From the IMG/VR virus record IMGVR_UViG_3300024274_000264: a stretch of 64,000 nt of DNA; one strand, given 5' to 3'. Positions 1-64,000 of this stretch are shown piece after piece. The number at the start of each line of letters is the position of its first letter. Within the stretch, counting starts at the first letter, position 1. This DNA comes from a virus. The notes under the pieces are model-generated. The model did not search any database and was not told the origin of the DNA. It was given only the letters and a program-made list of their open reading frames with translations. The translations under genes and the position numbers were made by a program.

Positions 1-1
1 A

Positions 2-505
2 GAACTTTTTGTTCCTATAATTGCTGACGGCGGCTGCAAAGAAATTGGAGATTTTGCAAAAGCATTAGGAGCTGGGGCGACATTAGTTATGAGTGGAAGT
101 TTCTTTGCTGGGTGCCAAGAAACACCCCCAGTTGTTAGAGTTTTAGAAGAGATAAATTACCTTAAAGAAAAACTTAAAACTGATCACAATGATGCAACAG
201 CACTATTTCTGGAATCTTTAACTAAAACGATTGAACCAAATAAAGGTATTGTAAAATATAGGGGAATGGCGTCATTTGGTTCAATGAAACTACAAAGTGA
301 TTTATTAAATGATCCAAACATTATGATGGCAACACCAGAAGGCAAAGAAGTTGAAGTTAAAGTAAAAGGAAGTGTTAAAGAAGTTATAGCTAACATAGCT
401 GGCGGAATTCGTTCTGCTATGAGTTATACTAATTCAAGGTCAATAAAAGAGTTTCAAACAAATGTCGAGTTTGGGGTTAGACACAACTCCTCGATTTATT
501 CTTGA
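2..505 (+). CDS. guaB: IMP dehydrogenase/GMP reductase family, C-terminal part (5' truncated by window)
   Basis: Frame open from position 2: PIIADGG, ALGAGA, YRGMAS, PEGKE, GGIRSAMSY motifs. Confidence 0.85.
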   Translation, partial: ELFVPIIADGGCKEIGDFAKALGAGATLVMSGSFFAGCQETPPVVRVLEEINYLKEKLKTDHNDATALFLESLTKTIEPNKGIVKYRGMASFGSMKLQSDLLNDPNIMMATPEGKEVEVKVKGSVKEVIANIAGGIRSAMSYTNSRSIKEFQTNVEFGVRHNSSIYS

Positions 506-542
506 CATTGCCTTGGAGGTAATCATGGGTTACACATAACCT

Positions 543-1439
543 ATGTCAGTAGAAAACAAGAAAAAAGTCCTTCCAATTGTTTATTTCGAGCAAGACGGAA
601 ATAAGGAAGATTTTGCACTTAAAAAAATTTTCGAAGGAAATGTTTCGACTCTTCCAATGGAAAAAAAGAAAAACTATATTAGTTTCTCCGAACTTCTTAC
701 CTGGTATGAGTGTAAGTTTAAGCATAGATTAAAATATATTGATCAAATTCCATTAGATGGTCCTAATGAAAATACAGAATTTGGACAAATTCTTCACGAT
801 ATGTTAGAAAATTATTTGATAACAAAAAAACTTCCCGATTTTGAAGAAGAGAAAAGAAAATTAACTGAAGCATTTTCAAAACTTTCAAAATTTGAAGAAC
901 TTGAAGAAGAGCGAGAAAATTGGCAAGATGTGCTTGAACCAATAGTTTCTCAAATTCCTGAATTTATGGAAAAAACATTCCCTAATTGGGAATTTATTGC
1001 CGCAGAATATGAAATGTTTGAGCCTATTGAAAATGAAACTGGTTATTTTTTTAAAGGTTTTGTTGATGGAATTATTAAATCAAATAACAAATATTATATA
1101 ATTGACTGGAAAGGTTCCAAAGATTGGTGGGACAAATCAAAATCTACAGATCCAAAAAAATATTTACAACTTGTTCTTTATAAACATTTTTATTCTATAA
1201 AAAATAATATTCCTCTAGATCAAATAGAATGTGGATTTGTTGTTTTAAGAAGGAAAACACCAAAGTCAAATAAAGACCGTTGTTTGTTTATTCCAATAGA
1301 AGTTCAAGAAAAACAATTAAAAGAAGCCGAAGATCTTATTAAAAAGTTCTTTATTAATATAAGAAAACATTACTACACAAAAAATAGATCAAGTTGTAGA
1401 TTTTGTGTATACTATGGAACAGAATGGTGTAAAGGCTAA
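543..1439 (+). CDS. Cas4/RecB-like PD-(D/E)XK exonuclease
   Basis: SFSEL..C, FG..LH, KGFVDGI, IIDWK, QL..Y, C-terminal CRFC..C Fe-S-type cysteines. Confidence 0.85.
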   Translation: MSVENKKKVLPIVYFEQDGNKEDFALKKIFEGNVSTLPMEKKKNYISFSELLTWYECKFKHRLKYIDQIPLDGPNENTEFGQILHDMLENYLITKKLPDFEEEKRKLTEAFSKLSKFEELEEERENWQDVLEPIVSQIPEFMEKTFPNWEFIAAEYEMFEPIENETGYFFKGFVDGIIKSNNKYYIIDWKGSKDWWDKSKSTDPKKYLQLVLYKHFYSIKNNIPLDQIECGFVVLRRKTPKSNKDRCLFIPIEVQEKQLKEAEDLIKKFFINIRKHYYTKNRSSCRFCVYYGTEWCKG

Positions 1440-1833
1440 TATGAAACCAGAATATAAGCTGATATTATCAACACTAAGATATTATACACTAGCAGAGAAG
1501 ACTATTCCATTAGAAGAATATTTATTTTTTAATAAAGAAATACTTGGATCGTTAGATTTGTTTATTTTGGAACCAAAAAAATTTTTAGAACAGTTTAAAG
1601 ATAAAATCCTTTTTGCTTATGTCGTAAAGTATTTATCTGAAAAACAAATTGAACAAATTGAACAAATCAACTGCGTTGCTGGAGCCTGTGACCCAGCAGA
1701 TATGCACAAAAACACTATAAATTTTAAAAATTACTTAAAGATAGATTATTTTTCCCATCATAAAACAGATGAAGTTATTGATTATCTTTCCTCAAAAGAA
1801 GATTTATTTCTTAAAATAAAGGTAACAGAATGA
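1405..1833 (+). CDS. hypothetical protein
   Basis: ORF in coupled operon; no motif recognised. Confidence 0.55.
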   Translation: MYTMEQNGVKANMKPEYKLILSTLRYYTLAEKTIPLEEYLFFNKEILGSLDLFILEPKKFLEQFKDKILFAYVVKYLSEKQIEQIEQINCVAGACDPADMHKNTINFKNYLKIDYFSHHKTDEVIDYLSSKEDLFLKIKVTE

Positions 1834-2846
1834 AAATATCAGCTTATACAACAACAAAAGATTGCTTTGAAGGACAATATCCATTAAAAGCTTCAATCGA
1901 GTCTGTACTTCCTATTGTCGACGAGCTAATTGTTTATGATTCGTCGAGAAATAATGATGGAACTTTAAAACTTCTAAAAGAATTAGAAAAGGCAAATAAA
2001 AAAATTAAAGTAATTCATGATTCAGAACTTGATTGGAAATCGAAAAATCACGGAATCAATGATGGTATAGCAAAAGCTAATTCTAGAAAACTTTGTACTG
2101 GAACAGTATTAATTCAATTTGATATTGATGAGATTTTTCACGAAAAAGATATAAAAAAATGGAAAGATCTATGCTTCGAATTTTCGACAGGAAATATTGA
2201 AGTTTTACATTTGCCTGTTATTGAATTTTGGGGAAAGAAAAAAATAAGAATTGATATAGGTCCAACAAAAGAAAGAATAACAAAAAATCTACCCCATATA
2301 ACTCATGGAATACCTAAACAATTACGCTGGTATGATAAAGATAATTTATTGTTTTCTAAACAAGGGTCAGATGGTTGTAATTTGATTAATTCGTCAACAT
2401 TAAATCCAATCCAACAATATATGCCAAACATAGATTTCTATTGGAATTTAAGACAAAGCTCATTGTATAATGAAGATGATTTAGAAACATATGAGAAATT
2501 GTATAAAAAATATGTTATAAACCACGAAAAATATCCATGTGTTTATCATTATTCGTGGTTTAATATTGAAAGAAAACTTCAAACATATAAAAATTTTTGG
2601 GCAAACTCGTGGTCTTCACTTTATGGAGAAAACTCAGAAAAAACAAATCCTATGTTTCCAAATTTAAAAAATTCTGAGGTTACATCAGAAATGATAAAAT
2701 CTTACGCACAAGAAATAGAAGAAAAAACCGCGGGATGGATTTTTCATCAACCCTGGGATGGGAGTTCGGTTTTCGGATTGACTCCAGAAAATATAGGAGT
2801 TATCCATCCAACTTATATAAAGTCATGGATAGAAGCATCAGAATAG
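1830..2846 (+). CDS. glycosyltransferase (GT2/GT-A fold)
   Basis: ISAYT...SIESVLPIVDELIVYD, FDIDE (DxD) motif. Confidence 0.8.
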   Translation: MKISAYTTTKDCFEGQYPLKASIESVLPIVDELIVYDSSRNNDGTLKLLKELEKANKKIKVIHDSELDWKSKNHGINDGIAKANSRKLCTGTVLIQFDIDEIFHEKDIKKWKDLCFEFSTGNIEVLHLPVIEFWGKKKIRIDIGPTKERITKNLPHITHGIPKQLRWYDKDNLLFSKQGSDGCNLINSSTLNPIQQYMPNIDFYWNLRQSSLYNEDDLETYEKLYKKYVINHEKYPCVYHYSWFNIERKLQTYKNFWANSWSSLYGENSEKTNPMFPNLKNSEVTSEMIKSYAQEIEEKTAGWIFHQPWDGSSVFGLTPENIGVIHPTYIKSWIEASE

Positions 2847-3613
2847 CAACAATCATTCCTGTTTATAATGCAAAGCAATATATAGTAGAATGTATAAAAT
2901 CTGTTTTTTATCAAAAATTAGATCCAAATATCACAAATAAAATTTTTATTATTTACAATAATCCAACAGATGGAACCGAAATCGAATTATATTCTAAATT
3001 TTTGCAAAATTTAGAATCAGAAAAGATTAAGGAATCTTTTTTAATAAAAAATCAAATTGAATTTCAAGGAATTCCACAAACTAGAAATTTCGGATTTCAA
3101 TGTGTTTTTCATGAGGAAATCCAAAATGAAATAAAATATGACTTTATTGCAAATCAAGATGCTGACGATATTTGGATAGACGAATATAAATTGCAAAAAC
3201 AAGTATCTTTCTTACAGTCAAATAAAGAGATAGATATCTTAGGTACTCAATACATAGGAAGACATAAAAATGTTCAAACTAAACCTAAAGATTATATTCT
3301 ATTAGAAAGAAGACCTTTAGATCACGACGAATGTCTTTATTGGCTATTTAATGGATTAAATCCGATTGGAAATGCTTCTGTTTTATTTCGAAGAAATGTT
3401 GTAAGTAAAATTGGAATGTATGATGATATATTTCCTCTAACAGAAGATATGTGGTTCTGGTATAGAGCTGCTCTTGCTGGTTTAAAATTTTCAAATCTTG
3501 AAGATGATTGTCTGTTATATAACATGGGAAGTAATCCCAATTATTCTCCAAAATATCCAAAACTTTTCGCTGAAATGTTTAAATCAATTCTAGAAACAAG
3601 AAAACTTAAATAA
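2735..3613 (+). CDS. glycosyltransferase family 2 (true start probably near 2824)
   Basis: IIPVYNA, RN.G, QDADD, KLQKQ, EDMWFW. Confidence 0.85.
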   Translation: MDFSSTLGWEFGFRIDSRKYRSYPSNLYKVMDRSIRIATIIPVYNAKQYIVECIKSVFYQKLDPNITNKIFIIYNNPTDGTEIELYSKFLQNLESEKIKESFLIKNQIEFQGIPQTRNFGFQCVFHEEIQNEIKYDFIANQDADDIWIDEYKLQKQVSFLQSNKEIDILGTQYIGRHKNVQTKPKDYILLERRPLDHDECLYWLFNGLNPIGNASVLFRRNVVSKIGMYDDIFPLTEDMWFWYRAALAGLKFSNLEDDCLLYNMGSNPNYSPKYPKLFAEMFKSILETRKLK

Positions 3614-4641
3614 TGTTTACACTTTTAAAAATAGTACGTCACCCAATAGCAGATAAAATACAAACAATTTGTGACCAGTTGAATCTCGATTCAGATTTAG
3701 AGGTTGAAGATTTTTTAGAAAAAAATAAAAACATTAGCTCAATTTTAAAAAAAATTGAGACATTCGAAAACGCAAATTTCTATTATCAAAAGATCTTTAA
3801 AAGATCTAATTTCATATTAGATAATTTAGAATCATCAGAAGATTATCTGAATCTTGAAAATTTAAAAGATTTGTTAGAAGAATATAAAACTACTGGTGAT
3901 AAGCGAAATTTTCATATAATCGAGTCATTTTTACCAAAAACAGAAATTGCTTCCTATGACAGAATAACTTCTATTACTGGAAGGCAAAAAGTAATAAATG
4001 GTCCACAAATTTTAACTTTAAAAAAGGATGATCGAAAAAAAATTTTTAAAGATAAAAATCTCTACATGATAGACTTTTCGGCGCTAGAACCTTCGCTGCT
4101 TTTTCAAATTTTAGGATATGATGAATTAAACTATCAGGACCTTTATTTTTCAATAAAAACTAAATTAGGATTGAAATTTATAGAAAGAAGTGATATAAAA
4201 TCAGCGGTATTAAAAATTCTTTATGGTTCAAATATTGATCACATCAAAGAGATTAACCACGCTGAAAGTGAATTACTAGAAAATTTTCTTTTAAATGAAA
4301 AGTTTTTAAATTTTAAAAATGAATTATTGAATGCTTTATATGAGCAAGGACAGCTGTACAATCTTTTTGGAAAACCACTACTTTCTAAAGAACAAGCAGT
4401 TGAGGCAAATTTTCAACCTTATATGGTTGTAAATTATTACATTCAAAGTTCTGCCGCAGATTTATCACTTTTATTATTAAGTGATTTTTATAAAGACAAT
4501 ATGGATCATATCAATCCATTATTTGTAATTCATGATGCTTTACTTTTTTATGCTAAACCAAGTTTTAGTGTGGAAAATAATCTAAAATTAAGTTTTGAAA
4601 AATATAATATTTTCGCGAAAATTACTCGCGCAAACGAGTAA
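3613..4641 (+). CDS. short family A DNA polymerase-like protein (polymerase domain only)
   Basis: TGR, motif A DFSALEP, motif B K...LKILYG, NYYIQSSAAD, motif C IHDAL; no exonuclease domains. Confidence 0.75.
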   Translation: MFTLLKIVRHPIADKIQTICDQLNLDSDLEVEDFLEKNKNISSILKKIETFENANFYYQKIFKRSNFILDNLESSEDYLNLENLKDLLEEYKTTGDKRNFHIIESFLPKTEIASYDRITSITGRQKVINGPQILTLKKDDRKKIFKDKNLYMIDFSALEPSLLFQILGYDELNYQDLYFSIKTKLGLKFIERSDIKSAVLKILYGSNIDHIKEINHAESELLENFLLNEKFLNFKNELLNALYEQGQLYNLFGKPLLSKEQAVEANFQPYMVVNYYIQSSAADLSLLLLSDFYKDNMDHINPLFVIHDALLFYAKPSFSVENNLKLSFEKYNIFAKITRANE

Positions 4642-4764
4642 AAAGTATTCGAAAATACTAATTATAGGCACAGTCTCACCAGTCCGACACCAGTCATTAT
4701 TTTCACTTATTGATGACCAAAAATTCGAGGACTAGATTACACAGACACAAGGAAAAAAATAAAA

Positions 4765-5661
4765 ATGGCTCAACCAAAATATCTACAAGCAATCAAAGAT
4801 AAACTAACACCAAAACCACAATACACAAAAAAAGAATTTGTACCCGCTTATCCAACATGGAAACCTGAAATTGGGAAAACGTATAAAGTAAGATTTATAC
4901 AACCAACAGATAATGTTACAGATGAACCTTTCTATGAAATTTTATTTTATAGAAATCTCGAAGCGAATAAACGATTTGTTGCTCCATATCAGTTTGGTTT
5001 ACCTGACTCTGTAAAAGAAGAATATGATGCAATTCGAAGAGATAATTGGGATGTTGCAAAAAACTTAAAAGCAAATGAAACCTATTTTTCTCTTCTTTTA
5101 GATAGAGGAAATGAAGCGGCAGGAATTCAAGTTTTTGAATTTTCAAAAGAAATAAGAGATCAAATCTATAACGCTTTACAATCTGAAGATTATCAAGATA
5201 AAGATGTTTTTGATCCTGTTGATGGATACGACTTTGAAATCAAAGTGTTTCCAAAAACAGACAACTCTGGAAAACCCAAACTTTGGAATGGAAAACAAGT
5301 AAGAGGTTATTCTTTTCAATTGAGAATAAGCCCTTCGCCACTAGCGAAAACGCCAGAAGAAAGAACTAAACTTATAGAATCTGCTCCAAAAATTTTGGAA
5401 ATTCAAAAAGGATTTGTTAAATCTCCTGAAAACTTAAGAAAAGTATTGGATGCATTCTACGAAGCTAAAAACATGGAAGTTAATCCTGCTGAACCTCAAG
5501 CTTCTTCTGAAGTTTTGTCGGAAGGAGTTGTTATGGAAACAGATGATGAAAAAACACAGAAATTTTCTGCTTCAACTTCAGCCACATCAACAAGTGCGGC
5601 AATAGCAAAATTGAATGCACTAAAAGCTAAAGCTGGAATTAAAAAAGACGCATCAGCTTAA
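4765..5661 (+). CDS. single-stranded DNA-binding protein (gp32-like)
   Basis: VRF.P, GIQVFEF, FDPVDGYDF, acidic low-complexity tail; adjacent to recA. Confidence 0.7.
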   Translation: MAQPKYLQAIKDKLTPKPQYTKKEFVPAYPTWKPEIGKTYKVRFIQPTDNVTDEPFYEILFYRNLEANKRFVAPYQFGLPDSVKEEYDAIRRDNWDVAKNLKANETYFSLLLDRGNEAAGIQVFEFSKEIRDQIYNALQSEDYQDKDVFDPVDGYDFEIKVFPKTDNSGKPKLWNGKQVRGYSFQLRISPSPLAKTPEERTKLIESAPKILEIQKGFVKSPENLRKVLDAFYEAKNMEVNPAEPQASSEVLSEGVVMETDDEKTQKFSASTSATSTSAAIAKLNALKAKAGIKKDASA

Positions 5662-5686
5662 CCAAAAACCTATTTAAGGTTTTTTG

Positions 5687-5720
5687 AAGCCAAGTACTAA
5701 AAATACTTGGCTTTATTTTT
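5687..5720 (+). terminator. intrinsic terminator after SSB gene
   Basis: AAGCCAAGTA-ctaaaaa-TACTTGGCTT hairpin followed by a T-rich tract. Confidence 0.75.
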
Positions 5721-5766
5721 GTCTATTGTAAAATAATCCAAAGGAACAATAATAGAAGATAGAAAA

Positions 5767-6552
5767 ATGGCAAACATTAAAAAAGGCAACAAACAAGAAG
5801 TATCGCTTACTCCCAAAACCACAAATTTACTAGAGCCTCAAGAGCAAGCCTCTTCCAAAAGAATGGCAATTATTTCTGGAATCACTAAAGAAATAAACAA
5901 AACCCGCGGAGAAAAGATTGCTTATAATCTTAAAACAGATGACGATGCACCAACTAATGTAAAAAATTGGTTCTCAACATCAGCAATAAAATTAGACTAT
6001 ATTATTTCAAATAAAAGAAATGGAGGAATTCCAGAAGGAAGAATAATTGAAGTTTTTGGAGAACCTTCTTCTGGGAAATCAACTCTTGCGCAAACAATAT
6101 GCGCGCAGGCTCAAAAAAATGGGGCAATAGCAGTTTATATTGACTCTGAAAATGCAACATCTGTGGAGAATCTTGCGATGCTTGGAGTCAATACCGACGA
6201 ATTAATTTTCGTCCAAGAACAATGTATCGAAGATACATTTCAATTAATAGAACAAATAATCACCTCTGTTAAAAATCAAGATAACAATCTGCCAGTAATC
6301 ATCGTGTGGGACTCAGTAGCGGCTTCAGTTTCTAGAACCGAGTTAGAGGCAACCTACGAACAACAACAAATTGGAATCAAAGCTAGAGCTCTTAGCAAAG
6401 GTATTATGAAAGTTAATCAGATCTTGAAAGATAAAAGAGTCACACTCTTACTTGTTAATCAGACAAGACAAAAAATTGGTATCTTACATGGAGATGCTTG
6501 TGTTTCACCAGACACAAAAATTAAAATAAGAACAAAAATGTCAAATGGATGA
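5767..6552 (+). CDS. recA: RecA/UvsX N-terminal extein plus 17-aa N-intein
   Basis: GGIPEGRIIEVFGEPSSGKST, YIDSE, WDSVAA, LLVNQ.R.KIG; ends GDA|CVSPDTKIKIRTKMSNG. Confidence 0.92.
   Translation: MANIKKGNKQEVSLTPKTTNLLEPQEQASSKRMAIISGITKEINKTRGEKIAYNLKTDDDAPTNVKNWFSTSAIKLDYIISNKRNGGIPEGRIIEVFGEPSSGKSTLAQTICAQAQKNGAIAVYIDSENATSVENLAMLGVNTDELIFVQEQCIEDTFQLIEQIITSVKNQDNNLPVIIVWDSVAASVSRTELEATYEQQQIGIKARALSKGIMKVNQILKDKRVTLLLVNQTRQKIGILHGDACVSPDTKIKIRTKMSNG
6499..6549 (+). mobile_element. atypically short split-intein N fragment (RecA)
   Basis: CVSPDTKIKIR is intein block A, followed by a stop after 17 aa. Confidence 0.8.
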
Positions 6553-8431
6553 AAAAGATTATTTTAATTTCAAATTTACAATTAAGAAAAATAAACCAAT
6601 TTTTGAAATTAAACTAAAAGAAGAGTTTAAAATTTGTAAGCAAAATTATAAAGATGGGGAAATGCCGATTTCGACATCTTCTATAAGATATTTTTGTTTA
6701 TATTTCGAAAATTTACAAATAGCTGAAAAACTTTACAAGTTTTATAAATATTTTTTTAATAAAAAAAATGCCTATAAATGGTTTTTAAACAATAGATTAA
6801 TTTCAACTGAAGAGATTTCTTTTTGTGTTGAGTATTTTAAAAAAATTGAAGAGAAAATGATTTTTAATCATAAAAAAGTTATAAATTCAGAAGAATACAG
6901 AAGCACTCTAAAAAAGTCTTATAACCATGAACTTCAGTCTAAAATTAAGAAAAAATTATATCAAAATGAAGAATATAAATTAAAAGTTTATAAGGCTACT
7001 CAAAATCCTGAAGTGAAAAAAAGAAGAGTAGAATCTTATAAAAAATGGTTAACTAATGGAGGTATAGAACAATTAAAAATTGCAGCAAATAAACCAGAAA
7101 GAATAAAAAAAATTAGATATTGGTCAAAATTTTATGCGAATAAACTTCAAAGAGATCTTAATTTCCCAAAAAAATACGAACTAAATTCGTGTAAAATGAC
7201 TAAAATTGAATTTATTGTTGGAAATATTTTAAATGATTTAAAAATTAATTGGGAATATGAATCTCCATTATTGTTAGATAATAAATGGTTTTATCCTGAT
7301 TTTTCTTTAGGAAATAATTTAATAATTGAATGTTATGGAGATTATTGGCACGCAAATCCTGATAATACAAAAAGGGTAGATAAAGAAGAAGTTTGGGAAA
7401 AAGATAAAACAAGAATTGACACACTTGTAACTGATGGCTATAAAGTTCTGACACTTTGGGAATCTGAAATACTAAAACTAAAAAAAAGAGAAATACAAGA
7501 AAAAATAGAAAGATTTATAAAAATGGATATAGAAAATAACGTTTACAAAGAAGAAGAAGTTACTTTAAAAGATTTATTTGAAAGGTATGGTATTTCATCA
7601 TTTGATGAAGTCGGTATGTTGTCATTGAATGATGATATTGAAATTGAAAGTTACGATATTGTTCAAAATAAAACTGTATGGAGTAAATTAACAGATCTAG
7701 TCGTAAAACCTTCTGTTGATTCTTTTTATAGTCTAGGTTCTTTAAAAGGAACCGCAAATCATAAAGTCTGGTTTAACAATGGATGGATAGAATTAAAAGA
7801 TCATCCTGACGCTGTTAAAGTTGACGGCAAAATTGATGTTCTAGATCTTTCAGTAGAAAATACAAATTGTTACTTAGCTGAAGGTCAAATAAATCATAAT
7901 ACTACTACTCCTGGTGGTATGGCAATTCCATTTGCTGCGTCAGTTAGATTACGAGTTTATACCCCACAAAAAATCAAAGAGCTTGTCGAAAAACAAGAAA
8001 TTATAAAAGGGATTCAAGTTAGAGTAGCAACAGTTAAGAATAAAGTCGCAAGACCTTACAGACAAGCAGAGCTGCAAATTCTTTATGATAAAGGTATAAA
8101 TGATTACGAAATTCTTTTTGATGACCTCAGAGCTTTTTGTGAAACCCCAAAATATAAAGAAAATAGAGAAAAATGTGCAATAAATGGTATCTGTGCTAGT
8201 ATTTCTGGTGCAGGAGCTTGGAAAAAAATTGAATTAATTGATTGTTTAACGGGAGAAGTAAAAGGAGATAAAAGTTTTTATAAAGTAGATTTCGTTACAG
8301 TTTTTAACGATCCAAAATATAAAGAGTATATTTTAATGTTGTGTGACGGTGCCTTTATTCTAAGAGATAATGAGAAAGATGAAATTTCTGTAACAACTGG
8401 CATTCCAACTGATGAGCACAGCCTGGATTAA
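6545..8431 (+). CDS. recA: Vsr-like endonuclease fused to C-intein and RecA C-terminal extein
   Basis: YPDF..IIECYGDYWHANP..WESE, then intein GTANH...DLSVENTNCYLAEGQINHN|TTTPGGMAIPFAASVRL..KNKVARP. Confidence 0.9.
   Translation: MDEKDYFNFKFTIKKNKPIFEIKLKEEFKICKQNYKDGEMPISTSSIRYFCLYFENLQIAEKLYKFYKYFFNKKNAYKWFLNNRLISTEEISFCVEYFKKIEEKMIFNHKKVINSEEYRSTLKKSYNHELQSKIKKKLYQNEEYKLKVYKATQNPEVKKRRVESYKKWLTNGGIEQLKIAANKPERIKKIRYWSKFYANKLQRDLNFPKKYELNSCKMTKIEFIVGNILNDLKINWEYESPLLLDNKWFYPDFSLGNNLIIECYGDYWHANPDNTKRVDKEEVWEKDKTRIDTLVTDGYKVLTLWESEILKLKKREIQEKIERFIKMDIENNVYKEEEVTLKDLFERYGISSFDEVGMLSLNDDIEIESYDIVQNKTVWSKLTDLVVKPSVDSFYSLGSLKGTANHKVWFNNGWIELKDHPDAVKVDGKIDVLDLSVENTNCYLAEGQINHNTTTPGGMAIPFAASVRLRVYTPQKIKELVEKQEIIKGIQVRVATVKNKVARPYRQAELQILYDKGINDYEILFDDLRAFCETPKYKENREKCAINGICASISGAGAWKKIELIDCLTGEVKGDKSFYKVDFVTVFNDPKYKEYILMLCDGAFILRDNEKDEISVTTGIPTDEHSLD
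7523..7900 (+). mobile_element. large split-intein C fragment (RecA)
   Basis: Contains block B (GTANHKV), block F (VLDLSV) and terminal HN followed by Thr +1; begins at in-frame ATG 7523. Confidence 0.8.
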
Positions 8432-8467
8432 TTAAATATCTTGTGGCATTGTCGCGAGATATCCTAG

Positions 8468-8941
8468 TTGCTAGGATTTAGTCATCCGACGATGATAAAT
8501 ATAAAATTCATTAAAGCACTAGAAGAGGCGAGAATGCCAGTAAAAGCACGCGATGCTGATGCGGCATTCGATTTGTTTTCAGCAGAAGAATGCATATTAC
8601 TTCCTGGCGAAACAAGAGCAGTTAATACTGGGTTAAAACTTGCCGATGTGGAAATAGATGATTCCATTTCTCGATTTCTTAAAATAGAAGGACGTTCGGG
8701 GCTTGCCTTGAAAAGAATTGTTCCTTCTGGTGGTATTATTGATATCTCTTTTAGAGGAGAAATAAAATGTATTATGAACAATAATAGCAATTATGCTCAT
8801 CAATTTAAAATTGGAGATAGAATTGCTCAAATGATAATTTATACAATTTCTTCTACTGCCCAAGAAGTAAATCTTTCTTTTACAGAAACTGCAACAGAAA
8901 CGACAAGAGGAGCAAATGGATTTGGATCAACAGGAATCTAA
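8468..8941 (+). CDS. dut: dUTPase
   Basis: AAFDL, RSGLA, GIID..FRGEI, GDRIAQ, RGANGFGSTG. Confidence 0.95.
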   Translation: MLGFSHPTMINIKFIKALEEARMPVKARDADAAFDLFSAEECILLPGETRAVNTGLKLADVEIDDSISRFLKIEGRSGLALKRIVPSGGIIDISFRGEIKCIMNNNSNYAHQFKIGDRIAQMIIYTISSTAQEVNLSFTETATETTRGANGFGSTGI

Positions 8942-9440
8942 AATTAATAAAACTCAAGTTTTACCATTTGATATTTTAGTATCGGAAAAAAATAGCAATT
9001 TAAACAAAAATTCATTTATAGGTGATAGTTTTAGGTTTCTCTTTACAAGAGAAGAAAAAACTTTATCAGTAAGATTTTGTGGGTTAAAAGGTAAAGATGA
9101 AGTTTTCTTCAAAAACTTTTTTGAAGAAAATAAAAATTTATCCATGAAAGATATGTTTACAAAATATCAAATTTCGATTACGGATTTTCAAAATCAAGTG
9201 GTAAACCCAGTACTCGATGCACTTTTTCGAATTTTGGTATTAAAATTTAATGTCGTAAATAATGATTTTGATCGCAATGACTTGCAACAAAAAATTATTG
9301 TGTTGTTAACGGTTTATCAGGCTTTTTTGCAAAAAGAAAAGATATATGAAGATTTAGCGACGCATAAAACCGCAGGTCACTTGTTTAGAGATAAAATATA
9401 TCCAAGTGTATTTTCTGATACAGGTACAGTTTCCAATTGA
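8916..9440 (+). CDS. hypothetical protein
   Basis: ORF filling the operon gap; no motif. Confidence 0.55.
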   Translation: MDLDQQESKINKTQVLPFDILVSEKNSNLNKNSFIGDSFRFLFTREEKTLSVRFCGLKGKDEVFFKNFFEENKNLSMKDMFTKYQISITDFQNQVVNPVLDALFRILVLKFNVVNNDFDRNDLQQKIIVLLTVYQAFLQKEKIYEDLATHKTAGHLFRDKIYPSVFSDTGTVSN

Positions 9441-9455
9441 AAGGAAAACAAAATA

Positions 9456-10439
9456 ATGTCTATACTTTTAGTAGATGGTTTTAATAATTTTATGCGTAAT
9501 TTTGCCGCAAATCAATCTGTTACAGCAAATGGCGATCTTGTTGGCGGAGTTGTTGGATTTATTAACACTTTGAAATATGCTATAAAAACAATACAGCCAA
9601 AAGAAATTGTTGTTGTTTGGGAACAAGGTGGTGCTTCCTCAAGAAGAAAATCAATAGATTCAAGTTATAAAGCTCATAGTTCAAAGCAAACTGAAATAAA
9701 AGAATTTCATCAATACAGAGATGATGGAAGAGTTAATCCATTTTATGATGAAAACAATAAACCTAAACAACTTAGTCTTTTGTTAAGTTTACTTGATTGT
9801 TTGCCAATATATCAGATTTATGTGGAAAATACAGAGTGCGACGATATAATTGCTTATTTGGCAACTTCAAAATTAAAATCTTTACCAGATAAAAAAGTAA
9901 TCTTATCTGGAGATAAGGATTTCTATCAATTGCTTATTGATCCAAATATTGAGATATATGATCCATTAAAAAAGATGTATATTTCAAAGAATTATATTCA
10001 AGAAAAATTTGGTGTCTTAGTAGAAAATGTTTGTTTACTTCGGTCAATGATCGGAGACGAATCAGATTCAATTAAGGGTATTGAAGGGGTTGGAGAAAAA
10101 ACAGCAAATAAACTTTTCCCAATTCTTTCAAAAGAAGAAAAAGATTTAAAGTGGATAAAAGAAGAAGCTAATAAACTACTGTTTGAAACAAAAAAACCAT
10201 CCAAGGCACTCAAAAATCTGCAAGAAAACTTCGAGACTATTGAAAAAAATTGGCAGTTGATGTATCTTTCAACCACTGTCCTCTCTGCTTCACAGATAGC
10301 AGAAATCGACAAACAAGTTTCTGAACGAAATAACCTACTAAGAAAAATGGAATTTGTTAAAATTTTGCATGCTGCGAAAATGCAACACACACAAGATTGG
10401 GATTATTTCCTATCAGATTTAAAAAAAATGGTGAGATAG
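9456..10439 (+). CDS. 5'-3' exonuclease / flap endonuclease (T4 RNase H-like)
   Basis: LLVDGFN, YKA, ECDDIIA, SGDKDFYQL, GDESDSIKGIEGVGEKTA. Confidence 0.92.
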   Translation: MSILLVDGFNNFMRNFAANQSVTANGDLVGGVVGFINTLKYAIKTIQPKEIVVVWEQGGASSRRKSIDSSYKAHSSKQTEIKEFHQYRDDGRVNPFYDENNKPKQLSLLLSLLDCLPIYQIYVENTECDDIIAYLATSKLKSLPDKKVILSGDKDFYQLLIDPNIEIYDPLKKMYISKNYIQEKFGVLVENVCLLRSMIGDESDSIKGIEGVGEKTANKLFPILSKEEKDLKWIKEEANKLLFETKKPSKALKNLQENFETIEKNWQLMYLSTTVLSASQIAEIDKQVSERNNLLRKMEFVKILHAAKMQHTQDWDYFLSDLKKMVR

Positions 10440-10557
10440 GGAAATTTGTAACAACGATACTCATTAGTAATACTAATGGATATCAAATTTAAAAAAGCTA
10501 TTTTTAGCTGAGAATTCGCATGTCTAAACAAAAAAGGAATAAAACGGGCATAAATAA

Positions 10558-11997
10558 ATGACTGACTCGATAGCTAGATCTTTCTCTGACGCAAACTGGA
10601 ATCAGGCAATGCAAGAGCGTATTATGCAAGCCATGATTGTTGACAAAGAATGGGCAAAAGGCTTCATAGAAGTTTTTTCTCCTGATTTTTTTGATGATGA
10701 TAGTTTACATCTAAAAGCGGTAAGTAAACTTTATTTAAAACATCATGAAAAATATAAAGAATTTCCATCATTAGATCTTTTGGATTCTTTAACAAAAGAA
10801 TCTTTTGTAAATGATAAACCACTTCAAAACAGAATTGATGTCTTTTTATCAGAAGTTAAAAAGAATGAGCATTTAGGTGATTTAAAATATGCAAAAGAAA
10901 AATCACTTGATTGGTGCAAAAAACAAAAAACATATCAAACAGTTTTGGAAGCGACTTCATTCGTTGAACAAGGCAACTATGATTTAGTAGTTGAAAAAAT
11001 AAAAGAAGTTGCCTCGTTTGGAATCACACAATCTCAAGGGTTAGACTATACAGAAGAATTTGAAAGAAGATATTCAAAGGAAGCAAGACTTCCAATTTCA
11101 ACTGGAATACCTGAATTAGACCAAAAGGTGATTTTAAATGGTGGATTAGCTCCAAAAGAAATTGGAATTGTTGTAGCGCCAACAAATCACGGAAAGTCAC
11201 ATTTACTTATCCAGTTTGGTGCAGAAGCTTTACTAAGAGGAAAAACAGTTTTCCATTTTACAATGGAAATGCCAGAAGAATATGTCGCACTGCGATATGA
11301 TTCTTATATAACAAAAATTGACTGTTCTGATTTAAATGATAATAAAGATCTTGTCAAACAAGAAATTGATTCTCTTAAAGAGAAAGGGATTCTTGGAAAA
11401 TTAATAATCAAAGAGTTTCCTTCTGGTGTACCAACGGTAACAAATTTAAAAACATTTATTGAAAAAATGGCTTATAAGAATCTAAAGCCAGATATTATCA
11501 TTGTTGACTATGCAGCTCTTATAAGAAGTTCCGAAAAACATGAACATACAAGAATAGAACTTCAGTTGATTATTAGAGAATTAAGAGCAATGGCAAAAGA
11601 AATGTTCTGTCCAATTTGGACAGCTCTTCAATCCAACAAAGATGGAACCAAGTCGGGGGTTGTTGATGAAACCAATTTAGCAGAATCTTATGCTCAGGCC
11701 GCAGAAGCAGATTTTATTTTAGGTCTTTTTCAAAAGGCAGGTTATGGAACACTTCATGTTGCTAAAAACAGAATGGGAATAAAAGATAAGACATATAATA
11801 TCTTTTTAGATACGGCAAAATCGACTCTTAACGTAATAGAAGAAAGTAATACACCAGACACAAACAAAGATTTAGCAGTTAAATCAGCAGCTAGTGGCGG
11901 AACTTCCGCAAACCCAAACTTAAAAAATTTCTTTAAAGAAAGACAACGAAGACTTAGAGAAATCGATACCGAAGTGAAAGATGTTTTTAATGAATAA
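10558..11997 (+). CDS. replicative DnaB/gp41-like helicase
   Basis: ISTGIPELD, APTNHGKS, TMEM, IIVDYA, WTALQ, AKNR. Confidence 0.9.
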   Translation: MTDSIARSFSDANWNQAMQERIMQAMIVDKEWAKGFIEVFSPDFFDDDSLHLKAVSKLYLKHHEKYKEFPSLDLLDSLTKESFVNDKPLQNRIDVFLSEVKKNEHLGDLKYAKEKSLDWCKKQKTYQTVLEATSFVEQGNYDLVVEKIKEVASFGITQSQGLDYTEEFERRYSKEARLPISTGIPELDQKVILNGGLAPKEIGIVVAPTNHGKSHLLIQFGAEALLRGKTVFHFTMEMPEEYVALRYDSYITKIDCSDLNDNKDLVKQEIDSLKEKGILGKLIIKEFPSGVPTVTNLKTFIEKMAYKNLKPDIIIVDYAALIRSSEKHEHTRIELQLIIRELRAMAKEMFCPIWTALQSNKDGTKSGVVDETNLAESYAQAAEADFILGLFQKAGYGTLHVAKNRMGIKDKTYNIFLDTAKSTLNVIEESNTPDTNKDLAVKSAASGGTSANPNLKNFFKERQRRLREIDTEVKDVFNE

Positions 11998-13975
11998 CAC
12001 AAATAAAGAAATGAAAACACAACAAATGAATAGTACAATTATTAATCAAGATGGATTTATTTCCGATCCATATAAAAATTTTATTCATATAAGCAGATAT
12101 GCAAGATGGTTGGAAGATCAACAACGCAGAGAAAATTGGGTTGAAACTGTTGAAAGATATATTTCATTTATGAAAAAACATTTGGTCACAAACCATCGCT
12201 ACAGTTCAACTGATGGAATATTTAATGAAATAAAAACCGCAATTCTCGAACATGATATAATGCCCTCGATGAGAGCTTTAATGACAGCTGGTAACGCCGC
12301 TGAAATCGAACATGTTGCCCTTTACAACTGTAGTTTTATTGCGATTGACTCTTTAAGAGCTTTTGATGAAGCAATGTATATTTTAATGAATGGAACTGGT
12401 GTTGGATTTTCTGTTGAACAAGAGTATATAAAAAATTTACCAGTTATCGCAGATGAATTTGAACAAACCGAAACAACAATAGTCGTTGAAGATAGCAAAA
12501 TTGGTTGGGCAAAAGCATATAAAGAATTAATTTCTCTTCTTGTTAATGGTCAAATTCCAAAATGGGATATGCATAAAGTTAGACCTGCTGGGGCTAGGTT
12601 AAAAACATTTGGAGGTAGAGCATCGGGACCAGAACCATTAAAAGAACTTTTTAGATTTACAGTTCAAATATTTAAAGGAGCAAAAGGAAGACGACTCAAA
12701 TCAATTGAAGCTCACGACCTAATGTGTAAAATTGGTGAAGTTGTTGTTGTTGGCGGTGTTCGACGTTCTGCTTTGATTTCGCTTTCGAATCTTGATGATT
12801 TTGAAATGGCAAAAGCAAAAAGTGGACAGTGGTGGGAATCACAATCTCAACGTTCTCTTGCAAACAATTCAGCTGTTTACTATTCAAAACCAAACACTGC
12901 ACAGTTTTTAAGAGAGTGGAGAAATTTATACGAATCAAAATCTGGCGAACGTGGCATTTACAATGCAGATTCTGTTAAAAAACATTTAGAAAAATTCGGC
13001 AGAAGAGATTCGACTAAATCTTTCGGAACAAATCCTTGCGCAGAAATTATTTTAAGAAGTTTACAATTTTGTAACTTAACAGAAGTTGTTATTAAGGAAT
13101 ACGATACAGAAGAGACGTTAATGAATAAAATTCGTCTTGCTACATTACTTGGAACATGGCAATCTTCATTAACAAATTTCAAATATATCAGAAAATCGTG
13201 GAAAAATAATTGTGAAGAAGAAAGACTTTTAGGTGTTTCTTTAACTGGAATTTATGGTAATCAATTTATGTCAACTAATTCATCAGAATTGGTCAGCAGA
13301 TTAACAAGGATGAGAGAATACGCTGTTGAGGTTAATACACAAGAAGCAGAAAAAATTGGCATTGAACCAAGCGCAGCAATAACCTGTGTAAAACCTTCTG
13401 GTACAGTTTCTCAATTGGTTGGAGTTTCGAGCGGAATCCACCCTTGGTATTCGAAATATTATATCAGAACAGTTAGAGCAGATAATAAAGACCCACTTAC
13501 AGCTTTCTTAAAAGCCTCTGGAATTCCAAACGAACCTGACGTAATGAAACCCGAAAACACAACAGTCTTTTCTTTTCCAGTTAAAGCACCAGAAAATGTA
13601 GTTACGTCAAAAGAAATAACTGCAATTCAACATCTAGAACTATGGAAAACATATAGAGAACATTGGTCAGAACATAATCCTTCAGTTACAATCCAAGTAG
13701 GAGAAGATGAATGGATGGATGTTGGAGCTTGGGTATATAAAAATTTTGATAACATTGGAGGCGTGTCATTTTTACCAAAATCAGAACACACTTATCGGCA
13801 GGCTCCATATCAAGAAATATCCAAGGAACAGTACGAAGAAATGGTGAAAAATTTTCCAAAAGAAATTTCTTGGAAAGATTTCAGTTTGTTTGAAACAGAA
13901 GATGGAACAACGGGAGCGCAAGAACTCGCTTGTACTTCTGGAGCATGTGAGATTGTTGATATTGGAAATAAATAA
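11981..13975 (+). CDS. nrdJ: class II (adenosylcobalamin-dependent) ribonucleotide reductase
   Basis: PSMRALM, YNCS, GTGVGFS, VVGGVRRSA, TNPCAEI, TCVKPSGTVS, C-terminal CTSGAC. Confidence 0.93.
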   Translation: MFLMNNTNKEMKTQQMNSTIINQDGFISDPYKNFIHISRYARWLEDQQRRENWVETVERYISFMKKHLVTNHRYSSTDGIFNEIKTAILEHDIMPSMRALMTAGNAAEIEHVALYNCSFIAIDSLRAFDEAMYILMNGTGVGFSVEQEYIKNLPVIADEFEQTETTIVVEDSKIGWAKAYKELISLLVNGQIPKWDMHKVRPAGARLKTFGGRASGPEPLKELFRFTVQIFKGAKGRRLKSIEAHDLMCKIGEVVVVGGVRRSALISLSNLDDFEMAKAKSGQWWESQSQRSLANNSAVYYSKPNTAQFLREWRNLYESKSGERGIYNADSVKKHLEKFGRRDSTKSFGTNPCAEIILRSLQFCNLTEVVIKEYDTEETLMNKIRLATLLGTWQSSLTNFKYIRKSWKNNCEEERLLGVSLTGIYGNQFMSTNSSELVSRLTRMREYAVEVNTQEAEKIGIEPSAAITCVKPSGTVSQLVGVSSGIHPWYSKYYIRTVRADNKDPLTAFLKASGIPNEPDVMKPENTTVFSFPVKAPENVVTSKEITAIQHLELWKTYREHWSEHNPSVTIQVGEDEWMDVGAWVYKNFDNIGGVSFLPKSEHTYRQAPYQEISKEQYEEMVKNFPKEISWKDFSLFETEDGTTGAQELACTSGACEIVDIGNK

Positions 13976-13996
13976 TAGTTAATAACTATTATTAAT

Positions 13997-14743
13997 ATGA
14001 ATCTTCAAGAAATCATTGATAAATTATCGTCTGCTGGGTCTCAATCTAAAAGAGAACAGCAGATAAAGCTATTTCTAGATCAGGAAATTTTTCCTATCTG
14101 GATTAGTGAAGTAATGTCTAAAGTTGTTGTTTCTGACGGGGTAAATGTTTTAGAGTATTTTGTTTATAATGATTATCTTTGCCTTGGCAATAATACAGAG
14201 TGGTTTCATTGTCCTATGAGCCCCTTGACATGCGCTGAACTAATGGCTAAGTATGATCTTGTGTTACCGACACCTAAAATGGTGCAACAAATATATTCTG
14301 CTGCAAAAATTAAGCCTAGAGCAATTTCTTGGAGCGAACTTTACAAAAATGAAACAAAGAAATTTAACAGAGATTCGACCAAGTGTTATTTGGATCATTC
14401 AAAAAAAGTTCAAGAACAAATGATTCAAGCAGGTTGGAATTCTGGAGATTTAGTTGCAGGGCATAAAAAAGATATTGTTCTTACCAATGTATTATCAAAT
14501 CCAAAGTATAAAACCAATGTTGCTATTTATGGGTGGTTTAATTCTGATGGAACAATAATCCAAAAACTAAATGGAATAGATCACATCGTTACATATGTTG
14601 ATTATTCTCATGGATTAAGAATGGTTAAAGATGGATGTATTTTAAATGGAAATCAATCTAAATTAACTGATATTTTCGAAGACAAAACTTTGTGTAAATT
14701 AGTCCATGACGAACCTTTAAAGTTTAAAAAATATGAAAAATGA
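13997..14743 (+). CDS. hypothetical protein (possible hydrolase)
   Basis: LPTPKMV, LVAGHKKD, VAIYGW, YVDYSHG look like conserved motifs; function not assigned. Confidence 0.6.
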   Translation: MNLQEIIDKLSSAGSQSKREQQIKLFLDQEIFPIWISEVMSKVVVSDGVNVLEYFVYNDYLCLGNNTEWFHCPMSPLTCAELMAKYDLVLPTPKMVQQIYSAAKIKPRAISWSELYKNETKKFNRDSTKCYLDHSKKVQEQMIQAGWNSGDLVAGHKKDIVLTNVLSNPKYKTNVAIYGWFNSDGTIIQKLNGIDHIVTYVDYSHGLRMVKDGCILNGNQSKLTDIFEDKTLCKLVHDEPLKFKKYEK

Positions 14744-14782
14744 AAACCTATTTGATAGGTCTTTCAATGCGAAAGAAATAGA

Positions 14783-15049
14783 ATGCAAAATAAAAAAATA
14801 CAAATAGACAAAGCTTTTCTAAACAGAGTATTAGATTTTTACGCAATGGAACTAATGAATAAATTCAGATTTGAGCAATTGACTCAAGCCACGAAATATC
14901 GATTAGAAGATGAGTTAAAAAATATACAACTTGTAAAACAGAGCGCGGAACCACTTAATACGTTTTGGTTTATAGATGTAAAAGTAATTTATGGGGAAAA
15001 CGCAATTGATGTTGACATAGCTGATCCAGATCAAATTCAAATCATATAA
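14783..15049 (+). CDS. hypothetical protein
   Basis: ORF between the previous gene and dnaE piece 1. Confidence 0.5.
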   Translation: MQNKKIQIDKAFLNRVLDFYAMELMNKFRFEQLTQATKYRLEDELKNIQLVKQSAEPLNTFWFIDVKVIYGENAIDVDIADPDQIQII

Positions 15050-15059
15050 AAAGGTAAAA

Positions 15060-16910
15060 ATGAGAGAGCCTAAAAAGTATGTGAATCTACATGCACATTC
15101 AAACGGAAGTATTGGCGATGCCATCGGACTTCCCCAGGATCATTTTGATTTTGCCCAAAAAAATGAACTTGGAGCTCACGCAATTACAGATCATGGAAAC
15201 ATGAACACTTTTTCTCACTCTTACAAATACTACGAGGGTCTTAAAAAAGAAGGTAAAGAATTCAAAATTCTTTATGGAATTGAGTCTTATTTTATTCCAT
15301 CCATATCGGAGTGGTCTTCTTTAAAAGAAGAAACTTCAAAAAGAAAAGAAATAGAAAAGCAAAATAAAAAAACAAATAAAGCAAAACCAAAAAAATCAAC
15401 AGATGAGTTTATTATTTTTGATGAAATTGAAGAAAAGCGAAAAGCAGAATTTATAGCAGAAGTTGAAAACTACGAACTTTTAAATAAAGAAGTTGCGCTT
15501 TTGAAAGACGCTGAAGGAAATGTTGAAACAACTGTTGTTGAAAATGAAGAAGAAACTAAATCCAACAAAGTTAGAGATCCTCTTCGTTCAAGAAGTCATT
15601 TAGTATTGCTTGCAAAAAACACAGCAGGTTTACATAGTTTGTTTAAACTAACTTCTCTTTCTTATAAAGAAGGATTTTATTTTTTTCCACGTATGGATTT
15701 CGACTTAATAAAGCAAAATGCTAATGGTAATATAATAGCAAGCAGCGCTTGTTTAGGTGGCGAACCAAATAAAATACTCATAAAACATTTTTTAGATCTT
15801 AACCTAAATGAAGAAGATTACAAGAGTGATGTCGATAAACTAAAAACTTACAAATTCGATCAGATTCAATCTGAACTAAAACTACTTGCCGAGCAATTTA
15901 TATACGTTTTAGGAGGCAATAAAGATAATTTTTTTCTTGAAATACAGTTTAACAAAGTTCCATATCAACATTTGCTGAATTATCATTTAATTGAATTATC
16001 AAAAAGAACTGGAATAAAAGTTATTGCGACCGCAGATTGCCACTATCCAAATCCCGAACACTGGAAAGAAAGAATTATTTATAAAACTCTCGCAAGAATG
16101 ACTGTCGATAAACTTAAAGAAATTGATCCAAATACAATTCCACAAAAAATTGAAGAGTTGGAACATGAGTTATATCCAAAGAATGCCACTCAAATGTGGA
16201 ACGCTTATAAAAACTATTGTGTTAAAGATTATCCTGAAATTTATACCGAAGAATATCATGAAATAGTTTGCGACGCAATTGAACGAACGCATGAAATTGC
16301 TTTTGAAGCAATTGACAAGAAAATAGAATTCGATAAAACTCCAAAACTTCCAAGTCTGAATAAGTTAATATCAGAAAATAAAATTAAAGATTTTAAATCC
16401 GATGGTTTGAATGAAGATGAAATAAGTTTTAACGAGCTCGTCGATTTGGTTATGTCTGGTCTAGAATCAAAAAAGAAAATTGAAGATACAAAATATGTTG
16501 ACCGCGCTCTTGAAGAACTTGACGTTATCAAACATTTAAAACTTGAAAAGTATTTTTTGACTTGTGCCCAAAGTCTTAATTTGATTGGTAAAAAAATGTT
16601 ATTAGGAGCTGGCAGAGGTTGTTTCTTACCAGGAACAAAAATACATATTCCTTCTTCAAAAAGAAAATTGAATATTGAAGAGTTTTCTTCTTCAAAAGAA
16701 GAATGGGTTTATACCCACGATGGCTCAATTCAAAAAGTTTTAAAATGTTGGGATCACGATCTTCAAGACGAAGAGATAGTAGAACTCGAATTTGATGATG
16801 GTACGATAATTTCTTGCACAAAAGATCATAAATTTCTTACGAAAAATCGTGGTTGGGTCGCGGCATCTGACTTAAAAGATGATGATGAATTCGAAAAAGT
16901 ATGTTTTTAA
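15060..16910 (+). CDS. dnaE: DNA polymerase III alpha, piece 1 of 4 (PHP domain; 520-aa extein plus IntN1)
   Basis: LHAHS, AITDHG, HLVLLAKN, ATADCHY, ends GAGRG|CFLPGT... Confidence 0.95.
   Translation: MREPKKYVNLHAHSNGSIGDAIGLPQDHFDFAQKNELGAHAITDHGNMNTFSHSYKYYEGLKKEGKEFKILYGIESYFIPSISEWSSLKEETSKRKEIEKQNKKTNKAKPKKSTDEFIIFDEIEEKRKAEFIAEVENYELLNKEVALLKDAEGNVETTVVENEEETKSNKVRDPLRSRSHLVLLAKNTAGLHSLFKLTSLSYKEGFYFFPRMDFDLIKQNANGNIIASSACLGGEPNKILIKHFLDLNLNEEDYKSDVDKLKTYKFDQIQSELKLLAEQFIYVLGGNKDNFFLEIQFNKVPYQHLLNYHLIELSKRTGIKVIATADCHYPNPEHWKERIIYKTLARMTVDKLKEIDPNTIPQKIEELEHELYPKNATQMWNAYKNYCVKDYPEIYTEEYHEIVCDAIERTHEIAFEAIDKKIEFDKTPKLPSLNKLISENKIKDFKSDGLNEDEISFNELVDLVMSGLESKKKIEDTKYVDRALEELDVIKHLKLEKYFLTCAQSLNLIGKKMLLGAGRGCFLPGTKIHIPSSKRKLNIEEFSSSKEEWVYTHDGSIQKVLKCWDHDLQDEEIVELEFDDGTIISCTKDHKFLTKNRGWVAASDLKDDDEFEKVCF
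16620..16907 (+). mobile_element. split intein N fragment 1 (96 aa)
   Basis: CFLPGTKI block A, CTKDHKFLT block B, GWV.A.DLK.DD then stop. Confidence 0.92.
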
Positions 16911-16932
16911 TTTTTTAAAGTAATATCTATAT

Positions 16933-17280
16933 TTGGGACCAAAAATGATATTCTACCAAATTTTTTGCTCAAACTGTGGAATGTTGTTTTTACCTTCTCA
17001 AGATATTAAATTTGCCGATCGATCGGCAAATGTTTTATGTTGTTCGAAGAATTGTTTAAAAATTCACAATTATAAATATTCTGCTTGGACAACACGTCAA
17101 AAAATAGATTTTAAATCCGCAAGAGATGTTATTACAACTACCATAAAAATAGTTGGTAATATTCCTGAAATTAACGAACTCTTAAAATTATCTTCGTCTC
17201 TAGTAATCGATGAATATTCCAATCAACAATTATTGAAAGAAATAATTGAAATGATAAAAGACAATATAATCCTACTGTAG
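16933..17280 (+). CDS. hypothetical Cys-rich (zinc-finger-like) protein
   Basis: CSNC...CCSKNC. Confidence 0.5.
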   Translation: MGPKMIFYQIFCSNCGMLFLPSQDIKFADRSANVLCCSKNCLKIHNYKYSAWTTRQKIDFKSARDVITTTIKIVGNIPEINELLKLSSSLVIDEYSNQQLLKEIIEMIKDNIILL

Positions 17281-17290
17281 AAAGATAACA

Positions 17291-18148
17291 ATGAATAAAA
17301 AAATAAAAGTGTTCTATAACGATAAACAGAATGTCGCAAACAACATTAGTTTTTCTCCGTCGGCAGGAAAACCAAAACGATTTGTTGAAGAAATAAAAAG
17401 TTTTGATTATGTCGAAATGATTGATAATTTTGAACCATATTCAAGAAATGATTTTTATTTAGGCCATGATCAACAACATGTTGATGCGGTGTTAAATTGC
17501 GAAAAACAAAATGGGTTTGAAAACAAACTTCAAGAAGTAGCAGAATCTCTGCATTGGACAAATGCTTCATTTTATGCTGCGGCAAAATCTGCATTCGAAA
17601 ACAAAACTTTTTCTTGTTCTCCAACATCGGGATTTCACCACGCAACATATAATGAATGTATGGGGTTTTGTACTTTTAATGGGCTTATACTAGCTGCGAT
17701 TAAGCTAAAGCAGCAATACCCAGATATTCTAATTTCAATTATTGATATTGATGCCCATTATGGAAATGGAACGGATGATATAATCAAAAGATTAAATTTA
17801 AAAGATTTTATCCACCACTATACTTTTGGTGGAGTTGTTGATAGTTTTGATAAAAAAACATTATTTTATGATTTCGAAGTGACATTAAAAAATGAAATGA
17901 ATAGATTCACAAAATATTGTGATTTAATTTTGTATCAAGCTGGCGCAGATCCTCACATTGAAGATCCATACGGAGGATATTTTACAACAAAAGAACTGCA
18001 TCAAAGAGACAAGATAGTTTTTGAATTTGCTAAAGAAAACAAAATTCCTGTTGCTTGGAATCTCGCAGGCGGCTATCATAAAAACTTTGATAAAGTATTA
18101 GAGGTTCATTTAAACACATTATCCGAGGCCCACGAATGGATTCTTTAG
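17291..18148 (+). CDS. histone deacetylase (HDAC/AcuC) family protein
   Basis: GFHHA, GFCTFN, DIDAHYGNGT, QAGADPH..DPYG, GGY. Confidence 0.93.
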   Translation: MNKKIKVFYNDKQNVANNISFSPSAGKPKRFVEEIKSFDYVEMIDNFEPYSRNDFYLGHDQQHVDAVLNCEKQNGFENKLQEVAESLHWTNASFYAAAKSAFENKTFSCSPTSGFHHATYNECMGFCTFNGLILAAIKLKQQYPDILISIIDIDAHYGNGTDDIIKRLNLKDFIHHYTFGGVVDSFDKKTLFYDFEVTLKNEMNRFTKYCDLILYQAGADPHIEDPYGGYFTTKELHQRDKIVFEFAKENKIPVAWNLAGGYHKNFDKVLEVHLNTLSEAHEWIL

Positions 18149-18450
18149 AAGCAATTTTAGAGTCTGGTTTGCTTGATGATCTTACAAATTTTCAAGAAGA
18201 AATAGCGATAGCTAAAATTCATGATTTAAATAAATTCTTTGAAGAAAGTAAGTACAAAGTTCCAGAAATGGAATTAGTCAATAGAATATTATTAGTTTTA
18301 ATAGTTGCTTTAGTATCACATAATATTTATTTTGAACTTGATGCGTTAATCAATATTGTCCATTTTGAAAGTTTAAACAGAAAAGAAAAAATTATAAATT
18401 ACGAAGAATTTTGTAAACATATTTTGTCTATAATGGTCCCAAAGAATTGA
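18136..18450 (+). CDS. hypothetical protein
   Basis: ORF in operon. Confidence 0.5.
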   Translation: MDSLEAILESGLLDDLTNFQEEIAIAKIHDLNKFFEESKYKVPEMELVNRILLVLIVALVSHNIYFELDALINIVHFESLNRKEKIINYEEFCKHILSIMVPKN

Positions 18451-18488
18451 AATAAGGATTAGTTATTGTATGAGAGGTATTAAAAATT

Positions 18489-18875
18489 ATGCTCACAAGA
18501 CAACAGATAAAAAGCTGTATAACAAAAGTGGGCAGGGTAACAACCTATACAATGTTTTTTGAAATTATCAAAGATGAAGAAGAAAATGAATGTTTTTTTA
18601 ACATTGTCTCACTAACAGAAGAAGAAATTAAAGAATTAGTTCCTGTAAAAATTATTTCAAAAAGAAAAGTTAAAAGATTTTTTAGTGACATTTATCAAAT
18701 AAATGATATGGGAAAATACAGAGACGAGAAAGAAATTATAGATTTTTATTTTCCAACAATAATGTATGAACATTTCTCAATTAAACAAAAGTTTTTTATT
18801 TTTGCTGAGTGTTATGATTTTCTTGTAAATAAAAAACTATTAAAACCAATACCTACAATAAAAGTAAATATATGA
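18489..18875 (+). CDS. member of ~120-aa 'SPRK...PKIEV' paralogue family
   Basis: ISKRKVK and C-terminal PIPTIKVNI. Confidence 0.6.
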   Translation: MLTRQQIKSCITKVGRVTTYTMFFEIIKDEEENECFFNIVSLTEEEIKELVPVKIISKRKVKRFFSDIYQINDMGKYRDEKEIIDFYFPTIMYEHFSIKQKFFIFAECYDFLVNKKLLKPIPTIKVNI

Positions 18876-19261
18876 AAAAGAAAAATACAGAAATTAAATT
18901 TAGTATTAAAAAAGGTATTAACCCTAACCATTTAATAATTGCTTTTTCTCACTATGATATTTACACAAAAGCTTTTTCTGATGTTAGAATGATATTCGAT
19001 ACATTTGACTTTTTTTTAAAAATACATGAGTTTTTAACTCCTCGAAAAATAAAGTCCTTATACAAGAAAGAACTTGATCGAACTTTAGTTTCATTGAGTT
19101 TTATGGATAATAAAAATTATAAATTCATAGAAATGAAGGGATTACCGTTTGTTGACAAATATTATTGTAAGTGGATCATTACATTTAAGACTTATAGAAA
19201 ATTAAAAAAATATATAGGGAATTTTATTGTTGAGCCTCAAAAAATTATAGTTGGCACTTAA
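18872..19261 (+). CDS. member of 'SPRK...PKIEV' paralogue family
   Basis: LTPRKIKSL and C-terminal EPQKIIV. Confidence 0.65.
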   Translation: MKKKNTEIKFSIKKGINPNHLIIAFSHYDIYTKAFSDVRMIFDTFDFFLKIHEFLTPRKIKSLYKKELDRTLVSLSFMDNKNYKFIEMKGLPFVDKYYCKWIITFKTYRKLKKYIGNFIVEPQKIIVGT

Positions 19262-19289
19262 ATAAAACTAAATTAATATTTATATTCAA

Positions 19290-19580
19290 ATGGATCAAAA
19301 ACCAAAACCGCTGTCAAACGATTTATCACCAAGAAAAATTAGTTCACATAATTTTAAACTTGTTCCTGTAAAAAAATTTAGAATTGTTAATGAGTTTTTT
19401 GAGGCGGTTACAATTGATGGAAAAACTGATCCATTGTTTGATTCGTGGGAAATGGCTGAAAAATCGATCAAAGAATATTTAAGTTTGTCGCAAACAATGC
19501 GGGGTAAATATACTATAATCGTAGTATACATTAATTTGCCTTCTGAGATGAAAAACGAGACCAATGTCGAATCAAAATAA
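19290..19580 (+). CDS. hypothetical protein
   Basis: ORF in operon. Confidence 0.5.
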   Translation: MDQKPKPLSNDLSPRKISSHNFKLVPVKKFRIVNEFFEAVTIDGKTDPLFDSWEMAEKSIKEYLSLSQTMRGKYTIIVVYINLPSEMKNETNVESK

Positions 19581-19917
19581 TGACGGATATAATTTTCTAA
19601 CACTTCAATTAAATTCTAATTTTGCTCCCCTTAAAGGAATTTCTATTGTTAAGATTGATGGTCTTTTAACAAAAAGAAGATTAATTTGCATCTTGCAAAA
19701 TCGACTTAAAAGATTAGCAAAAAATAAAAAAGAAAAAATATATATTGCAACCGAGAAAAGATTTTTAAGGTTTAAAAGAAAAAAAATATATATTGCGTAT
19801 GTAGTTTACGAAAAAAATGAAAGTGTCTTAAAATTTTTTACCAAAAAAATGCTCCAAGATTTAAAAAGAAAAGGGATAAAAGTTATAAATAACAGTATTA
19901 CCGTTATTACTTCCTAG
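19564..19917 (+). CDS. basic hypothetical protein, possible divergent paralogue-family member
   Basis: LLTKRRL at an equivalent position, similar length. Confidence 0.45.
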   Translation: MSNQNNDGYNFLTLQLNSNFAPLKGISIVKIDGLLTKRRLICILQNRLKRLAKNKKEKIYIATEKRFLRFKRKKIYIAYVVYEKNESVLKFFTKKMLQDLKRKGIKVINNSITVITS

Positions 19918-19954
19918 TATTGCTACCGCGAAAACGAGGCGCTACACATGAAGT

Positions 19955-20317
19955 ATGACAAAAAGTTTTCATGAAATAGCTGTGTTGCAAGCAGATTTAC
20001 TTGAGAAAAAAGATCGAGCATATGGCAGTAGTTTTAATAAAACAGCTGATCATTTAAAAATATTGTTTCCCGATGGAATTGTAGATGATCAATACCAACA
20101 CCTAATGTTTATTATAAGAGTGTTAGACAAACTAACAAGAATTGCAAATAGTAGTCTTTTACCACCAGAAGAAGGCTGTTTAGATGCTTATTTGGACATT
20201 AACGGATATTCAATATTAGGAATAAAAAAAATTCTAGATTCGAAAATTGAACCAGAACAAAAAAATGAAGTAATCGAGGAAATGGTAATAGAACATGAAA
20301 CAAACAATCCTGCATGA
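19955..20317 (+). CDS. nucleotide-modification-associated (Nmad1/DUF1599-like) protein
   Basis: KKDRAYGSSF, IRVLDKLTRI, YLDINGYSIL. Confidence 0.75.
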   Translation: MTKSFHEIAVLQADLLEKKDRAYGSSFNKTADHLKILFPDGIVDDQYQHLMFIIRVLDKLTRIANSSLLPPEEGCLDAYLDINGYSILGIKKILDSKIEPEQKNEVIEEMVIEHETNNPA

Positions 20318-20528
20318 CGAAACAATTGGAGAAAAACAAGAACTTGTGATAAGAGCGAGAACGCTTTTATTAAGCGACGAATTTGGCAATGCAAGACAAA
20401 GATATTCAGAAATATATTTTGTTTATGTTGGAAAAGATAAAATGGATTCTGTTGGGCTAACATCAGCAGAACTAGGATTAATTGTAGAAAGATACAAACA
20501 GTATTTGTTTAAGTATAAAGAAGAGTGA
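20295..20528 (+). CDS. hypothetical protein
   Basis: ORF overlapping the previous gene. Confidence 0.45.
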   Translation: MKQTILHDETIGEKQELVIRARTLLLSDEFGNARQRYSEIYFVYVGKDKMDSVGLTSAELGLIVERYKQYLFKYKEE

Positions 20529-20550
20529 AAACTGGCATAACGATTGCCTC

Positions 20551-20578
20551 TTGACCGCTGCGCCGCGGTGCTTAGAAT
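20551..20578 (+). promoter_or_regulatory. sigma70-type promoter with GC-rich spacer
   Basis: TTGACC-N16(GCTGCGCCGCGGTGCT)-TAGAAT upstream of 20605. Confidence 0.65.
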
Positions 20579-20604
20579 GGTCGACCTAGAAAGACAGACA
20601 ACAC

Positions 20605-20979
20605 ATGAGAAAATCAACTACCAAAACTACAAAAAAATCAACTCGTAAACCAACTTCTTCGCGAAAGGTTACAAAAACATCGCGAACAACTGGTACAACA
20701 AATTCAACGTCGCGGAAACCAGCGGCAAAACGAACTGCTCGGTTGAGCAGCTCGACAATGATCTTTAATTTTAAAGATTCTTCATTTGTTACTGGTTTTC
20801 GTTGGGTTGCAAACTCAACTGATTCAACAACTGGAAACTTAACTGTTTCCATGAAAGATGGTTCTCGATATCTGTATCGGAATGTTTCGAAACAGATTCC
20901 TCAAAATTGGCGTCGACGCCAATCAGCGGGCAGTTTCTTTGTGAAATACATCAAAGAGATGAAATCGGAACGAGTTTAA
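20605..20979 (+). CDS. KTSC-like domain protein with K/R/S/T-rich histone-like N-terminal tail
   Basis: MRKSTTKTTKKSTRK...; SSFV...LTVSMKDGSRYLYRNV...SAGSFFVKYIK. Confidence 0.75.
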   Translation: MRKSTTKTTKKSTRKPTSSRKVTKTSRTTGTTNSTSRKPAAKRTARLSSSTMIFNFKDSSFVTGFRWVANSTDSTTGNLTVSMKDGSRYLYRNVSKQIPQNWRRRQSAGSFFVKYIKEMKSERV

Positions 20980-21018
20980 TTTTAGTTTCTTAAAAAAAAC
21001 CAAAAAAACTCTTAGTTG

Positions 21019-21057
21019 AATGCCTCGTGGATATAAATCTGCGGGGCATTTTCTTTT
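21019..21057 (+). terminator. intrinsic terminator
   Basis: AATGCCTCGTGGAT-ataa-ATCTGCGGGGCATT hairpin (with G-U pairs) plus T tract. Confidence 0.8.
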
Positions 21058-21058
21058 A

Positions 21059-21086
21059 TTGACAACTAATATTTTGGTTTTATCTT
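21059..21086 (+). promoter_or_regulatory. sigma70-type promoter
   Basis: TTGACA-N16-TATCTT directly after the terminator, before 21093. Confidence 0.55.
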
Positions 21087-21092
21087 TGGCTG

Positions 21093-21506
21093 ATGGAACG
21101 TATTTTCATTACTTGCTTTCCATCTATTGAGAAATATTCATTTCATTTCATTAAAGACCAAACAGAAGTTGGTTTTTTATCTATTATTGTACCAACAGAA
21201 GTGAGTCTGAATAGACTTAAACAGATAGAAAAAAGGCAAACTTATATTAGATGGTGGAAAGAAAATGTGTTTAATAAACCCTATGTAGATTATTCTTTTA
21301 TTGAAAAAGAATTTCGCGGCAAAGGCTATGGAAAAAAACTTTATAAAAGTGCCGCGATCTGGCTTAAAATTAAATTTAGTTTAAAACTTTGGGCTTCTCA
21401 AAATCAATCAAAAGAAGCAAAACGCCTATGGAACTCATTATTAAATAATAATGATTCTTTATTTATCACGGATGGCGATTCTTTAGAATTTTTAGGATTT
21501 AAATAA
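21093..21506 (+). CDS. GNAT-family acetyltransferase
   Basis: IEKEFRGKGYGKKLY acetyl-CoA motif, QS..AKRLW. Confidence 0.75.
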   Translation: MERIFITCFPSIEKYSFHFIKDQTEVGFLSIIVPTEVSLNRLKQIEKRQTYIRWWKENVFNKPYVDYSFIEKEFRGKGYGKKLYKSAAIWLKIKFSLKLWASQNQSKEAKRLWNSLLNNNDSLFITDGDSLEFLGFK

Positions 21507-21863
21507 ATGAATAGAGATAAAACTGAAATACATGTTTTTATTCGCGCTTGTTGCGATAAGGTCGCGTTCGAAATTCATAAAATAAATTTGACTATTCCTT
21601 TCTATAGTCCTTATGTGTGGACATATAAAGTAAATGCTATACTCTCCCCAAGAAAAATTAATTCGATGTTTAAATTTAAACCAAATTTTTCATTATATCA
21701 AATATTAATTCCCTACAGTACAACTAACGTGATAAATGAAGCCGTTTCTCTTTCCAATTCGTCAGAAGTGTTTATCAAAACATATGATTTATTTACTTAT
21801 TTAAATTTCGTAAAACCTAAAAATTTCTATCCGCTCCCGAAAATTGAGATTCAACTAAAATGA
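21507..21863 (+). CDS. member of 'SPRK...PKIEV' paralogue family
   Basis: ILSPRKINSM; PLPKIEIQLK. Confidence 0.7.
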   Translation: MNRDKTEIHVFIRACCDKVAFEIHKINLTIPFYSPYVWTYKVNAILSPRKINSMFKFKPNFSLYQILIPYSTTNVINEAVSLSNSSEVFIKTYDLFTYLNFVKPKNFYPLPKIEIQLK

Positions 21864-22231
21864 ATAGCATAGAATTTTGGCAAACAGCAACATGTAAAGG
21901 TATTAAAGAATATGTTAAGTTTGAGAGGCGAATAGATGAATTTAAAGATCATTATTCGAGCGTATTTTGTAAAAATGACTGTCTTTCAGTTGTTAAAATT
22001 TTAACTCCAAGAAAATGGAAACAAAAAACAAAATCTTTTGCATGTCAAAGCATGTATGAAATAATGTTATTTTCAAAATTAGATAAACATATTATAACAT
22101 TTAATCGACCATTTTTAGAAAAGCAATTTTCCCATCTTTTTATTGATCAAGTTAATCTTAATCGAATTAAAAAAGTATTAAACATATTACACACTTTTGA
22201 ACCTCAAAAAATTGAGGTAAATCTGAAATGA
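21860..22231 (+). CDS. member of 'SPRK...PKIEV' paralogue family
   Basis: ILTPRKWK; EPQKIEVNLK. Confidence 0.7.
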   Translation: MNSIEFWQTATCKGIKEYVKFERRIDEFKDHYSSVFCKNDCLSVVKILTPRKWKQKTKSFACQSMYEIMLFSKLDKHIITFNRPFLEKQFSHLFIDQVNLNRIKKVLNILHTFEPQKIEVNLK

Positions 22232-22614
22232 GAAAAAAAGAAAAACCGAGAATCAATTTTTTCAGATTTAGATCGAATATACTTTCATTTATCCAAAGTT
22301 CTGATATTTTAGATTTTTATGAGTTTAAAACATCAATTATTATTCTTAATAGAATTCTTTCTTCTCGTAAAATAAAAGCTTTGTTTTCGATAAAAATTAA
22401 TATGCCTTTATTCGAAGTCGTTATTTTCGATTCCACTTTTGAAGATTTACAGAACGATTTAAAAGTTTACTTGAGCAATAAAACCTATTATGGAAATTGT
22501 ATTTCAATTGATAATCGCCTTTATTTAGATATTCAAAACTTGAAAAAACTTTTAAATTGGGCAAACCCATCTAATATTATTCAACCTCAAAAAATTGAGG
22601 TAAATCTTAAATGA
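22200..22614 (+). repeat. 32-bp direct repeat (1 mismatch) at gene junctions 22200-22231 and 22583-22614
   Basis: AACCTCAAAAAATTGAGGTAAATCT(G/T)AAATGA. Confidence 0.85.
22228..22614 (+). CDS. member of 'SPRK...PKIEV' paralogue family
   Basis: ILSSRKIKAL; QPQKIEVNLK. Confidence 0.7.
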   Translation: MRKKEKPRINFFRFRSNILSFIQSSDILDFYEFKTSIIILNRILSSRKIKALFSIKINMPLFEVVIFDSTFEDLQNDLKVYLSNKTYYGNCISIDNRLYLDIQNLKKLLNWANPSNIIQPQKIEVNLK

Positions 22615-22967
22615 AAAAATTTAAAGAAGAAAAGTTTGATGTTTTTTATACCGACGAGAATGAAAAGAAATTATATCTCCTTAAAGATCAATGCTTTCGT
22701 TTTACTGGAACTGAATACTTTATTCTAATTCAAAATATTTACACGATTCGAAAACTAAAAGAAAAATTTAAATTTATTTCAAATGAACCAATTTACAGAA
22801 TTGTAATTTATGCCACGTATCTACTACAAAACGAAGAACTTTCTAAACTTAGAACTTGGAAAGACCAAGAATTTTTTCTTTGCAAAAAACAATTTAATAG
22901 ATTACGTGACTTTTTAAAAGTTAAAAAAATAATTGACTTGCCTCGAATTGAGGTTTCGTTTAAATGA
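22611..22967 (+). CDS. member of 'SPRK...PKIEV' paralogue family
   Basis: IYTIRKLK; DLPRIEVSFK. Confidence 0.7.
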   Translation: MKKFKEEKFDVFYTDENEKKLYLLKDQCFRFTGTEYFILIQNIYTIRKLKEKFKFISNEPIYRIVIYATYLLQNEELSKLRTWKDQEFFLCKKQFNRLRDFLKVKKIIDLPRIEVSFK

Positions 22968-23341
22968 GAAATAAAAAACCAATAGAATTGTATGGATATA
23001 TGACTGCATATGATGCGAAAACTTTAGCTCCCTTTATTAAAAAGGCAAACATTTTAAGTGTAAGCTATTTAAATCCTAGCTGGCTATATCCAAGGTATTT
23101 TACATATCAAATTAAAGAACTGGAAATTGTTTTTTCAAGAAAATTTTTCGGAAAAACTAAGATCAAAACCAAAGAAACTCTAATTTTAATAGAAATTGAA
23201 ACTCGGCTTTATGAAAGAGAAAATACCACTCTCTATAAAACAAAAATCTTTGTGAATAAAAAAACAGTAAACAAATTATTATTTTATTTAAATCCAAAAT
23301 TTCACACTAATATTCCAAAAATAGAAGTCACGAAAAGATAG
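22964..23341 (+). CDS. member of 'SPRK...PKIEV' paralogue family
   Basis: VFSRKFF; NIPKIEVTKR. Confidence 0.65.
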   Translation: MRNKKPIELYGYMTAYDAKTLAPFIKKANILSVSYLNPSWLYPRYFTYQIKELEIVFSRKFFGKTKIKTKETLILIEIETRLYERENTTLYKTKIFVNKKTVNKLLFYLNPKFHTNIPKIEVTKR

Positions 23342-23356
23342 GATAATAACTATAAT

Positions 23357-23611
23357 ATGTCAATGATCGAATTCCTAACAACAGATAAACTCGATGTAGA
23401 ATCGAGTAAACTACTAACAAAAATTGAATATAATCAACTTTATCACCAATTAACAATTTGGTTTAAAACAACAGGAGTAGCATATACATATAAAGGAGTC
23501 CCAGAAGAAACTTGGGAAGAATTAAAAAAAGCAGAGAGTAAAGGAAAATACTTTCATTCTTACATTAAAAACTTATACAAGTATGAAAAAATTGTCGATC
23601 GAAAAGATTAA
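23357..23611 (+). CDS. KTSC domain protein
   Basis: VESS..IEY...L.I.FK..G..YTYKGVP...AESKGKYFHSYIK. Confidence 0.9.
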   Translation: MSMIEFLTTDKLDVESSKLLTKIEYNQLYHQLTIWFKTTGVAYTYKGVPEETWEELKKAESKGKYFHSYIKNLYKYEKIVDRKD

Positions 23612-23636
23612 CTCTTAAATGAGTTTTCATTCGCCG

Positions 23637-23664
23637 TTGACTCGCCTCCCGCGCGACTTATAGT
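23637..23664 (+). promoter_or_regulatory. sigma70-type promoter with GC-rich spacer
   Basis: TTGACT-N16(CGCCTCCCGCGCGACT)-TATAGT; GGAGG RBS downstream. Confidence 0.65.
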
Positions 23665-23666
23665 GT

Positions 23667-25391
23667 GTGGGAGGTCGGAAAATGAAAAACAAAACAGCGT
23701 TCGTAATGTGCAGTTTGTCGCTTTTGCTCGCTTCCGTAAGCGTTCAAGCCCAAACTTTTGGTGGTGGTCAAAACTCGCCACAAGATGAGTTTATTGTTGA
23801 TTTCAACGATTCTGTGTCTCAAAGCACAGTAAATGATATTGCTTCACAATATGGAGTTACTTTGCGGGCAAACAGTCCGCAAATGGTCGGTGAAGACAGA
23901 ATTTATGTTTTTAATGCCCCGCGAGAAGTTGGACAACGAATTGTTCGCCAACTTCAAACGAATCGAAACGTGCAGGCCGCGGATCAAAACCAAGAAATGC
24001 ACGCATTTTTCACGCCAAATGATCCACAATATTCTCAACAGTGGGGATTGCATCGCGTCGGTGTTGAACGAGCGTGGAATACCACCTGCGGTCGAGGAAT
24101 TCGAGTTGCTGTAATTGATACGGGCGTTGCGTGCGAAAATCACGATGGGTTTTCACAACTTTCTGATCTTAAAGGAACAAACTGTGTTGCTGGTTGGGAT
24201 TTTGTTAACGATGACGAACATGCAAATGACGACCAAGGGCACGGATCGCACGTTGCTGGAACAATTGCTCAAACAACCAATAACGGCGTTGGAGTTGCGG
24301 GAATTGCCTACTGCTCAACCATTATTCCTGTAAAAGTTCTTGATTATCGAGGCTCTGGAACGTTAGTAGACGTTGCAGAGGGAATTCGTTTTGCGGCGGA
24401 CGCTGGAGCGCATGTTATCAACCTTTCATTAGGTGGCGGACCTAGAAACCGAGTAATGGCCGAAGCGATTAGCTATGCTCGATCAAAAGGAACTGTGGTA
24501 ATTTGTGCCGCGGGAAACAATGGGAGATATGTTGAATCTCCTGCAAATGAAGAGGGTGCATTTGCTGTCAGTGCAATCGGAACGGGTGATATGATTGCTT
24601 CGTTTTCGTCGCGCGGCCCAGAAGTTGATATTGCGGCACCTGGAGTAAACATTCTCCAACAAACAATTTGTGAGCACGGCAGAGACGGTTGCGAACAATT
24701 CGCGGCGTGGTCTGGTACTTCAATGGCAACACCACACGTTGCAGGTATTACAGCCTTGATTATGTCTCAAGGCGTAACAAATGTGGATGCTGTCGAAGGA
24801 ATTTTGAGAAATTCGGCTCAAACTCCCGAACACGGCGATTCAAACCCACAATTGTATGGTGCTGGTATTGCTAGTGCCGAATCTGCGCTCGCGGCAATTA
24901 AAACAAGACAAGTTTTGTATCGCGGGTTCTCTCTCGCGCTAATGTTTGCACTCGTTACATCTTGGATTACAAAGAAAGGTGGAAAACTTGAATCTACAAA
25001 GAAATGGTTGTTACCAGCGCTTTTTGCTTCTGTCGGTTTGTTCTTTTTACCAATGATTTTGCCAGCCTCAATACCAGGACTTGAAATTATTTCGCGGCCA
25101 CCTGGTGATTTGACAATGTTTACAAATGGATTTATTCATCAATTCCTTCCTCTGGGAAGCGCTTTTCTACCAATTGTTTTGAGTGCAATATTCTTTAATC
25201 GTAAACATCTTCGACCTATGGTTGGAGGATTTTCACTTGGCACCGCTGGTTTCTTAATGGGAACATTCCTATCAGGTTTACATGCGGCACCTTTCGGCTG
25301 GTTTGCAATGCTTGTTTGGACTGTCGGCAATCTTTTTGTGATGGGTACCCTTGCGAGATTGATGCTTGACAGCACAAAAAACCAGTCATAA
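23667..25391 (+). CDS. secreted/membrane-anchored S8 subtilisin-like protease (likely start ATG 23682)
   Basis: Signal peptide, prodomain, VAVIDTG, HGSHVAG, GTSMATPHVAG, several C-terminal hydrophobic helices; visibly higher GC. Confidence 0.93.
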   Translation: MGGRKMKNKTAFVMCSLSLLLASVSVQAQTFGGGQNSPQDEFIVDFNDSVSQSTVNDIASQYGVTLRANSPQMVGEDRIYVFNAPREVGQRIVRQLQTNRNVQAADQNQEMHAFFTPNDPQYSQQWGLHRVGVERAWNTTCGRGIRVAVIDTGVACENHDGFSQLSDLKGTNCVAGWDFVNDDEHANDDQGHGSHVAGTIAQTTNNGVGVAGIAYCSTIIPVKVLDYRGSGTLVDVAEGIRFAADAGAHVINLSLGGGPRNRVMAEAISYARSKGTVVICAAGNNGRYVESPANEEGAFAVSAIGTGDMIASFSSRGPEVDIAAPGVNILQQTICEHGRDGCEQFAAWSGTSMATPHVAGITALIMSQGVTNVDAVEGILRNSAQTPEHGDSNPQLYGAGIASAESALAAIKTRQVLYRGFSLALMFALVTSWITKKGGKLESTKKWLLPALFASVGLFFLPMILPASIPGLEIISRPPGDLTMFTNGFIHQFLPLGSAFLPIVLSAIFFNRKHLRPMVGGFSLGTAGFLMGTFLSGLHAAPFGWFAMLVWTVGNLFVMGTLARLMLDSTKNQS

Positions 25392-25394
25392 CAT

Positions 25395-25958
25395 GTGAAT
25401 ATGACACTAGCACTAATTGTCGCGGCAACAAAAGAAGGGCATATCGGAAACGATAATGCCCTTTCTTGGTTTCTTCCTTCTGATCTAAAGTGGTTTAAGG
25501 AGCTTACGGTGAATAACACTGTTGTAATGGGTAGAAAAACTTACGAATCCATCGGTAAGCCTCTTCCTAAAAGAATAAATCACGTAATATCGAAAACTTT
25601 AGATCAAAAAGAGGGAATTAAGATTTTTGCTTCGGTTGAAGATTGGTTTGACAAAAATCGAAAATTTCTTAATTCAGAAACCGAAAAAGCATTTGTTATA
25701 GGAGGTGTAGAAATTTATAATCAGTTTTTACCCTTTGTTACAGAAGTTTATTTTTCCGAATTAGAGGAATCTGAAGAACAAAAAAAGTATTCCAAATATG
25801 ACAAATCTATTTCTTTTTCTCCCCAATCCTTTTTGAATTCTGGTTGGAAGTTGTTGGAAAACGAACAAGTGATCGACGAAAAAGGCTTTTTTAAAGCCAG
25901 TTCTGAAAAAGTTTCAATCAAATATGAAAGAAATGTGCTTAAAAAAAATGAGAAATAA
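25395..25958 (+). CDS. folA: dihydrofolate reductase
   Basis: LIVA, IG..N.L.W.LPSDL..FK, MGRKTYESI, PLPKR, VIGG. Confidence 0.93.
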   Translation: MNMTLALIVAATKEGHIGNDNALSWFLPSDLKWFKELTVNNTVVMGRKTYESIGKPLPKRINHVISKTLDQKEGIKIFASVEDWFDKNRKFLNSETEKAFVIGGVEIYNQFLPFVTEVYFSELEESEEQKKYSKYDKSISFSPQSFLNSGWKLLENEQVIDEKGFFKASSEKVSIKYERNVLKKNEK

Positions 25959-26559
25959 AAGATTCAAATATGAAAATGGAACAATTGTAATAAAAGAGCG
26001 AGAAAACAAAGACGTTCCAAAAGATTTCACAGGTGTTTTCGAGCATAAAAATGGAGATAGGTCTTGGTTTAAAGAAGGAAAAAGACATAGAATAGGTGGC
26101 CCAGCTGTTATGGAGAATGGTTCCAAATATTGGTATAAAGATGGCAAACTTCATCGAGAGGATGGGCCTGCGATTATAGATAGATTCGGTGCCAAATATT
26201 GGTATAAAAATCATTCACTTCATAGATTAGATGGACCAGCGATTGAATACAAAGATGGATCAAAAGAATGGTATAAAGAGGGAAATCGCCATAGAATAGA
26301 CGGGCCTGCCGTAGAACATATAAAAAATATGAGCGGATCAAAAGAATGGTGGATTGATGGAAACTATTTTACTTGGAATTTGTTAGCCCAATTAATGAAA
26401 AAAGAAATTTATGTTGGAAAAGAAAAAGGAAAATATGGGCTTGAATGGCTAAAATTTCTCACAGAAGAAAATGGGATTTGTGAATTTCCGATTGTACCAG
26501 AAATGGAAAAAGAAAGAAGTTTTATTTATCTATTCATTTCTTTAAATAAAGAAAAATAG
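25924..26559 (+). CDS. LHREDGPA-repeat protein
   Basis: Four WYK.G.(L/R)HR.DGPA-type repeats; C-terminus shared with 30020..30427. Confidence 0.8.
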   Translation: MKEMCLKKMRNKRFKYENGTIVIKERENKDVPKDFTGVFEHKNGDRSWFKEGKRHRIGGPAVMENGSKYWYKDGKLHREDGPAIIDRFGAKYWYKNHSLHRLDGPAIEYKDGSKEWYKEGNRHRIDGPAVEHIKNMSGSKEWWIDGNYFTWNLLAQLMKKEIYVGKEKGKYGLEWLKFLTEENGICEFPIVPEMEKERSFIYLFISLNKEK

Positions 26560-26621
26560 AAAGTGTAAAACTAAACAAAAAAGATTCTGTGTCTGTAAAC
26601 TTTATAGTTTGTAATTGAAAA

Positions 26622-27134
26622 TTACCAATAACATTTCCACCAATTTACTTTGTCTCCGCTGAAAAGGTTCCATGTTTTTCCTAAATTTTTAATACATTCA
26701 TCGGCAGAATCTGCTTCTATTAAATTTCCATAATTAAATAAAACTTTTTTACCATTCATTTCAAATAAGCAATCATAATGCCACGATCGAATGTTTGATA
26801 AGTTTAAAATACCAACTCTTGTTGCAACAAATCCAAGTTCTTTTAATTTTAGCATAGAAAATCTTCCCATGTCGTCACAATCTCCAAAGTTTGCAAAAAA
26901 TTCATTTGATGGATTATCGTGATCTAGCTCACCAATAATTCCATCATATTTGTATTTGTATACATTAGAAAAAAATAGTTTTAGTTGCTCCAAAGTTTTT
27001 ATGTTTTCCCACAACAATCTATTTGCTTTCTGTTTTTCTTTATCTTTGAAAAGATAAATAACATAAAAAATAAATTTTATTAAATAGGACCAAATTGGTC
27101 TTAAAAAGTGATGAACAATAAACATTAATGTCAT
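26622..27134 (-). CDS. transglutaminase-like (Cys-His) hypothetical protein
   Basis: GDCDD and WHYDC motifs; hydrophobic N-terminus. Confidence 0.55.
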   Translation of the reverse strand: MTLMFIVHHFLRPIWSYLIKFIFYVIYLFKDKEKQKANRLLWENIKTLEQLKLFFSNVYKYKYDGIIGELDHDNPSNEFFANFGDCDDMGRFSMLKLKELGFVATRVGILNLSNIRSWHYDCLFEMNGKKVLFNYGNLIEADSADECIKNLGKTWNLFSGDKVNWWKCYW

Positions 27135-27186
27135 TTAAAATTGATTCCTTAATTTTTAACTACACATCTACAAGATAGAATAAATA

Positions 27187-27834
27187 ATGAAAATACTAAA
27201 ATCAATAAACACAAACTTCGCTATCTGGTCTATGCTAAATGGAGATCATGCTTTAGTTGAAAACGTAAAAAAATTAGACAAAGAACTGGTTGAAAAACCT
27301 GATTTTTCATCAAAACTAGAAAATAGTTTAAGAAAAGAAGTTTTCCTTTCCAAAAGAAAATGGATTCATGATTATATGAAAGATGCTTCACTTTGTGTTG
27401 CCGAGATAACCTTTGATGAACTTTTAAAGTTTGAATCTTGCTACTCAGATATTAAATTCGAACAGTTTTTAGATTCATATCAATTATCAACGGAACAAAG
27501 TAAAGAATTTACAATTGTCAGAAAAACAAAAGACAATGTTCAAAAAGGAATTGAGGCAATTGATGATATTAAAAAAAGAGTTGAAAGTTTAAAAATTGAT
27601 CTCAAGAAACAAAAAAACAAAGCAGTTCCAGCTTGGAAAATTTGTTCTGAAAAATATCTAAATTCTGAAAATTTATGGATCGCTACAAACCGCGGATTAA
27701 TGGTTAAAAAGAAAGATTCTAGCACAATAAAAGTTGTAGATGGTACTCATAGACTTTTATCTTATGGGTTGCTTGTTCGCTTAGAGAAGTTAAATATGCA
27801 AAAAATAAAGTGTATTTTTTGGGAAGAGGTTTAA
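27187..27834 (+). CDS. ParB/Srx-like domain protein
   Basis: VVDGTHRL. Confidence 0.55.
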   Translation: MKILKSINTNFAIWSMLNGDHALVENVKKLDKELVEKPDFSSKLENSLRKEVFLSKRKWIHDYMKDASLCVAEITFDELLKFESCYSDIKFEQFLDSYQLSTEQSKEFTIVRKTKDNVQKGIEAIDDIKKRVESLKIDLKKQKNKAVPAWKICSEKYLNSENLWIATNRGLMVKKKDSSTIKVVDGTHRLLSYGLLVRLEKLNMQKIKCIFWEEV

Positions 27835-27898
27835 ACGTACAGCTCGTAAAAATTACTATTGAAAAAATTATAAGTTTATTCTGTGGGAGAAAATCAAA

Positions 27899-28447
27899 AT
27901 GAAATCTTTGAATAGAGATGACTTCAGAAACCAAGTTTTTAAGCGAGATAAATTTTCTTGTGTTGCATGCGGCGAAAAAGCAATATTTGATTCAAGCCAA
28001 GAACCTACAAATTTAGATGCTCACCATATTATTGAAAGGAAACTTTGGGGAGAAAGTCAGGGGTATTTTGAAGACAATGGCGCAACCGTTTGCGAACCTT
28101 GTCATATAAAAGCAGAGGAAACATTAATTTCTTGTAATGAATTAAGGCAACTTTGTGGCATCAAAACGACAATATTACCAGAGCAATATTATAAAGATCA
28201 AGAAATTGACAAATGGGGTAACTTTGTTTTACCAAATGGAATTAGATTAAGAGGAGAGCTTTTTTATGAAGAATCTGTACAGAAAGTTTTAAAACCTGTA
28301 ATTCATTTATTTGAAGAATATGTTAAATACCCAAGAACATATCATGTTCCTTGGAGTCCTGGAGCTAAAGATAAAGAAGAGCGAACTTCTCCAATAATGG
28401 ATCATTTTTTGAATAGGGAAATTGTGGTTCTAGAAAAATTGTTATAA
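27899..28447 (+). pseudogene. HNH-RNA ligase fusion, N-terminal fragment (stops inside motif I)
   Basis: RD...C..C, DAHHI, C..CH (HNH), then KYPRTYHVPWSPG...VVLEKLL* where EKxDG is expected. Confidence 0.75.
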
Positions 28448-28481
28448 AACAATATTTCATTGTATCAATAATAATTTTGCT

Positions 28482-29504
28482 ATGTCCAAAAAATTAACAG
28501 ATGAAGAAAAAGTTCAAAAAATCATAAAAAATAAAAATATTAACGTCAAAGAAGTCATTAATTGTTATAGAGATTTGGAATACAGTTTACCCAAATTAAA
28601 GAAACAGTTTAATTTGGGTTTTAAAGAAAGTGTTTTGATATTAAAACAGAATAATATAAAGATTAGATCAATTTCAGAAAGTAGAAAAACAAATACGTTT
28701 AAAAAAGAAAATAAGGAAAATCTATTAGAAAAATATGGTGTGTCGAATGTAAGTAGTCTTGATTCTGTTAAAGAAAAAAAGAGAAAAACTTCTTTAAAAA
28801 ATTACGGAGTAGATAATATTTGGAAAACAAAAGATTATGGAATTAAAGCACAAGCTTCTAAAGAAAAGAAATATGGAATAAAAGCTATTCCTAACTTATA
28901 CGGAAAAGCAAATTATTTCGGATGGAAAAGTTCTACAGAAGAAGAAAAAAAGAAAAGGCTTCAAAATTTATGGTCAGAAAGTATTTTATCTTGGAATTCT
29001 TTAACAGAAGAACAAAAAACTAAAATAATTCAAAAACGTTCGAGAAAAATTGTTTCTTGTTATAATTCTTCGCTTGAACGTAAAATAAAAAATTCTTTAC
29101 AGAAATTAAATATACTATATAGCGAACAATTTTGGATAAACCGAAAAAGTTATGATTTTCATATTAAGATTTTTAATGTAAATTATGTATTAGAAATTAA
29201 TGGAGATTATTGGCATGCTAATCCTCTTTACTATAAGGAAAATGATTTTATTAACTATCCATTAGGTTTAATTAAAGTTAAAGAAATTTGGGATAAAGAT
29301 TTAATAAAAAAACAAAATGCGGAAAAATATGGTTATAAAACATTATATATTTGGGAAAGCGAATTGAAAAATAAATCTGAAATTGAAATTGAAAATCTAA
29401 TAAAAGAAAAACTTAAATTAAATAAAATCTCGTACAGTGCTCAAAATGAAAAATGTGAAAATTTTAAACATAAAAAAATAAAATTCATATCAAAAAAAAC
29501 ATAA
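28482..29504 (+). mobile_element. free-standing Vsr-like (putative homing) endonuclease
   Basis: EKYGV repeats, YDF, LEINGDYWHANP, IWESE. Confidence 0.8.
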
Positions 29505-29522
29505 TATGGAAATTGGTAAAAA

Positions 29523-30023
29523 TTGTTTCTGGTTATAAGCAATTACATACATGCACGTTCGCTAGATAGTTTAGAAAATCATCCATCAAGAACAAGAATT
29601 AAAGCTTTTCATTCCACAATAAAAAATGATTTACCAAAGGGTTGGAGATTTTGTTTCGAAAATGTTTTCGCAAAGCATAGTATTCATTATAAAAGTTTAA
29701 AAGACTACCATTACCTTCTTTCCGTTTGGAATGAATACAACACTTGTCTTTCTTGGGATGAAACTAAAGAATGGGCAGACTTGTTAGAAGTACCAACACC
29801 AGAAATTCTTTATAGAGGAATTTATAACGAAAAAATTTTGAAAGATCTTTATCGGCCCATTTCTAATAATGGAGATGAGTGTGAAGGTTATGTTATTCGA
29901 CCTACAGATTCCTTTCCTTATAGAGATTTTAGAAGATTTAATTTAAAGTTCGTAAGAGAAAATCATGTTCAAACTTCTGAGCATTGGAAGCAATCTAAAA
30001 TAATAGAGAATGAAATAAAGTGA
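29523..30023 (+). pseudogene. RNA ligase C-terminal fragment
   Basis: YIHARSLD, ENVFAKHSIHY, CLSWDET, EGYVIR, KFVRENHVQT..HW. Confidence 0.75.
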
Positions 30024-30427
30024 ATAATAAAATGAATAATATAATAATATTATGTAACGACGAGAAACCTCCTGAAAACTATACGGGAAAAATTAAATGG
30101 GAAACAGGTATGATTGAAATCCGTTTAAATGGAAAAGTTCATAATGTAAGTGGGCCAGTACAGGTTTATGACGAAGAAGGATTTAGACCATTAAAAGTTT
30201 TTTGGATAGATGATGTCAACTATTCTTTTAAATTGGAATATGTATTTCCAAAAAATAAAAATATGATTTTTCTTGGAAAAGAAAAAGGCAGATATGATCT
30301 TGAATGGTTAAAGTTTTTAACAGAAAATGGCTTAGAAGAATTCCCATTGATTCCAGAAATGGGAAAAGATGAAAAAATTTCTCGTTTTATTTCTAACTTT
30401 ACTAATCTAAAAGGAGAAAAAGAATAA
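30020..30427 (+). CDS. short paralogue of 25924..26559
   Basis: Shared GKEKG.Y.LEWLKFLTE.....FP..PEM. Confidence 0.7.
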   Translation: MNNKMNNIIILCNDEKPPENYTGKIKWETGMIEIRLNGKVHNVSGPVQVYDEEGFRPLKVFWIDDVNYSFKLEYVFPKNKNMIFLGKEKGRYDLEWLKFLTENGLEEFPLIPEMGKDEKISRFISNFTNLKGEKE

Positions 30428-30428
30428 A

Positions 30429-31268
30429 ATGCTTGCAAAAGCAGATATCTACTATAAACAAAATTTATATAAACTAATAACGAAAGGTAATAAAGATGAA
30501 AATCCAAGACCGAAATATAAAGATGGAACTCCTGCGAATAGTTTGTTTGTAACACAAGTGTTTGAAGAATATGATATAGAAAATGGTGAATTGCCATTTA
30601 CAACACTTAGAAACACAGCAGTTAAATCAGGAATAAAAGAAATTTTTTGGATTTATCAACTTCAATCTTCCAAACTAGAAGATACAAAAAAACTTGGGAT
30701 TAATTGGTGGAATGAATGGGAAATTGGAAATGGAACAATTGGTCAAAGATATGGGGCAACAGTTAGAAAATGGGATTTAATGAATAAACTTTTGCATGGA
30801 TTAAAACAAAATCCATTCGGAAGAAGACATATCCTTAACCTATATCAAGAATCTGATCTTCTTGAAACTGAAGGTTTGTATCCTTGTGCATTTGAAACAA
30901 TTTGGTCTGTCCGAAAAGACTTAACCTCTAAAAACTATATACTTGACATGACTCTTATTCAAAGAAGTTCAGATTATATTATGGCCAACTGGATTAACAA
31001 GGCACAGTATTATGCTTTACAGTTAATGGTTGCCTCGGATCTTGGTTACAAACCAGGCAAATTCTGCCACTATGTTCATAATCTTCATATTTACGATAGG
31101 CATTTAAATGCGGCAAACGAAATCATAAAAAGAGAATCGTTACAAGAACAGCCAAATTTTACTTTAAAACAAAGCAAAAGTTTTTACGAGTTTAATATCG
31201 ATGATTTTGAATTCGCCAATTTTGATAAACCGCAAAAAATCAATTCTGAACTAGAGATAGCAATATGA
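30429..31268 (+). CDS. thyA: thymidylate synthase
   Basis: YG, GRRHI, LYPCAF, QRSSD, HIYDRH. Confidence 0.93.
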   Translation: MLAKADIYYKQNLYKLITKGNKDENPRPKYKDGTPANSLFVTQVFEEYDIENGELPFTTLRNTAVKSGIKEIFWIYQLQSSKLEDTKKLGINWWNEWEIGNGTIGQRYGATVRKWDLMNKLLHGLKQNPFGRRHILNLYQESDLLETEGLYPCAFETIWSVRKDLTSKNYILDMTLIQRSSDYIMANWINKAQYYALQLMVASDLGYKPGKFCHYVHNLHIYDRHLNAANEIIKRESLQEQPNFTLKQSKSFYEFNIDDFEFANFDKPQKINSELEIAI

Positions 31269-31642
31269 TAAACTACGACAAAACAAAAGAAGAGCTTCTT
31301 TCTATATTAAAAGATCCTTCATTTAAATCAAAGTTTGAAGAAGTCAAAAAGAAAATAGAACAAGAGATATTGGGAAACAAAAAACTTTTAGTAACTAACG
31401 TTTTTGAAAAATATAAACTAAGTTACCACTTAGATCCAAACTATAATAGCGGATTAATGCTTTATGGTTTATACACACTGTTAACTGAAAAAGGTATTCA
31501 GGAAAGAGTTTTGGGAGTTTCCTGTAGAGAATATTTAAAATTTGTTTCAAATAAAAACCCTATTATGATCGAGACAAAACCTTTTCAAGAGGATGAGTTT
31601 CCTTCAGAAATGAAAGTTGAAAACTTCGGAGATTGGATGTAA
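31265..31642 (+). CDS. hypothetical protein
   Basis: Coupled ORF. Confidence 0.5.
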   Translation: MINYDKTKEELLSILKDPSFKSKFEEVKKKIEQEILGNKKLLVTNVFEKYKLSYHLDPNYNSGLMLYGLYTLLTEKGIQERVLGVSCREYLKFVSNKNPIMIETKPFQEDEFPSEMKVENFGDWM

Positions 31643-32034
31643 AAATGGAAAATGATATAAAACAAGTTCTTGTGTGGAGAAAAGACTTAAATGTTAGAAA
31701 AGGTAAAATAGCTGCCCAACTTGCCCACGCAAGTATAAAATGGCTAACTCAAAGGATTAGAAACAGTCCTGAAAAAAAAGCTATTGATCTTTTAGATGAA
31801 GAAGAAATTTCCTGGATCGATGGCAATTTTAAAAAAGTTGCCGTTTATGTCGAAACAGAAAAAGAATTGATAGAATTGTATCAAGCAGCAAAAGAGACGG
31901 GGTTGACCGTAAATTTAATAACCGACGCGGGATTAACTGAGTTTCATGGACAGCCAACTAAAACATGCTTAGCTATAGGACCACACTCTAGCGAGAAGAT
32001 TGATCCGCTGACTAGAGAGCTAAAACTGTTATGA
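31633..32034 (+). CDS. pth2: peptidyl-tRNA hydrolase, Pth2 type
   Basis: KQVLV.RKDL...KGKIAAQLAHAS, DAGLTEF, TCLAIGP, LKLL. Confidence 0.92.
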   Translation: MDVKMENDIKQVLVWRKDLNVRKGKIAAQLAHASIKWLTQRIRNSPEKKAIDLLDEEEISWIDGNFKKVAVYVETEKELIELYQAAKETGLTVNLITDAGLTEFHGQPTKTCLAIGPHSSEKIDPLTRELKLL

Positions 32035-32489
32035 AATATAATATAAAACTCATTTGTGAAAAACTCAATGTGACGCACCCACAACATGATAAAATAATGG
32101 AACGTGTGTCCGAACTGAAAGCAGATGTTGAAAGTTTATTTAAAGATCAGGAATATCTGGATTTCCACTTAAAAAACAGAAACGAAGAAGCGACAGAAAA
32201 ATCAGCTTTTATCTTTTTAAGACATTTGCCAAAGTATACACTCTCATTAAGTTTTCAAAACCATGAGTTTTACATTGCTGAATATGGAGAATATTTGTCT
32301 GAAACAAAGATTGAAATAATGATAGCTAATGTTTTTAACATTAAGGAATATATCTTTAAAAAAATTCCAAATTATTTGAAATATAGAACTGGTGCATTTT
32401 CTCTTGACCTTATAGATTATGAATTTCCGATAACAGCTTTGCCAAAAATTCATATCAAAATAAATGAACAATGGAATGGCCTCTGGTAA
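32031..32489 (+). CDS. hypothetical protein
   Basis: Coupled ORF; C-terminal LPKIHI resembles the paralogue-family tail. Confidence 0.5.
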   Translation: MKYNIKLICEKLNVTHPQHDKIMERVSELKADVESLFKDQEYLDFHLKNRNEEATEKSAFIFLRHLPKYTLSLSFQNHEFYIAEYGEYLSETKIEIMIANVFNIKEYIFKKIPNYLKYRTGAFSLDLIDYEFPITALPKIHIKINEQWNGLW

Positions 32490-33874
32490 ACATAATGAAA
32501 CTAAAATCAAAAACATATAGAAAATATACTGGAAAGGTTTATGACCTTTCTGTTGAGAATAAAAGTTCGTATAACGTCGAGGGTTTTCCTGTGCATAATT
32601 CTGGTGCGGGATCTTTAGTTTGTTACCTTTTAGGAATTACCCAGGTTGATCCAATTAAACATGGACTTTTGTTTGAAAGGTTTTTAAGTAAAAAGAAAGC
32701 ATGTCTCGGAGAAGATTCTTGGGTCTTGACCTATACGGGTCCTAAACAATTAAAAAATATTAAAATCGGAGACCGAATTAAAACTCATACAGGAAAATAT
32801 TTTCCTACCGTGGCAATTGATCTAACAAAAGATCGTACAGACTGGTATGAAATTACGTATGGTTATTGGCTAAATCATACCAGTCTTGGTTTGAAAGGTT
32901 TTCATAGACCATTTTATAGCGTTGGAAAATTGATAGCTAGTTCAAATCATAAATTTATTACAGCTCAACAATTTAATTGTCCACATATACAAAAAATTCC
33001 TTTAGATGTAAAATATAAAGATGTATCTGTTGAATTTATAAAATCAGTAGTAGATAATAGTTTTACAAAAACTCAGCCAAGATTTTATGGGAATGGATCT
33101 GATAATAAAACTTGGGAAATTTTTTCTATCGAAAAAGGTAAAGTCCCATTAACTTTAATTGATATTAAATTGGAAGCCGACCATACATTTTGGGTTTCAG
33201 ATAAAAAAGATGGCGTGTATGTTTTATCCCACAATTCCTTACCTGACATTGATAGCGATTGTGCAGACAGAGAAGAGGCAATTAAAATTCTTATCGAGCA
33301 TTTTGGAGAAGAATGCGTATTACCTGTTTCAAACTATAACCAACTTCAACTTAAATCCTTAATTAAAGATTTGGCTAGGTTATACCAAATTCCATTTGAA
33401 GAAATCAATCCAATTACTCAAAAAATTGAAAAAGAAACACTTGACGAAGATAAGAAACAAGATGGTTTCGATCGAGGTGTTTGGTTTCTTTCTTATGAAA
33501 GTGCCGAGAAAAACTCTCCAACTTTTAACAAACTATTGGAAGATTATCCACAACTTGAAGCGAGCATAAAAGTATTATTCAAACAAATAAAATCATGTTT
33601 TACGGAGGACACATTACTGTTGACTAACAGCGGTTGGAAAAAATACTCTGAAATTACAGAGCAAGACAAGATAGCATTTATTGACAACGTTGGAGAAATT
33701 CAATATAGTTCAGACTTTTTTAAAGTCGAAAATGGAGAAAAAGAAGTTTACAAAATTGAAACTTTAGATGGAAAGGTTTTGGAACTAACTGAAGACCATT
33801 TAGTTCAAACCGATAAAGGTTGGAAACAGGTAAAAGATTTAACAAATGAGGATTCTCTAATCGGATGGATATAA
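32471..33874 (+). CDS. dnaE: DNA polymerase III alpha, piece 2 of 4 (IntC1-extein-cis intein-extein-IntN2; likely start ATG 32495)
   Basis: VHN|SGAGSLVCYLLGIT.VDP...FERFL; catalytic SLPDIDSD; ends KS|CFTED... Confidence 0.95.
   Translation: MEWPLVNIMKLKSKTYRKYTGKVYDLSVENKSSYNVEGFPVHNSGAGSLVCYLLGITQVDPIKHGLLFERFLSKKKACLGEDSWVLTYTGPKQLKNIKIGDRIKTHTGKYFPTVAIDLTKDRTDWYEITYGYWLNHTSLGLKGFHRPFYSVGKLIASSNHKFITAQQFNCPHIQKIPLDVKYKDVSVEFIKSVVDNSFTKTQPRFYGNGSDNKTWEIFSIEKGKVPLTLIDIKLEADHTFWVSDKKDGVYVLSHNSLPDIDSDCADREEAIKILIEHFGEECVLPVSNYNQLQLKSLIKDLARLYQIPFEEINPITQKIEKETLDEDKKQDGFDRGVWFLSYESAEKNSPTFNKLLEDYPQLEASIKVLFKQIKSCFTEDTLLLTNSGWKKYSEITEQDKIAFIDNVGEIQYSSDFFKVENGEKEVYKIETLDGKVLELTEDHLVQTDKGWKQVKDLTNEDSLIGWI
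32495..32599 (+). mobile_element. split intein C fragment 1 (35 aa)
   Basis: KVYDLSVE...YNVEGFPVHN followed by Ser +1. Confidence 0.92.
32702..33235 (+). mobile_element. contiguous mini-intein (178 aa, no endonuclease) in dnaE
   Basis: CLGEDSWV..., SSNHKF block B, DIKLEADHTFW...LSHN|S. Confidence 0.9.
33596..33871 (+). mobile_element. split intein N fragment 2 (92 aa)
   Basis: CFTEDTLLLT.SGWK, LTEDHLV, GWKQVKDL then stop. Confidence 0.92.
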
Positions 33875-34320
33875 AGCAATTTTTTTCTGAAGACTATGAA
33901 AAAGTAACTTTAGAAAAGTCTCAAGCTGTTTTTGAATTGTTTTATAGTTTGGTTGATCAGTTAAAAACTAGAAAAATTATACATTCGGAAAAATTGATAT
34001 TGCTTGAAGAATTAGATGTATTTGCTATTAGTTGTCAAGATATGTCTATTGAATTTTTACGCAAATGTAAGTTCTTATCCGAAAAAGAGATTCAAGAGAT
34101 GTTTGTTACTATTTATACAATTAGCGATGAAAAAGTTCTTACCCCACACGATACTTGGATTTGGATTAATAATATCCAACTAACAAATAAATTTAAACCA
34201 CAATTTTCTTTAGGTATAAATTATGATGGAATTGAACTCTATTCTTATCTTTTGGAAATAGAAAATCAAAAAATAATAGGTCTCAAGTTGGAGCGAGAAT
34301 TCGGCGATGAAACAGAATAA
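33865..34320 (+). CDS. hypothetical protein inserted between dnaE pieces 2 and 3
   Basis: Overlaps both flanking dnaE ORFs; no nuclease motif recognised. Confidence 0.6.
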   Translation: MDIKQFFSEDYEKVTLEKSQAVFELFYSLVDQLKTRKIIHSEKLILLEELDVFAISCQDMSIEFLRKCKFLSEKEIQEMFVTIYTISDEKVLTPHDTWIWINNIQLTNKFKPQFSLGINYDGIELYSYLLEIENQKIIGLKLEREFGDETE

Positions 34321-34441
34321 AATAATCTCAATTCAAAAAATTGGTAAGAAACCTGTCTTTGATATTCACCACAATATTCCAACAGGTGCTTTTATTGACG
34401 ATCAGCCTAATATAGTGACCGAAGCTGGATTAATTTCAAAT
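34307..34441 (+). mobile_element. split intein C fragment 2 (45 aa, ends SN)
   Basis: KIISIQKIGKKPVFDI...GLISN followed by Cys +1. Confidence 0.88.
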
Positions 34442-35533
34442 TGCGGTCGCCACGCTGGCGGCGTTGTCCTCACTGACTCGCCGATCGAAAACCAGAATAT
34501 GCCTCTGATTATTGGCGGCAAGGGTGAGAAAAGATCGCTCCAAACACCTTGGACAGAAGGTGTAAACTTCAGAATGCTAGAACATTTTGGATTTCTTAAG
34601 TTTGACTTTTTGGCACTTGGAACACTCCGTATTTTTGAAAACACGGTAAGAAAAATATTAAAAAAACAAACAGGAAGACAAGAATCCGAAATACCATTTG
34701 AAGAAGTTCAAAAATGGTTTAATGATCATTTGTCACCAGACAATAATCCAATGGATGATCTTAAAGTTTATGAAAACGTGTTTTGGAATGGAAATTTTAT
34801 TTCGATTTTCCAGTTCGTAAAACCAAACACACAAGATTTTATGAAAAGGATGAAGCCTAGATCGGTCAAAGATATTGCGATTGCGACTTCAATACACCGC
34901 CCAGGCCCACTAGGATTAAAAGTAGATAGAGACTTTTTAGCGAATAGAGCAAACCCAGATTTGATTAAATATGAACATCCATTCTTAAAAGAAGTTTTAG
35001 AACCAACAAGCGGACTCTTAATTTTTCAAGAACAGTTACAGTTAATTTATCATCATTTATGTGGAGTTCCTCTCGACGAAACAGATTCCGTTCGTAAAGC
35101 ATTTACAAAGAAAGAAATCAACAACAAGGAAAAAGCGGCAAAAGAACGTGAGAAGTTAAAAGCTGAGTTTGTAGAAAAAACAAAAACCTTTGCAGGTCTT
35201 GAAGAACAAAAGGCATCAAAGTTTTTTGATAAAATGGAAAAATTGGTTGCGTATTCGTTTAACCAATGTTTGCATGGAGATTCACTTGTAGAAACTCAAA
35301 ACGGATTTAAGAAAATTAAAGAGGTTATACCAAACCAAGATTTAGTCAATAGTGTCAATGGATTTGTAAAAGTAAAAAATAAGTTTGAAAATGGTGTGAA
35401 AAATTTGGTTAAAATTAAAACGAAGTCTGGTAAAGAATTAGTCTGTACGTTAGATCATAAAATTCAAACACCTAATGGCATGAAAACTGTTAAAGAAATA
35501 ATAGAGCAAAAGCTTCAAATTATAGTAAAATAA
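34307..35533 (+). CDS. dnaE: DNA polymerase III alpha, piece 3 of 4 (IntC2-extein-IntN3)
   Basis: ISN|CGRHAGGVV, KFDFLAL, IFQF, RPGP, IFQEQ, AYSFNQ|CLHGD. Confidence 0.95.
   Translation: MKQNKIISIQKIGKKPVFDIHHNIPTGAFIDDQPNIVTEAGLISNCGRHAGGVVLTDSPIENQNMPLIIGGKGEKRSLQTPWTEGVNFRMLEHFGFLKFDFLALGTLRIFENTVRKILKKQTGRQESEIPFEEVQKWFNDHLSPDNNPMDDLKVYENVFWNGNFISIFQFVKPNTQDFMKRMKPRSVKDIAIATSIHRPGPLGLKVDRDFLANRANPDLIKYEHPFLKEVLEPTSGLLIFQEQLQLIYHHLCGVPLDETDSVRKAFTKKEINNKEKAAKEREKLKAEFVEKTKTFAGLEEQKASKFFDKMEKLVAYSFNQCLHGDSLVETQNGFKKIKEVIPNQDLVNSVNGFVKVKNKFENGVKNLVKIKTKSGKELVCTLDHKIQTPNGMKTVKEIIEQKLQIIVK
35267..35530 (+). mobile_element. split intein N fragment 3 (88 aa, basic)
   Basis: CLHGDSLVET.NG, CTLDHKI block B, then stop. 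Confidence 0.92.
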
Positions 35534-35553
35534 TTGTATCTGGTTTTAGTCAA

Positions 35554-35691
35554 ATGCAAAAATGTATGATCTGTAATCAAGAATTTAAGGTTATAAGATG
35601 GAAAATATTACGAATTTGGGAAAGCGAGATTAATTCTGATTTTGATTCGGTTCTCAAAAAAATAGAAGCTTTTGTAAAGGAAAAAAAATAA
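35554..35691 (+). pseudogene. 45-codon remnant of a Vsr-like endonuclease between dnaE pieces 3 and 4
   Basis: MQKCMICNQEFKVIRWKILRIWESEI...; WESE tail matches the endonucleases at 6545 and 28482; TAATG overlap with piece 4. Confidence 0.7.
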
Positions 35692-35801
35692 TGCTAGACG
35701 AGATCGATTCTGTTGAGTTTTATGGTATTGAAGAAACTTATGATTTGGAAGTGGATCATGAAGACCATACTTTTTATGCTAATGATATTTCTGTTTCTAA
35801 T
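35691..35801 (+). mobile_element. split intein C fragment 3 (37 aa, strongly acidic, ends SN)
   Basis: MLDEIDSVEFYGIEETYDLEVDHEDHTFYANDISVSN followed by Ser +1. Confidence 0.92.
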
Positions 35802-36833
35802 AGCCACGCAATTTCTTATTCAATAGCTACTTTTCAATGCAGCTATCTTTTAACATATCATCCAGATGAATGGATAACAGCTTGTTTAGATTATGCCGCT
35901 CTTGAAAAGGGTAAAGTTGTTGGTCAAGAAGATCCCAAAGCTGTTGCAATGAGAGAGGCACAAAAACTTGGCTATAAATTCTCAAAACCAGATATTAACT
36001 TCTCAAGTGCGGGATATGAAATGCATCCATTTAAAGAAAAAACAATAATTCCAGGATTGACAACAATTGATGGAATTGGAGAAGCAGCGCTCGAAGAAAT
36101 TAACAGAAATAAACCTTATAAAGATATAAAAGACTTATTAATAAAAGAAGATGGTTCTTGGAAACATTCTAAATTTAATCGTAAAGGATTAACAAATCTT
36201 ATTTGCTTAGAGGCCCTCGATAGTTTAAATCTTGTTTCGCCAACTGGTGAATTATCAAATTACAAACAAGCGTTTAATGTTATTGTCGAAAATTTTGATT
36301 TATTAAAGAAAACTTCAGCAAAGAAGAAAAATAATAACATTCAACCAATTTTAGATGAACTAATAAAAAAAGAACAAGAATTAAAAACAGAAGATTGGTC
36401 AAGAGCAGAAAAAACTAAATATTGGCTCGAACTTGCAGGTAGCGCAGACTTAAGTTTAATTCTTGATCCAAAATATTTTGAAGCAATAAAAGAGATGAAT
36501 CTTATAAGCGTTGATGAGATTAGAGAAATCGATTTTCTTGAAGAAGGAGAAAAGAAAAAGATCACAGAACAAGTTTGGTTTATTTTAAGAAAAGCAATAT
36601 TAAAAACAACAAAAACAGGAAAAATTTACGCCGAACTCTCTGTAATTGGAGAAAAGTTTTCAGACTTAACAGTAAAAGTTTGGGACATAAGTCCAACAGA
36701 AAACTTCGAAGCGTACCCAGTGTACGAGGTTTATTGCGGATCAATTACAAAAGACAAATATGGACTATCAACCAAACTAGATAAAATTGCTTCTTTGTCA
36801 GAAATTTATGATTATCTTTTTTCTGGCAATTGA
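35691..36833 (+). CDS. dnaE: DNA polymerase III alpha, piece 4 of 4 (IntC3 plus C-terminal extein)
   Basis: TYDLEV...FYANDISVSN|SHAISYS, PDINFS, GL..IDGIG (HhH), C-terminal OB-like region. Confidence 0.93.
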   Translation: MLDEIDSVEFYGIEETYDLEVDHEDHTFYANDISVSNSHAISYSIATFQCSYLLTYHPDEWITACLDYAALEKGKVVGQEDPKAVAMREAQKLGYKFSKPDINFSSAGYEMHPFKEKTIIPGLTTIDGIGEAALEEINRNKPYKDIKDLLIKEDGSWKHSKFNRKGLTNLICLEALDSLNLVSPTGELSNYKQAFNVIVENFDLLKKTSAKKKNNNIQPILDELIKKEQELKTEDWSRAEKTKYWLELAGSADLSLILDPKYFEAIKEMNLISVDEIREIDFLEEGEKKKITEQVWFILRKAILKTTKTGKIYAELSVIGEKFSDLTVKVWDISPTENFEAYPVYEVYCGSITKDKYGLSTKLDKIASLSEIYDYLFSGN

Positions 36834-36869
36834 CTACAATTTCGAAGATTCATACTTATATGAGTTAAA

Positions 36870-38246
36870 ATGGCACAAGGTATAAAAAATAGAAAAATTG
36901 GTGATATTTTTATTGATGAAGGAAACAAACAAATAATCTATACATTAACAAAACTTGAAATTTTTAATGGTGAATTTGGTAATATCAATTCTGATATTTT
37001 AAACTTAATAGAGAATGAGACATTCGAAGTAGCAAACAAGGTTAATATTAAAAAAACAGATCGTGTGAAAAGTGCTGTATTAGTACAGTTAACACGAAAT
37101 AAAACTAAGCAAGAATATAACTTAGTTAGATATTTTGATAAAGAAATTAATTCAAAATCTGATATTCCTACATGGGGAGGATTAAGTCTAAGAGATGATT
37201 TTGATCTTAGGTTTGGGATTAAACCAAGACTAAAATCTGCTATTGCGGGGCAAGCATTATATCAGCCATCAAAATTTGACTTTTCTGAATTGTTCACAGA
37301 CACAAAATCAATTGTCGAAACGGACAGATTTCAAGATCCAAATAAAATTTATAATACTTTGTTAAAAAAAGCAAAAGGAGATAGAACTAAGTTTGGATTA
37401 GTTATTCTTAAAATTTTGCTTGGATTAAAAAATAATAATTCAATTACAATACCTGATGGTTCACGTTTTTTAAAAGAAATAAATATATATGTTTCAGAAT
37501 TTATTGTTCCGTTGATGATTGCAATGAATAAAACATCAATTATGTTTGATAAACCGATGCTGAATATTGCCTCTAAGGCAAACCAAATAGGTTATGATGC
37601 AGAAATAAAAGATTTAACTTCTGGAAAAAATTATTTGGTTTCTGTAAAGCAGGGCGGTAGTCGTAGCAAACATGGAGCCTATGGATCAATTGCTTTTATT
37701 GCAAAGATTTTATCTGAAAAAAGATCAGTTTTAGAAAAACGAATATCAAATTTTGATTTGTTTGAAAAACTTTTAGGTATACTTCTTGGAAATTCTTCTT
37801 CTGAAGAAGATGAGAAAAATATAATATTATCGTTAACAAAACGAAAGACTTATAAAAATTTAATTGCTGTTGCCTCTAAACTTGGAATAGACAATTCTCA
37901 AATTGATACAATTACGACACAATTAAGTTCGCCAAGTTTTAATTTCGATCAAAAGATTGAATTACTTAATAAATTTGCATTAAATGTTTATTCAAAACTG
38001 AATGAAAATAAATGGTTCAAAGAGACTACAAAAACTATTTTGCAACTTGTGAATTTCATTCAAGCAAAACTTCTTATAACATCAAATAAGAATGGCGACC
38101 TACAAATACTTGGTGTTGAAGTTAACACACTGGATGAAAATGAAATTGATTTTAGTGCCAAGAAAAGCTATTTTGGAAATAAGTTGGCTACTGGACATGG
38201 TGGGTTTTTACTAAAAGAAATCGAAAAAGAAACTTTAGAATCATAG
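36870..38246 (+). CDS. hypothetical protein, possible PD-(D/E)XK-like nuclease
   Basis: SEF..P...GYDAEI...LVSVKQG weakly resembles D..(D/E/S)xK. Confidence 0.45.
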   Translation: MAQGIKNRKIGDIFIDEGNKQIIYTLTKLEIFNGEFGNINSDILNLIENETFEVANKVNIKKTDRVKSAVLVQLTRNKTKQEYNLVRYFDKEINSKSDIPTWGGLSLRDDFDLRFGIKPRLKSAIAGQALYQPSKFDFSELFTDTKSIVETDRFQDPNKIYNTLLKKAKGDRTKFGLVILKILLGLKNNNSITIPDGSRFLKEINIYVSEFIVPLMIAMNKTSIMFDKPMLNIASKANQIGYDAEIKDLTSGKNYLVSVKQGGSRSKHGAYGSIAFIAKILSEKRSVLEKRISNFDLFEKLLGILLGNSSSEEDEKNIILSLTKRKTYKNLIAVASKLGIDNSQIDTITTQLSSPSFNFDQKIELLNKFALNVYSKLNENKWFKETTKTILQLVNFIQAKLLITSNKNGDLQILGVEVNTLDENEIDFSAKKSYFGNKLATGHGGFLLKEIEKETLES

Positions 38247-38282
38247 TCTTTTCTTTATTTAAAGGTTATAATTAATTTTGTT

Positions 38283-39194
38283 ATGAATGATATCCTTGAC
38301 GAAAACACAAAAGAAAAGCTTAAAAGAAAAATAAAAGAATATATTCCAGTGAAAGATAAAATCATTACCGAAGCAAAAACCTTCATTTCGGAAGCTGTGT
38401 ATTTTATTGCAAAACCATTTATTCTTAAAACAGAAAAACTAAGTCCTTTCACAAAAGACAATCATTTTTCTCTTTATAGAAGCTATATAGAAGCCGTAAA
38501 TCAAATTAGCCCAAAAATTGATACGGTTAATAAAGTCATGGATTCGTTAAATCCAACAAATTCTGAATTCAGAAGACTAAAACTTGATGAACAATCTAAT
38601 TTCAATGGAATAAAGTTTCACGAACTCTATTTTTCAAACATATCCGACTTAAATTCTCAAGTTAGAGCAGATAGTATTCCATTCATAAGACTCTCAAAAG
38701 ATTTTGGAACATTCGAACAGTGGCAATTAGATTTTAGATCATGTGGAATGGTTGCTTTAGAAGGTTGGGCAGTATGTTACTATGATCCATATTCAAAAAA
38801 ATACATGAACTGTGTTATCGAAAAACACTCAGAAAATATACCAGTTATGGGAATTCCAGTTATTGTTGTCGATACTTTTCATCATGCTTGGTTTAAAGAT
38901 TATAGTGGCGATAAAAAAGGCTACCTTAATGGGACTCTTCAAGAGTTAAATTGGGCAGTTATAGAGCAGAGAATGATGATTGCCGAAAGAGCAAACTTAG
39001 ATCAAATTTATGCGGTACAACCAATTCAAACTTCGAATATTAATTCTTTGGTTGCAATGGATGCGCCAGTTAATAAAATGCCAATAGAACCAGTTCCAGG
39101 AATGCCAGGTATAACACCAACTCTTCCTCCAGTAACAACACAACAACAACCTTTAGTTTCAATTAAAGAAAGCAAAAAAAATGAAAAAAAATAA
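38283..39194 (+). CDS. Fe/Mn superoxide dismutase-like protein
   Basis: H..LY..Y, N..KFHELYF, FGTFEQW, GWAV, PVIVVDTFHHAW..DY, LNW. Confidence 0.8.
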   Translation: MNDILDENTKEKLKRKIKEYIPVKDKIITEAKTFISEAVYFIAKPFILKTEKLSPFTKDNHFSLYRSYIEAVNQISPKIDTVNKVMDSLNPTNSEFRRLKLDEQSNFNGIKFHELYFSNISDLNSQVRADSIPFIRLSKDFGTFEQWQLDFRSCGMVALEGWAVCYYDPYSKKYMNCVIEKHSENIPVMGIPVIVVDTFHHAWFKDYSGDKKGYLNGTLQELNWAVIEQRMMIAERANLDQIYAVQPIQTSNINSLVAMDAPVNKMPIEPVPGMPGITPTLPPVTTQQQPLVSIKESKKNEKK

Positions 39195-39894
39195 GTTAGT
39201 TAAAGAGGAAAAGAAAAAAGACGTTCAAACAATTCCTGTTGTTTCAACAAAATCATCAACATTGCCTCAAGATATGTCTCTTGATCAAAAGGTCGACAGA
39301 TATCTCATTCAATATGAAAGAGAATCTATCCCACAATCTCAAATGTTTGCAGGACTAGGAGGCTCTCCAAGACCTTCAATTCCAAACGCAATAGCTCAAT
39401 TAAGAGAACATAAATTGATTAATTTCATTTTTGAAGCTGATGAAAAAGATCCAGAACTCGATCTAGGTGGCGATGTAGGAGGAGAAAAAGATTCTTCTGG
39501 CGGATTAGATTTAGGTGGATCTGATTCTCCTGGTGATGCCGATACCGCGGAAACAGATGCCCCAGAAGTAGAAACACCAGAATTAATGTTGAACGTTCAG
39601 AAATTTGCTGCAAACATAGCAAGATTAGTTAATAACTATGACGTTATGCTTGATCCAAAATCTGTAATTTTAAACAGAGTTTATGTTTACCTTCTTAAAA
39701 ACTACAACGAACAAACTGCCAAGGAATGTATGATCGTATTAAACAAATATTATCAGCTTAGCCCAAATTCAAAAGCAATGAAATCAACACAAGCAGGCTC
39801 TGCCTATTATTCCGCAGTTGGAAATTTAGCAGATGGTGGTTCTATTCCTAGTGGTGGTGGTGGAATGGGTGGCGGAGAATCAGGAGGGATTTAA
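39181..39894 (+). CDS. hypothetical, probable virion/scaffold protein
   Basis: Acidic Gly-rich linker, FIFEADE, Gly-rich tail. Confidence 0.5.
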   Translation: MKKNKLVKEEKKKDVQTIPVVSTKSSTLPQDMSLDQKVDRYLIQYERESIPQSQMFAGLGGSPRPSIPNAIAQLREHKLINFIFEADEKDPELDLGGDVGGEKDSSGGLDLGGSDSPGDADTAETDAPEVETPELMLNVQKFAANIARLVNNYDVMLDPKSVILNRVYVYLLKNYNEQTAKECMIVLNKYYQLSPNSKAMKSTQAGSAYYSAVGNLADGGSIPSGGGGMGGGESGGI

Positions 39895-39901
39895 AAACCT
39901 C

Positions 39902-40354
39902 ATGAAAAAAACGGTCATAGAAAATTTAATTGGATCTAGTGAGAAATGGTCTATAAAACTTGAATTTTCTTTTGAAAATTTAATTCAGGTAAAGAAAATT
40001 CTTTTTAGAGAAGGTATTTCCATGAAAGAATTTTTTAGCTTTTTATCTTATTTGATAGAACATAATCAAAAATATTATGAAATATATAGATTGATCATTG
40101 AAGAGATTAAATTGCTTAAAACGAATAATCAATTAAATCTTTTGAATTCGATGAAGGGAAATAAAAAAAATATTTATTCGTTATTAAATTCTTCGGATGC
40201 ATTTAAGAATAGGAAAGATTATTATAACAGTGATGAAGAAAAAATCAGTAGTGAAGAAAACGAAAACAGCAAAGAAATTAGTAGCGAAGAAGCTTCCTAC
40301 CAAAAATACATCGATGTTATCGAAAAATACAAACTTAAAGAAGACGCTGAGTAA
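39902..40354 (+). CDS. hypothetical protein
   Basis: ORF 39833..40354; ATG at 39902 is the more likely start. Confidence 0.5.
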   Translation: MKKTVIENLIGSSEKWSIKLEFSFENLIQVKKILFREGISMKEFFSFLSYLIEHNQKYYEIYRLIIEEIKLLKTNNQLNLLNSMKGNKKNIYSLLNSSDAFKNRKDYYNSDEEKISSEENENSKEISSEEASYQKYIDVIEKYKLKEDAE

Positions 40355-40592
40355 ATTTGAAAATCAAATTGTTATGGATAAATTAGATACCGTTTTAAAA
40401 TTTATTTCCAAATTGGAAAAAAGAATAGCGGATCTTGAAGACATAAATTTAAATTATCTTTCGATAATCGAACAAATGAATGATTCGTTAAATATTTTAA
40501 CAGGTGAAGTTTTAGAAGAAGTTCAAAAAACAGAATCGCTTGATAATCTTTTGGCGCTACCATCAACCAAGAAAAATAATTTCGACAATTGA
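40197..40592 (+). CDS. hypothetical protein with basic N-terminus and coiled coil
   Basis: KKKSVVKKTKTAKK; heptad pattern. Confidence 0.5.
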   Translation: MHLRIGKIIITVMKKKSVVKKTKTAKKLVAKKLPTKNTSMLSKNTNLKKTLSKFENQIVMDKLDTVLKFISKLEKRIADLEDINLNYLSIIEQMNDSLNILTGEVLEEVQKTESLDNLLALPSTKKNNFDN

Positions 40593-40607
40593 AATAAGGA
40601 GAATTAC

Positions 40608-41006
40608 ATGACATTAAAAGAAAAAATAATTCAGTTTTTTAAATCTGCATATACATATTTGATTTTAATTGGAATTGGTTTGGCAATTCTTGTTTGTTTT
40701 CTTTTCTTTAAAGAAAAGAAGGCATATGAACTTATTGAATTTCTTAGTAATAAATTAAAAGCGCGAGAACAAGAACTTGAAGATTTGAAAAAACTTGAAA
40801 TCGAACAGAAGAAAAAACAAGAAGAAATTGAAACAAAGTTTCAAGCAACCCTTAAAGAACTTGAAGAAAAACACAAAATTGAATTGTCTCAAATAAATGA
40901 GGCAAAAAAAGAAGAACTAAGAAATATACTTGTGAAATATGAAAATGATCCCGAAGCTCAATCGGAACACTTAAACCAATTATTTGGCTTATCTTCTTCC
41001 ACTTGA
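40608..41006 (+). CDS. membrane-anchored coiled-coil protein
   Basis: N-terminal TM helix followed by an E/K-rich coiled coil. Confidence 0.6.
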   Translation: MTLKEKIIQFFKSAYTYLILIGIGLAILVCFLFFKEKKAYELIEFLSNKLKAREQELEDLKKLEIEQKKKQEEIETKFQATLKELEEKHKIELSQINEAKKEELRNILVKYENDPEAQSEHLNQLFGLSSST

Positions 41007-41031
41007 CATGTGAAACATCCACGCCTATCTT
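41003..41031 (+). promoter_or_regulatory. sigma70-type promoter
   Basis: TTGACA-N17-TATCTT; GAGG RBS before ATG 41051. Confidence 0.65.
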
Positions 41032-41050
41032 TAGCAGATTGAGGCAAAAT

Positions 41051-41635
41051 ATGGATGCGAATTCCGAACACGACGTTGTTGTTAGAACTCTTTGGACAGC
41101 AAAAGAGGGATATGCTGCCGTTAACACAACAAGCAGAAGCGATAATTGGTCAAGAGGATTATCTCCATTTTTGAATGGGCCAGTTAAAATAAATGGGGAA
41201 ACAGCGTTTAATGTTGAAAATGCATATCAAGGATCAAAAGTATATGCCCAACATTTAGATGACAATGGAGAAATTAAAAACGAATATTATAAATGGCGGC
41301 AATCTGTGTACCGAACCAAACAGGCTCTTAGATACCCATTAGGAAAAAAAGAAAAACCTTTATTTCTCTATGTCGATGGAATTAAATATGATTACTGTGA
41401 AGGGAAAGAAAAGGTGTATATACCTTTATATTCCGATGCAGTTGTTTTAAGCGAAGCATTTGAAACACTTGTTGATTTTGTTTTTTGTCATAAAAAAGTA
41501 TGCCTTTTAGATTTTGACGCTTATGACCACACAGGATTAACACGAAATGAAATTATTTATAACCCAAAGAAAAAATTTGGACATGCATTTTGTTTAATGT
41601 GGTTATTACAAGAAATTTTTGAAATTAAAACCTAG
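41051..41635 (+). CDS. hypothetical protein (possibly DUF6939-like)
   Basis: LSPF..GPV, NVENAYQGSKVY, YIPLY, LLDFD, FGHAF. Confidence 0.6.
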   Translation: MDANSEHDVVVRTLWTAKEGYAAVNTTSRSDNWSRGLSPFLNGPVKINGETAFNVENAYQGSKVYAQHLDDNGEIKNEYYKWRQSVYRTKQALRYPLGKKEKPLFLYVDGIKYDYCEGKEKVYIPLYSDAVVLSEAFETLVDFVFCHKKVCLLDFDAYDHTGLTRNEIIYNPKKKFGHAFCLMWLLQEIFEIKT

Positions 41636-41664
41636 CAAAATTTAATTCCTGTAGTTAATGTCAT

Positions 41665-41865
41665 ATGAACAAAATTATATTGCTTTGTTTGGTGCTATTG
41701 TTAACTGGTTGTTATTCGACCCAAGAAATTTGGTGTTTTGTTGGGACATTTCGAGAATATCGCTGCCATGTTTCTTATGACGAATGTTTGAAAGACTGGC
41801 ATCTCGTTTGGGATTACGATATAGCTCACAATATACAACACCCATTACAATGCGAAAAACTATAG
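41665..41865 (+). CDS. small lipoprotein
   Basis: Lipobox LLTGC. Confidence 0.6.
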   Translation: MNKIILLCLVLLLTGCYSTQEIWCFVGTFREYRCHVSYDECLKDWHLVWDYDIAHNIQHPLQCEKL

Positions 41866-41881
41866 GAGATACAATACAAAA

Positions 41882-42358
41882 ATGGTTTTTTCTACGCTTA
41901 AAAAAGTTGCAGGAGCAACAATCGGATTAGTAATTGGCAATTTCATTGAATGGAATTTTCATAAACACGTATTGCACGGCTTGGGGAAAAAGAAGGATTC
42001 TTTATGGAACTTCCATTGGTATAAACATCACAAACAGTGTAGAAAAGATATGATCGATCCAGACTACCAAATGGGACTAAAGTATTTGTTTTCAACACCC
42101 GAATTTTTAGTTCTTTCATCTGCGATGGGATTAATTTTTAAATTGTTTAGAACCAAGTTTCCAGCGGTTTCGATTGGTGTTATTCTCTATGGGTTTTTAT
42201 ATTACTTTGTTCATATGAGATCACATTTAGATCAAGAATGGGGAGAAAAATGGATTCCTTGGCACGTCGAACACCATCAAAAAGGTAATCAAGAACATTC
42301 TTTCAATGTTGTTTATCCGCTGTTTGATTTAATTCTTGGAACAACTTGGAAACCTTGA
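41882..42358 (+). CDS. fatty acid hydroxylase/sterol desaturase family membrane protein
   Basis: His boxes EW.FHKHVLH, HW.KHH, H..SH, WHVEHH; DLILGT. Confidence 0.85.
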   Translation: MVFSTLKKVAGATIGLVIGNFIEWNFHKHVLHGLGKKKDSLWNFHWYKHHKQCRKDMIDPDYQMGLKYLFSTPEFLVLSSAMGLIFKLFRTKFPAVSIGVILYGFLYYFVHMRSHLDQEWGEKWIPWHVEHHQKGNQEHSFNVVYPLFDLILGTTWKP

Positions 42359-42375
42359 TTTAAAATAAGACTCAA

Positions 42376-42717
42376 ATGCGCCAATTCTTTTTAATTTTAA
42401 AGAAAATATTTTTTTCTTTCTTACAAAAGAAAAAGGATAAAGAATTTAATTTGAAGTTAGAACCTGGATGTTCTTATCGAGTTTATTGGAAACTTTCCGT
42501 TGATTCTAAAAGACTTTCAGAAATAGACAAAACAATTAGATTTTTTACTGGGGAGTTGCAGGCGGTTAACACCAGAAAACATGGATTGATTTTAAATCCA
42601 AATGAAAGAATTTATTCTTTTTTGAGAAAAGGATTTGATACAAATACAGGTCAAAAATATATTCATAAATTAGACATACTTGAATCTGAAATTATGAAGC
42701 TTGAATTTGTTGGCTAG
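42376..42717 (+). CDS. hypothetical protein
   Basis: ORF. Confidence 0.5.
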   Translation: MRQFFLILKKIFFSFLQKKKDKEFNLKLEPGCSYRVYWKLSVDSKRLSEIDKTIRFFTGELQAVNTRKHGLILNPNERIYSFLRKGFDTNTGQKYIHKLDILESEIMKLEFVG

Positions 42718-43288
42718 GGCTTGTTGTGTTTTGTATTTCTTGGGTATTAGCCGTTTTTAATTTTTGGACGAACTTATATGTTTGACTAACTGAGTTTTGA
42801 AATCTTTTCAAAACATTTAAATATTGTTGTTTGGATTCTTCTGGTGCTGACTGTAATTCTTCTTGAAGTTCCCCAAACATTTTTGAATTTTTCTGTTGTT
42901 GTGCCGAAAGAATTTCCGCCAGCTTCGCTAAAATTTCCGTTATTTGTTTTTTAAGCTGATCCAAACTTTTGCCATTTTCGACTGCATCTCTATAAGTTCC
43001 AAACATTTTTGAAAATGTTTTTAAGAAGTTTCCTAAGATGGTATCAAGTTTAATTGCTTCTTCACCAAACGTTTTAACATTTTGATTGTTTCGATAAGTC
43101 TGCATCAAAAATGTGCCAAGGTCTCTATAATTTGCATTTTCGGCAAAACTTCGTAGCTCCAAAAAAATATCATAAAAAGATTTAAGAGTTGGATCGGTTA
43201 TTTGGTTCTCTGTTAGAGATATCTCTCTTAAAAATTTAAGTAATTCTTTTACTGAAATACGAATGGAAGGTTTCATAACAATACTCAA
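42692..43288 (-). CDS. helical hypothetical protein, possible internal head protein
   Basis: N-terminal LLKFLRE..LTE; minus-strand singleton. Confidence 0.55.
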   Translation of the reverse strand: MSIVMKPSIRISVKELLKFLREISLTENQITDPTLKSFYDIFLELRSFAENANYRDLGTFLMQTYRNNQNVKTFGEEAIKLDTILGNFLKTFSKMFGTYRDAVENGKSLDQLKKQITEILAKLAEILSAQQQKNSKMFGELQEELQSAPEESKQQYLNVLKRFQNSVSQTYKFVQKLKTANTQEIQNTTSPSQQIQAS

Positions 43289-43300
43289 AAGATAAATACA

Positions 43301-43888
43301 ATGCTAAAAAATATAACAGGTGATGCAATTAGATTTTACCGAAATAACGTAGTAAAAACACTCTATAAATTGTCCGAGGAATTTTACGAAGAAGAGAAAA
43401 AATTAGTTTTATTAAGTCCAAATATAAAATATGGTGACATTGACGGAATTAAATACTTTTTCTTAAAAGAAAAAGAACTCGAACCTATTCTAGAAACTTT
43501 TAGAGAAGAATGGTCAAACAAACACAGCATGTTTGATATATTTTACGATATAATCGAAAAGAAACGAGCAAAAAAAGAAAGTGAAATGTTTGTTATTGAA
43601 CTATTTCGAATAGGTCGACAAAAAACCATTTCAAATTCTTTCGAACTCTGTCTAGAAAATCTTTTTTTAGAGGCTGATAATAAATCAAAAGTTGACTATA
43701 ATCAACTTCATTGGTTTGAAACTCTTATGTTCTCTTTAAGAAATTATTTTATTCTTGATTTTGAAACAAGGAAAAGATATTTCGAAATAGTCTCGAACTC
43801 CTCATATGTTGGGTTTATAGAAACTATCCCAAAAAAATCTTCAACGCCAGGGTTACAAAATTTTTTAGTTAAAGAAATAACTCTTTAA
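43301..43888 (+). CDS. hypothetical protein
   Basis: ORF. Confidence 0.5.
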   Translation: MLKNITGDAIRFYRNNVVKTLYKLSEEFYEEEKKLVLLSPNIKYGDIDGIKYFFLKEKELEPILETFREEWSNKHSMFDIFYDIIEKKRAKKESEMFVIELFRIGRQKTISNSFELCLENLFLEADNKSKVDYNQLHWFETLMFSLRNYFILDFETRKRYFEIVSNSSYVGFIETIPKKSSTPGLQNFLVKEITL

Positions 43889-43897
43889 TTAAGAAGT

Positions 43898-44530
43898 ATG
43901 ACAGATACAGCAAAAAAAGCAATTCTATATTTTGCAATTTCTTTATTAGTTTTAGGTGCAGTTTCAGGTCTTTCTGCACTAATTTATAACGCAACAAAAC
44001 CAAACAACCATAACGAAACAAAGTATGGAGTTTATGAAATTAATTTAAGTGGAGACGAATGGGGGCGGTTTAATCGTAGACAATTAATTCTCGAAACATT
44101 GCCAGAGTTAAATAGACTAGGGCCTACAATGCGATTAGTTGACTCAGGAGGGGATGTTTTAGTTTTAATTGACCAGAATCAATCCACAACAAGAAATTGT
44201 TATTCTGGTGATTTTATGCAGTCTCAAAGGGTAATAACTTTATATCCAACTTGTATAACTTCTGATATCGAATTTAAATCTACATTCATGCATGAAATTG
44301 GCCATTCATTAGGAATGAATCATATTTGTAGAAGAAATGGAGAAGTAAATGATTGTTCTCCAGTAGTTCACGGAATATCTATTATGAATCCAGGTTTGGA
44401 TTACACAGATGTTTTTGAAAATCAATCAGTGTTTGATGAAATTAATCGAATATCGTCAATTCCATCTATTGAGGTTGTTGACCTTGATATAAAAGAATTT
44501 AATAGAGTTTGGAATGGAAAAAGATATTAA
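43898..44530 (+). CDS. membrane-anchored metzincin (matrixin-like) zinc metalloprotease
   Basis: N-terminal TM, HEIGHSLGMNH, Met-turn SIMNP. Confidence 0.85.
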   Translation: MTDTAKKAILYFAISLLVLGAVSGLSALIYNATKPNNHNETKYGVYEINLSGDEWGRFNRRQLILETLPELNRLGPTMRLVDSGGDVLVLIDQNQSTTRNCYSGDFMQSQRVITLYPTCITSDIEFKSTFMHEIGHSLGMNHICRRNGEVNDCSPVVHGISIMNPGLDYTDVFENQSVFDEINRISSIPSIEVVDLDIKEFNRVWNGKRY

Positions 44531-45315
44531 ATAATTTTTCCATATTCTATTGGTATAAATTTATCATTAGAGTTGAATGTTTGATAGTTTTTAACATGAC
44601 CAACGTCTAAAGTTTGAATTAGGTATTTTTCATTTATTTTAAGAAACCACAAATCTCTTTTTTCGGTTGTTGCGAGGTCATAAGCGTAACCTTCAGCTTC
44701 ATTTTCAGAAGTTGTGACAAATATGTTTTTTGGAAACAGGTTCTTATCAACTAAATTCTGTAATTGCTCTCTGTCTTTTGTAGGTCTAGCAGTATATACA
44801 GAAATAATTTTATTCTTTTTTACTTTGCCGTTTTTTAAAAAATTTACAAGATTGAAATAATCTGCTTCTACATCGGGATCTTTAAAGAAAAAACCATCAC
44901 CAGCTTCTAAAACATCTTCAACCATTTTATCTTCACCAGATACAAACAAAGTGAAAGAAGGCTGATCGAGATTTTTATCTATTGTTGGGTCTTTTGTAAC
45001 ATAGATATAGGAATCTTCCATTGGACTTGTTTCAAACTTTTCGCCACCATATTCATAGTTTGTTTGAATATTTGGAACGACAAAAACATTAGAGCCATTC
45101 CAAGAAGATTCTAAAGCTTTCAAAGCAGGAATTATTATACTGTTTAAGTTCTTTTTTTGAAGTTTAATTGTTTCTTCTTGAGCATATTTTAATAATTCTT
45201 CCGCGCGATTTTCAGTTAAATCAAGGTCTTCAATTGCTGTTTTTAAAAAATTATAATAGTCTTTGGCGTTTATTTGCAGTTCCACTTTTGATTCAAAAAT
45301 AAATTTTTTTAACAT
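44527..45315 (-). CDS. FIFES-leader protein with ADP-ribosyltransferase-like C-terminal motifs
   Basis: MLKKFIFES; VYTARP ... IFVTTSENEAEGYA. Confidence 0.5.
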   Translation of the reverse strand: MLKKFIFESKVELQINAKDYYNFLKTAIEDLDLTENRAEELLKYAQEETIKLQKKNLNSIIIPALKALESSWNGSNVFVVPNIQTNYEYGGEKFETSPMEDSYIYVTKDPTIDKNLDQPSFTLFVSGEDKMVEDVLEAGDGFFFKDPDVEADYFNLVNFLKNGKVKKNKIISVYTARPTKDREQLQNLVDKNLFPKNIFVTTSENEAEGYAYDLATTEKRDLWFLKINEKYLIQTLDVGHVKNYQTFNSNDKFIPIEYGKII

Positions 45316-45338
45316 TGCAAAATTTAATTACAAGCCAT

Positions 45339-46166
45339 AACATGCAAAATATGAATAACGAACTTAATGTTATAGTTTTTAGCCGAAATCGAGCTATGCA
45401 GCTTGATTTGCTTTTAACTTCTCTTAAACAGACATTTAAAGAATATAACAAAACAAAAATCAATGTCATATACGATTTTACCGATACGGAATTTTACGAC
45501 GGATATGAATTATTAAAAGAGCAAACGGATAAAAATATAAATTTTGTTACCGATAATGAATATGGATCATTTAAAACTACAGTTTTAAATCTTTTAGACC
45601 CAAAAAAAGATTTAACCATGTTTTTGTGTGACGATATTATTTTTTCGAATGATTGGTCTTTAACAGATAAAGAAATTGAAGTTTTAAAAACTGATGAAAC
45701 TATTATCGCAACTTCGCTTAGACTTTGGGATGGAATTGATTTTTGCTATGCGACAAATCAAAAAAGCCAGTGTCCAAAACTAGAAAATGGTATATGGAAC
45801 TGGACTACTTCTGTAGGAGATTGGGGTTATCCAATGTCTGTTGATGGAAACATCTATAAAACAGAGTTTATTTTGTCTAAAATAAACGAAGTTGCGTTCA
45901 AAACACCAAACGAATTAGAGGCGGTCTTAGCAATAACAGCCGATCGAAGTAAACCAAATTATTGTTGCTATGTGACAGAACCAAAACTTTTTAACATCCC
46001 AGCCAACATAGTCCAAACTACATTTCAAAACAAACATGGAAATATTAAAACTGCAAATCAATTAAATTACTTGTTTTTAAATGGTAAAAGATTAGATGAA
46101 AAATTTTACTTTGGAAAAAAATTCAACACAGTTCATGTTGAACTGGATTTAAAAGTAAAGGATTAA
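45339..46166 (+). CDS. glycosyltransferase (GT-A fold)
   Basis: IVFSRNRAMQL..LL.S, FLCDDIIF, WGYPMSVDG, PNELE; start approximate. Confidence 0.75.
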   Translation, partial: NMQNMNNELNVIVFSRNRAMQLDLLLTSLKQTFKEYNKTKINVIYDFTDTEFYDGYELLKEQTDKNINFVTDNEYGSFKTTVLNLLDPKKDLTMFLCDDIIFSNDWSLTDKEIEVLKTDETIIATSLRLWDGIDFCYATNQKSQCPKLENGIWNWTTSVGDWGYPMSVDGNIYKTEFILSKINEVAFKTPNELEAVLAITADRSKPNYCCYVTEPKLFNIPANIVQTTFQNKHGNIKTANQLNYLFLNGKRLDEKFYFGKKFNTVHVELDLKVKD

Positions 46167-46192
46167 AAAATTGAAATTCAATTTCCCATTTT

Positions 46193-46621
46193 ATGAAAAA
46201 AAATTTTAACCAAGAAGTGTGTTCGCTTGCGTACCAATATTTTTTAATTTGGGCGAAGAAAGAGTTTGAAACAAATCCAGATCTTGATTACCAGTCAATC
46301 ATATATTATCCACATTATCCGCTGCTTCGGCGCACAGAAAATAGTGTTGTAATTCAAATGCATACGTTAGTTTCAAACAAAGAAGATCTTGTTAAATTTA
46401 TTAAAAAAAAGATTCAATCCGTAAACATGGAGTTTAAAACAGATCTTTTTTTTGATTTACTAATGAGATATTTTGTTGAAAATTATAAACTGAAAAAATT
46501 AGGAACCAACACAACAAAAAACCAATATGGTTCTTATCATTTTATTGTTGATAGAAATTTATCTTGGTTTTTCTACAATAAAAAAACCGAAGAGCTAACA
46601 GAACTAAAAAAGGAAACATAA
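46193..46621 (+). CDS. hypothetical protein
   Basis: ORF. Confidence 0.5.
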   Translation: MKKNFNQEVCSLAYQYFLIWAKKEFETNPDLDYQSIIYYPHYPLLRRTENSVVIQMHTLVSNKEDLVKFIKKKIQSVNMEFKTDLFFDLLMRYFVENYKLKKLGTNTTKNQYGSYHFIVDRNLSWFFYNKKTEELTELKKET

Positions 46622-46624
46622 AAT

Positions 46625-47455
46625 ATGGCAATATATCTTTCGACAAATCCCGATGGCGGCAACATTGAAGGTATTGGTGTAATGGTACAATCACAACTGT
46701 TTACCAAAGCTTTAAGCCAACTTTTTAATTGCAACTATATTTTTAGAGGTTTTAAAAATTTTACACATTACCAATATTTCGATATAACGCAAGAGAGGTT
46801 TATGGATGACATAAACTATCTTTTTAATTTATATGAAAATGAAACGCTTCGGCCTGAAAAAATATCGGTTTCATCAGAAGATGAATTTAAAAAGTTTGTA
46901 TCAAGACAATCGGATTCTAATCTTGAATTGGAATTAGAACCAGGGCTGGTAACAAAATTAGGTCAGCAGTATTTACAAGAATTTGAAAAACATGGTTTTA
47001 TCAAACAAATAAAAAATAGATTTAATTTAAAACAAGAAAATCGAAAAAATGACTTTATCATTGCTGTCCATATTAGAAAATTCACAAAAACAGATTTAGA
47101 CCCTTCTCCTTTTAGGGATTATTTTTCAAAAGAAAAAGAAGATTATTATCTAAATTTAGTAGACGGATTGCGAGAAACATATAAATCAAAAAATCCAAAA
47201 TTTCAAATATATTCACAAGGATATATTGAAGACTTTAATTTTTTAAAAGCAGAAGATACTTCTTTTTTTATTGAAGAGTATCCTCTAGATTCATTTGAAA
47301 AGATGTTATCTTCTGATGTTTTTGTAATGGCAAACAGTTCCTTAAGTTACATTGTTCATTTGTTAAGAGATAAAATTACTTACTGTAAAACAGGTTTTTA
47401 TCACAAAACATATGAAAACTTAAAGATGTTTATTGGATATGACGGATTAATATAA
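46625..47455 (+). CDS. GT11/alpha-1,2-fucosyltransferase-like glycosyltransferase
   Basis: EGIG..Q, IAVHIRK..D, YY, DVFVMANSSLS. Confidence 0.7.
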   Translation: MAIYLSTNPDGGNIEGIGVMVQSQLFTKALSQLFNCNYIFRGFKNFTHYQYFDITQERFMDDINYLFNLYENETLRPEKISVSSEDEFKKFVSRQSDSNLELELEPGLVTKLGQQYLQEFEKHGFIKQIKNRFNLKQENRKNDFIIAVHIRKFTKTDLDPSPFRDYFSKEKEDYYLNLVDGLRETYKSKNPKFQIYSQGYIEDFNFLKAEDTSFFIEEYPLDSFEKMLSSDVFVMANSSLSYIVHLLRDKITYCKTGFYHKTYENLKMFIGYDGLI

Positions 47456-47668
47456 TTATGTTCCGCTGATTGTAATAGAGCCAGAGTATGACAATACGTG
47501 GTAATTAAGACCATCGCATTTAAGTACGACTGAGCATCCTACAGAACTACTAAGTGTTAGTTTTGAGCCAAAACCAACGTTTGATGTACTTCTGGCTACG
47601 CTAAAACCAGAACTGTTATTTGTTGTTACTATGCCAGATGTTTCATCTGTACGTGTTCCTAAAGATAT
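47456..47668 (-). pseudogene. start-less 70-codon fragment of a beta-rich (structural-like) protein
   Basis: ISLGTRTDETSG...GSKLTLSSSVGCSVVLKCDGLNYHVLSYSGSITISGT*; in-frame stop upstream, no ATG. Confidence 0.5.
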
Positions 47669-47747
47669 TTAATATAAATCTCCGAAAATAAATATTGAAA
47701 GAAATGTAATTTTACATTTTCCTGTTATTGTTTATAAAATCCAGGAG

Positions 47748-48464
47748 ATGAAGTACGCAGCCTCACTTGAAAATATTGATTTTGATTTTATTAATTCAAA
47801 ACTTAAAAATGGAACAAAATTTCGAATTGATATTGGAACTTCAATTTGTTCGCCAGTAACCAAATTCTGGTTTGATAACATTGATGAAAATATTTTTGTT
47901 ATTGGAATAGATCCAAATCCAGATTGTTATGAAGGTCAAAATATTTGGAATAATAAAATTACAAATATAAAATTGGCATTTGAAGGTCACCCAAAAAGTG
48001 GCAATTATTATCACTTATGCTGTGCGATAGACAATGTAGAAAAACCTGAAAAATGTGATTTTTACCGTACTACCGTAAATGTCGGTTGTTCAAGTTTATT
48101 AAAACCTAAACTCGAAAATTTTGTTGGTTGTCAGTTGCAAGATATCATCAAAGTTGATACCATTTCAATGAAATATTTACTAGATAAAATTAAATATGAC
48201 AAAATTGAAATGGTTAAAATTGATGCACAAGGAAAAGACTTAGATATTGTTAAAAGTTTTAAGGAACACTTAAAGAATGTTGTTTATCTTGATGTGGAAG
48301 GCGACACAACAAGACAATATGAAAACGCACCAAACAATTCTCAAATCGTAAATCAAATATTAGCTTTGGATTTTGTTTATTATGCAAATCTTGGCGAAAA
48401 TTTACGTTTTGTTAATAATAGCTTAGATACTTTTGGCTATAATAATAAAACAGGGGATCTATAA
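47748..48464 (+). CDS. FkbM-family methyltransferase
   Basis: IDIG, GIDPNP, GCSSLL, KIDAQGKD. Confidence 0.8.
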   Translation: MKYAASLENIDFDFINSKLKNGTKFRIDIGTSICSPVTKFWFDNIDENIFVIGIDPNPDCYEGQNIWNNKITNIKLAFEGHPKSGNYYHLCCAIDNVEKPEKCDFYRTTVNVGCSSLLKPKLENFVGCQLQDIIKVDTISMKYLLDKIKYDKIEMVKIDAQGKDLDIVKSFKEHLKNVVYLDVEGDTTRQYENAPNNSQIVNQILALDFVYYANLGENLRFVNNSLDTFGYNNKTGDL

Positions 48465-48505
48465 AAATATTTCACTCAAAAAGCGTTTAAACGCTTTTAA
48501 GTAAT

Positions 48506-48615
48506 ATGAAAAATTTATCCATAATTGGAACATGTAAGCTAGTTTATGTTTTGCCTTAATATTAGAAAAAACCGAATATAATCTATTAAATGTTGGTATC
48601 AATACGGACTATACC
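48506..48615 (+). pseudogene. decayed copy of the 5' end of the nucleotide-sugar dehydrogenase gene at 49944
   Basis: MKNLSIIGTCKL, then frameshifted LCFALILEKTEYNL, versus MKKLSIIGIGKLGLCFALTLEKHGYNV. Confidence 0.7.
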
Positions 48616-48747
48616 GAAAACATTTAGTTGCAAAACTATTAGACTTACGACTGAGTTTCTTTAACGGATATATAGATTTAATCCAACAAAATATTTTTAT
48701 AGTTAAAGTAACATTTATGAAATGTAGGTGCAACTATATCAAGCACA

Positions 48748-49464
48748 ATGTTTACACAAGATAACCTTTGTCTTAAAAACGCTTATAATTTTATCTATCA
48801 AAATAAAACAAATCCAATCCCAGTAATATTTGATGTGGGATTTAACCGTGGTGAATTTCTAGCAGATGCTTATTCAGTCCTTGGATCGGAACTAGAATTT
48901 TTTGCATTTGAACCAAATAAAAATGCGAAAGACCCAAACATTGAAAATGTTTATTTTTTTAACATGGCGCTTGGAGATACAGAAAAAAAAGGAACATTGT
49001 ATGTTCCATATGAATTTAAAGAAAAAGATAATATTTCAAGATGTGCTAGTTTATATAATCGTCCAGCGTTTGAAAAAATGACAAATTATGAGTTGCAAAC
49101 GATGGATATTGAAATTACCACATTGGATATGTTTGTTCAAAAACATTTAATTCAGCATATAGATTATTTAAAAATTGATACTGAAGGATACGAATTAAAT
49201 GTTCTTAAAGGTGCTGAAAATACGTTTCGCCTCGATAAAATCAGTGCAGGACAATTTGAATATGGTGACTGTTTTAAGGAACAAAATTACACAATAGAAG
49301 ATGTTGTCTTTTGGTTAAATTTTAATAATTTTACATGTTTTTTAGGTGAAATTCAAAAAGAAAACATTCTCTTTGTTGAAAATGCATCAGCAGTTATAAA
49401 ACAAAAATCAATTGATCTTTGGGAAAATATATTATTTGTTAATAATAAAATATTGGATCTCTAA
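48748..49464 (+). CDS. FkbM-family methyltransferase
   Basis: FDVGFNRG, FAFEP, TLD, LKIDTEGYELNVLKG, QFEY. Confidence 0.9.
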   Translation: MFTQDNLCLKNAYNFIYQNKTNPIPVIFDVGFNRGEFLADAYSVLGSELEFFAFEPNKNAKDPNIENVYFFNMALGDTEKKGTLYVPYEFKEKDNISRCASLYNRPAFEKMTNYELQTMDIEITTLDMFVQKHLIQHIDYLKIDTEGYELNVLKGAENTFRLDKISAGQFEYGDCFKEQNYTIEDVVFWLNFNNFTCFLGEIQKENILFVENASAVIKQKSIDLWENILFVNNKILDL

Positions 49465-49914
49465 ATGAAATGTATAATTTCTGGTCATCGTTTACATAAG
49501 TTGAAAACTTATAATATTGATTGGATTAGAAAAGCAATAGAAGATGCGGTATTGGAAATAAATCCAAGTATTGGAATTTCTGGCATGGCTGGTGGAGTAG
49601 ATCTTATTTTTTGTGAAGCTCTAATAAATTTAAACATTCCATACTATGCCTATGTTCCATTTAAAGAGCAAGGAGACTTATACCCAGAAGAAAAAGAATT
49701 AAGGGATAAATGTTTAAAGTCTGCAAAAGAAATTTTTTACGCAAAGAATTCTAAAATGGTAGAAGATGCAAATTGTGGAATAGTTGTTTTTGACGGAAAT
49801 AAAGGCGGCACACACAATGTGTTTCAACAAATGTTGGAAAAACGAAAATCTATGATTTGGATTAATCCTATTTCCGAATGCATCTGGGATTTAAACCAAC
49901 CAAAAACATTTTAA
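49465..49914 (+). CDS. SLOG/YspA (DUF1273-like) protein
   Basis: ISGHR, ISGMAGGVD, PF..Q, N..MV, DG..GGT. Confidence 0.8.
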   Translation: MKCIISGHRLHKLKTYNIDWIRKAIEDAVLEINPSIGISGMAGGVDLIFCEALINLNIPYYAYVPFKEQGDLYPEEKELRDKCLKSAKEIFYAKNSKMVEDANCGIVVFDGNKGGTHNVFQQMLEKRKSMIWINPISECIWDLNQPKTF

Positions 49915-49943
49915 TGGTTTTTGGTTAAAATCAATCCCATCAA

Positions 49944-51050
49944 ATGAAAAAACTATCAATCATAGGGATCGGAAAATTAGGTCTCTGTTTTGCATTAACT
50001 TTAGAAAAACATGGATATAATGTGTTAGGTGTTGATCTACTTCAATCTTATGTAGATTTAATAAACACAAAACAATATCGTAGTTCTGAACCTGGTTTAA
50101 ATGATTTATTGGATAAGTCTAAGCAGTTTCGTGCCACAACCTCAATGAGAGAGGCTGTAGAACATTCCGATACACTTTTTGTAATTGTTGCTACTCCATC
50201 CCTGCCCGACGGACGATACAGCCACGCGCAGGTAGACAGTGTAATTCAGAAATTAAAAGAAATTGGACGGCAGGAAACTCAAAAAAATCTTGTAATAACC
50301 TGCACTGTAATGCCAGGTTATTGTGATTCAATTAAAGATCAATTACTCGAATTAAACTATGTTGTTTCATATAATCCAGAGTTTATTGCTCAAGGTACAA
50401 TTTTAAGAGACCAAGAAAATCCAGACATGGTATTAATTGGCGAAGCAAATAAAACTTCTGGTGATTTACTACAAGAGATATATGAAACGCATACTGTTAA
50501 TAAGCCTAAATTTGCAAGAATGACCCCGTTGGAAGCAGAAATTACAAAAATTGGCTTAAATTGCTTTCTGACAACAAAAATTGCGTATGCCAACATGGTC
50601 GGGGATATTGTTAAAAAAGCAGGAGGCAATCCAGATACGGTATTAAGTGCAATAGGTTCTGATTCTAGAGTTGGAAATAAATTTTTAAAATATGGATATG
50701 GATTCGGCGGTCCCTGTTTGCCCCGAGATGGCAGAGCATTGGGCATTTTTGCAAAAGACCTTGATATGCCTTCAAAAATAAGTAATGCCGCAGATGAATC
50801 AAACAAACTTCATTTGCAAGAACAAATTAAATTTTTCAAAAATGAAAACAAAGATAAATTAAAAACTGTTAAATTTGATTCAGTTACATATAAGCAAGAA
50901 TCCAATCTAATAGAAGAGTCACAACAACTACTGTTTGCGGTCGGGCTCGCCAAAGAAGGATATAAAGTTGTAATCAACGAACGTAAAGATGTAGTTGAAG
51001 AAGTGAAAAAAATATATGGTGATTTATTTCAATACGAGGTAAAAGATTAA
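49944..51050 (+). CDS. ugd: UDP-glucose/GDP-mannose dehydrogenase
   Basis: IIGIGKLG, V.TP, YNPEF, GFGGPCLPRD. Confidence 0.9.
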   Translation: MKKLSIIGIGKLGLCFALTLEKHGYNVLGVDLLQSYVDLINTKQYRSSEPGLNDLLDKSKQFRATTSMREAVEHSDTLFVIVATPSLPDGRYSHAQVDSVIQKLKEIGRQETQKNLVITCTVMPGYCDSIKDQLLELNYVVSYNPEFIAQGTILRDQENPDMVLIGEANKTSGDLLQEIYETHTVNKPKFARMTPLEAEITKIGLNCFLTTKIAYANMVGDIVKKAGGNPDTVLSAIGSDSRVGNKFLKYGYGFGGPCLPRDGRALGIFAKDLDMPSKISNAADESNKLHLQEQIKFFKNENKDKLKTVKFDSVTYKQESNLIEESQQLLFAVGLAKEGYKVVINERKDVVEEVKKIYGDLFQYEVKD

Positions 51051-51051
51051 A

Positions 51052-51627
51052 ATGGATAAAGGCGCAATCGAAGACAAATATGTTTATGCAGAAATTGCTA
51101 AACTAATAAAAGAATATAATATAAATACAATAGTAGAGACTGGGACATATCGTGGGTGGTCTGCAAAGAAACTTGCAGAGTTTGGACTGCCAGTTTTTAC
51201 AATAGAAATTGACAAAGAAAATTTTGAAATGGGAGGTCTTTTCTTAAAAGATACAAAAAATGTTTTTAGATATTTAGGATCTTCTCCAGATGTTATGGAT
51301 GAAATTCTCGAAGAAAGAGATCTTAAAAATACCTTGTTTTTTTTAGATGCTCATTGGGGTGAATATTGGCCAATACATGATGAAATATTAACAATGAAAA
51401 AATATGGCATTAAACCAGTAATTCTTATTCATGATTTTTTTGTTCCAGATGAGAATGGAAAAGCAAAATTTGGATATGATGTTTATAAAAAACAAGCTTT
51501 AGATTACAACTTTGTTAAACCAAGTATTGATACTCTGTATGGTGGTGAGGACAAATATATCCACTATTGTATTCAAGAAGCTGAAGTAGATGCTGGAGTT
51601 GGTGTTTTTGTACCAAAAAAAGGATAA
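51052..51627 (+). CDS. class I SAM-dependent methyltransferase
   Basis: VETGTYRG, FFLDAHW, ILIHDF. Confidence 0.8.
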   Translation: MDKGAIEDKYVYAEIAKLIKEYNINTIVETGTYRGWSAKKLAEFGLPVFTIEIDKENFEMGGLFLKDTKNVFRYLGSSPDVMDEILEERDLKNTLFFLDAHWGEYWPIHDEILTMKKYGIKPVILIHDFFVPDENGKAKFGYDVYKKQALDYNFVKPSIDTLYGGEDKYIHYCIQEAEVDAGVGVFVPKKG

Positions 51628-51632
51628 AAAAT

Positions 51633-52274
51633 ATGATAACAATACATTATAAAAATGGAGTAGTTTTTAATCTACCAAAATATTATGCATCTGATGCTGG
51701 GTGGTTTACTTCTGCCGAAAGAAACACAAAAGAATTTTTGTGTGACTATATAAAACCTAATTTTACTATAATTGATGCTGGGGCTAATATTGGGATGTAT
51801 ACTGTCCCATTTGCTAAACTAGCTTATGAAGGAAAAGTTTATGCGTTTGAACCAACAGATACAATTGAAATGTTGAAAGAAAATCTTGCTTACAATTCTT
51901 GTGAGTCAAATGTTGTTTTACAAACACAGCCTCTTGGCGAAAAGGATGAAATTAAAAAGGATAGAGTTTTTAAAGTTTGGTCACAGGGAATTGTAGATGA
52001 CAAAGAATTTTCTTTTATTACATTAGATACCTTTGTTAAAACTAATCAATTAAAAGTTGATTTAATAAAAATAGATGTTGATTCGTACGATTACGAAGTT
52101 TTACTTGGAGGAAGACAATTTTTAACTGAGCAAAGCCCTCTCGTTGTTGTTGAATTAAATCATGCCTTATCGAAAAGAAATCACCATGTACAAGAAGCTT
52201 TAAACTACATGGAAAGTATTGGGTATAAACTAAAATTCATATTAGATAATGAAAACTATGTTTTTGAAAAATAA
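51633..52274 (+). CDS. FkbM-family methyltransferase
   Basis: IDAGANIG, VYAFEP, IKIDVDSYD. Confidence 0.9.
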   Translation: MITIHYKNGVVFNLPKYYASDAGWFTSAERNTKEFLCDYIKPNFTIIDAGANIGMYTVPFAKLAYEGKVYAFEPTDTIEMLKENLAYNSCESNVVLQTQPLGEKDEIKKDRVFKVWSQGIVDDKEFSFITLDTFVKTNQLKVDLIKIDVDSYDYEVLLGGRQFLTEQSPLVVVELNHALSKRNHHVQEALNYMESIGYKLKFILDNENYVFEK

Positions 52275-52285
52275 AGGTAAATAAT

Positions 52286-53233
52286 ATGAAAAAAATTTTA
52301 ATTACTGGGTCTACTGGCCTTTTGGGCTCTGCTCTTGTGAAAAAACTAAATGAAAATTCAAATTTGGATCTAGTTTTGTTAAATTCTAAAACTGATTTAC
52401 GAAATCAAGAAACTGTTGACAAACTGTTCGAAGAGCATAAACCTAGTTTTGTTTATCATTTGGCTGCAAAAGTTGGTGGTCTCGGAGCAAATATGGCTGG
52501 TAATGCAGAGTTTTTTCGAGACAACATCTTAATGAACACAAATATTTTATATGCTGCCTCACAGTGTAAAGAAGTGCAAAAAGTTTGTTCTGTGTTAAGT
52601 ACATGTATATTTCCAGATGGAATTGATCTGCCAATTAAAGAAATTTCTTTACATAAAGGCGAACCACATAATTCAAATTTTGGATATGCATACGCAAAAA
52701 GAATGCAAGATGTTTATGGGCGAGCATTAAATGTTCAGTGCCAAAAAAAGAAATTTATTTCTGTTATTCCAAATAACATGTATGGAGAACATGATAATTT
52801 TTCTTTAAAAGATGGTCATGTTATTCCATCAGTGATTCATAAATTGTTTTTGGCAAAGAAAAATAAATCATCTGTAGTAGAATTTTGGGGAGATGGTTCT
52901 CCGCTTAGACAATTTTCTTATGCGGAAGATGTAGCAAGAGACATGATCTACTGTATGGAAAACTACTCAGAAGATTTACCAGTAAACATCGGAAATCCAA
53001 AAGAATATTCAATTAAAGAACTTGTTGAGCTGACAAAAGAAATTATTGGATTTGATGGAGAAATTATATGGAATACTGAAAAACCAAATGGGCAAATAAA
53101 GAAAACAGCCTCAACCGAAATTTTTTCTAGCAATGTTCCAAATTTCAAATATCTTGATTTAAAAGAAGGTTTAACAAAAACAATTTCCTGGTTTGAATCA
53201 AATTATCCCAAAATTCGTGGTTGCAATTTTTGA
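52286..53233 (+). CDS. fcl: GDP-L-fucose synthase
   Basis: TGSTGLLG, LAAKVGG, STCIFP, YAYAKR, HVIP, WGDGSPLRQF. Confidence 0.92.
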   Translation: MKKILITGSTGLLGSALVKKLNENSNLDLVLLNSKTDLRNQETVDKLFEEHKPSFVYHLAAKVGGLGANMAGNAEFFRDNILMNTNILYAASQCKEVQKVCSVLSTCIFPDGIDLPIKEISLHKGEPHNSNFGYAYAKRMQDVYGRALNVQCQKKKFISVIPNNMYGEHDNFSLKDGHVIPSVIHKLFLAKKNKSSVVEFWGDGSPLRQFSYAEDVARDMIYCMENYSEDLPVNIGNPKEYSIKELVELTKEIIGFDGEIIWNTEKPNGQIKKTASTEIFSSNVPNFKYLDLKEGLTKTISWFESNYPKIRGCNF

Positions 53234-53268
53234 AAACAAATATATAATTCTTTGCTAAGTTTATAAAA

Positions 53269-55563
53269 ATGAACGAAGAGCAAAAACAAAAAACCGCATT
53301 AATAACTGGTGTTACTGGGCAGGATGGTTCTTATCTGGCTGAGTTTCTTTTAGAAAAAGGGTATAGAGTGATTGGAATGAAAAGAAGAACAAGTATCATT
53401 TCTACTTCTAGGATAGACCACATTTATTCAAATCCAAATTTTATTCTAGAGTATGGAAACATGAGCGACGCATCTTGTTTTTGGAATCTATTGTCAAAAT
53501 ATAAACCTGATGAGATTTATAATCTTGCAGCTCAATCTCATGTTAAAACATCTTTTGATGTTTCAGAAGAAACTCTTGATATAGATGGCGCAGGAGTTTT
53601 AAAACTACTTAATGCGAGTAAAGCAATTATTCCAAATGCTAGAATTTACCAAGCGAGTTCTTCCGTTACAGGGGAGACACCAGTTCTTATCAGAAAAAAT
53701 AAAAATGAAATAAAATTAGAAAAAATAGAAAATTTAGTTAACCCAAAATTAGAAAAAACGGAATATTCAAATCTTGAATGTTTAACTATTGATAGAAAAA
53801 CATTAAAATTAAAATGGTCTCCAATCGCTTATGCTTTTACTCATAAGTCATCAAATGTTTATAACATAAAAGGGACTGGTGGATTTAATATTGGAATAAC
53901 AGGCAATCACTCTGCTATGATTATTGATAAAAATGGAGAATTAGTTGAAAAGAAAATTGATGATATAAAAATAGGAGATTATCTACTTTCTTACATGTCT
54001 TTCAATAATAATTTTGAGGAAAAGGAAAGAGTTTATCCTATTTTTGATTTGAGAAAATTTGCGAATTCAAAAAAATATATAACAAGATCCAATAGTCAAA
54101 TTGATTCATTAGTTATTAATGATGATATTTGTAGATTAATTGGATTTTATTTGGCAGAAGGAAATGTTTTTATAAAAGAAAAGAAAACATACAAAACAAC
54201 TTTTACTTTTCACATAAAAGAAAAATATTACACGGACGATATTAAAAATATTGTAAAAAACAACTTTGGAATTGATTGCTGTGAATCAGAATTCGTTTCA
54301 AGAAATACTCGGAAAATTCAATTTTCAAGCAAGCAATTTGCTAAATTTTTATTAGAACAATTTAAAACAGGATCAAAAAAGAAAGAAATTCCAAGTTGGA
54401 TATACAATTTGCCGAAATCTGCATTTGTTAATTTAATGCAAGGATATGTTGGAGATGCCAAAATTTCAAAAAATGAAATTAGATATACTTCAGTAAATAA
54501 ATCAATGTTACAAGCTTTACTTTATATTTCAAAATTAAATGGAATGTCTCCAACTTTTTTAGATAGAAAAACAGGTGCATTTGATCTGTTATTTTCTTCA
54601 AAAGATAAAAAAGAAATATTAGGTACAACTGAAATAGATTTAAAGTTTAAACAAGCCAATGGAACATTAATTGAATCAAATGTTTTCAACAATTTAGCAC
54701 CAACGTATATAAGAAAACTTAACGGGTATAAAAAAAATATTTCAAAAGAAAAAATATTAAATACTTTAGAAAAATTAAAAACGAAAACTGAGTTGTCGGA
54801 AAATTTAATAAAATTAGAGAGATTATCCAACTCAGACATTCATATTGTGAAAATTAAAAAAATTGAAAAACTTAAAGAGGAAAATATTAATGTTTACGAT
54901 CTTCATGTGCCTGAAAGTCAAATTTTTATTGGCGGAAATTATCCGTTAATTTTACACAATAGCGAAATTTTCGGGACAAACCCAGAAGTTCCTCAAAATG
55001 AAGAAACTAAATTTATGCCTGCGTCACCTTACGCTTGTGCAAAAGTGTTTGCCCATAATATATGCATAAACTATAGAGAAGCATACAAGATGTTCATTTG
55101 TCCAGGAATTTTACAAAATCATGAAAGCCCAAGAAGAGGGGAAACGTTCGTAACAAGAAAGATTACTTTAGCTGCTGCAAAAATAAAACTTGGAATGCAA
55201 TCCAAATTAGAACTTGGAAACTTAGACGCAAAACGGGATTGGGGCTATGCAAAAGAATATGTTGAGGCTATGTGGTTGATGCTACAACAACCTAAACCAG
55301 ATGTTTTTGTTATTGCAACAGGAGAAAATCATTCTGTTAAAGAATTTGCAGAAACGGTTTTCGAGTATGCTGGTTTAGATCTTAAAGATCATCTTGTGAT
55401 CAATCCACGACTTTTTAGACCACACGAAGTGCCATGTCTAAAAGGTGATTATTCAAAAGCGAAGAGAATTCTTGGATGGGAACCAAAAGTTAAATTTAAA
55501 GAGCTCGCGCAAATTATGTATAATTCAGATTTAGATCTTCTAAAAAAAGGAATAATCAAATGA
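53269..55563 (+). CDS. gmd: GDP-mannose 4,6-dehydratase interrupted by an intein
   Basis: [29 protein letters not shown]|intein|[27 protein letters not shown]. Confidence 0.95.
53662..54960 (+). mobile_element. Ser-initiated intein with LAGLIDADG homing endonuclease (433 aa)
   Basis: [13 protein letters not shown] block [10 protein letters not shown] and LMQGYVGD motifs, VYDLHV...ILHN|S. Confidence 0.92.
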
Positions 55564-56543
55564 AAACAATTGTCATTATTGGAATTGGGAAGGAAAATTA
55601 CAACTATAAAAAAATAAAAGGATTTGTTGATGCTTTTGGAAAACTAGGTTACGAAGTTTTTCACTATACTCATTTAAATCATAATATATTAAATAAACAC
55701 AGTAGTATTGATATACTGTTTGCGGAAACGGAATATCTCGAAGGAAGATTTAGCAATGTCAAAAACTTTATTTTATGGACAAATACAAAGCTTTATCAAG
55801 TTATAAATTTTGCTAAAAATAATGATCATTTAAAAATGATTTTCGCACCTAAATCTTTTATGTTTGATCGCGATGTCAATGAAATGTATGTAGAAACATT
55901 TTCAACAACTGGATATCAAATGGTTGATCATGAAGGGCAAGATTTAGATTCTGTTTTAGAATTAATAGATAAAAAACAAAAAATAAATGAGTTTACATAT
56001 AAGATTTTAGATAATCTTATTTTTTCTTATATGCCCTGTTCGAAATCTGATTTAATTGAGGTAGAGACAATCAAGGAAGCAAAATACAAATTTTCTTACT
56101 TTGGCACTGGGTATAATCGCCCTCAAATTTTAGCTGCCTTCAATTTTTTAAATCAGAAAATTCCAAATCAAATAAAATATCATTTTGTTGAAAATGGTGG
56201 ACCAATCGATCCAGAGCAGTGTATTTCTTTTTATAGAGAATCAGGATATGTGTTACATGAACAAGTTAATCCTGTTATTTTAGGATATGCAGTTAGAATT
56301 GGCGAGGCTTCGGCAGCAGGAGCTAAAATGATTTTGTTTGAAACTTTACCGTTATATGATAAAGTTAAAGAGCTAAATAAAATTCCTGAAATGATTAAAT
56401 TTGGTTCTGTTACTGAATTTATAAACAAATTTGATTCAATCGAATCTCGTTCAATTGATGAAAGAAAAAAGGCGGCAGCAGATTTTAAATTCACATATGA
56501 AAATGCGATTAAAGAATTTGAAGAGTTGTTAAAACTTATTTGA
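55560..56543 (+). CDS. probable glycosyltransferase (GT-B-like)
   Basis: AF.KLGYEV, YFGT...[10 protein letters not shown]; cluster context. Confidence 0.55.
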
Positions 56544-57345
56544 ATTCTATTGTGTTTTTTAATGGAACGCTTCTATAAGTTAAATTTTCATTACCAGAAT
56601 CAGTAATAAGAATTGTATGCTCCCACTGAGCGCTATTGCTTCCATCTTTTGTGTAAACTGTCCACAAATCATTTTTATCAAGAAAAATTTCTGGTGAGTT
56701 TCTGTTGACCATTGGTTCGATTGTATGGGTTAATCCTGTGCGCAAACGCGGCCCAGTTCCTCTTTTTCCATAATGTAAAATACCAGGTTCCATATGAAAT
56801 CCATTAGGCCCAATTCCAATTCCGTGTCCACCAAATTCTTTTACAATCGAATAACCATTACTTTCAACAAAAGATTGAATCGGTTCTCCTAAATCTCCAA
56901 CTCTGGCACCATTAAAGGCACAAGCAATTCCTAAATCAAGAGCTTCTCGACTTATTTTCATTAATTTAAAATCTTCTTCAGTTATGTTTCCGAGATAAAA
57001 CATTGCACTCGTATCTCCATGAGCTTCATTATAAATTGATGTAATGTCTACATTAAAAATCATATTATCAAGTGGCTTATTATTTGGAATACCATGACAA
57101 ACAACATTTGATGGAGAAATACAAACATGACCAGGAAAAGGATGCAGAGAAGAATATAAATTTTTATATAAATAAGGCGCGCATCTACCACCATTTTTTT
57201 CAGTAAACTCTTTTACAAATTTATCAATGTCTAAACCTGTTATTCCTGGTTTGATAAGTTCTCCAATAGCAATAAGAGTTTCTGCTGCAAGTTTGCCCGC
57301 ATCTCTCATTTTTTGTATTTCTTTTTCGTTTTTTATTTCAATCAT
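56536..57345 (-). CDS. map: methionine aminopeptidase type I
   Basis: VCHGIP, NVD, GD, GHGIG, TIEPM, SAQWEHT. Confidence 0.95.
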   Translation of the reverse strand: MIEIKNEKEIQKMRDAGKLAAETLIAIGELIKPGITGLDIDKFVKEFTEKNGGRCAPYLYKNLYSSLHPFPGHVCISPSNVVCHGIPNNKPLDNMIFNVDITSIYNEAHGDTSAMFYLGNITEEDFKLMKISREALDLGIACAFNGARVGDLGEPIQSFVESNGYSIVKEFGGHGIGIGPNGFHMEPGILHYGKRGTGPRLRTGLTHTIEPMVNRNSPEIFLDKNDLWTVYTKDGSNSAQWEHTILITDSGNENLTYRSVPLKNTIEFK

Positions 57346-57370
57346 TTAAGATTATATTAAAACTAAAATT

Positions 57371-57829
57371 TTATTTTGTGAATAGTTTTATTGTATTAAA
57401 AAATTCTGAAAAACTAATTTCTTCTTTATGATTTGGACTTGGATCAAGAAAATTAAAAGTAGAAACGACAAGAGGTATATAAGGAGCAAAAGAAAATCCT
57501 TTTGCTAAATATGAAGATTTATTTAGACTGCTTTTAAGTTGAAGCGATTTGATTGTATCTTCTTTGCTAAAAGTAATTTGTTTATATTCTATTTCTTTTT
57601 CTGAAAGAAATTTAATTTTTATTGTTATGCTTGTTTTGGAAAATTCATTATACTCCAGTTCAATTTCTAGCGGAATATTTCGAGCACATAATTTTTCCAA
57701 CTCTTTTTCCATTAGAAGATAAAAATATTTGAGAATATCCTTTTCTATTCCCCAAGAATCAAGCAAAGTAAACAGTATGTTTTTTCTATCCATTTCAACA
57801 GAGATAGATATTATAGAAATAATTGTCAA
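57371..57829 (-). CDS. hypothetical protein
   Basis: ORF; contains GFSFAPYIPL. Confidence 0.45.
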   Translation of the reverse strand: MTIISIISISVEMDRKNILFTLLDSWGIEKDILKYFYLLMEKELEKLCARNIPLEIELEYNEFSKTSITIKIKFLSEKEIEYKQITFSKEDTIKSLQLKSSLNKSSYLAKGFSFAPYIPLVVSTFNFLDPSPNHKEEISFSEFFNTIKLFTK

Positions 57830-57875
57830 CTACTTTTAGACAAATAATTTAAAGATATTTAAAATAAGCAAAAAT

Positions 57876-58847
57876 ATGAAGAAACAAAAACGATATTTAG
57901 TTCTTGGTGCGGGAGGCATGATTGGACACCAAATGGTTAAAAGACTTAAAAAAGAAGGCAATTGGGTCCGTGGAGTAGATTTGGTCTATCCAGAATTTAG
58001 CTCAACAGAAGCAGATGAGTTTATTATTGGGGACCTAAGAGAAGAAAACATTTGCGAAAAAGTAATAACACCAGACATAGATGTTATAATACAGTATGCT
58101 GCAGAACTTGGGGGCGCAGAATATGTTTTTACTGGAAAAAATGACGCCGAAATTATACACAATTCTGCCTTGATAAATTTAAATGTTGCTAATGTTGCCG
58201 CAAGAAAAGGTATAAAAAATATAGCATATTCTAGCTCAGCATGTATCTATCCTGCCTATAATCAAACAGATCCAAATAATCCAAATTGTGAAGAGTCATC
58301 AGCATATCCAGCTTTTCCAGATAGCGTATATGGCTGGGAGAAGTTATTCAGCGAGATTATGTTCGATGCTTTTGCGAGAAATAAAGGATTAAACATTAGC
58401 ATTATGAGATATCATAATATTTTTTCAGAAGAGTGTGACTATTATTCGAATCGAGCGAAAGCTCCAGCCGCCTTATGTAGAAAAGTTGCAGAAGCAAAAG
58501 ATGGAACGCATATAGAAATTTTTGGAGATGGAACGCAAACAAGATCTTTTTTGTATATTGACGATTGCCTCGAAGGAACGCTTAGATTAATTGAAAGTGG
58601 GTTCGATAAACCATTAAACGTTGGAAGTACAGAAATGGTTACAATTAATGATTTAGCAAAAATGATAATTGATATTTCAGGTAAAAAATTAGAAATAAAA
58701 CACATACCTGGCCCTATTGGTGTTATGGGTCGCAATTCCGACAATAAACTAATAAAAGAAGTTTTAGGATGGGAACCGCAGTCTAAATTAAAAGATGGAA
58801 TTCAAAAACTTTATACCTGGATAAACAAACAAGTTAATAATCTTTAA
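57876..58847 (+). CDS. NAD-dependent epimerase (GDP-mannose 3,5-epimerase-like)
   Basis: GAGGMIG, SSSACIYP, PDS.YGWEKLFSE, KAPAALCRK, GRNSDN. Confidence 0.88.
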   Translation: MKKQKRYLVLGAGGMIGHQMVKRLKKEGNWVRGVDLVYPEFSSTEADEFIIGDLREENICEKVITPDIDVIIQYAAELGGAEYVFTGKNDAEIIHNSALINLNVANVAARKGIKNIAYSSSACIYPAYNQTDPNNPNCEESSAYPAFPDSVYGWEKLFSEIMFDAFARNKGLNISIMRYHNIFSEECDYYSNRAKAPAALCRKVAEAKDGTHIEIFGDGTQTRSFLYIDDCLEGTLRLIESGFDKPLNVGSTEMVTINDLAKMIIDISGKKLEIKHIPGPIGVMGRNSDNKLIKEVLGWEPQSKLKDGIQKLYTWINKQVNNL

Positions 58848-59557
58848 TATTTGTCCATAACCGACGAGGATGAGAAACCTGAGTCAATTAAAACAAGTCT
58901 ATTGTCACTTGTTACCCCATAGTGATCTAAGCTTAAAAGATCGCCAATTAAGAGATCAGCTTGAGAGACAATAAATATTATTTTGTCAATAAACTCTGGA
59001 ACTTCTCTTACTTCATCATCTTCGTTTATTATTGGGTCTTCGTTCTCGTCTGCTCGCCACTTTTCATATTCTGTTTTTGAGGAAAATCGACCTTGGTTTA
59101 GGTCGCTAAAGTTAACACTTTCTCCAGAAAGAGGTTCGTAAATATGATTTTTATATGCTGCATAAAATTGTCCTAGTTCGGATTCAAATTCTTCCCAAGG
59201 CAATCCAGCTAAAGATTCAAAATCAGATGATGAAGCAGGGCGAGCGTATTCAGAAACCAGATATGACAATCCTTTTCCAACTTCAAATATCTCTGGTACA
59301 AGCTCCTCCATATTATTTGATTCAAGTGCCTCATACGCCAATTTTTCGCTTTGATTTTGGGATAAACCAAATTTTTCTTTTGCAAATTTTATAACTTTTC
59401 CATCGCCAAGATCAAAAACTATTCTACCTTCTCCTTCTCCAAGTTTTTTCAATTTGGATATTGCATAATCAATTCTTTCTTTTTGAGTTTTGAAAGTTTT
59501 TAATGTTGCAAAAAATTCTTCTAAGCTATCTGATTCGAATATAAACGTTTTTAACAT
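58844..59557 (-). CDS. FIFES-leader protein kinase-like protein
   Basis: MLKTFIFES; LGEGEGRIVF, VIKFA, N..E, GDL...HYG, LVLIDSGF. Confidence 0.7.
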   Translation of the reverse strand: MLKTFIFESDSLEEFFATLKTFKTQKERIDYAISKLKKLGEGEGRIVFDLGDGKVIKFAKEKFGLSQNQSEKLAYEALESNNMEELVPEIFEVGKGLSYLVSEYARPASSSDFESLAGLPWEEFESELGQFYAAYKNHIYEPLSGESVNFSDLNQGRFSSKTEYEKWRADENEDPIINEDDEVREVPEFIDKIIFIVSQADLLIGDLLSLDHYGVTSDNRLVLIDSGFSSSSVMDKY

Positions 59558-59634
59558 TTTATCACCAAATTAATTAGCAATTTAAAAAGTTTTTATTTCG
59601 CCTTTACAGTTGTAACTTGCGCCACTAACATAAA

Positions 59635-60456
59635 GTGGTTATGTCCAACAAAACCCAAGTGTCTGATGAGTATTTGGAGGAATTATATTTAGACATGTAT
59701 AATACGCCAATTCTAGATTTATACGAAGAATTAAAAGAACTAGAACTTCTTCCAGATACTAATTTTTGGTGTTGTCGAGAAAATCAAAGAATACTTGATT
59801 TCAAAGAATCTTTAATTTGTTCGCACTGGGATAAGAGAGGGGCCAAGATCACAAAATTTAAACTTTTTTACTTTGTAAAACATAAAAATGAGCTTGAGAT
59901 TATTAACACACTTATATATGAATACTCGTTTTATTTTAAAAAGTTTTTCAATTATGGAAAATATTCGCAATTTTCATTTAATTCGTCCTACGATACTAAT
60001 CAAAAGGACCATAATCCTTTCTATATAGAATGGAGTAATTATTACTATGAAGATCGTTCAATAAATGAACGAACTTATATGGATACACTTTTTTCTGAAA
60101 TTGGAAAGTCTTATTGTAATGACCCATACTTTTTTTCAGATTCAGAAAATAGAAAAAACAAAAAGACTCATGCAAAGACAAAAAAAGTAATAAGAAATAA
60201 CGAAACAAAAGAATTTGTTTACGATTATGAAGAAGTTTGGGATCTATATGAAAAACATATGGAATATATTTTATCAATTAGAAAAATTCTAGAGTCTATT
60301 TATTCTAGACTTGCATTTGTTGAGTATTCTTACAAAATCAAAAAAAATGAAATTGCAGATGATATTTTAATTTATCGTTTGCAGTTGTTAAATGATGGTT
60401 TTAGAAGTTTTAAAGGCTTAATACTGGATGACTGGATCTCATTTTTAAATGAGTGA
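59635..60456 (+). CDS. hypothetical protein
   Basis: ORF. Confidence 0.5.
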   Translation: MVMSNKTQVSDEYLEELYLDMYNTPILDLYEELKELELLPDTNFWCCRENQRILDFKESLICSHWDKRGAKITKFKLFYFVKHKNELEIINTLIYEYSFYFKKFFNYGKYSQFSFNSSYDTNQKDHNPFYIEWSNYYYEDRSINERTYMDTLFSEIGKSYCNDPYFFSDSENRKNKKTHAKTKKVIRNNETKEFVYDYEEVWDLYEKHMEYILSIRKILESIYSRLAFVEYSYKIKKNEIADDILIYRLQLLNDGFRSFKGLILDDWISFLNE

Positions 60457-61080
60457 AAGTCTTTTCAACATTAAAGATTCATAAACTTTTTTGAATTTTT
60501 TTGTTTCAGCAATGTGACGTTTTAACAAGTGCTGTAAGTCTGCCACTAAATCAGGGATAGAATCATAATCTTCGTATAGTCCATTAAATACGACTCCCGT
60601 TTCCCAACCATCTGACATTGGTCTCGCTAATATTTCTCCACTAGCATAAATCCCTATCCAAAATGACTCATTTGTTATTTCTGGTAGCGTTACAACAACT
60701 TCTGCTATGGTGTCTTCTTCTTCTTTGTAATTTGTAATATCTTCTACGTTATCTCCACCAAATTGATGAATTAATTCTTCGCCAAAGTTTTCGAGAAAAT
60801 CTTCAAATTCCATATTCATAGATTCATTAAGTTTAGAAAAAAATGAATTAATATCATTTCGTTTCGTTTTAATTTTTTCGGCTAACAGTTGATCTTGAGT
60901 TCCTGTTAGTCCTAATGATGAGACTGTCGCAGCTTCGTTCTTTTCTTTTTTGTTTTTATTGTAAATTGACCAAGCGATAGCAAACGGACGTTCAGAAGTC
61001 TCGCCATACTTCTTTTTTAAATTCAAAACCAGCTTTTCATATTTTTTGCCAGGAGGTGCTTTCTCGAAAAGTTTTTTCAT
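60445..61080 (-). CDS. hypothetical, probable internal head protein
   Basis: MKKLFEKAPPG..., PFAIAWS, repeated L/V-x-E-S sites. Confidence 0.55.
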   Translation of the reverse strand: MKKLFEKAPPGKKYEKLVLNLKKKYGETSERPFAIAWSIYNKNKKEKNEAATVSSLGLTGTQDQLLAEKIKTKRNDINSFFSKLNESMNMEFEDFLENFGEELIHQFGGDNVEDITNYKEEEDTIAEVVVTLPEITNESFWIGIYASGEILARPMSDGWETGVVFNGLYEDYDSIPDLVADLQHLLKRHIAETKKFKKVYESLMLKRLSLI

Positions 61081-61092
61081 GTTTTTAACTAC

Positions 61093-61128
61093 AAATATCA
61101 AAAAGAAATTGACAAAATATCAAAAAGA
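61093..61128 (+). promoter_or_regulatory. 14-bp direct repeat flanking a TTGACA box
   Basis: AAATATCAAAAAGA at 61093-61106 and 61115-61128 around TTGACA 61109-61114. Confidence 0.55.
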
Positions 61129-61151
61129 TACAACTATGTAAGCTTACAATA

Positions 61152-63248
61152 ATGTTCGAATATGAGCTTTTATCTTTAGAAAAAGAAAAAAATGAAAAAC
61201 AATATCCAAATTTTGAAGAGTCATCCAAAGCAGATGACATTGAAAGAAAAAAAATATTTCAATATTCGACAGGTAAGAAATATAAACTTTCATTTAATGA
61301 AAATGAATTAAAATTTCCAACTAAAATAAATATCGGAAAAAATTTGGCAGAATTTACAAGTCCAGAACTGACTACATTTAGTTGTTCGTGTAAGGAATTT
61401 ACATTAGATGAATTAAATTACTGTGAGCACATAGCTGTTTTACAAAGATTGTTCAAGTATTATAATAAAGAACCATTTGTACAAGCATTAGTTAAACAAA
61501 ATAAAGTTCAAAAAGAAAAAACTAATATTAAAACATTCGTTCACTACGATTACTGCAAAGAACAGTTTGTTGTTTCTGGGAAAAATCATAAAGAAGAAAC
61601 GCTACTTTTGTTGAAAGATTTTTCAAAAGAACATAAAGAGCTTTTACTTGAAAATTTTGAATTGTTAGAAACACACATCACCCCAGTTGGAGTTTCTAAA
61701 CTAGAATCAGAATTAAAAATAGAAAAGCTGGATAAAATAAATCGATTTTATCATGAAAAAGAAAAACTTTCAAAGTCTAACTTAAGAGCCAAACTCGAAA
61801 ATCTAATTCCAAATATTTCTTTATTTGATTATCAAAAAGAAATATTTATTGATTGTTTTGCCGCGAAAAAATCAATTGTTGCATTGCCCGCAGGTGGCGG
61901 CAAAACACTAACTTCAATTTCTTTATTCAAATATATGCATGATTTAAATAATGAATTTACGATGTTTGTAATTGTTCCAAACACTCTTAAACAACAATGG
62001 GTTAGAGAAATTAAACGTTTTACAGGATTAGATGCTATTATTTTGGGCTCACAAAAAGAAATAAAAGCTTGGGATGGTAAACAAATAGCAATAATAAACT
62101 ATCATATGATGACAAGATATATTGATGATTTGGTCGGAGAAGGAAAAAAAACAAGAAGAATAGCGGATATGCTAATTGTTGATGAGTTGCAAACTGTAAA
62201 AAATAGCGAAACGAAAACATGGAAAGCTATTAAAAAATTAACTTCTGATTTTTTTCTTGGTCTTTCTGGTACAATTATTGAAAATAGATTAGATGATTTA
62301 TACAACACAATGCAAATTGTCGACGAGAATATTTTAGGTCCAAAATGGAAATTTGATAGAGATTTTCAAAGAGTAATCGCGGCAACGAAGCACAAAATAA
62401 CTTATAATGGAATCAAGAACATAAGTCTTTTACATAAAAAAATTCAACACTGTGTGTTTTCAATTTCCGAAGAAGAATTGAGAAAGAAATTGCCACCAAT
62501 AACAGAAAACACTGTTTATATAAAGCTTTCTCAAGAACAACAAGAAATAGAAAAAAACTATAGAGCAATGGCAGATAACTTACTAAAAAAAGGAATGCAA
62601 AAACCTCTAAGACCTCACGAACAGATTCTTTTAAATGCTTATCTATTAAAAGCAAGACAGGCATGTACCGCATCAGAGTTGTTGGATAAAACTCAAAAAA
62701 ATTATTTCGAACCTAAGATAGAAGAAGTAAAAAAACTAATAGAAAAACATTGCGTTCAAAACAACGAAAAATTAGTTCTGTTTTCAGAGTGGACTGAAAT
62801 GCTTTCAATCATCGAAAGAATGATTAAATCCGAGTTCAAAGCAATAAATCATGTTATATATTCTGGTGATGTTCCAACAAAACAACGTCCTAAGCTTGTT
62901 GAACAGTTTAAAACAGATCCAGACACAAAAATATTTCTTTCATCTGACGCGGGCGGAACTGGTCTGGATGGGTTGCAATTGGTAAGTAATGTAGTGATTC
63001 ATACAGAAATACCGTGGAATCCAGCTAAAATAGATCAACGGAACGCCAGATTACATAGAACACTGCAAACAAAGCCAGTTTTTTGTTATTATATAGTTGC
63101 CGATTCGGGTACAGAATTTAAAATGCAGGATAAGATAATGCAAAAAAGAGAAATTAGAAAACTTGCTTTAAACATTGATCGTTCAGGAGAGCAAACAGTA
63201 ATGAAAATCTCAGAGTTGAAAGATATACTAGAGGAAAACAATGAATAG
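61152..63248 (+). CDS. SWIM zinc finger plus SNF2-family helicase
   Basis: CSC..F.....CEH, YQ, GGGKT, VDE.Q, LSGT, FSEW, GTGLD, WNP...QR.ARLHR. Confidence 0.88.
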   Translation: MFEYELLSLEKEKNEKQYPNFEESSKADDIERKKIFQYSTGKKYKLSFNENELKFPTKINIGKNLAEFTSPELTTFSCSCKEFTLDELNYCEHIAVLQRLFKYYNKEPFVQALVKQNKVQKEKTNIKTFVHYDYCKEQFVVSGKNHKEETLLLLKDFSKEHKELLLENFELLETHITPVGVSKLESELKIEKLDKINRFYHEKEKLSKSNLRAKLENLIPNISLFDYQKEIFIDCFAAKKSIVALPAGGGKTLTSISLFKYMHDLNNEFTMFVIVPNTLKQQWVREIKRFTGLDAIILGSQKEIKAWDGKQIAIINYHMMTRYIDDLVGEGKKTRRIADMLIVDELQTVKNSETKTWKAIKKLTSDFFLGLSGTIIENRLDDLYNTMQIVDENILGPKWKFDRDFQRVIAATKHKITYNGIKNISLLHKKIQHCVFSISEEELRKKLPPITENTVYIKLSQEQQEIEKNYRAMADNLLKKGMQKPLRPHEQILLNAYLLKARQACTASELLDKTQKNYFEPKIEEVKKLIEKHCVQNNEKLVLFSEWTEMLSIIERMIKSEFKAINHVIYSGDVPTKQRPKLVEQFKTDPDTKIFLSSDAGGTGLDGLQLVSNVVIHTEIPWNPAKIDQRNARLHRTLQTKPVFCYYIVADSGTEFKMQDKIMQKREIRKLALNIDRSGEQTVMKISELKDILEENNE

Positions 63249-63735
63249 AGTTTCAAACAAACCACTTAGTTTTAAACAAATAAAAGGAAAAGTTGGTAAA
63301 AAAATAGATACAACAAATTTTAAACTTTCGGACTATCAAGGAAAAATAGATTTAATGAAAGAAGTTTGCAAAAACTATAAAGGAATAGGTTTGGCTTCTG
63401 TTCAAATTGGACTAGAAGAACATCTTTTTATTGCTAAAAGAGAAAAAGATAAAGAATTTGAGGTTTTTTTCAACGCCGAGATTGTTTCGACTTCTAATCA
63501 ACAAATTATTATAACTGAGGGCTGTTTGTCCATACCCAAAACATTTCTTCCTGTTAAAAGATATTCGAAAATAGATATTAGATATTTTAATGGCGAAAAA
63601 GAAATTGTAGAAGAATTAGACGAAGATTTTTCTATTATAGTTCAACACGAACTTTCTCATCTGGAAGGAAAAACTTTGTTTGATTTAACAACAATTAACA
63701 GAGAAGAAAAAAGAGCAATTTTAAAAAGATTATAG
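63241..63735 (+). CDS. def: peptide deformylase
   Basis: GIGLAS.QIG, EGCLSIP, QHELSHLEG. Confidence 0.95.
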   Translation: MNRVSNKPLSFKQIKGKVGKKIDTTNFKLSDYQGKIDLMKEVCKNYKGIGLASVQIGLEEHLFIAKREKDKEFEVFFNAEIVSTSNQQIIITEGCLSIPKTFLPVKRYSKIDIRYFNGEKEIVEELDEDFSIIVQHELSHLEGKTLFDLTTINREEKRAILKRL

Positions 63736-63757
63736 TCTAATATTTGTTAGAGCAATC

Positions 63758-64000
63758 ATGAATTTGTTTAATTTAATTTTTGAATCTCTTTCTCCTAATT
63801 TTCAATTACTCAATATTGAAAATTCTAGTCAGGATGATTTCGAAATTGAACTTCCAAATGGAGAAGAGGTTCTTTCATCTGAGCTACAAGAACAGTTGGA
63901 AATAATCTTCAAAAATTCTGGCGTGCATATTATGAGTGTTGAAAACCCATATGAAGTTATAATTGATAAGAACGGTACTGTGCTTGGTGGGTCTGTTATA
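63758..64000 (+). CDS. LIFES-leader protein (3' truncated by window)
   Basis: Open frame MNLFNLIFESLSPNF... runs to the window end. Confidence 0.55.
   Translation, partial: MNLFNLIFESLSPNFQLLNIENSSQDDFEIELPNGEEVLSSELQEQLEIIFKNSGVHIMSVENPYEVIIDKNGTVLGGSVI

Follow-up and report, generated by a model that had tools for sequence, protein, structure and literature searches.

In the complete genome of a wastewater phage (390,884 bp), recA is present as two genes. Their layout is given here in the coordinates of the window, by which we mean the whole stretch of 64,000 nucleotides that was analysed.

5685-5715, + strand: terminator-like hairpin of the upstream gene (consensus match only)
5707-5734 and 5726-5753, + strand: two promoter-like sites (consensus matches only)
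5767-6552, + strand: ORF1, 261 aa, RecA-N followed by a 17-residue IntN
5767-6498, + strand: RecA N-extein, residues 1-244, ending KIGILHGDA
6499-6552, + strand: IntN, 17 codons (CVSPDTKIKIRTKMSNG, directly after GDA) and the TGA stop that ends ORF1
6545-6552, + strand: ORF1/ORF2 overlap, ATGGATGA, with the nuclease start codon within the last ORF1 codons, in the +1 frame
6545-8431, + strand: ORF2, 628 aa, in another frame than ORF1, encoding a Vsr-like nuclease (326 aa), IntC (126 aa) and RecA-C
6545-7522, + strand: Vsr-like (EDxHD-type) homing endonuclease, ORF2 residues 1-326, without a terminal stop codon
7172-7522, + strand: nuclease domain, about ORF2 residues 210-326
7523-7525, + strand: in-frame ATG (Met327) at the nuclease/IntC joint, candidate separate start of IntC-RecA-C
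7523-7900, + strand: IntC, 126 residues (ORF2 327-452), with blocks B, F and G, ending INHN
7901-8431, + strand: RecA C-extein, 176 residues from TTTPGG, and the stop codon

Judging from the consensus matches, the recA transcription unit probably starts in the region 5685 to 5753. A consensus scan found no promoter-like site on the + strand between 6003 and 8304, and no terminator-like site within the recA unit. Since promoter-like sites were as numerous as expected from shuffled sequences, the lack of an internal promoter before 7523 is uninformative.

The N-extein matched the Pfam RecA model at positions 6-199 (1.5e-38) and the UvsX-like PHROG 97 (1e-51), and the C-extein, from ORF2 residue 453 onwards, matched the Pfam model at positions 200-262 (8.9e-13). 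Since ORF1 ends at model position 199 and the RecA part of ORF2 begins at 200, the two meet exactly at 199/200. Together with the ORF1 translation, these positions agree with the initial annotation, according to which RecA-N ends in GDA and is followed by a short IntN. The break at 199/200 also fits its proposal that splicing would create the joint KIGILHGDA-TTTPGG in the RecA L2 loop, which is the host site of this intein. The two pieces are the sole RecA match in the complete genome. Close orthologues lack the in-frame insertion: in one of them (P0012, 422 aa, 77% identical over RecA-C), RecA-N and RecA-C are contiguous and the site reads GGDP-TVTPGG uninterrupted. A contig with an uninterrupted intein (L017) and one with none (L018) share 90-95% nucleotide identity in their exteins.

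The IntN holds block A alone, and the IntC holds block B (GTANH), block F (VLDLSVENTNCYLA) and block G (QINHN, followed by T). Both the atypical split with a 17-aa IntN and the block assignments of the initial annotation, including the terminal HN before T, are therefore confirmed. Its reading of the second gene also stands: ORF2 overlaps ORF1 in another frame, its nuclease follows directly after block A and not at the canonical endonuclease position, and this nuclease is in frame with the IntC (estimated at about 126 aa) and RecA-C. The catalytic set of a class 1 intein is complete, comprising Cys1, the block B TxxH, the block F Asp, the terminal His-Asn, and Thr+1. Among 7 IntN-bearing relatives, the IntN residues C245, V246, P248, T250, I254, and R255 do not vary, and T77-x-x-H80, D108, H125-N126 (IntC numbering), and Thr+1 are invariant or nearly so among 13-14 IntC homologues, with H80, D108, H125, and N126 unchanged in 13.

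The match to Pfam Intein_splicing covers blocks F and G only and is below threshold (22 bits, cut-off 35.8), which speaks against an intein, but the intein family profile matches the Spl DnaX mini-intein at 3.8e-6. The Hint-fold model is an AlphaFold model of an uninterrupted homologue (P0003, 54-68% identical) and not of the window protein (pLDDT 88.7, pTM 0.82). In Foldseek, it matched 35 PDB chains at E<=0.001 (best 1mi8, 6.8e-6); the matches listed were inteins except for four, which were related Hint-fold domains. The two-piece intein of the window was modelled as a complex. This prediction had a score of 0.74, while the best control had 0.00, and it passed a mark that 58 of 80 solved complexes and 2 of 110 mismatched pairs attain, although the passing score may partly reflect likeness to solved inteins. 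The runs had at least 72% of contacts in common, with a partner pLDDT of at least 55, and the predicted interface sets residues 242-258 of the IntN side against IntC's first strand and its blocks B, F, and G.

The first 326 residues of ORF2 align end to end with stand-alone nucleases of 334-357 aa (P0016, P0124, P0125). Stand-alone homologues exceed the Pfam DUF559 threshold of 20.6 bits, and the nuclease domain of the window falls under it with 14.3 bits. The nuclease family profile matches Vsr of E. coli at 8e-5, and Foldseek matched the nuclease model best to the catalytic domain of I-Bth0305I (3r3p, E 2.5e-5, TM 0.78, 26% identity) and also to 1cw0 (1.6e-3), which upholds the earlier description of this nuclease as Vsr-like. 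Six homologues all keep P251-D252-F253 and E262-C-Y-G-D266-x-W-H269, an observation that does not imply a one-to-one match to the published EDxHD motif. The N-terminal 200 residues are predicted to form a beta-hairpin and long helices and had no family match. I-Bth0305I is the prototype of the EDxHD (Vsr-like) homing endonucleases (Taylor et al. 2011, PMC3239194; PDB 3r3p). It shares with the window nuclease the Vsr-like catalytic core and residence in a phage recA, and its target spans the RecA L2 region. Nevertheless, I-Bth0305I is a free protein encoded by a group I intron, whereas the window nuclease, whose activity and target are putative, lies inside an intein, is fused to IntC, and has a long helical N-terminal region (residues ~47-200) without family match.

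Relatives of the locus were found through a protein index and contig look-ups. A DNA search of isolated phage genomes and a scan of viral contigs with ORF2 peptide patterns gave no match, and a protein search of isolated phages returned only distant RecA or nuclease matches. Syntenic phage contigs form an allele series that includes intein-less, mini-intein, three-gene, and nuclease-deleted forms. The intein-bearing alleles, together with the distant L012, are as follows.

P0003 and P0004: uninterrupted mini-intein
L009 and L003: three-gene form with a stand-alone nuclease that has its own start and stop; 14-nt overlap
L004/L005: nuclease-deleted split form with a 302-aa IntC-RecA-C gene
L006: nuclease-deleted split form with a 49-aa nuclease remnant and the same 8-nt overlap as the window
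L012: distant fused nuclease-IntC form with an ATGA overlap

Among the best 150 of 165 related clusters, about 40 are stand-alone IntC-RecA-C genes. The six IntN tails that were read measure 14-18 aa (window 17, L009 14, L003 15, L012 15, L006 16, L004 18); that of L013 is outside this set because its upstream ORF is cut by the contig end. In a FastTree of IntC-RecA-C, uninterrupted, split, and fused forms were interleaved, which we take as a hint only. Short-IntN split inteins had been described in the initial annotation as known but rare. That they are known is correct, as VidaL and PolB16, with the same split position, have already been characterised; the emphasis on rarity needs correcting, as the window intein is one allele of a large metagenomic family.

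The separation of the two frames was observed repeatedly. Two contigs from two other runs (L001 and L002) have the same layout of 261 + 628 aa, and both show substitutions inside the A-run at the joint and no indel. The open stretch of the ORF2 frame begins only at 6530, so that a slip by one base in ACAAAAATG would merge the two frames, and the locus would then be an ordinary uninterrupted cis intein, either through an assembly or homopolymer error or through programmed +1 frameshifting in 6530-6552, with one precursor of 889 residues. In L001, however, the overlap reads ATGAATGA and the A-run is broken (ACAAAATTA), yet both frames are kept, as they are in L002. Contigs from four further runs of four studies contain no indel across 6530-6552, and none was present at the joint in seven independent assemblies. 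Because the frames remain constant through substitutions, without indels, in independent assemblies, the break is not a sequencing artefact. The initial annotation had named a continuous frame as its refutation and asked for a check of frameshifting near 6545; two frames, and not one continuous frame, were seen in the seven assemblies. Furthermore, the nuclease of relatives occupies another relative frame (+2 in L009, L003, and L012; +1 in the window), where it is separated from the preceding ORF by 2 nt or 62 nt or overlaps it by ATGA. Nuclease-deleted forms carry about 150 nt of non-coding spacer, and a length of ~890 residues occurred in 0 of the best 150 of the 165 related clusters. Sequencing error and programmed frameshifting were rejected on these grounds, and we regard a cis intein as extremely improbable. 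The predicted fold around the nuclease start (6518-6570; -10.7 kcal/mol, z -1.67) was not significant, with 12 of 200 shuffles as stable. Contigs from RNA libraries span both joints; they are not evidence of transcription, since they possibly derive from carried-over DNA.

Judging from substitution rates, all parts of the locus are under purifying selection. Against L002, dN/dS was 0.04 for the RecA N-extein; it was 0.08 for the RecA C-extein, 0.17 for IntC, and 0.10-0.26 for the nuclease. Meanwhile, dS between the window and L002 was 0.23 in the intein and nuclease versus 0.8-0.87 in the exteins, and against L001 the divergent patch was confined to IntN and the nuclease's N-terminal portion. 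Divergence is thus much lower in the intein-nuclease unit than in its host gene, a pattern suggesting that this unit moved recently.

These data also bear on whether the two halves are joined at all. The gene could be broken and unspliced, with a RecA that is dispensable and decaying, or with halves that form a non-covalent complex held by the intein pieces. In favour of this, the relevant passages of PMC3045599 describe a fragmented NrdA of phage Aeh1 that assembles without splicing. On the other hand, both exteins and IntC are under strong purifying selection, the catalytic intein residues are invariant across relatives of about 30-85% identity, ORF1 and ORF2 encode the only RecA of a complete genome, and RecA would probably not function with an intein still present in its L2 DNA-binding loop. 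We consider an unspliced gene very unlikely. Most likely, to judge from these sequence features, the recA products are joined post-translationally by the split intein.

Collectively, we are confident that this is a fractured phage recA with a short-IntN split intein, in which a nuclease is read in frame into IntC and the halves would be joined by trans-splicing. In this reading, a mini-intein occupies the coding stretch for RecA's DNA-binding L2 loop, and a free-standing Vsr-like (EDxHD-type) nuclease gene would have invaded it at the hairpin turn just past the second beta-strand, its 5′ end supplying the stop codon that ends RecA-N and the 17-residue IntN. Lacking a stop codon of its own, the nuclease frame continues into the 126-residue IntC and RecA-C. 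The IntN strand would pair with the first strand of IntC and complete the Hint fold, and trans-splicing via Cys1, the block B His, the terminal His-Asn, and Thr+1 would yield a RecA of 420 residues with the joint ...KIGILHGDA-TTTPGG.... With the full 628-residue precursor, nuclease-IntC would be set free as a by-product that amounts to a two-domain intein with a nick; the alternative precursor would be a 302-residue IntC-RecA-C started at ATG 7523. Two features speak against this reading: the domain of 326 residues on the N-terminus of IntC could slow or block docking of IntN, and Thr is the least common +1 nucleophile.

Comparative evidence is available for both precursors. ATG 7523 is conserved in L001 and L002, and its orthologue in the nuclease-deleted L004/L005 starts their 302-aa IntC-RecA-C gene; these relatives retain window positions 7461-7522 as the leader of that gene. 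The RNA around it is A-rich and unstructured, like many gene starts of this phage that have no Shine-Dalgarno sequence; since about half of the phage genes lack one, its absence at ATG 7523 says nothing. In one wastewater contig (run X5), a single nucleotide is missing at 6691; this deletion would end the nuclease frame some 58 residues in and make the strain dependent on an internal start. The working partner might be only the 302-residue protein, the 628-residue read-through being unproductive or rare and the missing stop functionless. We find this unlikely: the in-frame state is kept in the window, L001, L002, and even the remnant of L006, nuclease-IntC fusions also occur in two distant lineages, and the deletion in X5 rests on a single contig. 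Moreover, the nuclease/IntC joint of L012 contains no ATG, GTG, or TTG, so in L012 the fusion itself must splice and the fused protein can be the only precursor. Each of the two routes put forward in the initial annotation, release of a nuclease-IntC by-product and bypass by a start at 7523, thus has comparative support (L012 and L004/L005, respectively). We think that the C-terminal precursor is made both ways, as the 628-residue fusion and as the 302-residue protein from ATG 7523.

It is possible, if somewhat doubtful, that the in-frame fusion is a selected state rather than an accident, with the nuclease shielded from decay. If true, the nuclease frame would be part of the only route to RecA-C, which would guard it against the decay that selfish nucleases usually undergo; in the strict sense this would apply to alleles of the L012 type, which have no start codon at the joint. 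A released nuclease-IntC held to IntN would then amount to a two-domain intein that is nicked and carries its Vsr-like nuclease at a non-canonical site. It would also be a living example of the proposed half-way step, with one flank lost, from free nuclease to intein domain.

The closest known arrangement is that of the fractured genes of environmental phages, in which a split intein breaks a conserved gene of DNA metabolism and a Vsr-like nuclease gene lies between the halves (Dassa, London, Stoddard, Schueler-Furman & Pietrokovski 2009, PMC2677866). In the passages of that study that concern this layout, as in the window, the homing endonuclease gene separates the two intein halves and shares their strand, its 5′ end makes the upstream stop, and its 3′ end adjoins the start of IntC. 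Nuclease-less derivatives exist in both cases, and L009 and L003 have exactly the three-gene form. The same passages give overlaps of 6-69 bp and propose loss of a nuclease flank (step IIIa) as a hypothesis only. The window differs in that its nuclease has its own start (6545) and no stop, unlike the free-standing ORF of fractured genes, and continues in frame into IntC, and in that its break lies past the second strand instead of at the canonical split position. Term searches of PMC2677866 retrieved gp41, NrdA/NrdJ, IMPDH, DnaE, and DNA ligase as fractured host genes and not recA, which the matching passages name as a group I intron host only. The window locus is a genuine variant of this known layout, in which the nuclease has lost its stop and is read into IntC.

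The split itself is comparable to that of VidaL, a natural intein that is likewise split atypically and whose IntN measures 16 aa (Burton et al. 2020, PDB 6vgv; per the corresponding part of PMC13014065). We compared the VidaL sequence, taken from the supplement of PMC10264447, by eye and via 6vgv. Both inteins are broken at the same structural position, directly past beta-strand 2 (the 'S1' site): VidaL reads ...VVQIRLTKG / MIEKKVTVQELRELY and the window intein ...KIKIRTKMSNG / MDIENNVYKEEEVTLKDLFERY. They share Cys1 and, as predicted, the Hint fold: the uninterrupted homologue's model gave TM 0.64-0.65 to 6vgv. They differ in sequence, with 17% identity in the structural alignment and no match between the family profile and PDB sequences, and in the +1 residue, which is Ser in VidaL and Thr here; the RecA L2 loop as host site and the fused nuclease further set the window intein apart. 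The window intein would work like VidaL but is not a VidaL allele. Neugebauer et al. (2017) reportedly described a 'VidaL UvsX-2' intein. A literature search for a described short-IntN RecA split intein, or for the window intein family, found nothing relevant.

A nuclease-IntC by-product together with IntN would equal a Hint domain with a homing nuclease, as in canonical two-domain inteins such as PI-SceI. In the standard order of intein blocks, the conserved site of nested nucleases lies between blocks B and F. The window nuclease instead follows block A, belongs to the Vsr-like class, and sits in a chain that is nicked N-terminally, and nested nuclease domains all occupy one conserved site according to the pertinent section of PMC6801210. 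Actinobacterial RecA inteins of the M. leprae type (for instance P0110, NCBI 'intein-containing recombinase RecA') also reside in the RecA L2 loop; unlike the window intein, they follow KIGVMFG, at a site three codons upstream, and they form unbroken chains that contain LAGLIDADG domains.

These findings have implications for the evolution of inteins and their nucleases. Within one syntenic gene, every stage of the intein and homing endonuclease cycle is represented, from the empty site and the mini-intein to fracturing invasion, fusion, decay, and loss, and loss of the nuclease leaves a permanently split recA gene. With the fused form, nature offers a test case for two questions: whether a free nuclease gene turns into an intein domain through stepwise loss of its flanks, and whether the Hint fold can house a nuclease at a second site. 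For the 391-kb phage itself, the sole RecA would depend on protein splicing.

The window intein may also be of practical use. Reported short IntN fragments span about 15-37 residues, and natural split inteins with an IntN of a size suited to peptide synthesis are few, namely VidaL, PolB16, AceL, and GOS TerL (PMC13014065). The family described here adds dozens of diverged natural short-IntN alleles for protein engineering. The assets of this family for engineering are the six IntN tails of 14-18 residues, its close uninterrupted relatives, and a Cys1/Thr+1 chemistry.

The recA gene of this phage is divided between two overlapping ORFs, and comparison with relatives identifies it as a genuine, conserved split-intein gene, with predicted splicing and nuclease activity.

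Parts of the recA gene
5767-6552, + strand: ORF1, 261 aa; matches Pfam RecA model positions 6-199 (E 1.5e-38)
6545-8431, + strand: ORF2, 628 aa; matches RecA model positions 200-262 from residue 453
ORF2 residues 1-326: nuclease, aligning end to end with stand-alone nucleases of 334-357 aa
ORF2 residues 327-452: IntC, with intein blocks B (GTANH), F (VLDLSVENTNCYLA) and G (QINHN)
ORF2 residues 453-628: RecA-C

Past the RecA match, ORF1 runs on as CVSPDTKIKIRTKMSNG and then stops. ORF2 starts eight bases upstream of this stop (ATGGATGA) in the +1 frame, which is open from 6530 only. Since the ORF1 match ends at model position 199 and the ORF2 match resumes at position 200, there is a single exact breakpoint between the ORFs. 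Taking out the insert yields KIGILHGDA-TTTPGG, as the initial annotation had proposed, and its order of Vsr-like nuclease, IntC and RecA-C in one frame also holds. We take the insertion point, from the familiar L2 sequence, to be the RecA L2 DNA-binding loop. L2 is an intein insertion site (PMC3239194); actinobacterial RecA inteins are inserted after KIGVMFG, whereas this one lies three codons downstream. The virus record that includes the window (390,884 bp, direct terminal repeats, rated 100% complete) contains no RecA match besides the two pieces and no second copy of the nuclease. The phage occurs in metagenomes of bioreactors, wastewater and activated sludge, drawn from at least six studies.

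The frame break between ORF1 and ORF2 is real. The initial annotation had named a continuous frame as grounds for rejecting a split, and frameshifting near 6545 as a point to check. The same 261 and 628 aa genes occur in L001 and L002 (Logan contigs from other runs, 92% protein identity), in which the joint differs from that of the window by substitutions, including some within the A-run (L001: ACAAAATTATCAAATGAATGA), and by zero indels. In four more runs on wastewater and activated sludge, belonging to four studies, the contigs likewise read through 6530-6552 with no indel. In other relatives the nuclease gene occupies another relative frame: a gap of 2 nt precedes it in L009 and one of 62 nt in L003, and in L012 it begins in an ATGA overlap. 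Nuclease-deleted relatives carry a spacer of ~150 nt. This variety fits no common frameshift device.

Alignments of homologues show little or no variation at C1, TxxH, the block F Asp, HN and Thr+1. The model of an uninterrupted homologue, P0003 (pLDDT 88.7, pTM 0.82), has PDB matches at E ≤ 0.001 that are all inteins save four related Hint-fold domains, and these include Ssp DnaB 1mi8 (6.8e-6), Pho RadA, PolB16 and VidaL 6vgv (2.8e-4, 17% identity). In this model a turn follows the strand KIKIRK, and a second strand then leads into a helix; it is at this turn that the window's intein is broken. The break corresponds to 'S1', the position after strand beta-2 at which VidaL and PolB16 are split (PMC13014065). 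When the ORF1 tail was predicted in complex with IntC, the score was 0.74 against 0.00 for the best control, a result that may partly owe to solved inteins and that supports docking without amounting to proof. Of solved complexes, 58 of 80 attain that mark, as do 2 of 110 mismatched pairs; the runs had at least 72% of their contacts in common, and partner pLDDT was at least 55. In the predicted complex, the strand pairing is between IntN residues 250-254 and IntC residues 10-16, and Cys1 lies beside blocks B, F and G. The family profile matches the Spl DnaX mini-intein (3.8e-6), and the same search returned no match to VidaL. In sequence, the L2 family stands apart from known short-IntN inteins. 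IntN comprises 14 residues in L009 (3234-3998; CVSPETKVRIRKPI) and 15 in L003 (3210-3938) and L012 (1761-2504). According to PMC13014065, the natural split-intein record for a short IntN is the 15 residues of PolB16.

The label of Vsr-like nuclease proved right. The family profile matches E. coli Vsr (8e-5) over the PDF...G-x-x-WH core, and Pfam DUF559 is passed by stand-alone homologues, with the window copy below threshold. The best match of the nuclease model (pLDDT 75) is the catalytic domain of I-Bth0305I (3r3p, E 2.5e-5, TM 0.78), followed by Vsr. I-Bth0305I, the characterised EDxHD homing endonuclease encoded in a phage recA intron, has a target spanning RecA L2 (PMC3239194). Among characterised enzymes, the closest relative of the window nuclease likewise homes to recA.

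Searching protein sequences and looking up their contigs yielded related phage contigs that share the synteny PolA, gp32-like SSB, recA, dUTPase, 5'-3' exonuclease and DnaB, and among which the gene is present in every form.

Forms of recA among relative contigs (L) and proteins (P)
No intein: P0012/L018
Uninterrupted mini-intein, 136-139 aa, same insertion point: P0003/L017, P0004-P0011
Three genes (RecA-N with 14-15-aa IntN, stand-alone Vsr-like nuclease, IntC-RecA-C): L009/L010, L003
Nuclease fused in frame with IntC: window, L001, L002
Nuclease decayed or deleted, intein split retained: L006-L008, L004/L005

In the three-gene form, the last 14 nt of the nuclease gene are shared, in a different frame, with the start of IntC. 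L006-L008 keep a 49-aa N-terminal nuclease remnant and a C-terminal one still in frame with IntC. In L004/L005 the nuclease gene is reduced to its final ~60 nt, which serve as leader of a 302-aa IntC-RecA-C gene. An IntC-only profile searched against 1.84 billion representatives matched 165 clusters at E ≤ 0.001 (69 at E ≤ 1e-10). These include ~40 stand-alone IntC-RecA-C genes and ~13 uninterrupted mini-intein RecAs, so the split form dominates the L2 intein family; several RecAs with two inteins and three nuclease-IntC-RecA-C fusions (the window type, P0251 of 586 aa and P0268 of 640 aa) were also found.

None of the parts is decaying.

dN/dS
Exteins: 0.04-0.08
IntC: 0.17
Nuclease: 0.10-0.26

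The element is probably mobile. Between the window and L002, dS is 0.79-0.87 in the exteins and only 0.23-0.24 in the intein and nuclease. Relative to L001, RecA-N differs at 2 of 732 nt and IntC plus RecA-C at 0 of 906 nt. Across IntN and nuclease codons 1-200 (within 6480-7150), 93 of 642 nt differ, which looks like a recombination patch with sharp limits, restricted to the 5' half of the mobile element. Both patterns point to movement of the element. Extein nucleotide identity between L017 (uninterrupted intein) and L018 (no intein) is 90-95%, and in an exploratory tree, read without support values, uninterrupted, split and fused forms are interleaved.

The initial annotation offered two sources of RecA-C, a fused precursor or a bypass from an internal start at 7523, and we think that both are in use. 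The bypass gains support from the 302-aa gene of L004/L005, whose start codon is orthologous to ATG 7523 and whose leader is the same; this ATG is kept in L001 and L002. The surrounding RNA is A-rich and unstructured, resembling that of many gene starts of this phage that have no Shine-Dalgarno site. Across the window, roughly half of the larger ORFs on the + strand combine A-rich leaders with the absence of a Shine-Dalgarno-like motif, and others have AAGGA or GAGGT, a mixture that suggests a host with weak Shine-Dalgarno dependence. In a single, unconfirmed wastewater contig (run X5, depth 17), one T is missing at 6691 (T-run 6691-6695); the nuclease frame would then end after ~58 residues, leaving IntC-RecA-C intact and the internal start as its only route. 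The deletion may mark a strain whose nuclease is inactive and which relies on ATG 7523, or it may be an assembly error. The precursor route is likewise supported. Members of the window clade keep nuclease and IntC in one frame, as does the L006 remnant, and fusion is seen again in two distant lineages. In L012, a contig of 152.8 kb that shares the synteny and has an IntN of 15 aa, the nuclease/IntC joint (...VIDSSKFLIEEISL...) contains no ATG, GTG or TTG, and the 640-aa fusion must be the sole RecA-C source there. The geometry allows a fused precursor, with the IntC N-terminus at the surface turn of the chain break.

Overall, the initial observation is confirmed and its interpretation supported. 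The layout is of the same kind as fractured genes (PMC2677866), except that the window nuclease has lost its 3' flank; in that paper, such a loss (step IIIa) is a hypothesis only. Nested intein nucleases share a single conserved site, as the abstract of PMC6801210 describes, and the window nuclease lies away from it. The intein resembles VidaL and PolB16 in split position and IntN length but differs in sequence and host site. A literature search restricted to papers outside subscription found none on the L2-site family or on a Vsr-like nuclease fused to IntC. The recA split intein has practical value as a supply of short-IntN inteins and represents a natural intermediate in intein-nuclease evolution.

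Other intein arrangements were also seen. P0278 and P0286 carry one intein in the Walker A motif and the L2 one, and P0245 has only seven extein residues (TLYGDPT) between its two inteins. P0241, P0242 and P0259 open with a segment resembling the C-part of another split intein farther upstream (...SHN followed by T); next come extein residues, six or seven in number, and then an uninterrupted L2 intein with RecA-C. These phages may build RecA from pieces joined by two different inteins. In L013 (3377-4320), the DnaB helicase gene adjoining a fused-type recA contains a LAGLIDADG intein (precomputed Pfam Hom_end_hint, LAGLIDADG_3), and inteins seem to be frequent in the replication genes of this phage group. 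Finally, the dUTPase ORF (8468-8941) is listed from a TTG at 8468; its true start is probably an internal ATG, since the L001 orthologue (135 aa) is called 22 codons shorter.

Follow-up and report, generated by a model that had tools for sequence, protein, structure and literature searches.

The dnaE gene of an uncultured phage is divided over four ORFs, and their protein products are very probably joined by three split intein pairs and a cis intein into one DnaE of 1292 aa. It is also fairly likely that these three split inteins (four in relatives) form a naturally co-evolved and mutually orthogonal set, by which four or five products are joined in a fixed order. The window analysed was a stretch of 64,000 nucleotides (IMG/VR virus record IMGVR_UViG_3300024274_000264) of a complete phage genome of 390,884 bp (391 kb), which has direct terminal repeats and a CheckV value of 100%.

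Results

Four genes for one C-family polymerase

An earlier note on this DNA had described four ORFs with three split inteins and one cis intein, and these ORFs, all on the plus strand (15060-16910, 32471-33874, 34307-35533 and 35691-36833), were present with the intein boundaries as it gave them. In a profile search, the four ORFs tiled the NCBIfam DnaE model NF004226 in order, with piece 1 covering 4-365, piece 2 covering 364-394 and 400-468, piece 3 covering 505-751 and piece 4 covering 751-1010. Each piece alone scored under the curated whole-protein cut-off of this model, as expected because the pieces are fragments. The Pfam domains PHP, DNA_pol3_alpha, DNA_pol3_finger and HHH_6 followed one another across the pieces, and the characters of a C-family replicative polymerase (DnaE/Pol III alpha), namely PHP, a palm with three catalytic Asp, fingers and helix-hairpin-helix, were all found in order.

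Piece 1 consists of extein 1 (520 aa, 15060-16619), which holds PHP and the palm start (Pfam PHP and DNA_pol3_alpha) and ends in GAGRG, followed by IntN of split intein a (96 aa and stop, 16620-16910). The halves of intein a are separated by a 15.6-kb spacer (16911-32494) with about 30 unrelated genes, including histone-deacetylase-like, S8 subtilase, DHFR and thymidylate synthase genes and HNH and RNA-ligase fragments. Piece 2 was previously placed from the ATG at 32471; an ORF does open there, but relatives begin at the second ATG (32495), which leaves a 35-aa IntC a (32495-32599). Extein 2a (34 aa, 32600-32701, SGAGS to SKKKA) aligned to Taq alpha 417-458 and E. coli alpha 359-396, and is followed by the contiguous mini-intein b (178 aa, 32702-33235), which runs from CLGED to LSHN before Ser+1 and gave a weak Pfam Hint_2 match. 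Extein 2b (120 aa, 33236-33595), aligned to Taq alpha 460-525, starts with SLPDIDSD, carries two of the three catalytic Asp and ends with IKS, after which IntN of split intein d closes the piece (92 aa and stop, 33596-33874). Piece 3 starts with IntC d (45 aa, 34307-34441), continues with extein 3 (275 aa, 34442-35266), which comprises the rest of the palm with the third catalytic Asp in KFDFL and the fingers (Pfam DNA_pol3_finger, 2.9e-30; aligned to E. coli alpha 503-759) and ends in SFNQ, and is completed by IntN of split intein e (88 aa and stop, 35267-35533). Piece 4 contains IntC e (37 aa, 35691-35801) and extein 4 (343 aa and stop, 35802-36833), which begins with SHAISYS and holds the helix-hairpin-helix (Pfam HHH_6) and C-terminal domains. 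The extein sum of 1292 aa (520+34+120+275+343) and the motifs formed across the junctions (GAGRG/SGAGS, KKKA/SLPDIDSD, IKS/CGRHAGG and SFNQ/SHA) proved exact, and alignment to the E. coli and Thermus aquaticus alpha subunits placed the catalytic Asp in two genes, PDIDSD in piece 2 and KFDFL in piece 3, as had been proposed.

The earlier note had named an intact dnaE elsewhere as grounds against this reading, and no further DnaE match was detected in the complete 390,884-bp genome. No family-B polymerase was found in the complete genome either, while a small family-A polymerase-like ORF at 3613-4641 gave a sub-threshold match, and DnaE may therefore not be the sole polymerase activity of the phage. 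The GenBank phage collection held no close relative, the top match to piece 3 being about 30% identical. Promoter and terminator counts in a scan of 31500-37500 were not above those of shuffles, and the Shine-Dalgarno-like sequences ahead of pieces 2 and 3 were weak. The genome is rich in inteins and endonucleases, with about nine intein N-terminal matches; RecA is also fractured and the RNA ligase region is broken.

Junctions and intein chemistry

The exteins were joined in silico and the 1292-aa product was aligned with 13 intact phage DnaE proteins of 1221-1273 aa (45-51% identity over at least 1212 residues), and no gap appeared at junctions a, b, d or e. The IntN halves matched TIGR01445 (intein_Nterm) with 26.4 bits (a), 28.7 bits (d) and 32.7 bits (e), and TIGR01443 (intein_Cterm) was matched by IntC a (24.8 bits) and IntC e (20.5 bits). 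In PDB, IntN d matched the Spl DnaX mini-intein and IntN e the gp41-1 intein, and a PDB sequence search with intein b gave no match at E up to 1.

Each of the three split inteins keeps the class-1 catalytic residues, as does the cis intein. Block A begins with Cys1 in inteins a, b, d and e, block B reads TKDH (a), TEDH (d) and TLDH (e), with SSNH in b as a conservative SxxH variant, and block G reads VHN/S (a), SHN/S (b), ISN/C (d, with IntC ending LISN) and VSN/S (e), each with terminal Asn and Ser or Cys at +1. Together with the restoration of the host protein on removal, these blocks place the split inteins in class 1. Cys1 and TxxH of IntN a are invariant in four genomes and the His-Asn-Ser at the IntC a end in five, the ISN/CGRHAGG junction at d recurs in dozens of clusters of relatives, and the e allele of relatives has Ser1 in place of Cys1. 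Empty-site alleles at d read ...S-[TIV]-G-[RK]-HAGG, and compared with intact homologues the +1 residue is changed from Gly to Ser at b and from Ile/Val/Leu to Cys at d, as an active intein requires.

These residues bear on an alternative in which one or more junctions are held non-covalently, with the intein halves as non-splicing docking modules and the polymerase as a multi-subunit complex. Intein b, with its atypical block B and its poor fold model (pLDDT 43, from a 5-row alignment), fits such an assembly, but no intein has lost its nucleophiles or terminal Asn, and relatives at 60-90% identity keep them as well, whereas a docking-only module need not keep Cys1, TxxH, Asn and the +1 nucleophile together, and the +1 changes at b and d also speak for splicing. 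We regard non-covalent assembly as unlikely. Splicing at all four junctions, with the three pairs not cross-reacting, is what we infer from these features.

Pairing of the intein halves

Docking was modelled for pair a alone, and IntN a with IntC a scored 0.62 against 0.01 for the best control, with a partner pLDDT of 68. Among solved complexes 58 of 80 attained the docking mark, compared with 2 of 110 mismatched pairs, and the runs shared at least 85% of contacts; the pass of pair a may stem from likeness to solved split-intein complexes. Identity between the pairs was 20-37% for the IntN halves and 22-23% for the IntC halves. The net charges of IntN and IntC were -8 and +3 in pair a and -10 and +1 in pair d, while pair e was inverted (+7 and -12, with IntC e free of Lys and Arg), and this inversion is kept in genome G002. 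The low mutual identity and the charge inversion of pair e are consistent with three pairs that do not cross-react. Pairs a and d have the same charge polarity and therefore a cross-reaction between them is possible on sequence grounds; one such reaction would be the cyclisation of piece 2 (IntC a - extein - IntN d).

ORFs in the endonuclease slots

The slot of site d contains P0005, an ORF of 151 aa (33865-34320, plus strand) that overlaps both neighbours. An ORF is present at this position in all relatives, of which only some align well (21-75% identity). P0005 was modelled with confidence (pLDDT 86) and is rare, with 3 representatives in 1.8 billion proteins. It had no Pfam or PHROG family, all its atlas look-alikes were under the chance-match level, Foldseek against PDB returned nothing at E up to 0.001, and the best hit of a wide VIA-align structure search (Z 5.3) lay within background. 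A nuclease role was considered for P0005, and family and fold searches gave no nuclease signature. The ORF at 32031-32489, before IntC a, was likewise considered as a P0005 homologue and was not supported (BLASTP E 0.16).

The 157-bp gap at site e holds an ORF of 45 aa (35554-35691, plus strand) whose stop overlaps the ATG of piece 4. With a CxxC start and an ILRIWESEI-like end, it is weakly similar (E 0.006 in a four-sequence set) to endonucleases found in L007 and at the RecA locus, and is probably what is left of a Vsr-like homing endonuclease gene after its collapse.

Allelic states in relatives

Related genomes were compared at the same breakpoints, as the earlier note had suggested, and empty, contiguous or split alleles were found at the same sites. 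L006 has no intein at site e, and its pieces 3 and 4 are fused directly (671 aa); this site is occupied in P0091 by a contiguous 141-aa intein that is 75% and 68% identical to the split N and C halves here, and has a 330-aa endonuclease-like ORF with a weak DUF559 match in L007 and L008. At site b, the close relative L012 lacks exactly the intein b stretch (KKG-LPDIDSD), and L006 and L008 carry split halves homologous to intein b with a nuclease gene of 311 aa between them; this gene matched endonucleases in PHROGs and, weakly, Phage_endo_I in Pfam. In relatives, too, 10.9-14.2 kb lie between the halves of intein a, and in the all-cis relative P0099 (1988 aa) contiguous inteins occupy sites a, b/c and e or positions close to them. 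Relatives include four-piece and five-piece dnaE genes, some with four split inteins, and the five-piece form was found in two of them. This allelic series, in which some alleles carry a free-standing endonuclease, and the two five-piece relatives therefore in practice rule out assembly error and decay.

Selection and integrity of the pieces

Among four genomes, dN/dS was 0.07-0.19 for intein halves (about 0.19 for IntN a and 0.16 for IntN d) and 0.02-0.17 for exteins, all rough values with dS saturated (>1). The halves of inteins a and d, which were those measured, are under purifying selection like the exteins. A decaying dnaE, broken by selfish elements in a phage that uses the host polymerase or another enzyme, could be suspected from the abundance of inteins and endonuclease genes, the other broken loci and the small family-A-like ORF. 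Decay is nevertheless very improbable, with dN much lower than dS in the exteins as well as the intein halves, with no frameshift or internal stop in any extein, with the piece structure preserved in relatives down to about 48% identity, and with intact middle pieces in 27 metagenome clusters. Also very improbable is a reading of the breaks as artefacts, or as interruptions repaired ahead of translation (assembly or sequencing error, group I introns or recoding), although essential genes of related huge phages are reported to contain numerous small group I introns (PMC12880540) and one L007 intein is cut by a single in-frame stop: the same IntN stops are kept in at least six independent assemblies from different samples, each IntC has its own ATG, the intein a halves lie 15.6 kb and about 30 genes apart, the gap at e has a protein-coding remnant and no structured RNA match, and a scan of 14000-38000 against Rfam at E up to 1 gave no intron or ribozyme, and its three small-RNA matches were at chance level and away from the breaks.

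Discussion

All sequence-level predictions of the four-part model with three trans-splicing events, as first put forward for this locus, held. In the proposed pathway, piece 1 with its C-terminal IntN a would pair with piece 2, which carries IntC a, mini-intein b and IntN d, piece 3 would join through IntC d and IntN e, and piece 4 would join through its N-terminal IntC e. Cognate halves would dock, form the HINT fold and perform class-1 protein trans-splicing, by acyl shift at Cys1, attack by the +1 Ser or Cys and cyclisation of the terminal Asn, while intein b would leave the chain by splicing in cis. The product would be a single chain of 1292 aa, whose active site unites Asp from pieces 2 and 3. 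The arrangement probably arose from homing endonuclease genes that repeatedly invaded intein genes, according to the gene-breaking model of Dassa et al. 2009, and all stages of that model would be represented within this dnaE family.

If the split inteins do form a co-evolved, orthogonal set that works in a fixed order, no earlier case of natural protein trans-splicing over several junctions would have been seen in a complete genome, and a single family would show an empty site, a contiguous intein, a split intein with endonuclease, a split intein with decayed endonuclease, and uncoupled halves. If ligation at three trans junctions and one cis junction is needed for this essential replicative enzyme to function, several split inteins would have to work together on one substrate without scrambling, a property sought by protein engineers who ligate many fragments, and the charge inversion of pair e would be one device against mis-pairing. 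The family would then offer candidate orthogonal intein sets, including an inverted-charge pair. The five-site allelic series is a rare natural record from contiguous to split to uncoupled inteins, with which the 2009 gene-breaking model can be tested. For annotation, it is a warning that huge-phage genomes may hide a complete polymerase in pieces that score below family cut-offs.

To our knowledge, protein trans-splicing in nature has been described as the joining of two pieces. The earlier note regarded the present architecture as undescribed, and this stands in part: several split inteins on one protein, in one gene of one complete genome, were not found in the literature searched, which is not proof, but fractured phage DnaE genes with split inteins at different sites were already reported by Dassa et al. 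2009 (PMC2677866). Dassa, London, Stoddard, Schueler-Furman and Pietrokovski described fractured phage-like replication genes from ocean and lake metagenomes, including DnaE-1, DnaE-2 and DnaE-3, in which one strand encodes both halves of a split intein and, between them, a free-standing endonuclease of GIY-YIG or Vsr-like type (PMC2677866). Their DnaE loci are partial and have three different insertion points, which differ from the cyanobacterial site, and one has an extra intein C-part (PMC2677866). The intein halves of those genes measure 88-105 aa (IntN) and 33-54 aa (IntC), compared with 88-96 and 35-45 aa here, and relatives match the fractured layout exactly at sites b and e. Those loci are short fragments with the gene in two, whereas here a complete 391-kb genome has three split inteins and one contiguous intein on one protein. 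Also unlike those loci, pair a is uncoupled by 15.6 kb, gap e has only the probable endonuclease remnant, and gap d has a small protein of no recognised nuclease family. The four-piece dnaE can be viewed as an extreme version of this fractured gene layout.

The cyanobacterial split DnaE intein (Ssp and Npu; Wu, Hu and Liu 1998, cited in PMC2677866) interrupts the same host enzyme and is also class 1, with Cys1 and terminal Asn. Its halves lie at separate loci without an endonuclease between them, as do those of pair a, but there is one split per gene, and sites a, b and d here lie elsewhere in the palm. The inteins here matched cyanobacterial intein structures weakly (E about 1e-4). The Npu DnaE IntC ends in Ser-Asn, as does IntC e, and the Ssp break, which we take to lie before CFNKSH, would be four residues upstream of site e (SFNQ/SHA). 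Trichodesmium DnaE has two cis inteins and one split intein. In such multi-intein genes, Trichodesmium dnaE and P0099 among them, several inteins per dnaE are likewise present, but at most one is split and at most two polypeptides have to be joined. DnaE inteins cluster in conserved palm and finger motifs (PMC4760082).

Ligation of several fragments has been engineered with orthogonal split inteins (Pinto et al. 2020, PMC7090010), and tandem trans-splicing of three segments has been described (PMC12707363). The middle fragments of these designs have the order IntC-extein-IntN, as here, and orthogonal pairs are needed against cyclisation or skipping. The engineered sets were assembled in the laboratory from unrelated sources, whereas the present set is found together in nature, where it would have co-evolved within a single cell and on a single substrate.

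A single DnaE is encoded in four pieces

The window corresponds to the minus strand of positions 197141-261140 in a 390,884-bp IMG/VR record, which carries direct terminal repeats and has a CheckV completeness of 100%. Its GC content is about 30%, and almost every gene is on the same strand. The four plus-strand ORFs that the earlier note assigned to a split dnaE (pieces 1-4, starting at 15060, 32471, 34307 and 35691, respectively) were present as described, surrounded by the replication and recombination genes for a PD-(D/E)XK nuclease, a gp32-like protein and RecA. Using Pfam, piece 1 matched PHP and the start of DNA_pol3_alpha, piece 2 matched DNA_pol3_alpha in two stretches, piece 3 matched the end of DNA_pol3_alpha and DNA_pol3_finger, and piece 4 matched HHH_6. 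The NCBIfam DnaE model (1146 positions) was covered in order (4-365; 364-394 and 400-468; 505-751; 751-1010), and intein N-terminal and C-terminal models matched at the ends predicted for the pieces. No second dnaE was found in the whole phage genome, where the search with the NCBIfam DnaE model gave these stretches alone. A family-B polymerase was not found in the phage genome either, and the sole family-A signal was a 342-aa ORF at 3613-4641, which was sub-threshold (25 bits against a cut-off of 34.3; model positions 206-343) and could be a second, small protein resembling a polymerase.

The exteins were cut at the boundaries proposed in the earlier note and joined by script. The lengths given there were exact (520, 34, 120, 275 and 343 aa), and the spliced product has 1292 aa. 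The comparison set was 13 intact DnaE proteins (1221-1273 aa) encoded on large phage-like contigs that searches with piece 3 had brought up; the product shares 45-51% identity with them over at least 1212 residues. All four junctions were gap-free in every sequence aligned, so the claim that removal of the inteins restores DnaE was borne out. Insertion sites were read from alignments to the E. coli and Thermus alpha subunits (the slash marks the insertion point). In the E. coli subunit, site a lies between Gly363 and Ser364 (GRG/SGAGS), site d between Asn507 and Ala508 before GKHAGG, and site e between Lys758 and Ser759 after FNK, while site b is immediately upstream of the catalytic PDxD motif. 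The catalytic Asp residues fall in two genes as had been claimed, two in piece 2 and the third (KFDFL) in piece 3.

Insertion sites are polymorphic among related phages

The same gene was found in three IMG/VR relatives (G001, G002 and G003) and two JGI relatives (L012 and L013), with 64-91% identity in piece 3. The insertion sites are polymorphic among the window, L012, G001, G002 and G003. In the window, intein a is split with its halves 15.6 kb apart, b is contiguous, a further site c (PDID/SD) is empty, d is split, and e is split with a 45-aa ORF in the gap. In L012, the C-half of a is present and the N-half lies beyond the contig, b and c are empty, d and e are split, and the layout is otherwise that of the window. 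In G001, a is split, b is split with a 311-aa nuclease gene between the halves, c is contiguous, d is split and e is empty, pieces 3 and 4 forming a single 671-aa protein. In G002, a and d are split, b is empty, c is cut by one in-frame stop, and e is split with a 330-aa endonuclease-like ORF between. In G003, a and d are split, b is split with a nuclease gene, c is contiguous, and e is split with an endonuclease-like ORF. The dnaE of G002 and that of G003 are therefore in five pieces each. At e, the more distantly related protein P0091 carries a contiguous intein of 141 aa, with 75% and 68% identity to the two halves in the window.

Split, contiguous and empty alleles at the same positions rule out that the stops are assembly errors. 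They are also the strongest evidence for real inteins with the boundaries proposed. The stop in the site c intein of G002 (8171-9559 of locus L007, inside PDID/SD) falls after block F. The 18-aa IntC that remains starts at an ATG of its own, 27 nt downstream; the allele is either dead or naturally split, with an exceptionally short C-half.

Searches with piece 3 gave 85 fragment-sized and 237 longer relatives, which were sorted roughly by their overhangs. By this rough classification, 88 relatives were full-length (83 of them without insertions), 62 pieces had the form IntC-extein-C-terminus, and 27 were middle pieces with an overhang at each end. Relatives show additional break or insertion sites around spliced residues 214, 221, 303 and ~833 (proteins P0100, P0107, P0132, P0058-P0061, P0082, P0172 and P0182), which brings the total for the DnaE family to at least seven or eight intein sites. 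The more distant contigs L014 and L015 have three-piece layouts; each gap of L015 holds an ORF, and the third piece of L014 was not seen within the locus. These layouts and the piece counts show that multi-piece dnaE occurs repeatedly within one clade of large phages that are uncultured.

Intein residues and predicted splicing

Cys1 was found in all four inteins, and so was a terminal Asn followed by Ser or Cys. Block B reads TxxH in the three split inteins and SxxH in intein b. The catalytic residues of pair a are invariant across four or five genomes, and the d junction ISN/CGRHAGG is repeated in dozens of protein clusters. Compared with intact homologues, the +1 residue is changed from Gly to Ser at b and from Ile/Val/Leu to Cys at d, in both cases to the type of nucleophile that an active intein would need. 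Among four genomes, dN was far below dS in all parts compared; dN/dS was 0.07-0.19 for the halves of inteins a and d and 0.02-0.17 for the exteins, values that are rough since dS was saturated. The modelled complex of IntN a and IntC a scored 0.62 (best control 0.01), a level that 58 of 80 complexes of solved structure and 2 of 110 mismatched pairs also attained, with at least 85% of contacts agreeing between runs and a partner pLDDT of 68. Because split-intein complexes have already been solved, this pass may reflect mere likeness to known structures.

Most likely, inteins a, d and e would act by standard class-1 trans-splicing and intein b by cis-splicing, and the multi-junction interpretation of the earlier note is supported as far as sequence can indicate. 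The split inteins are 20-37% identical to each other in IntN and 22-23% in IntC. The net charges of IntN/IntC are -8/+3 for a, -10/+1 for d and, inverted, +7/-12 for e, and the inversion of pair e is kept in G002. The low mutual identity and the inversion at e would fit a set without cross-reaction. Pairs a and d have the same polarity, however, so orthogonality is only predicted.

Genes in the gaps and other broken genes

The gap of intein a holds about 30 genes, including those for DHFR, thymidylate synthase, a subtilase and RNA-ligase fragments, and the separation in relatives (10.9-14.2 kb) is like that in the window. The S8 subtilase gene (23667-25391) is inside a 2-kb stretch of ~41% GC in a 30% GC genome and may be a foreign acquisition; relatives have a gene of like length at the matching position. 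In the gap of intein d, the 151-aa ORF P0005 (33865-34320) overlaps both neighbours. P0005 was modelled with confidence (pLDDT 86) and is predicted to have a helix at its N-terminus and a sheet of seven strands. It matched no known family or fold, and among 1.8 billion proteins only 3 representatives were found. This slot, the homing-endonuclease position of d, holds an ORF in all relatives, with 21-75% identity to P0005, low in some. In the gap of intein e, the stop of the 45-aa ORF (35554-35691) overlaps the ATG of piece 4. This ORF has CxxC at its start and an ILRIWESEI-like sequence at its end. Its two ends bear a weak resemblance to those of the Vsr-like endonucleases found in G002 and at the RecA locus, and it is probably what is left of such an endonuclease gene after collapse. 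None of the gaps matched an intron or ribozyme model.

RecA is also fractured (5767-8431), by an atypically split intein with a very short N-half. In ORF 1, GDA precedes a terminal 17-aa IntN whose first residue is Cys, ORF 2 is a Vsr-like nuclease fused to a long IntC ending HN/TTT and then the RecA C-part, and Pfam RecA positions 6-199 and 200-262 are divided between them. At 27899-30023, a 340-aa ORF has an HNH endonuclease ORF on one side (27899-28447) and the C-part of an RNA ligase on the other (29523-30023; Pfam positions 23-171 of 171), an arrangement suggesting that a mobile nuclease has broken a further gene here. The whole 391-kb genome gave ~9 intein N-terminal and 7 C-terminal model matches, several inteins being contiguous in frames of 515-900 aa, and the phage is unusually intein-rich.

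Discussion

Fractured genes were defined from short ocean and lake metagenome assemblies, in which each of three DnaE loci was broken at a different point, with an additional intein C-part at one of them, and a stepwise gene-breaking model was proposed (Dassa et al. 2009, PMC2677866). In gut jumbo phages, DNA polymerase genes are reported, with no detail given, to be often split by endonuclease genes (2026; PMC12880540). The earlier note did not recognise the present architecture as a described one; this holds in part, as the kind of fractured DnaE is known (PMC2677866), whereas no description of several split inteins acting on one natural protein was found in the literature searched. The finding is clearly of interest both for the biology of inteins and for protein engineering. 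The present dnaE family is the same kind of system as the fractured genes of Dassa et al. and shows every step of their gene-breaking model, but it differs in the number of split inteins needed on one protein, here in a complete genome.

Follow-up and report, generated by a model that had tools for sequence, protein, structure and literature searches.

The sole replicative DNA polymerase of this 391-kb phage, DnaE, is encoded in four separately translated pieces with split inteins at the joints, and some 30 ordinary phage genes, spanning 15.6 kb, lie between pieces 1 and 2. The window analyzed is a stretch of 64,000 nucleotides from virus record IMGVR_UViG_3300024274_000264, a metagenome assembly that carries direct terminal repeats and is rated complete. 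The halves of the first intein, IntN1 and IntC1, share a strand and keep their order, and a conserved terminator-like hairpin lies within the interval that separates them; this wide gap between the polymerase halves is real and is confirmed in this phage. We consider it probable, at nearly four in five, that the gap dates from a single ancient endonuclease loss and dislocation of the halves, after which cassettes turned over in the ordinary way. No other replicative polymerase was detected in the complete genome, so the pieces must yield an active enzyme.

The exteins of the four pieces are colinear with dnaE as it occurs, without interruption, in dozens of related phages. With the inteins removed (520 + 34 + 120 + 275 + 343 aa), DnaE matched uninterrupted dnaE by tblastn as one HSP from residue 1 to about 1280, and such a single-HSP match was obtained for the majority of some 90 related metagenome loci, at 34–49% identity. 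The extein of piece 1 (P1) aligns with residues 1–520 of uninterrupted homologues and covers positions 2–65 of the Pfam DNA_pol3_alpha profile; piece 2 (P2) resumes the profile at position 62–65, where P1 stopped. An earlier ATG of P2 lies at 32471, and the start was set at the conserved ATG at 32495 because all relatives align from residue 9. The features are collected in Table 1.

Table 1. Features of the broken dnaE gene and of the interval within its first break.
Feature	Coordinates	Strand	Evidence or remark
dnaE piece 1 (P1), N-terminal part and IntN1	15060-16910	+	Pfam PHP, DNA_pol3_alpha, intein N-part
P1 N-extein, 520 aa, PHP and palm start, ends GAGRG	15060..16619	+	Pfam
IntN1, 96 aa and stop	16620..16910	+	Cys1, block B T-K-D-H, PDB intein matches
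Interval between IntN1 and IntC1, 15,584 bp, 30 ORFs	16911..32494	+	synteny with five relatives
First gene 3' of IntN1, 115 aa, without known family	16933..17280	+	kept in four relatives
HDAC-family gene	17291..18148	+	Pfam Hist_deacetyl E 1.4e-28
KTSC-domain gene 1, core of block	20605..20979	+	domain match, synteny
Intrinsic-terminator-like hairpin, 15 pairs and T tail	21018..21051	+	best site of scan
Promoter-like TTGACA-16-TATCTT, directly 3' of terminator	21059..21086	+	consensus match only
GNAT-like acetyltransferase gene	21093..21506	+	weak match, 21.2 bits vs cut-off 20.7
Tandem array, five fast-diverging paralogues, ~120 aa each	21507..23341	+	phmmer clustering
KTSC-domain gene 2, core	23357..23611	+	domain match, synteny
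S8 subtilase protease gene, core	23667..25391	+	E 1e-53
Dihydrofolate reductase gene folA, core	25395..25958	+	DHFR E 3e-38
Repeat-protein family member	25924..26559	+	42 family copies in genome
215-aa gene, family not assigned, core	27187..27834	+	synteny
Cassette: HNH, DUF7487/Vsr-like nuclease, RNA ligase, second repeat-protein copy	27899..30427	+	only in window
HNH nuclease gene	27899		not in first-pass list
DUF7487/Vsr-like nuclease gene	28482		not in first-pass list
RNA ligase gene	29523		not in first-pass list
Thymidylate synthase gene thyA, core	30429..31268	+	E 2e-59
Peptidyl-tRNA hydrolase PTH2 gene (pth2), core	31633..32034	+	E 8e-31
152-aa ORF directly 5' of IntC1, without family	32031..32489	+	only in window
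dnaE piece 2 (P2), IntC1 at its start	32495-33874	+	Pfam, alignment
IntC1, 35 aa, VHN then Ser+1	32495..32599	+	residue alignment
P2 after IntC1: 34-aa extein, mini-intein, 120-aa extein with PDID active-site motif, IntN2	32600..33874	+	Pfam, alignment
Contiguous mini-intein within P2, 178 aa	32702-33235	+	
IntN2	33596-33871	+	
ORF in second break, 151 aa, without known family	33865..34320	+	orthologue in G002
dnaE piece 3: IntC2 (45 aa), 275-aa extein (fingers), IntN3 (88 aa)	34307..35533	+	
dnaE piece 4: IntC3 (37 aa), 343-aa extein (HHH_6 and C-terminal part)	35691..36833	+	

The synteny comparison proposed by the first-pass annotation was performed with five other assemblies from different samples, and in each of them the same core genes come after P1. 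P2 is reached in three of the five, across gaps of 14.1, 11.3, and 10.9 kb (15.6 kb here), and the other two end at the contig edge after a block of at least 9.2 kb and of about 10 kb or more. A syntenic core of about 13 gene families is found in the interval in all clade members, and cassettes have been gained or lost at at least five junctions. The wide arrangement persists down to about 60% DnaE identity, and breaks 2 and 3 are compact in all relatives. On the L153 contig, genes located 9 kb past piece 4 in the window come after the block, and pieces 2–4 are absent; this contig is either rearranged further or chimeric.

The same intein allele is present at the same site in about 17 other lineages, as halves 0.1–2.4 kb apart or as a contiguous mini-intein, and the compact gaps hold a homing endonuclease gene or nothing, in agreement with the earlier statement that phage breaks usually hold only such a gene. 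In L056, L139, and their kin, one nuclease ORF separates the halves; in L070, the break holds a nuclease ORF and one extra 421-aa gene, and the L056/L139-type and L070 nucleases are homologous (E 4e-28). Within the sister clade, some alleles have the compact fractured form and others (L140, L141, and L144) are uninterrupted. A search of break 1 for remnants of the nucleases of L056 and L070 found none, the ORFs adjoining IntN1 (16933) and IntC1 (32031) gave no nuclease match, and no nuclease motif was detectable in the latter; break 3 differs from break 1 in that a nuclease remnant survives. Outgroups keep the order w89-w543-w1830 ... dnaE ... w38283-w39181 without the block, and neither thyA nor the S8 gene was present in sister-clade contigs of 37–91 kb. 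An outgroup with the intact block at another location was looked for and none was found, so a single translocation and stepwise accretion are indistinguishable.

In the history that we favor, break 1 would once have been a fractured gene of the kind seen in the sister clade today. The endonuclease gene would have been lost, and a block of 11 kb or more would then have come to separate the halves, comprising the nucleotide-metabolism genes folA and thyA together with the S8 protease, KTSC, pth2, and small unassigned genes. This separation would have been tolerated, and inherited, because trans-splicing requires no linkage of the two genes. Later, the block may have behaved like any accessory region, with the HDAC, GNAT, tandem array, HNH, nuclease, and RNA ligase cassettes gained or lost, and the internal terminator-promoter module would place piece 1 and pieces 2–4 on different transcripts. 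Where the block lies most likely reflects a frozen accident allowed by the split intein and not a device.

The first-pass annotation had described the interval as about 15.6 kb with roughly 30 genes, including HDAC, GNAT, KTSC, S8 protease, folA, thyA, and pth2 genes and a paralogue array. The size and count were reproduced (30 ORFs of at least 77 aa, 29 of them on the + strand), domain matches were found for each named gene, and the five genes of the array clustered by phmmer. Its proposal of a landing pad or breakpoint stood in part: the interval does vary, but it is mainly an inherited block rather than a place where new insertions keep arriving. According to this proposal, the split break is a preferred site of repeated insertion and rearrangement with a growing set of independent arrivals, which we regard as a clearly less probable alternative to a single old dislocation. 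The interval length is different in every relative, different cassettes occupy the variable junctions, L070 has its single extra gene within the same break, and thyA and piece 2 may be parted by an additional breakpoint in L153. The HDAC gene occurs only in the window, G001, and G002 among the relatives compared, the GNAT-like gene is missing from G003 and G004, G002 and G003 each carry three of the array paralogues at the corresponding location, and the repeat-protein copy number at 25924..26559 differs among relatives. Gene junctions D3 and D4 are repeated within the paralogue array. In L057, genes homologous to those for the HNH nuclease and RNA ligase adjoin an uninterrupted dnaE, and the local GC content of the S8 gene is about 41%, compared with 30% for the window.

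Gene turnover was compared between the interval and its flanks. Window genes without a tblastn match in G002 amounted to 11/30 in the interval and 2/55 in the flanks (Fisher P = 1e-4), which favors the landing pad. However, the reverse comparison gave 10/30 and 13/64 G002 genes absent from the window (P = 0.20), and phmmer still links many of the "absent" genes, which are paralogues that diverge fast; pooled over both directions, about one-third of the genes were unmatched inside and about one-eighth outside. Indel events relative to the closest full relative occurred at 0.39/kb in the interval, not significantly above the 0.27/kb in the flanks (binomial P = 0.31), so the hotspot is only weakly supported, and a mild effect may exist. 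The clade-wide synteny of the core families indicates that most of the block is old, and breaks 2 and 3, like the same break in the other lineages, do not exceed 2.4 kb.

The terminator noted earlier in the interval was recovered, and a terminator hairpin occurs at the same position within the interval in five phages, with unrelated stem sequences. This positional conservation suggests that P1 and P2, and with them the two polymerase halves, are probably on separate transcripts, as had been proposed. Promoter-like elements similar to that directly 3' of the terminator are present in G001 and G002, whereas the earlier claim of internal promoters in general was not borne out, since sigma-70-like hits were at chance level (91 found vs 87.5 ± 9.2 expected). 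Speculatively, in line with the timing or stoichiometry gate of the first-pass annotation, the layout could also have been selected as a regulatory gate, with P1 in the early replication operon and pieces 2–4 behind the terminator-promoter together with the dTMP genes. Piece 1 would then be produced alongside the early helicase and RNR genes, trans-splicing would license assembly only after dTMP supply is turned on, and active polymerase would form only with the nucleotide-supply module on, or in a set ratio. The unrelated stems at one position point to selection for termination there, folA and thyA are encoded on the same strand after the terminator and ahead of piece 2, where gene junctions are short or overlapping, and the arrangement has been retained over the DnaE divergence given above. 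We nevertheless consider a gate unlikely: the halves stay adjacent in most lineages that carry this intein, the gene immediately 5' of piece 2 is different in every relative, which argues against a tuned junction, and clusters of nucleotide-metabolism and replication genes are common in phages lacking split genes.

The first-break site is the conserved GRG↓S(A/G)AGS motif of DnaE, in the palm (arrow, insertion point). The first residue of the intein is Cys (GAGRG↓C, residue 521 of P1), which does not vary among five relatives or in L056, L139, and L070; the Thr and His of IntN1 are likewise unchanged in the five relatives, and block B TxxH (T-K-D-H) is invariant in two alignments. The VHN↓S junction, ...VHN↓SGAGSLV in P2, was found in the window, G002, G003, G004, L056, L139, L070, and phage G. 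Cys1, TxxH, and HN↓S are conserved throughout the window clade and the sister clade, in L070, and in the contiguous intein that Bacillus phage G carries at the same site. IntN1 matched the NrdJ-1, Ssp DnaE, and Npu DnaE inteins in PDB (E 4e-7 to 1e-5), with the RecA mini-intein also among the matches. Divergence was 44–50% for the intein and 44–45% for the extein, and this similarity fits long co-inheritance. By these sequence features, break 1 is a true, canonical class-1 split intein (HINT fold), and the pieces would be ligated by protein trans-splicing. The intein halves score 29.2 and 33.3 bits, below the Pfam Intein_splicing cut-off of 35.8 (E 9e-7 for IntN1, under the curated cut-off), as might be expected if the halves docked P1 to P2 non-covalently or if P1 were a decaying remnant. 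The invariance of Cys1, TxxH, His-Asn, and Ser+1 in the clade and in distant alleles, and the resemblance of IntN1 to active split inteins, make such a lack of splicing very improbable. Misassembly or chimerism of truly adjacent halves, named earlier as a refutation and conceivable for a metagenome assembly, can be dismissed, because the same break and core block recur in independent assemblies from different samples at 60–80% identity and the record is complete with terminal repeats.

A known counterpart of the first break is the intein of gp329 of Bacillus phage G (JN638751.1), also a jumbo phage, which occupies the identical DnaE site (PGRG↓C ... VHN↓SAAGS) and whose IntC part is homologous to IntC1. 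The rest of the phage G gene is also in pieces, over about 9 kb; its intein at this site, however, is contiguous, and its later breaks are without intein ends and are attributed by one review to self-splicing introns (PMC7824862). As described in PMC2677866, PolB of Nanoarchaeum equitans is likewise a polymerase from two dispersed genes with split-intein halves, but it is a family B polymerase of an archaeal chromosome with a single break. The cyanobacterial split dnaE, for which PMC2677866 cites Wu, Hu and Liu (1998) and Caspi et al. (2003), shares with the phage gene a replicative DnaE that is trans-spliced (presumably so here), non-adjacent genes, probably separate transcripts, and fixation throughout a clade. 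Unlike that gene, the phage gene is broken at GRG↓S in the palm by another intein allele, has its halves on one strand in the right order 11–16 kb apart rather than at separate loci, and carries three further inteins.

Dassa et al. (2009) described fractured genes of environmental phages, including three DnaE loci (PMC2677866). As in those genes, a phage replication gene is here broken inside an intein, the halves keep the same strand and order, and the IntN and IntC lengths fall within the reported ranges (88–105 and 33–54 aa). Breaks 2 and 3 and the sister-clade break 1 fit that layout, in which the halves flank a gene for a Vsr-like or PD-(D/E)xK-like nuclease, whereas break 1 here has no endonuclease beside either half and holds about 30 genes, 15.6 kb, and its own terminator. 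Steps III–IV of the model of Dassa et al., endonuclease loss and then dislocation of the halves, were inferred from cyanobacteria and not observed in phages (PMC2677866). Break 1 corresponds to these steps, a wide gap between split halves that the 2009 gene-breaking model predicts and that is rarely seen in phages.

The window (GC about 30%) corresponds to the reverse strand of positions 197141-261140 in a 390,884-bp IMG/VR virus record that has direct terminal repeats and is rated complete; the two are identical apart from 13 single-base differences, mostly transitions, within 391-2292. No close relative was found among GenBank phages (megablast of 14000-35600, no match), and no tRNA genes or Rfam families were detected between 14 and 38 kb of the window. 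The polymerase gene dnaE lies in four pieces (P1-P4), and its three breaks carry the split inteins IntN1/IntC1 to IntN3/IntC3. Cutting the translations at the intein ends gave exteins of 520, 34, 120, 275 and 343 aa, and the product spliced in silico (1292 aa) aligned to uninterrupted dnaE as a near-full-length single HSP, with 34-49% identity, in the majority of the roughly 90 loci from metagenomes and viruses. The first junction, GAGRG|C ... VHN|SGAGSLV, falls within the conserved GRGS(A)AGS motif. The residues Cys1, TxxH, His-Asn and Ser+1 are all present and are invariant in the window clade and in distant alleles, and IntN1 matches the NrdJ-1, Ssp DnaE and Npu DnaE inteins among solved structures. 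Every DNA_pol3_alpha match in the genome falls in the four dnaE ORFs; a family B polymerase is absent from the genome, and the PolA-like signal is one fragment below threshold. From these sequence features, we infer that the DnaE pieces are joined by trans-splicing.

Features of the split dnaE region, in window coordinates
Feature	Coordinates	Length	Content
P1 ORF	15060-16910		PHP domain, DNA_pol3_alpha profile positions 2-65, intein N-part (Pfam)
Interval between P1 and P2	16911-32494	15,584 bp	30 ORFs of at least 77 aa
Terminator-like hairpin	21018-21051		Strongest terminator-like site of the region
Paralogue array	21507-23341		Five genes of one family
S8 protease and folA region	24001-26000		GC 41.5%
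25924-family members	25924-26559; 30020-30427		
P2 ORF	32471-33874		DNA_pol3_alpha profile positions 62/65-98 and 99-170, two HINT matches (Pfam)
Contiguous mini-intein in P2	32702-33235	178 aa	
P3 and P4 ORFs	34307-35533; 35691-36833		Fingers and HHH parts (Pfam)
P3-P4 gap	35534-35690	157 bp	One frame gives a short peptide ending ...RIWESEI...
IntN1/IntC1		96 + 35 aa	Split pair, break 1
IntN2/IntC2		92 + 45 aa	Split pair, break 2
IntN3/IntC3		88 + 37 aa	Split pair, break 3

The true start of P2 is the ATG at 32495, where the first-pass annotation had also placed it, because the relatives align to the 32471 ORF from its residue 9 onwards; this start sets the end of the interval. The separation of the halves by about 15.6 kb and roughly 30 genes is thus confirmed. 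At the third break, the RIWESEI motif in the P3-P4 gap resembles the WESE motifs of Vsr-like nucleases at 6545 and 28482, and the gap looks like a decayed endonuclease gene. In the relatives G003 and G004, P3 ends with ...AYSFNA then SLKSD, where the window instead has Q|CLHGDS, so the intein of these phages at this break may be another allele or may begin with another residue.

The wide first break was also found in relatives. Pattern scans of IMG/VR yielded four (G001-G004; P1 identity 66-80%), and a fifth, L153 (IMGVR_UViG_3300010885_080705), shows about 60% identity. All five share a gene order after P1: ORF 16933 (unmatched in L153), ORFs 18136, 18489, 19955 and 20295, the first KTSC gene, the second KTSC gene, the S8 protease gene, folA, copies of the 25924 family followed by ORF 27187 (neither matched in L153), then thyA, pth2 and P2. 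The length of the interval varies among relatives (G002, 14.1 kb; G003, 11.3 kb; G004, 10.9 kb); in G001 and L153, the contig ends or the gene order changes before P2. Since independent assemblies from different samples share this arrangement, misassembly is ruled out.

Individual relatives differ in further respects. In L153, the genes next after thyA are homologous to 41882 and 42376 of the window (L153:16546-19045). P2-P4 are nowhere on this 35.7-kb contig, and a search of IMG/VR for a contig carrying P2-P4 of the same phage found none; the C-terminal polymerase pieces may have been relocated to another locus, or the contig may be chimeric. The mini-intein of P2, contiguous in the window, is split in G002 (L023:751-3290, minus strand) and G003, with a gene for a 311-aa nuclease-like protein between its halves, and G002 has an additional mini-intein inside the PDID|SD active-site motif. 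By this reading, five pieces and five inteins would go into G002 DnaE. A P1 protein of the clade, P0006 (72% identity in the intein part), was deposited from a 226-kb contig of a MAG labelled 'Leptospiraceae bacterium', which may be a hint of the host or a binning artefact.

In the window, 29 of the 30 interval ORFs lie on the same strand. Family matches agree with those listed previously, namely HDAC, GNAT (weak), two KTSC genes, S8 protease, DHFR, thymidylate synthase and PTH2, and the five-gene array proved to be a genuine paralogue family; an HNH nuclease, a DUF7487/Vsr-like nuclease and an RNA ligase are also encoded. HDAC occurs only in the window, G001 and G002, and GNAT in these and L153. 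The array has five copies in the window, three each in G002 and G003, and none detected in G001. The number of 25924-family copies and the minus-strand ORF 26622 are variable parts of the interval, and the HNH/nuclease/RNA-ligase cassette and ORFs 18872 and 32031 are window-only. The 25924 family has 42 copies in the genome, mostly in long arrays elsewhere; ORF 25924 itself contains four internal repeats of 66-69 nt each, and its spot in the interval holds from zero to about seven copies depending on the relative. The GC content of the S8/folA region contrasts with about 30% elsewhere. Because the S8 protease gene is conserved in all clade members (62-85% identity), the region is either an old import still unadjusted to the genome composition or one whose composition is constrained. 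Homologues of the HNH (27899) and RNA ligase (29523) genes are paired directly downstream of the uninterrupted dnaE of the outgroup L057 (L057:14262-15269), and the pair seems to move as a cassette.

The first-pass annotation had proposed that the split intein made this site a neutral landing pad. Turnover was compared between the window and G002, the only relative covering the whole window, counting as an event any spacing change or replacement of at least 300 bp. The interval (15.6 kb) had six events and the flanks (48.4 kb) had 13, which gives densities of 0.39 and 0.27 per kb (binomial P = 0.31). Window genes for which tblastn found no G002 counterpart were concentrated in the interval (11/30 versus 2/55 in the flanks, P = 1e-4), several of these 'missing' genes being diverged array members that phmmer still connects. 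The reverse count of G002 genes unmatched in the window gave 10/30 versus 13/64 (P = 0.20), and one of the 10 is a site-b nuclease gene strictly outside the interval. Breaks 2 and 3 are compact in every relative. We conclude that the interval is no special insertion hotspot but an accessory region of normal fluidity, which may slightly exceed that of the flanks.

Of the internal promoters and terminator proposed for the interval, the terminator was upheld. Each of the five phages has, after the first KTSC gene, a perfect hairpin (13-16 pairs) followed by a T-rich tail, but the stem sequences are unrelated. That the position is conserved and the sequence is not argues for a functional terminator. 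Sigma-70-like promoter matches are overall at chance level; the hairpin is directly followed by a TTGAC(A/T) element and a -10-like element in three of the phages (the window, G001 and G002). P2-P4 lie on the same strand as folA and thyA, which precede them, and the gene junctions are tight. Given the conserved terminator, P1 and P2-P4 are probably on separate transcripts, as had been suggested. Overall, the original observation holds and its interpretation is supported in part.

The intein allele at this DnaE position (site a) is common at the same site elsewhere: a protein search restricted to IntN1 returned 87 P1-like proteins, and a motif scan of IMG/VR some two dozen DnaE loci. In L158 and L166, it takes the form of a contiguous mini-intein (about 390 nt), and gp329 of Bacillus phage G (L027, 239245-250008) likewise has a contiguous intein at the same GRG|S site. 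In L161, L165 and L167, it is split by gaps of 0.13-0.6 kb that leave no room for an endonuclease gene. About 10 loci, including the 461-kb phage L056/L142 and its relatives L138/L139, have one nuclease gene in a gap of 0.8-1.3 kb, and L070/L162 has a nuclease gene plus one extra 421-aa gene in a gap of 2.4 kb. The intein is absent from L140, L141 and L144 in the L056 sister clade. When the window clade is compared with L056 or L070, inteins and exteins have diverged equally. Outgroups keep the backbone w89-w543-w1830 ... dnaE ... w38283-w39181 (window genes by start coordinate), with the block absent; thyA and the S8 gene are absent from three sister-clade contigs of 37-91 kb, and in a complete 192-kb phage with uninterrupted dnaE, thyA lies about 110 kb away.

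Other fragmented DnaE genes were seen in this survey. On the 309-kb virus contig L173 (8636-19727), a contiguous site-a intein is followed by at least five further DnaE pieces over more than 9 kb, with a 3.9-kb gap following the FERFL motif. In phage G, DnaE stops after FERFLNP; it continues in the palm piece gp331, past a GIY-YIG gene, and again in gp339, past another seven genes. The later breaks of phage G, together with L052, were rejected as parallels, as no intein ends are visible.

The most economical history for break 1 has four steps: an intein would have invaded dnaE at site a, a nuclease gene would have split it, the nuclease gene would have been lost, and a block of at least 11 kb would have been inserted or translocated in the ancestor of the window clade. 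The block could have arrived either by a single translocation or by gradual accretion. A remnant of the site-a endonuclease was sought in the interval and none was found, nor does the C-terminus of ORF 32031 carry a Vsr-like tail; boundary repeats marking transposition of the block were likewise sought and none found. Homology between ORFs 32031 and 33865, which lie upstream of IntC1 and IntC2, was unsupported (BLASTP E = 0.16), and iterated HMM searches from the two gave the G002 orthologue of 33865 as the sole link. A relation of 33865 to a 160-aa ORF before IntC1 in G002, suggested by eye, gave nothing in phmmer at E < 0.05.

For annotation, phage DnaE 'fragments' many kilobases apart can form one functional gene. 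The clade offers several diverged natural split inteins, presumably orthogonal, and a natural system in which to ask whether unlinked halves alter the timing or dosage of a replicative polymerase.

Endonuclease loss and insertion or translocation are steps III and IV of the model of Dassa et al. 2009 (PMC2677866). In the 26 fractured loci that those authors described, of which three are DnaE loci, a free-standing endonuclease gene always separates the halves (PMC2677866); the roughly 10 site-a loci with one nuclease gene agree, as the first-pass annotation had held for phage fractured genes. A split PolB intein with an HNH gene has been reported in jumbo phage MIJ3, two jumbo-phage reviews mention inteins only in passing, and our limited literature search found no account of phage split-intein halves tens of genes apart. 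Dassa et al. contrasted their loci with the cyanobacterial dnaE halves, which are in separate loci (PMC2677866); how split-intein genes, dnaE-n and dnaE-c among them, came to occupy separate loci has been inferred rather than observed. Here, related phages present the whole series for one intein allele at one DnaE site. The intein is absent in some and a contiguous mini-intein in others; where it is split, the halves enclose an endonuclease gene, an endonuclease gene and one cargo gene, or 11-16 kb of genes with the endonuclease gone; and one contig (L153) possibly shows full dislocation. With this series, comparative genomics can test the later steps of the Dassa model, and break 1 is a naturally occurring halfway stage from fractured genes to dispersed split genes.

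Follow-up and report, generated by a model that had tools for sequence, protein, structure and literature searches.

A phage DnaE spread over four open reading frames by split inteins and predicted to be trans-spliced, with intein lineage as the likely basis of correct pairing

Introduction

Fractured genes of environmental phages were described in 2009 by Dassa, London, Stoddard, Schueler-Furman, and Pietrokovski, and two of the split inteins involved, gp41-1 and gp41-8, were reported to be positive in the N-half and negative in the C-half (PMC2677866). The gp41-1 structure paper called this polarity opposite to that of NpuDnaE and tried charge swapping as a route to orthogonality: NpuDnaB halves were made orthogonal by charge engineering, whereas in NpuDnaE a charge swap in two strands alone failed to stop cross-splicing (10.1101/546465). 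Related split-intein families are orthogonal in experiments (PMC11168065, PMC7090010), with 15 orthogonal split inteins described (PMC7090010) and four fragments ligated using gp41-1, IMPDH-1, and NrdJ-1 (PMC11168065).

Here, we report on a window of 64,000 nucleotides (the whole stretch of DNA that was analyzed, IMG/VR record IMGVR_UViG_3300024274_000264) from a 391-kb phage genome, in which DnaE, the alpha subunit of DNA polymerase III, is spread over four ORFs by split inteins. An earlier note on this DNA had proposed that the intein pairs form an orthogonal set, in which the inverted charge of one pair may act as a specificity code.

Results

All the parts of the gene are on the plus strand. 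Piece 1 (15060-16910), which lies 15.5 kb upstream of the others and outside the region covered by the earlier note, encodes extein 1 (15060-16619) with the PHP domain and the beginning of the Pol III alpha domain (by translation, with matches to PF02811 at 1.7e-25 and to positions 2 to 65 of PF07733). Extein 1 ends in GAGRG and is followed by IntN1 (16620-16907), a PF14890-matching half of 96 residues with Cys1, block B TKDH, and a net charge of −8. Piece 2 (32471-33874) opens with IntC1 (32471-32599), which also matches PF14890 and has 43 residues, a Lys-rich start, a net charge of +3, a VHN C terminus, and Ser at +1; its start may instead be the second ATG (32495), where relatives begin with MKLKSK, giving 35 residues. 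Extein 2a (32600-32701, from SGAGSLV to FERFLSKKKA) aligns with residues 417 to 458 of Taq Pol III alpha and runs into a contiguous mini-intein of 178 residues (32702-33235) with Cys1, block B SSNH, a SHN C terminus, and Ser at +1, an element absent from the earlier note. Extein 2b (33236-33595), from the catalytic aspartates of SLPDIDSD to KQIKS, is 96% identical to its counterpart in the relative L006, and the piece closes with IntN2 (33596-33871; 92 residues, Cys1, block B TEDH, net −10), which matches Pfam Intein_splicing at 5e-8 and Hint at 6e-8.

Piece 3 (34307-35533) begins with IntC2 (34307-34441), 45 residues with a Lys-rich start, a net charge of +1, an extra loop, an ISN C terminus, and Cys at +1. 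It continues with extein 3 (34442-35266), which covers the last part of the Pol III alpha domain and the finger domain (PF17657 at 2.9e-30, PF07733 positions 205 to 260), and with IntN3 (35267-35530), 88 residues with Cys1, block B TLDH, and 16 Lys and no Arg against nine Asp/Glu (net +7). The last piece consists of IntC3 (35691-35801), 37 residues with six Asp, six Glu, and no Lys or Arg (net −12), a VSN C terminus, and Ser at +1, and extein 4 (35802-36833), which holds the HhH and C-terminal part (PF14579 at 2.2e-11). Recounting reproduced every count given in the earlier note, including those of IntC3 and IntN3, the acidic IntN1 and IntN2, and the Lys-rich starts of their partners. It also bore out the IntC-extein-IntN order of pieces 2 and 3, the +1 residues, and the SN ends of IntC2 and IntC3, which lack the penultimate His. 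A promoter and terminator scan of 31000-37500 gave no signal above chance level.

Several features indicate that, on their sequences, the intein halves and the cis element are real inteins rather than chance resemblances. Cys is the first residue of all four N-terminal parts, block B reads T-x-x-H in the three IntN, and a C-terminal Asn precedes the +1 nucleophile at each junction (HN|S in pair 1 and the cis intein, SN|C in pair 2, SN|S in pair 3). The split point falls between blocks B and F, with each IntN ending 20 to 30 residues past TxxH and every IntC beginning one strand ahead of block F. Pfam matches across the pieces are to DNA_pol3_alpha, the finger domain, HHH_6, and Hint/Intein_splicing, and the profile positions run on unbroken from piece to piece. 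The cis intein is inserted exactly between residues 458 and 460 of Taq Pol III alpha (aligned with query residues 76 and 256, respectively), and L006 and L008 carry split alleles of it at this position. Intein-free sites occur in relatives: in L006, which is 89% identical, extein 3 runs straight into extein 4 at site 3 (SFNM-SHAISYS), and P0045 has no intein at site 2 (KQIKS-TGKH). Compared with L006, dN/dS is 0.044 for IntC1, 0.065 for IntN2, and 0.092 for IntC2, against 0.02 to 0.09 for the exteins (0.023 for extein 2b); these ratios are rough because synonymous sites are saturated, and they suggest that the three intein halves are under purifying selection comparable to that on the exteins. 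Dozens of further examples of the IntC...IntN layout of the middle pieces occur among metagenomic clusters and IMG/VR contigs.

The gaps between the intein halves differ in content: 15.5 kb of unrelated genes at site 1, a 151-residue ORF (33865-34320) at site 2, and a 45-residue ORF (35554-35691) at site 3. The 151-residue ORF, which contains no recognizable endonuclease and has no match among Pfam and PHROG profiles, has a homologue at the same place in L006, with 31% identity by BLASTP and 34% by global alignment (dN/dS of 0.47). Another gap ORF (32031-32489) also lacks a Pfam or PHROG match, and the two have no detectable homology to one another. The 45-residue ORF matches the C terminus of the window's own 340-residue homing endonuclease (28482-29504, phrog_3339; E of 0.001), and an intact ORF of 330 residues occupies its place in L007 and L008. 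It is probably the C-terminal relic of a homing endonuclease formerly encoded between the halves of intein 3.

The three pairs are far apart in sequence, with 22 to 39% identity between IntN halves and 19 to 24% between IntC halves. The most similar halves are IntN2 and IntN3 (39%), and the main difference between them is a series of Glu-to-Lys replacements in the pairing strand. Among solved structures, the best intein match of IntN1, in its C-terminal part, is NrdJ-1 (8ubs, 4.3e-7), followed by the cyanobacterial Ssp and Npu DnaE inteins. IntN2 is nearest to the Spl DnaX mini-intein (3.9e-6) and IntN3 to gp41-1 (6qaz, 5.5e-6). Sequence searches gave no significant relative among solved structures for IntC1 and IntC2. 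IntC3 alone matches gp41-1 with an E of only 1.2 and Spl DnaX best (0.0012); it belongs to a large family in which D18, E20, H26, S36, N37, and S+1 are invariant. The extra loop of IntC2, also pointed out in the earlier note, has about eight residues between blocks F and G and is a family feature since dozens of homologues carry it. Because pair 3 has its best match among solved structures in gp41-1, the positive IntN and negative IntC of this pair look inherited.

Charge does follow cognate pairing at site 3. Strand charges are opposite in 33 of 35 non-neutral cognate pairs, with a Spearman coefficient of −0.77 over 42 pairs, a covariation that stems from few independent flips (two on well-supported branches, six on the best tree). 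A phylogenetically independent test, which has low power, found two independent pairs on supported branches and none in the wrong direction.

Discussion

The reading that we favor, with a probability of roughly 0.78, is that of a multiply fractured DnaE trans-spliced from four pieces, in which pairing specificity would come from lineage and charge would act as an aid. Four polypeptides would be made separately: extein 1-IntN1, IntC1-extein 2a-cis intein-extein 2b-IntN2, IntC2-extein 3-IntN3, and IntC3-extein 4. The cis mini-intein would excise itself from piece 2, and each split intein would dock with its own partner and trans-splice, yielding a polymerase of about 1,292 residues. Correct pairing would most likely result from three long-diverged lineages with different interfaces, while complementary strand charges would accelerate and stabilize each cognate encounter; the polarity of pair 3, probably inherited from a gp41-1-like lineage, would make four of the six mismatched IntN-IntC combinations mutually repulsive and would not be a dedicated code. 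Splicing itself, like the absence of cross-reaction, we infer from sequence. Since the pairs are different, intact, and apparently under selection in what seems to be the sole replicative polymerase, correct pairing presumably predominates in vivo, and effective orthogonality of the three pairs can fairly be inferred. The complete 391-kb genome yielded no other clear replicative polymerase (no family-B match and only a sub-threshold family-A match), and the DnaE product is probably essential. One point against the assembly model is that IntC2 has an unusual loop and no solved relative.

Could the inverted charge of pair 3 be an evolved code, a negative design against cross-reaction and cyclization of the middle pieces, as the earlier note had suggested? 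Piece 3 does carry two like-charged ends (about +5 at the IntC2 start by hand count, +3 on the IntN3 strand; the P0002 homologue of IntC2, 91% identical, scores +4), four of the six wrong IntN-IntC combinations are like-charged, the two most similar IntN differ mainly in charge on the pairing strand, and the NpuDnaB precedent shows that charge can be engineered into orthogonality. P0002 and P0087 are relatives at 91 to 97% identity. However, charge sets pair 3 apart from pairs 1 and 2 and fails to separate pair 1 from pair 2. It cannot be the whole code because these two pairs share polarity and the ends of piece 2 attract each other (IntC1 +6, IntN2 −3). Like charges are not overrepresented among 42 natural IntC...IntN middle pieces (15 like, 22 unlike, and 5 neutral), nor among those ending in a site-3 IntN (12 like versus 12 unlike). 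Polarity tracks intein lineage instead, the window's site-3 clade being positive in IntN and negative in IntC regardless of its upstream neighbor, and cross-splicing by NpuDnaE survived the strand swap. The reversed polarity claimed for pair 3 is real by count but not new, as both polarities were already known from two-piece genes (PMC2677866). As judged from the relatives of pair 3, it appears to come with a known intein lineage instead of serving as a special code for pairing. We consider negative design distinctly unlikely. The charge idea is itself already in the literature, and the present survey argues against charge as a general rule.

The set might be only partly orthogonal, with cyclized piece 2 or a product without piece 2 made and tolerated, since selection requires only enough correct product and a modest amount of correct polymerase would suffice. 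Two wrong pairs are electrostatically favorable, IntN1 with IntC2 (which skips piece 2) and IntN2 with IntC1 (which cyclizes it), and residual signals in Pinto 2020 were attributed to non-specific electrostatic interaction of halves (PMC7090010). We consider this rather unlikely, as the low identity between pairs speaks against it and, in comparably distinct families, cross-splicing was seen neither in vitro nor in vivo (PMC11168065). It is very improbable that the pieces are not spliced at all, whether they form a non-covalent complex or belong to a decaying gene in a phage that uses the host polymerase. Some endonuclease-split phage genes are functional unspliced (PMC2677866 cites the broken gp43 and NrdA), and the site-3 endonuclease is probably reduced to a relic, but all catalytic intein residues are intact, the halves compared with L006 are constrained as strongly as the exteins, and the breaks lie inside conserved motifs such as GRG-SGAGS, whose rebuilding requires a peptide bond.

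A literature search, in which subscription journals were only partly covered, returned no natural protein described as made from at least three pieces and, for proteins with at least two split inteins, only engineered systems. This locus and its relatives may tentatively be put forward as the first described natural tandem protein trans-splicing, in which an essential enzyme is made from four or five polypeptides. If so, they would provide ready-made orthogonal intein sets validated in vivo, and the site-3 family would be a natural compensatory charge-flip series within a single homologous split intein, from which the share of electrostatics in the choice of partner could be worked out. If the pieces are truly joined in the cell, this would be nature's own ordered one-pot four-fragment ligation. 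It would offer a useful supply of compatible split inteins and a system for studying what stops cyclization of middle pieces. The toolkit for multi-fragment ligation envisaged in the earlier note has already been realized with related inteins (PMC11168065, PMC7090010), and the practical gain is modest because 15 orthogonal split inteins are already available and four fragments can already be ligated.

As in the fractured genes of PMC2677866, which include DnaE, a probably essential replication gene is here split where endonuclease domains canonically insert, and all its parts lie on the same strand. Between the halves of one intein lies what is probably the relic of a free-standing homing endonuclease, with an intact ORF there in L007 and L008. 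Unlike those two-part genes, where more was only hinted at (a partial additional intein at the DnaE-1 locus), this gene combines three split inteins and one cis intein, hence its two middle pieces; one of its gaps contains 15.5 kb of other genes, and another a non-endonuclease ORF. The halves of pair 1 are far apart in the genome, like those of the cyanobacterial DnaE split intein, while the inteins are inserted at other sites than the cyanobacterial DnaE intein (see PMC2677866 on phage DnaE loci). Pairs 1 and 2 have the common polarity, acidic in IntN and basic in IntC, like NrdJ-1, IMPDH-1, and Npu and Ssp DnaE. Pair 3 resembles gp41-1 in its Ser at +1, basic IntN strand, and acidic IntC start, and has the same format of 88 plus 37 residues; it differs in its host (DnaE, not gp41 helicase) and in an IntC ending in SN rather than HN, and is distant overall, with an IntC3 match that is not significant alone. 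The arrangement also parallels engineered tandem trans-splicing, in which three orthogonal split inteins link four fragments through IntC(a)-extein-IntN(b) middles (PMC11168065, PMC7090010). Those sets are man-made and tested, whereas this one is natural, would serve a probably essential enzyme, and is predicted from sequence.

DnaE is encoded in pieces that split inteins probably join

The window, read on the minus strand, covers bases 197141-261140 of a virus record that is 390,884 bp long and has direct terminal repeats. It is AT-rich all along (G+C ~30%), and its + strand carries nearly all its genes. The N-terminal DnaE piece (15060-16910) has a PHP domain, covers positions 2-65 of the Pfam profile for the Pol III alpha domain, and sits 15.5 kb upstream of the other pieces. 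These (32471-33874, 34307-35533, and 35691-36833) display DNA_pol3_alpha, finger, and HhH domains, together with Hint/Intein_splicing matches. Intein boundaries yield IntN1, IntC1, a contiguous 178-aa mini-intein (cis intein, 32702-33235), IntN2, IntC2, IntN3, and IntC3, and excision at these boundaries gives a predicted spliced DnaE of 1292 aa. The start of IntC1 is ambiguous (32471 or 32495), the start in relatives being an MKLKSK motif that corresponds to the second ATG. Since we found no family-B polymerase in the genome, and only a single sub-threshold family-A match, DnaE is probably the phage replicase.

We then examined the features that the earlier note had listed for this split-intein set, and the observation is real. 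All three IntN halves have Cys1 and a TxxH block, while all IntC terminate in Asn and are followed by Ser, Cys, and Ser as +1 residues. The net charges of IntN1 (-8), IntN2 (-10), IntC1 (+3), and IntC2 (+1) were reproduced, as were the Lys-rich starts of IntC1 and IntC2, the 16 K versus 9 D/E of IntN3, and the 12 D/E without any K/R of IntC3. The extra loop in IntC2 is conserved across dozens of homologues. IntC2 and IntC3 do end in SN without the penultimate His and, since the Ser-Asn end is invariant across the site-3 IntC family, this absence is a family trait. The cyanobacterial DnaE split intein is likewise not known to have a penultimate His. Extein continuity is seen at the cis intein, where the neighboring residues align with Taq Pol III alpha positions 458 and 460, and at two sites that are intein-free in relatives: site 3 in L006, the closest relative with 89% extein identity (SFNM-SHAISYS), and site 2 in the homologue P0045 (KQIKS-TGKH). 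Relative to L006, the dN/dS of IntC1 (0.044), IntN2 (0.065), and IntC2 (0.092), and of the exteins (0.02-0.09), are rough values because synonymous sites are saturated, yet clearly far below 1.

The three pairs share little identity (22-39% for IntN, 19-24% for IntC). The nearest solved structures are NrdJ-1 and cyanobacterial DnaE inteins for IntN1, the Spl DnaX mini-intein for IntN2, and gp41-1 for IntN3 (5.5e-6); IntC1 and IntC2 have no significant relative among solved structures. Judging from sequence, we can reasonably infer that the three pairs would be effectively orthogonal, as the earlier note had proposed.

Other inteins are present in this genome. In GDP-mannose 4,6-dehydratase (53269-55563) there is a contiguous intein that matches LAGLIDADG weakly, and RecA spans two ORFs (5767-8431), the second with ~450 residues ahead of the RecA C-terminal part and weak intein matches. 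Additional Intein_splicing matches occur beyond the window.

Intein content and arrangement vary among relatives

The cis-intein site of the window holds a split intein in L006 (3740-6279) and in another related contig, L008 (2955-5491). Its halves are separated by a 311-aa endonuclease ORF that, in L006, has endonuclease-type PHROG matches. The cis and split alleles share 45-50% identity at their ends and form a natural cis/split pair. L006 and L008 have an additional cis intein between PDID and SDCADRE. In a third relative, L007 (4171-5559), the break in the intein at that position follows block F and leaves a C-piece of 18 aa, which reflects an atypical natural split or else a frameshift.

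In L007 and L008, an intact ORF of 330 aa separates the intein-3 halves; at that spot the window retains only a probable 45-aa relic. L006 has no intein 3, and its pieces 3 and 4 are fused in a 671-aa ORF (L006:6679-8694). Since site 3 is empty in the closest relative, intein 3 was recently either gained or precisely lost. Across the site-3 family (L009-L088), the first intein residue is Ser or Cys, and the halves lie 63 to 3526 bases apart, from which it follows that the site-3 endonuclease has been lost many times.

A 140-160-aa ORF lies between IntN2 and IntC2, always in that place and overlapping both (window 33865-34320; L006:6270-6689; L007:5550-6008; L008:5482-5970). It evolves fast, with 31-34% identity where exteins show 89%, and a dN/dS of 0.47 against L006. 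It has no Pfam or PHROG match and is not recognizable as a homing endonuclease.

Complementary charge marks cognate partners

As pairing strands we took and scored, in IntN, the 20 residues that precede TxxH and, in IntC, those that precede block F. Charges were -8 (hand count) and +5 (hand count) or +6 (script) for IntN1 and IntC1, -3 (hand and script) and +5 (hand count) for IntN2 and IntC2, and +3 and -6 for IntN3 and IntC3 (hand and script agreeing). Four of the six non-cognate combinations are like-charged, the attractive ones being IntN1 with IntC2 and IntN2 with IntC1, the latter combination borne by piece 2 on one chain.

Using an alignment of piece-4 homologues, we scanned IMG/VR and retrieved 138 relatives. 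We retained 80 loci, which provided 42 distinct cognate site-3 pairs. Strand charges are anticorrelated in these pairs (Spearman -0.77, n = 42), with 33 opposite, 2 same, and 7 neutral, and both polarities occur inside this single homologous family. On a tree made with both strands left out, IntC changes sign ~6 times, and supported branches require only 2 of these changes. The sign of IntN never shifted the wrong way, but this test has little power. IntC...IntN layouts are common among metagenome homologues. Natural middle pieces, i.e., chains starting with IntC and ending with the IntN of another intein (42 distinct, including piece 3 of the window), comprise 15 like-charged, 22 unlike, and 5 neutral, although the L018 row is out of register in the pattern and may be neutral. 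Those with a site-3 IntN end are evenly divided between like and unlike (12 to 12). These pair and middle-piece counts show that complementary charge marks cognate partners and that there is no rule of like charges in cis. The inverted polarity of pair 3, which the earlier note saw as a possible specificity code, is real; it looks inherited, is already described, and does not amount to a demonstrated code.

Comparison with known split inteins

Polarity opposite to that of NpuDnaE has been described for gp41-1 in a structure paper, where swapping charges in two strands did not abolish NpuDnaE cross-splicing, and engineered charges rendered NpuDnaB halves orthogonal (10.1101/546465). Orthogonal sets, which the earlier note envisaged for multi-fragment ligation, already exist: gp41-1, gp41-8, IMPDH-1, and NrdJ-1 are orthogonal by experiment and have been used for four-fragment ligation (PMC11168065), and 15 orthogonal split inteins are available as a library (PMC7090010). 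Our literature search found no description of a natural protein joined from at least three pieces by split inteins; such assembly may be undescribed, and multi-piece split-intein loci are common in sequence data. Phage genes, including DnaE, that split inteins break into two parts have been reported, a homing endonuclease gene lying between the two halves (Dassa et al. 2009, PMC2677866), and the DnaE locus of the window is a multi-fractured gene of the known fractured-gene kind.
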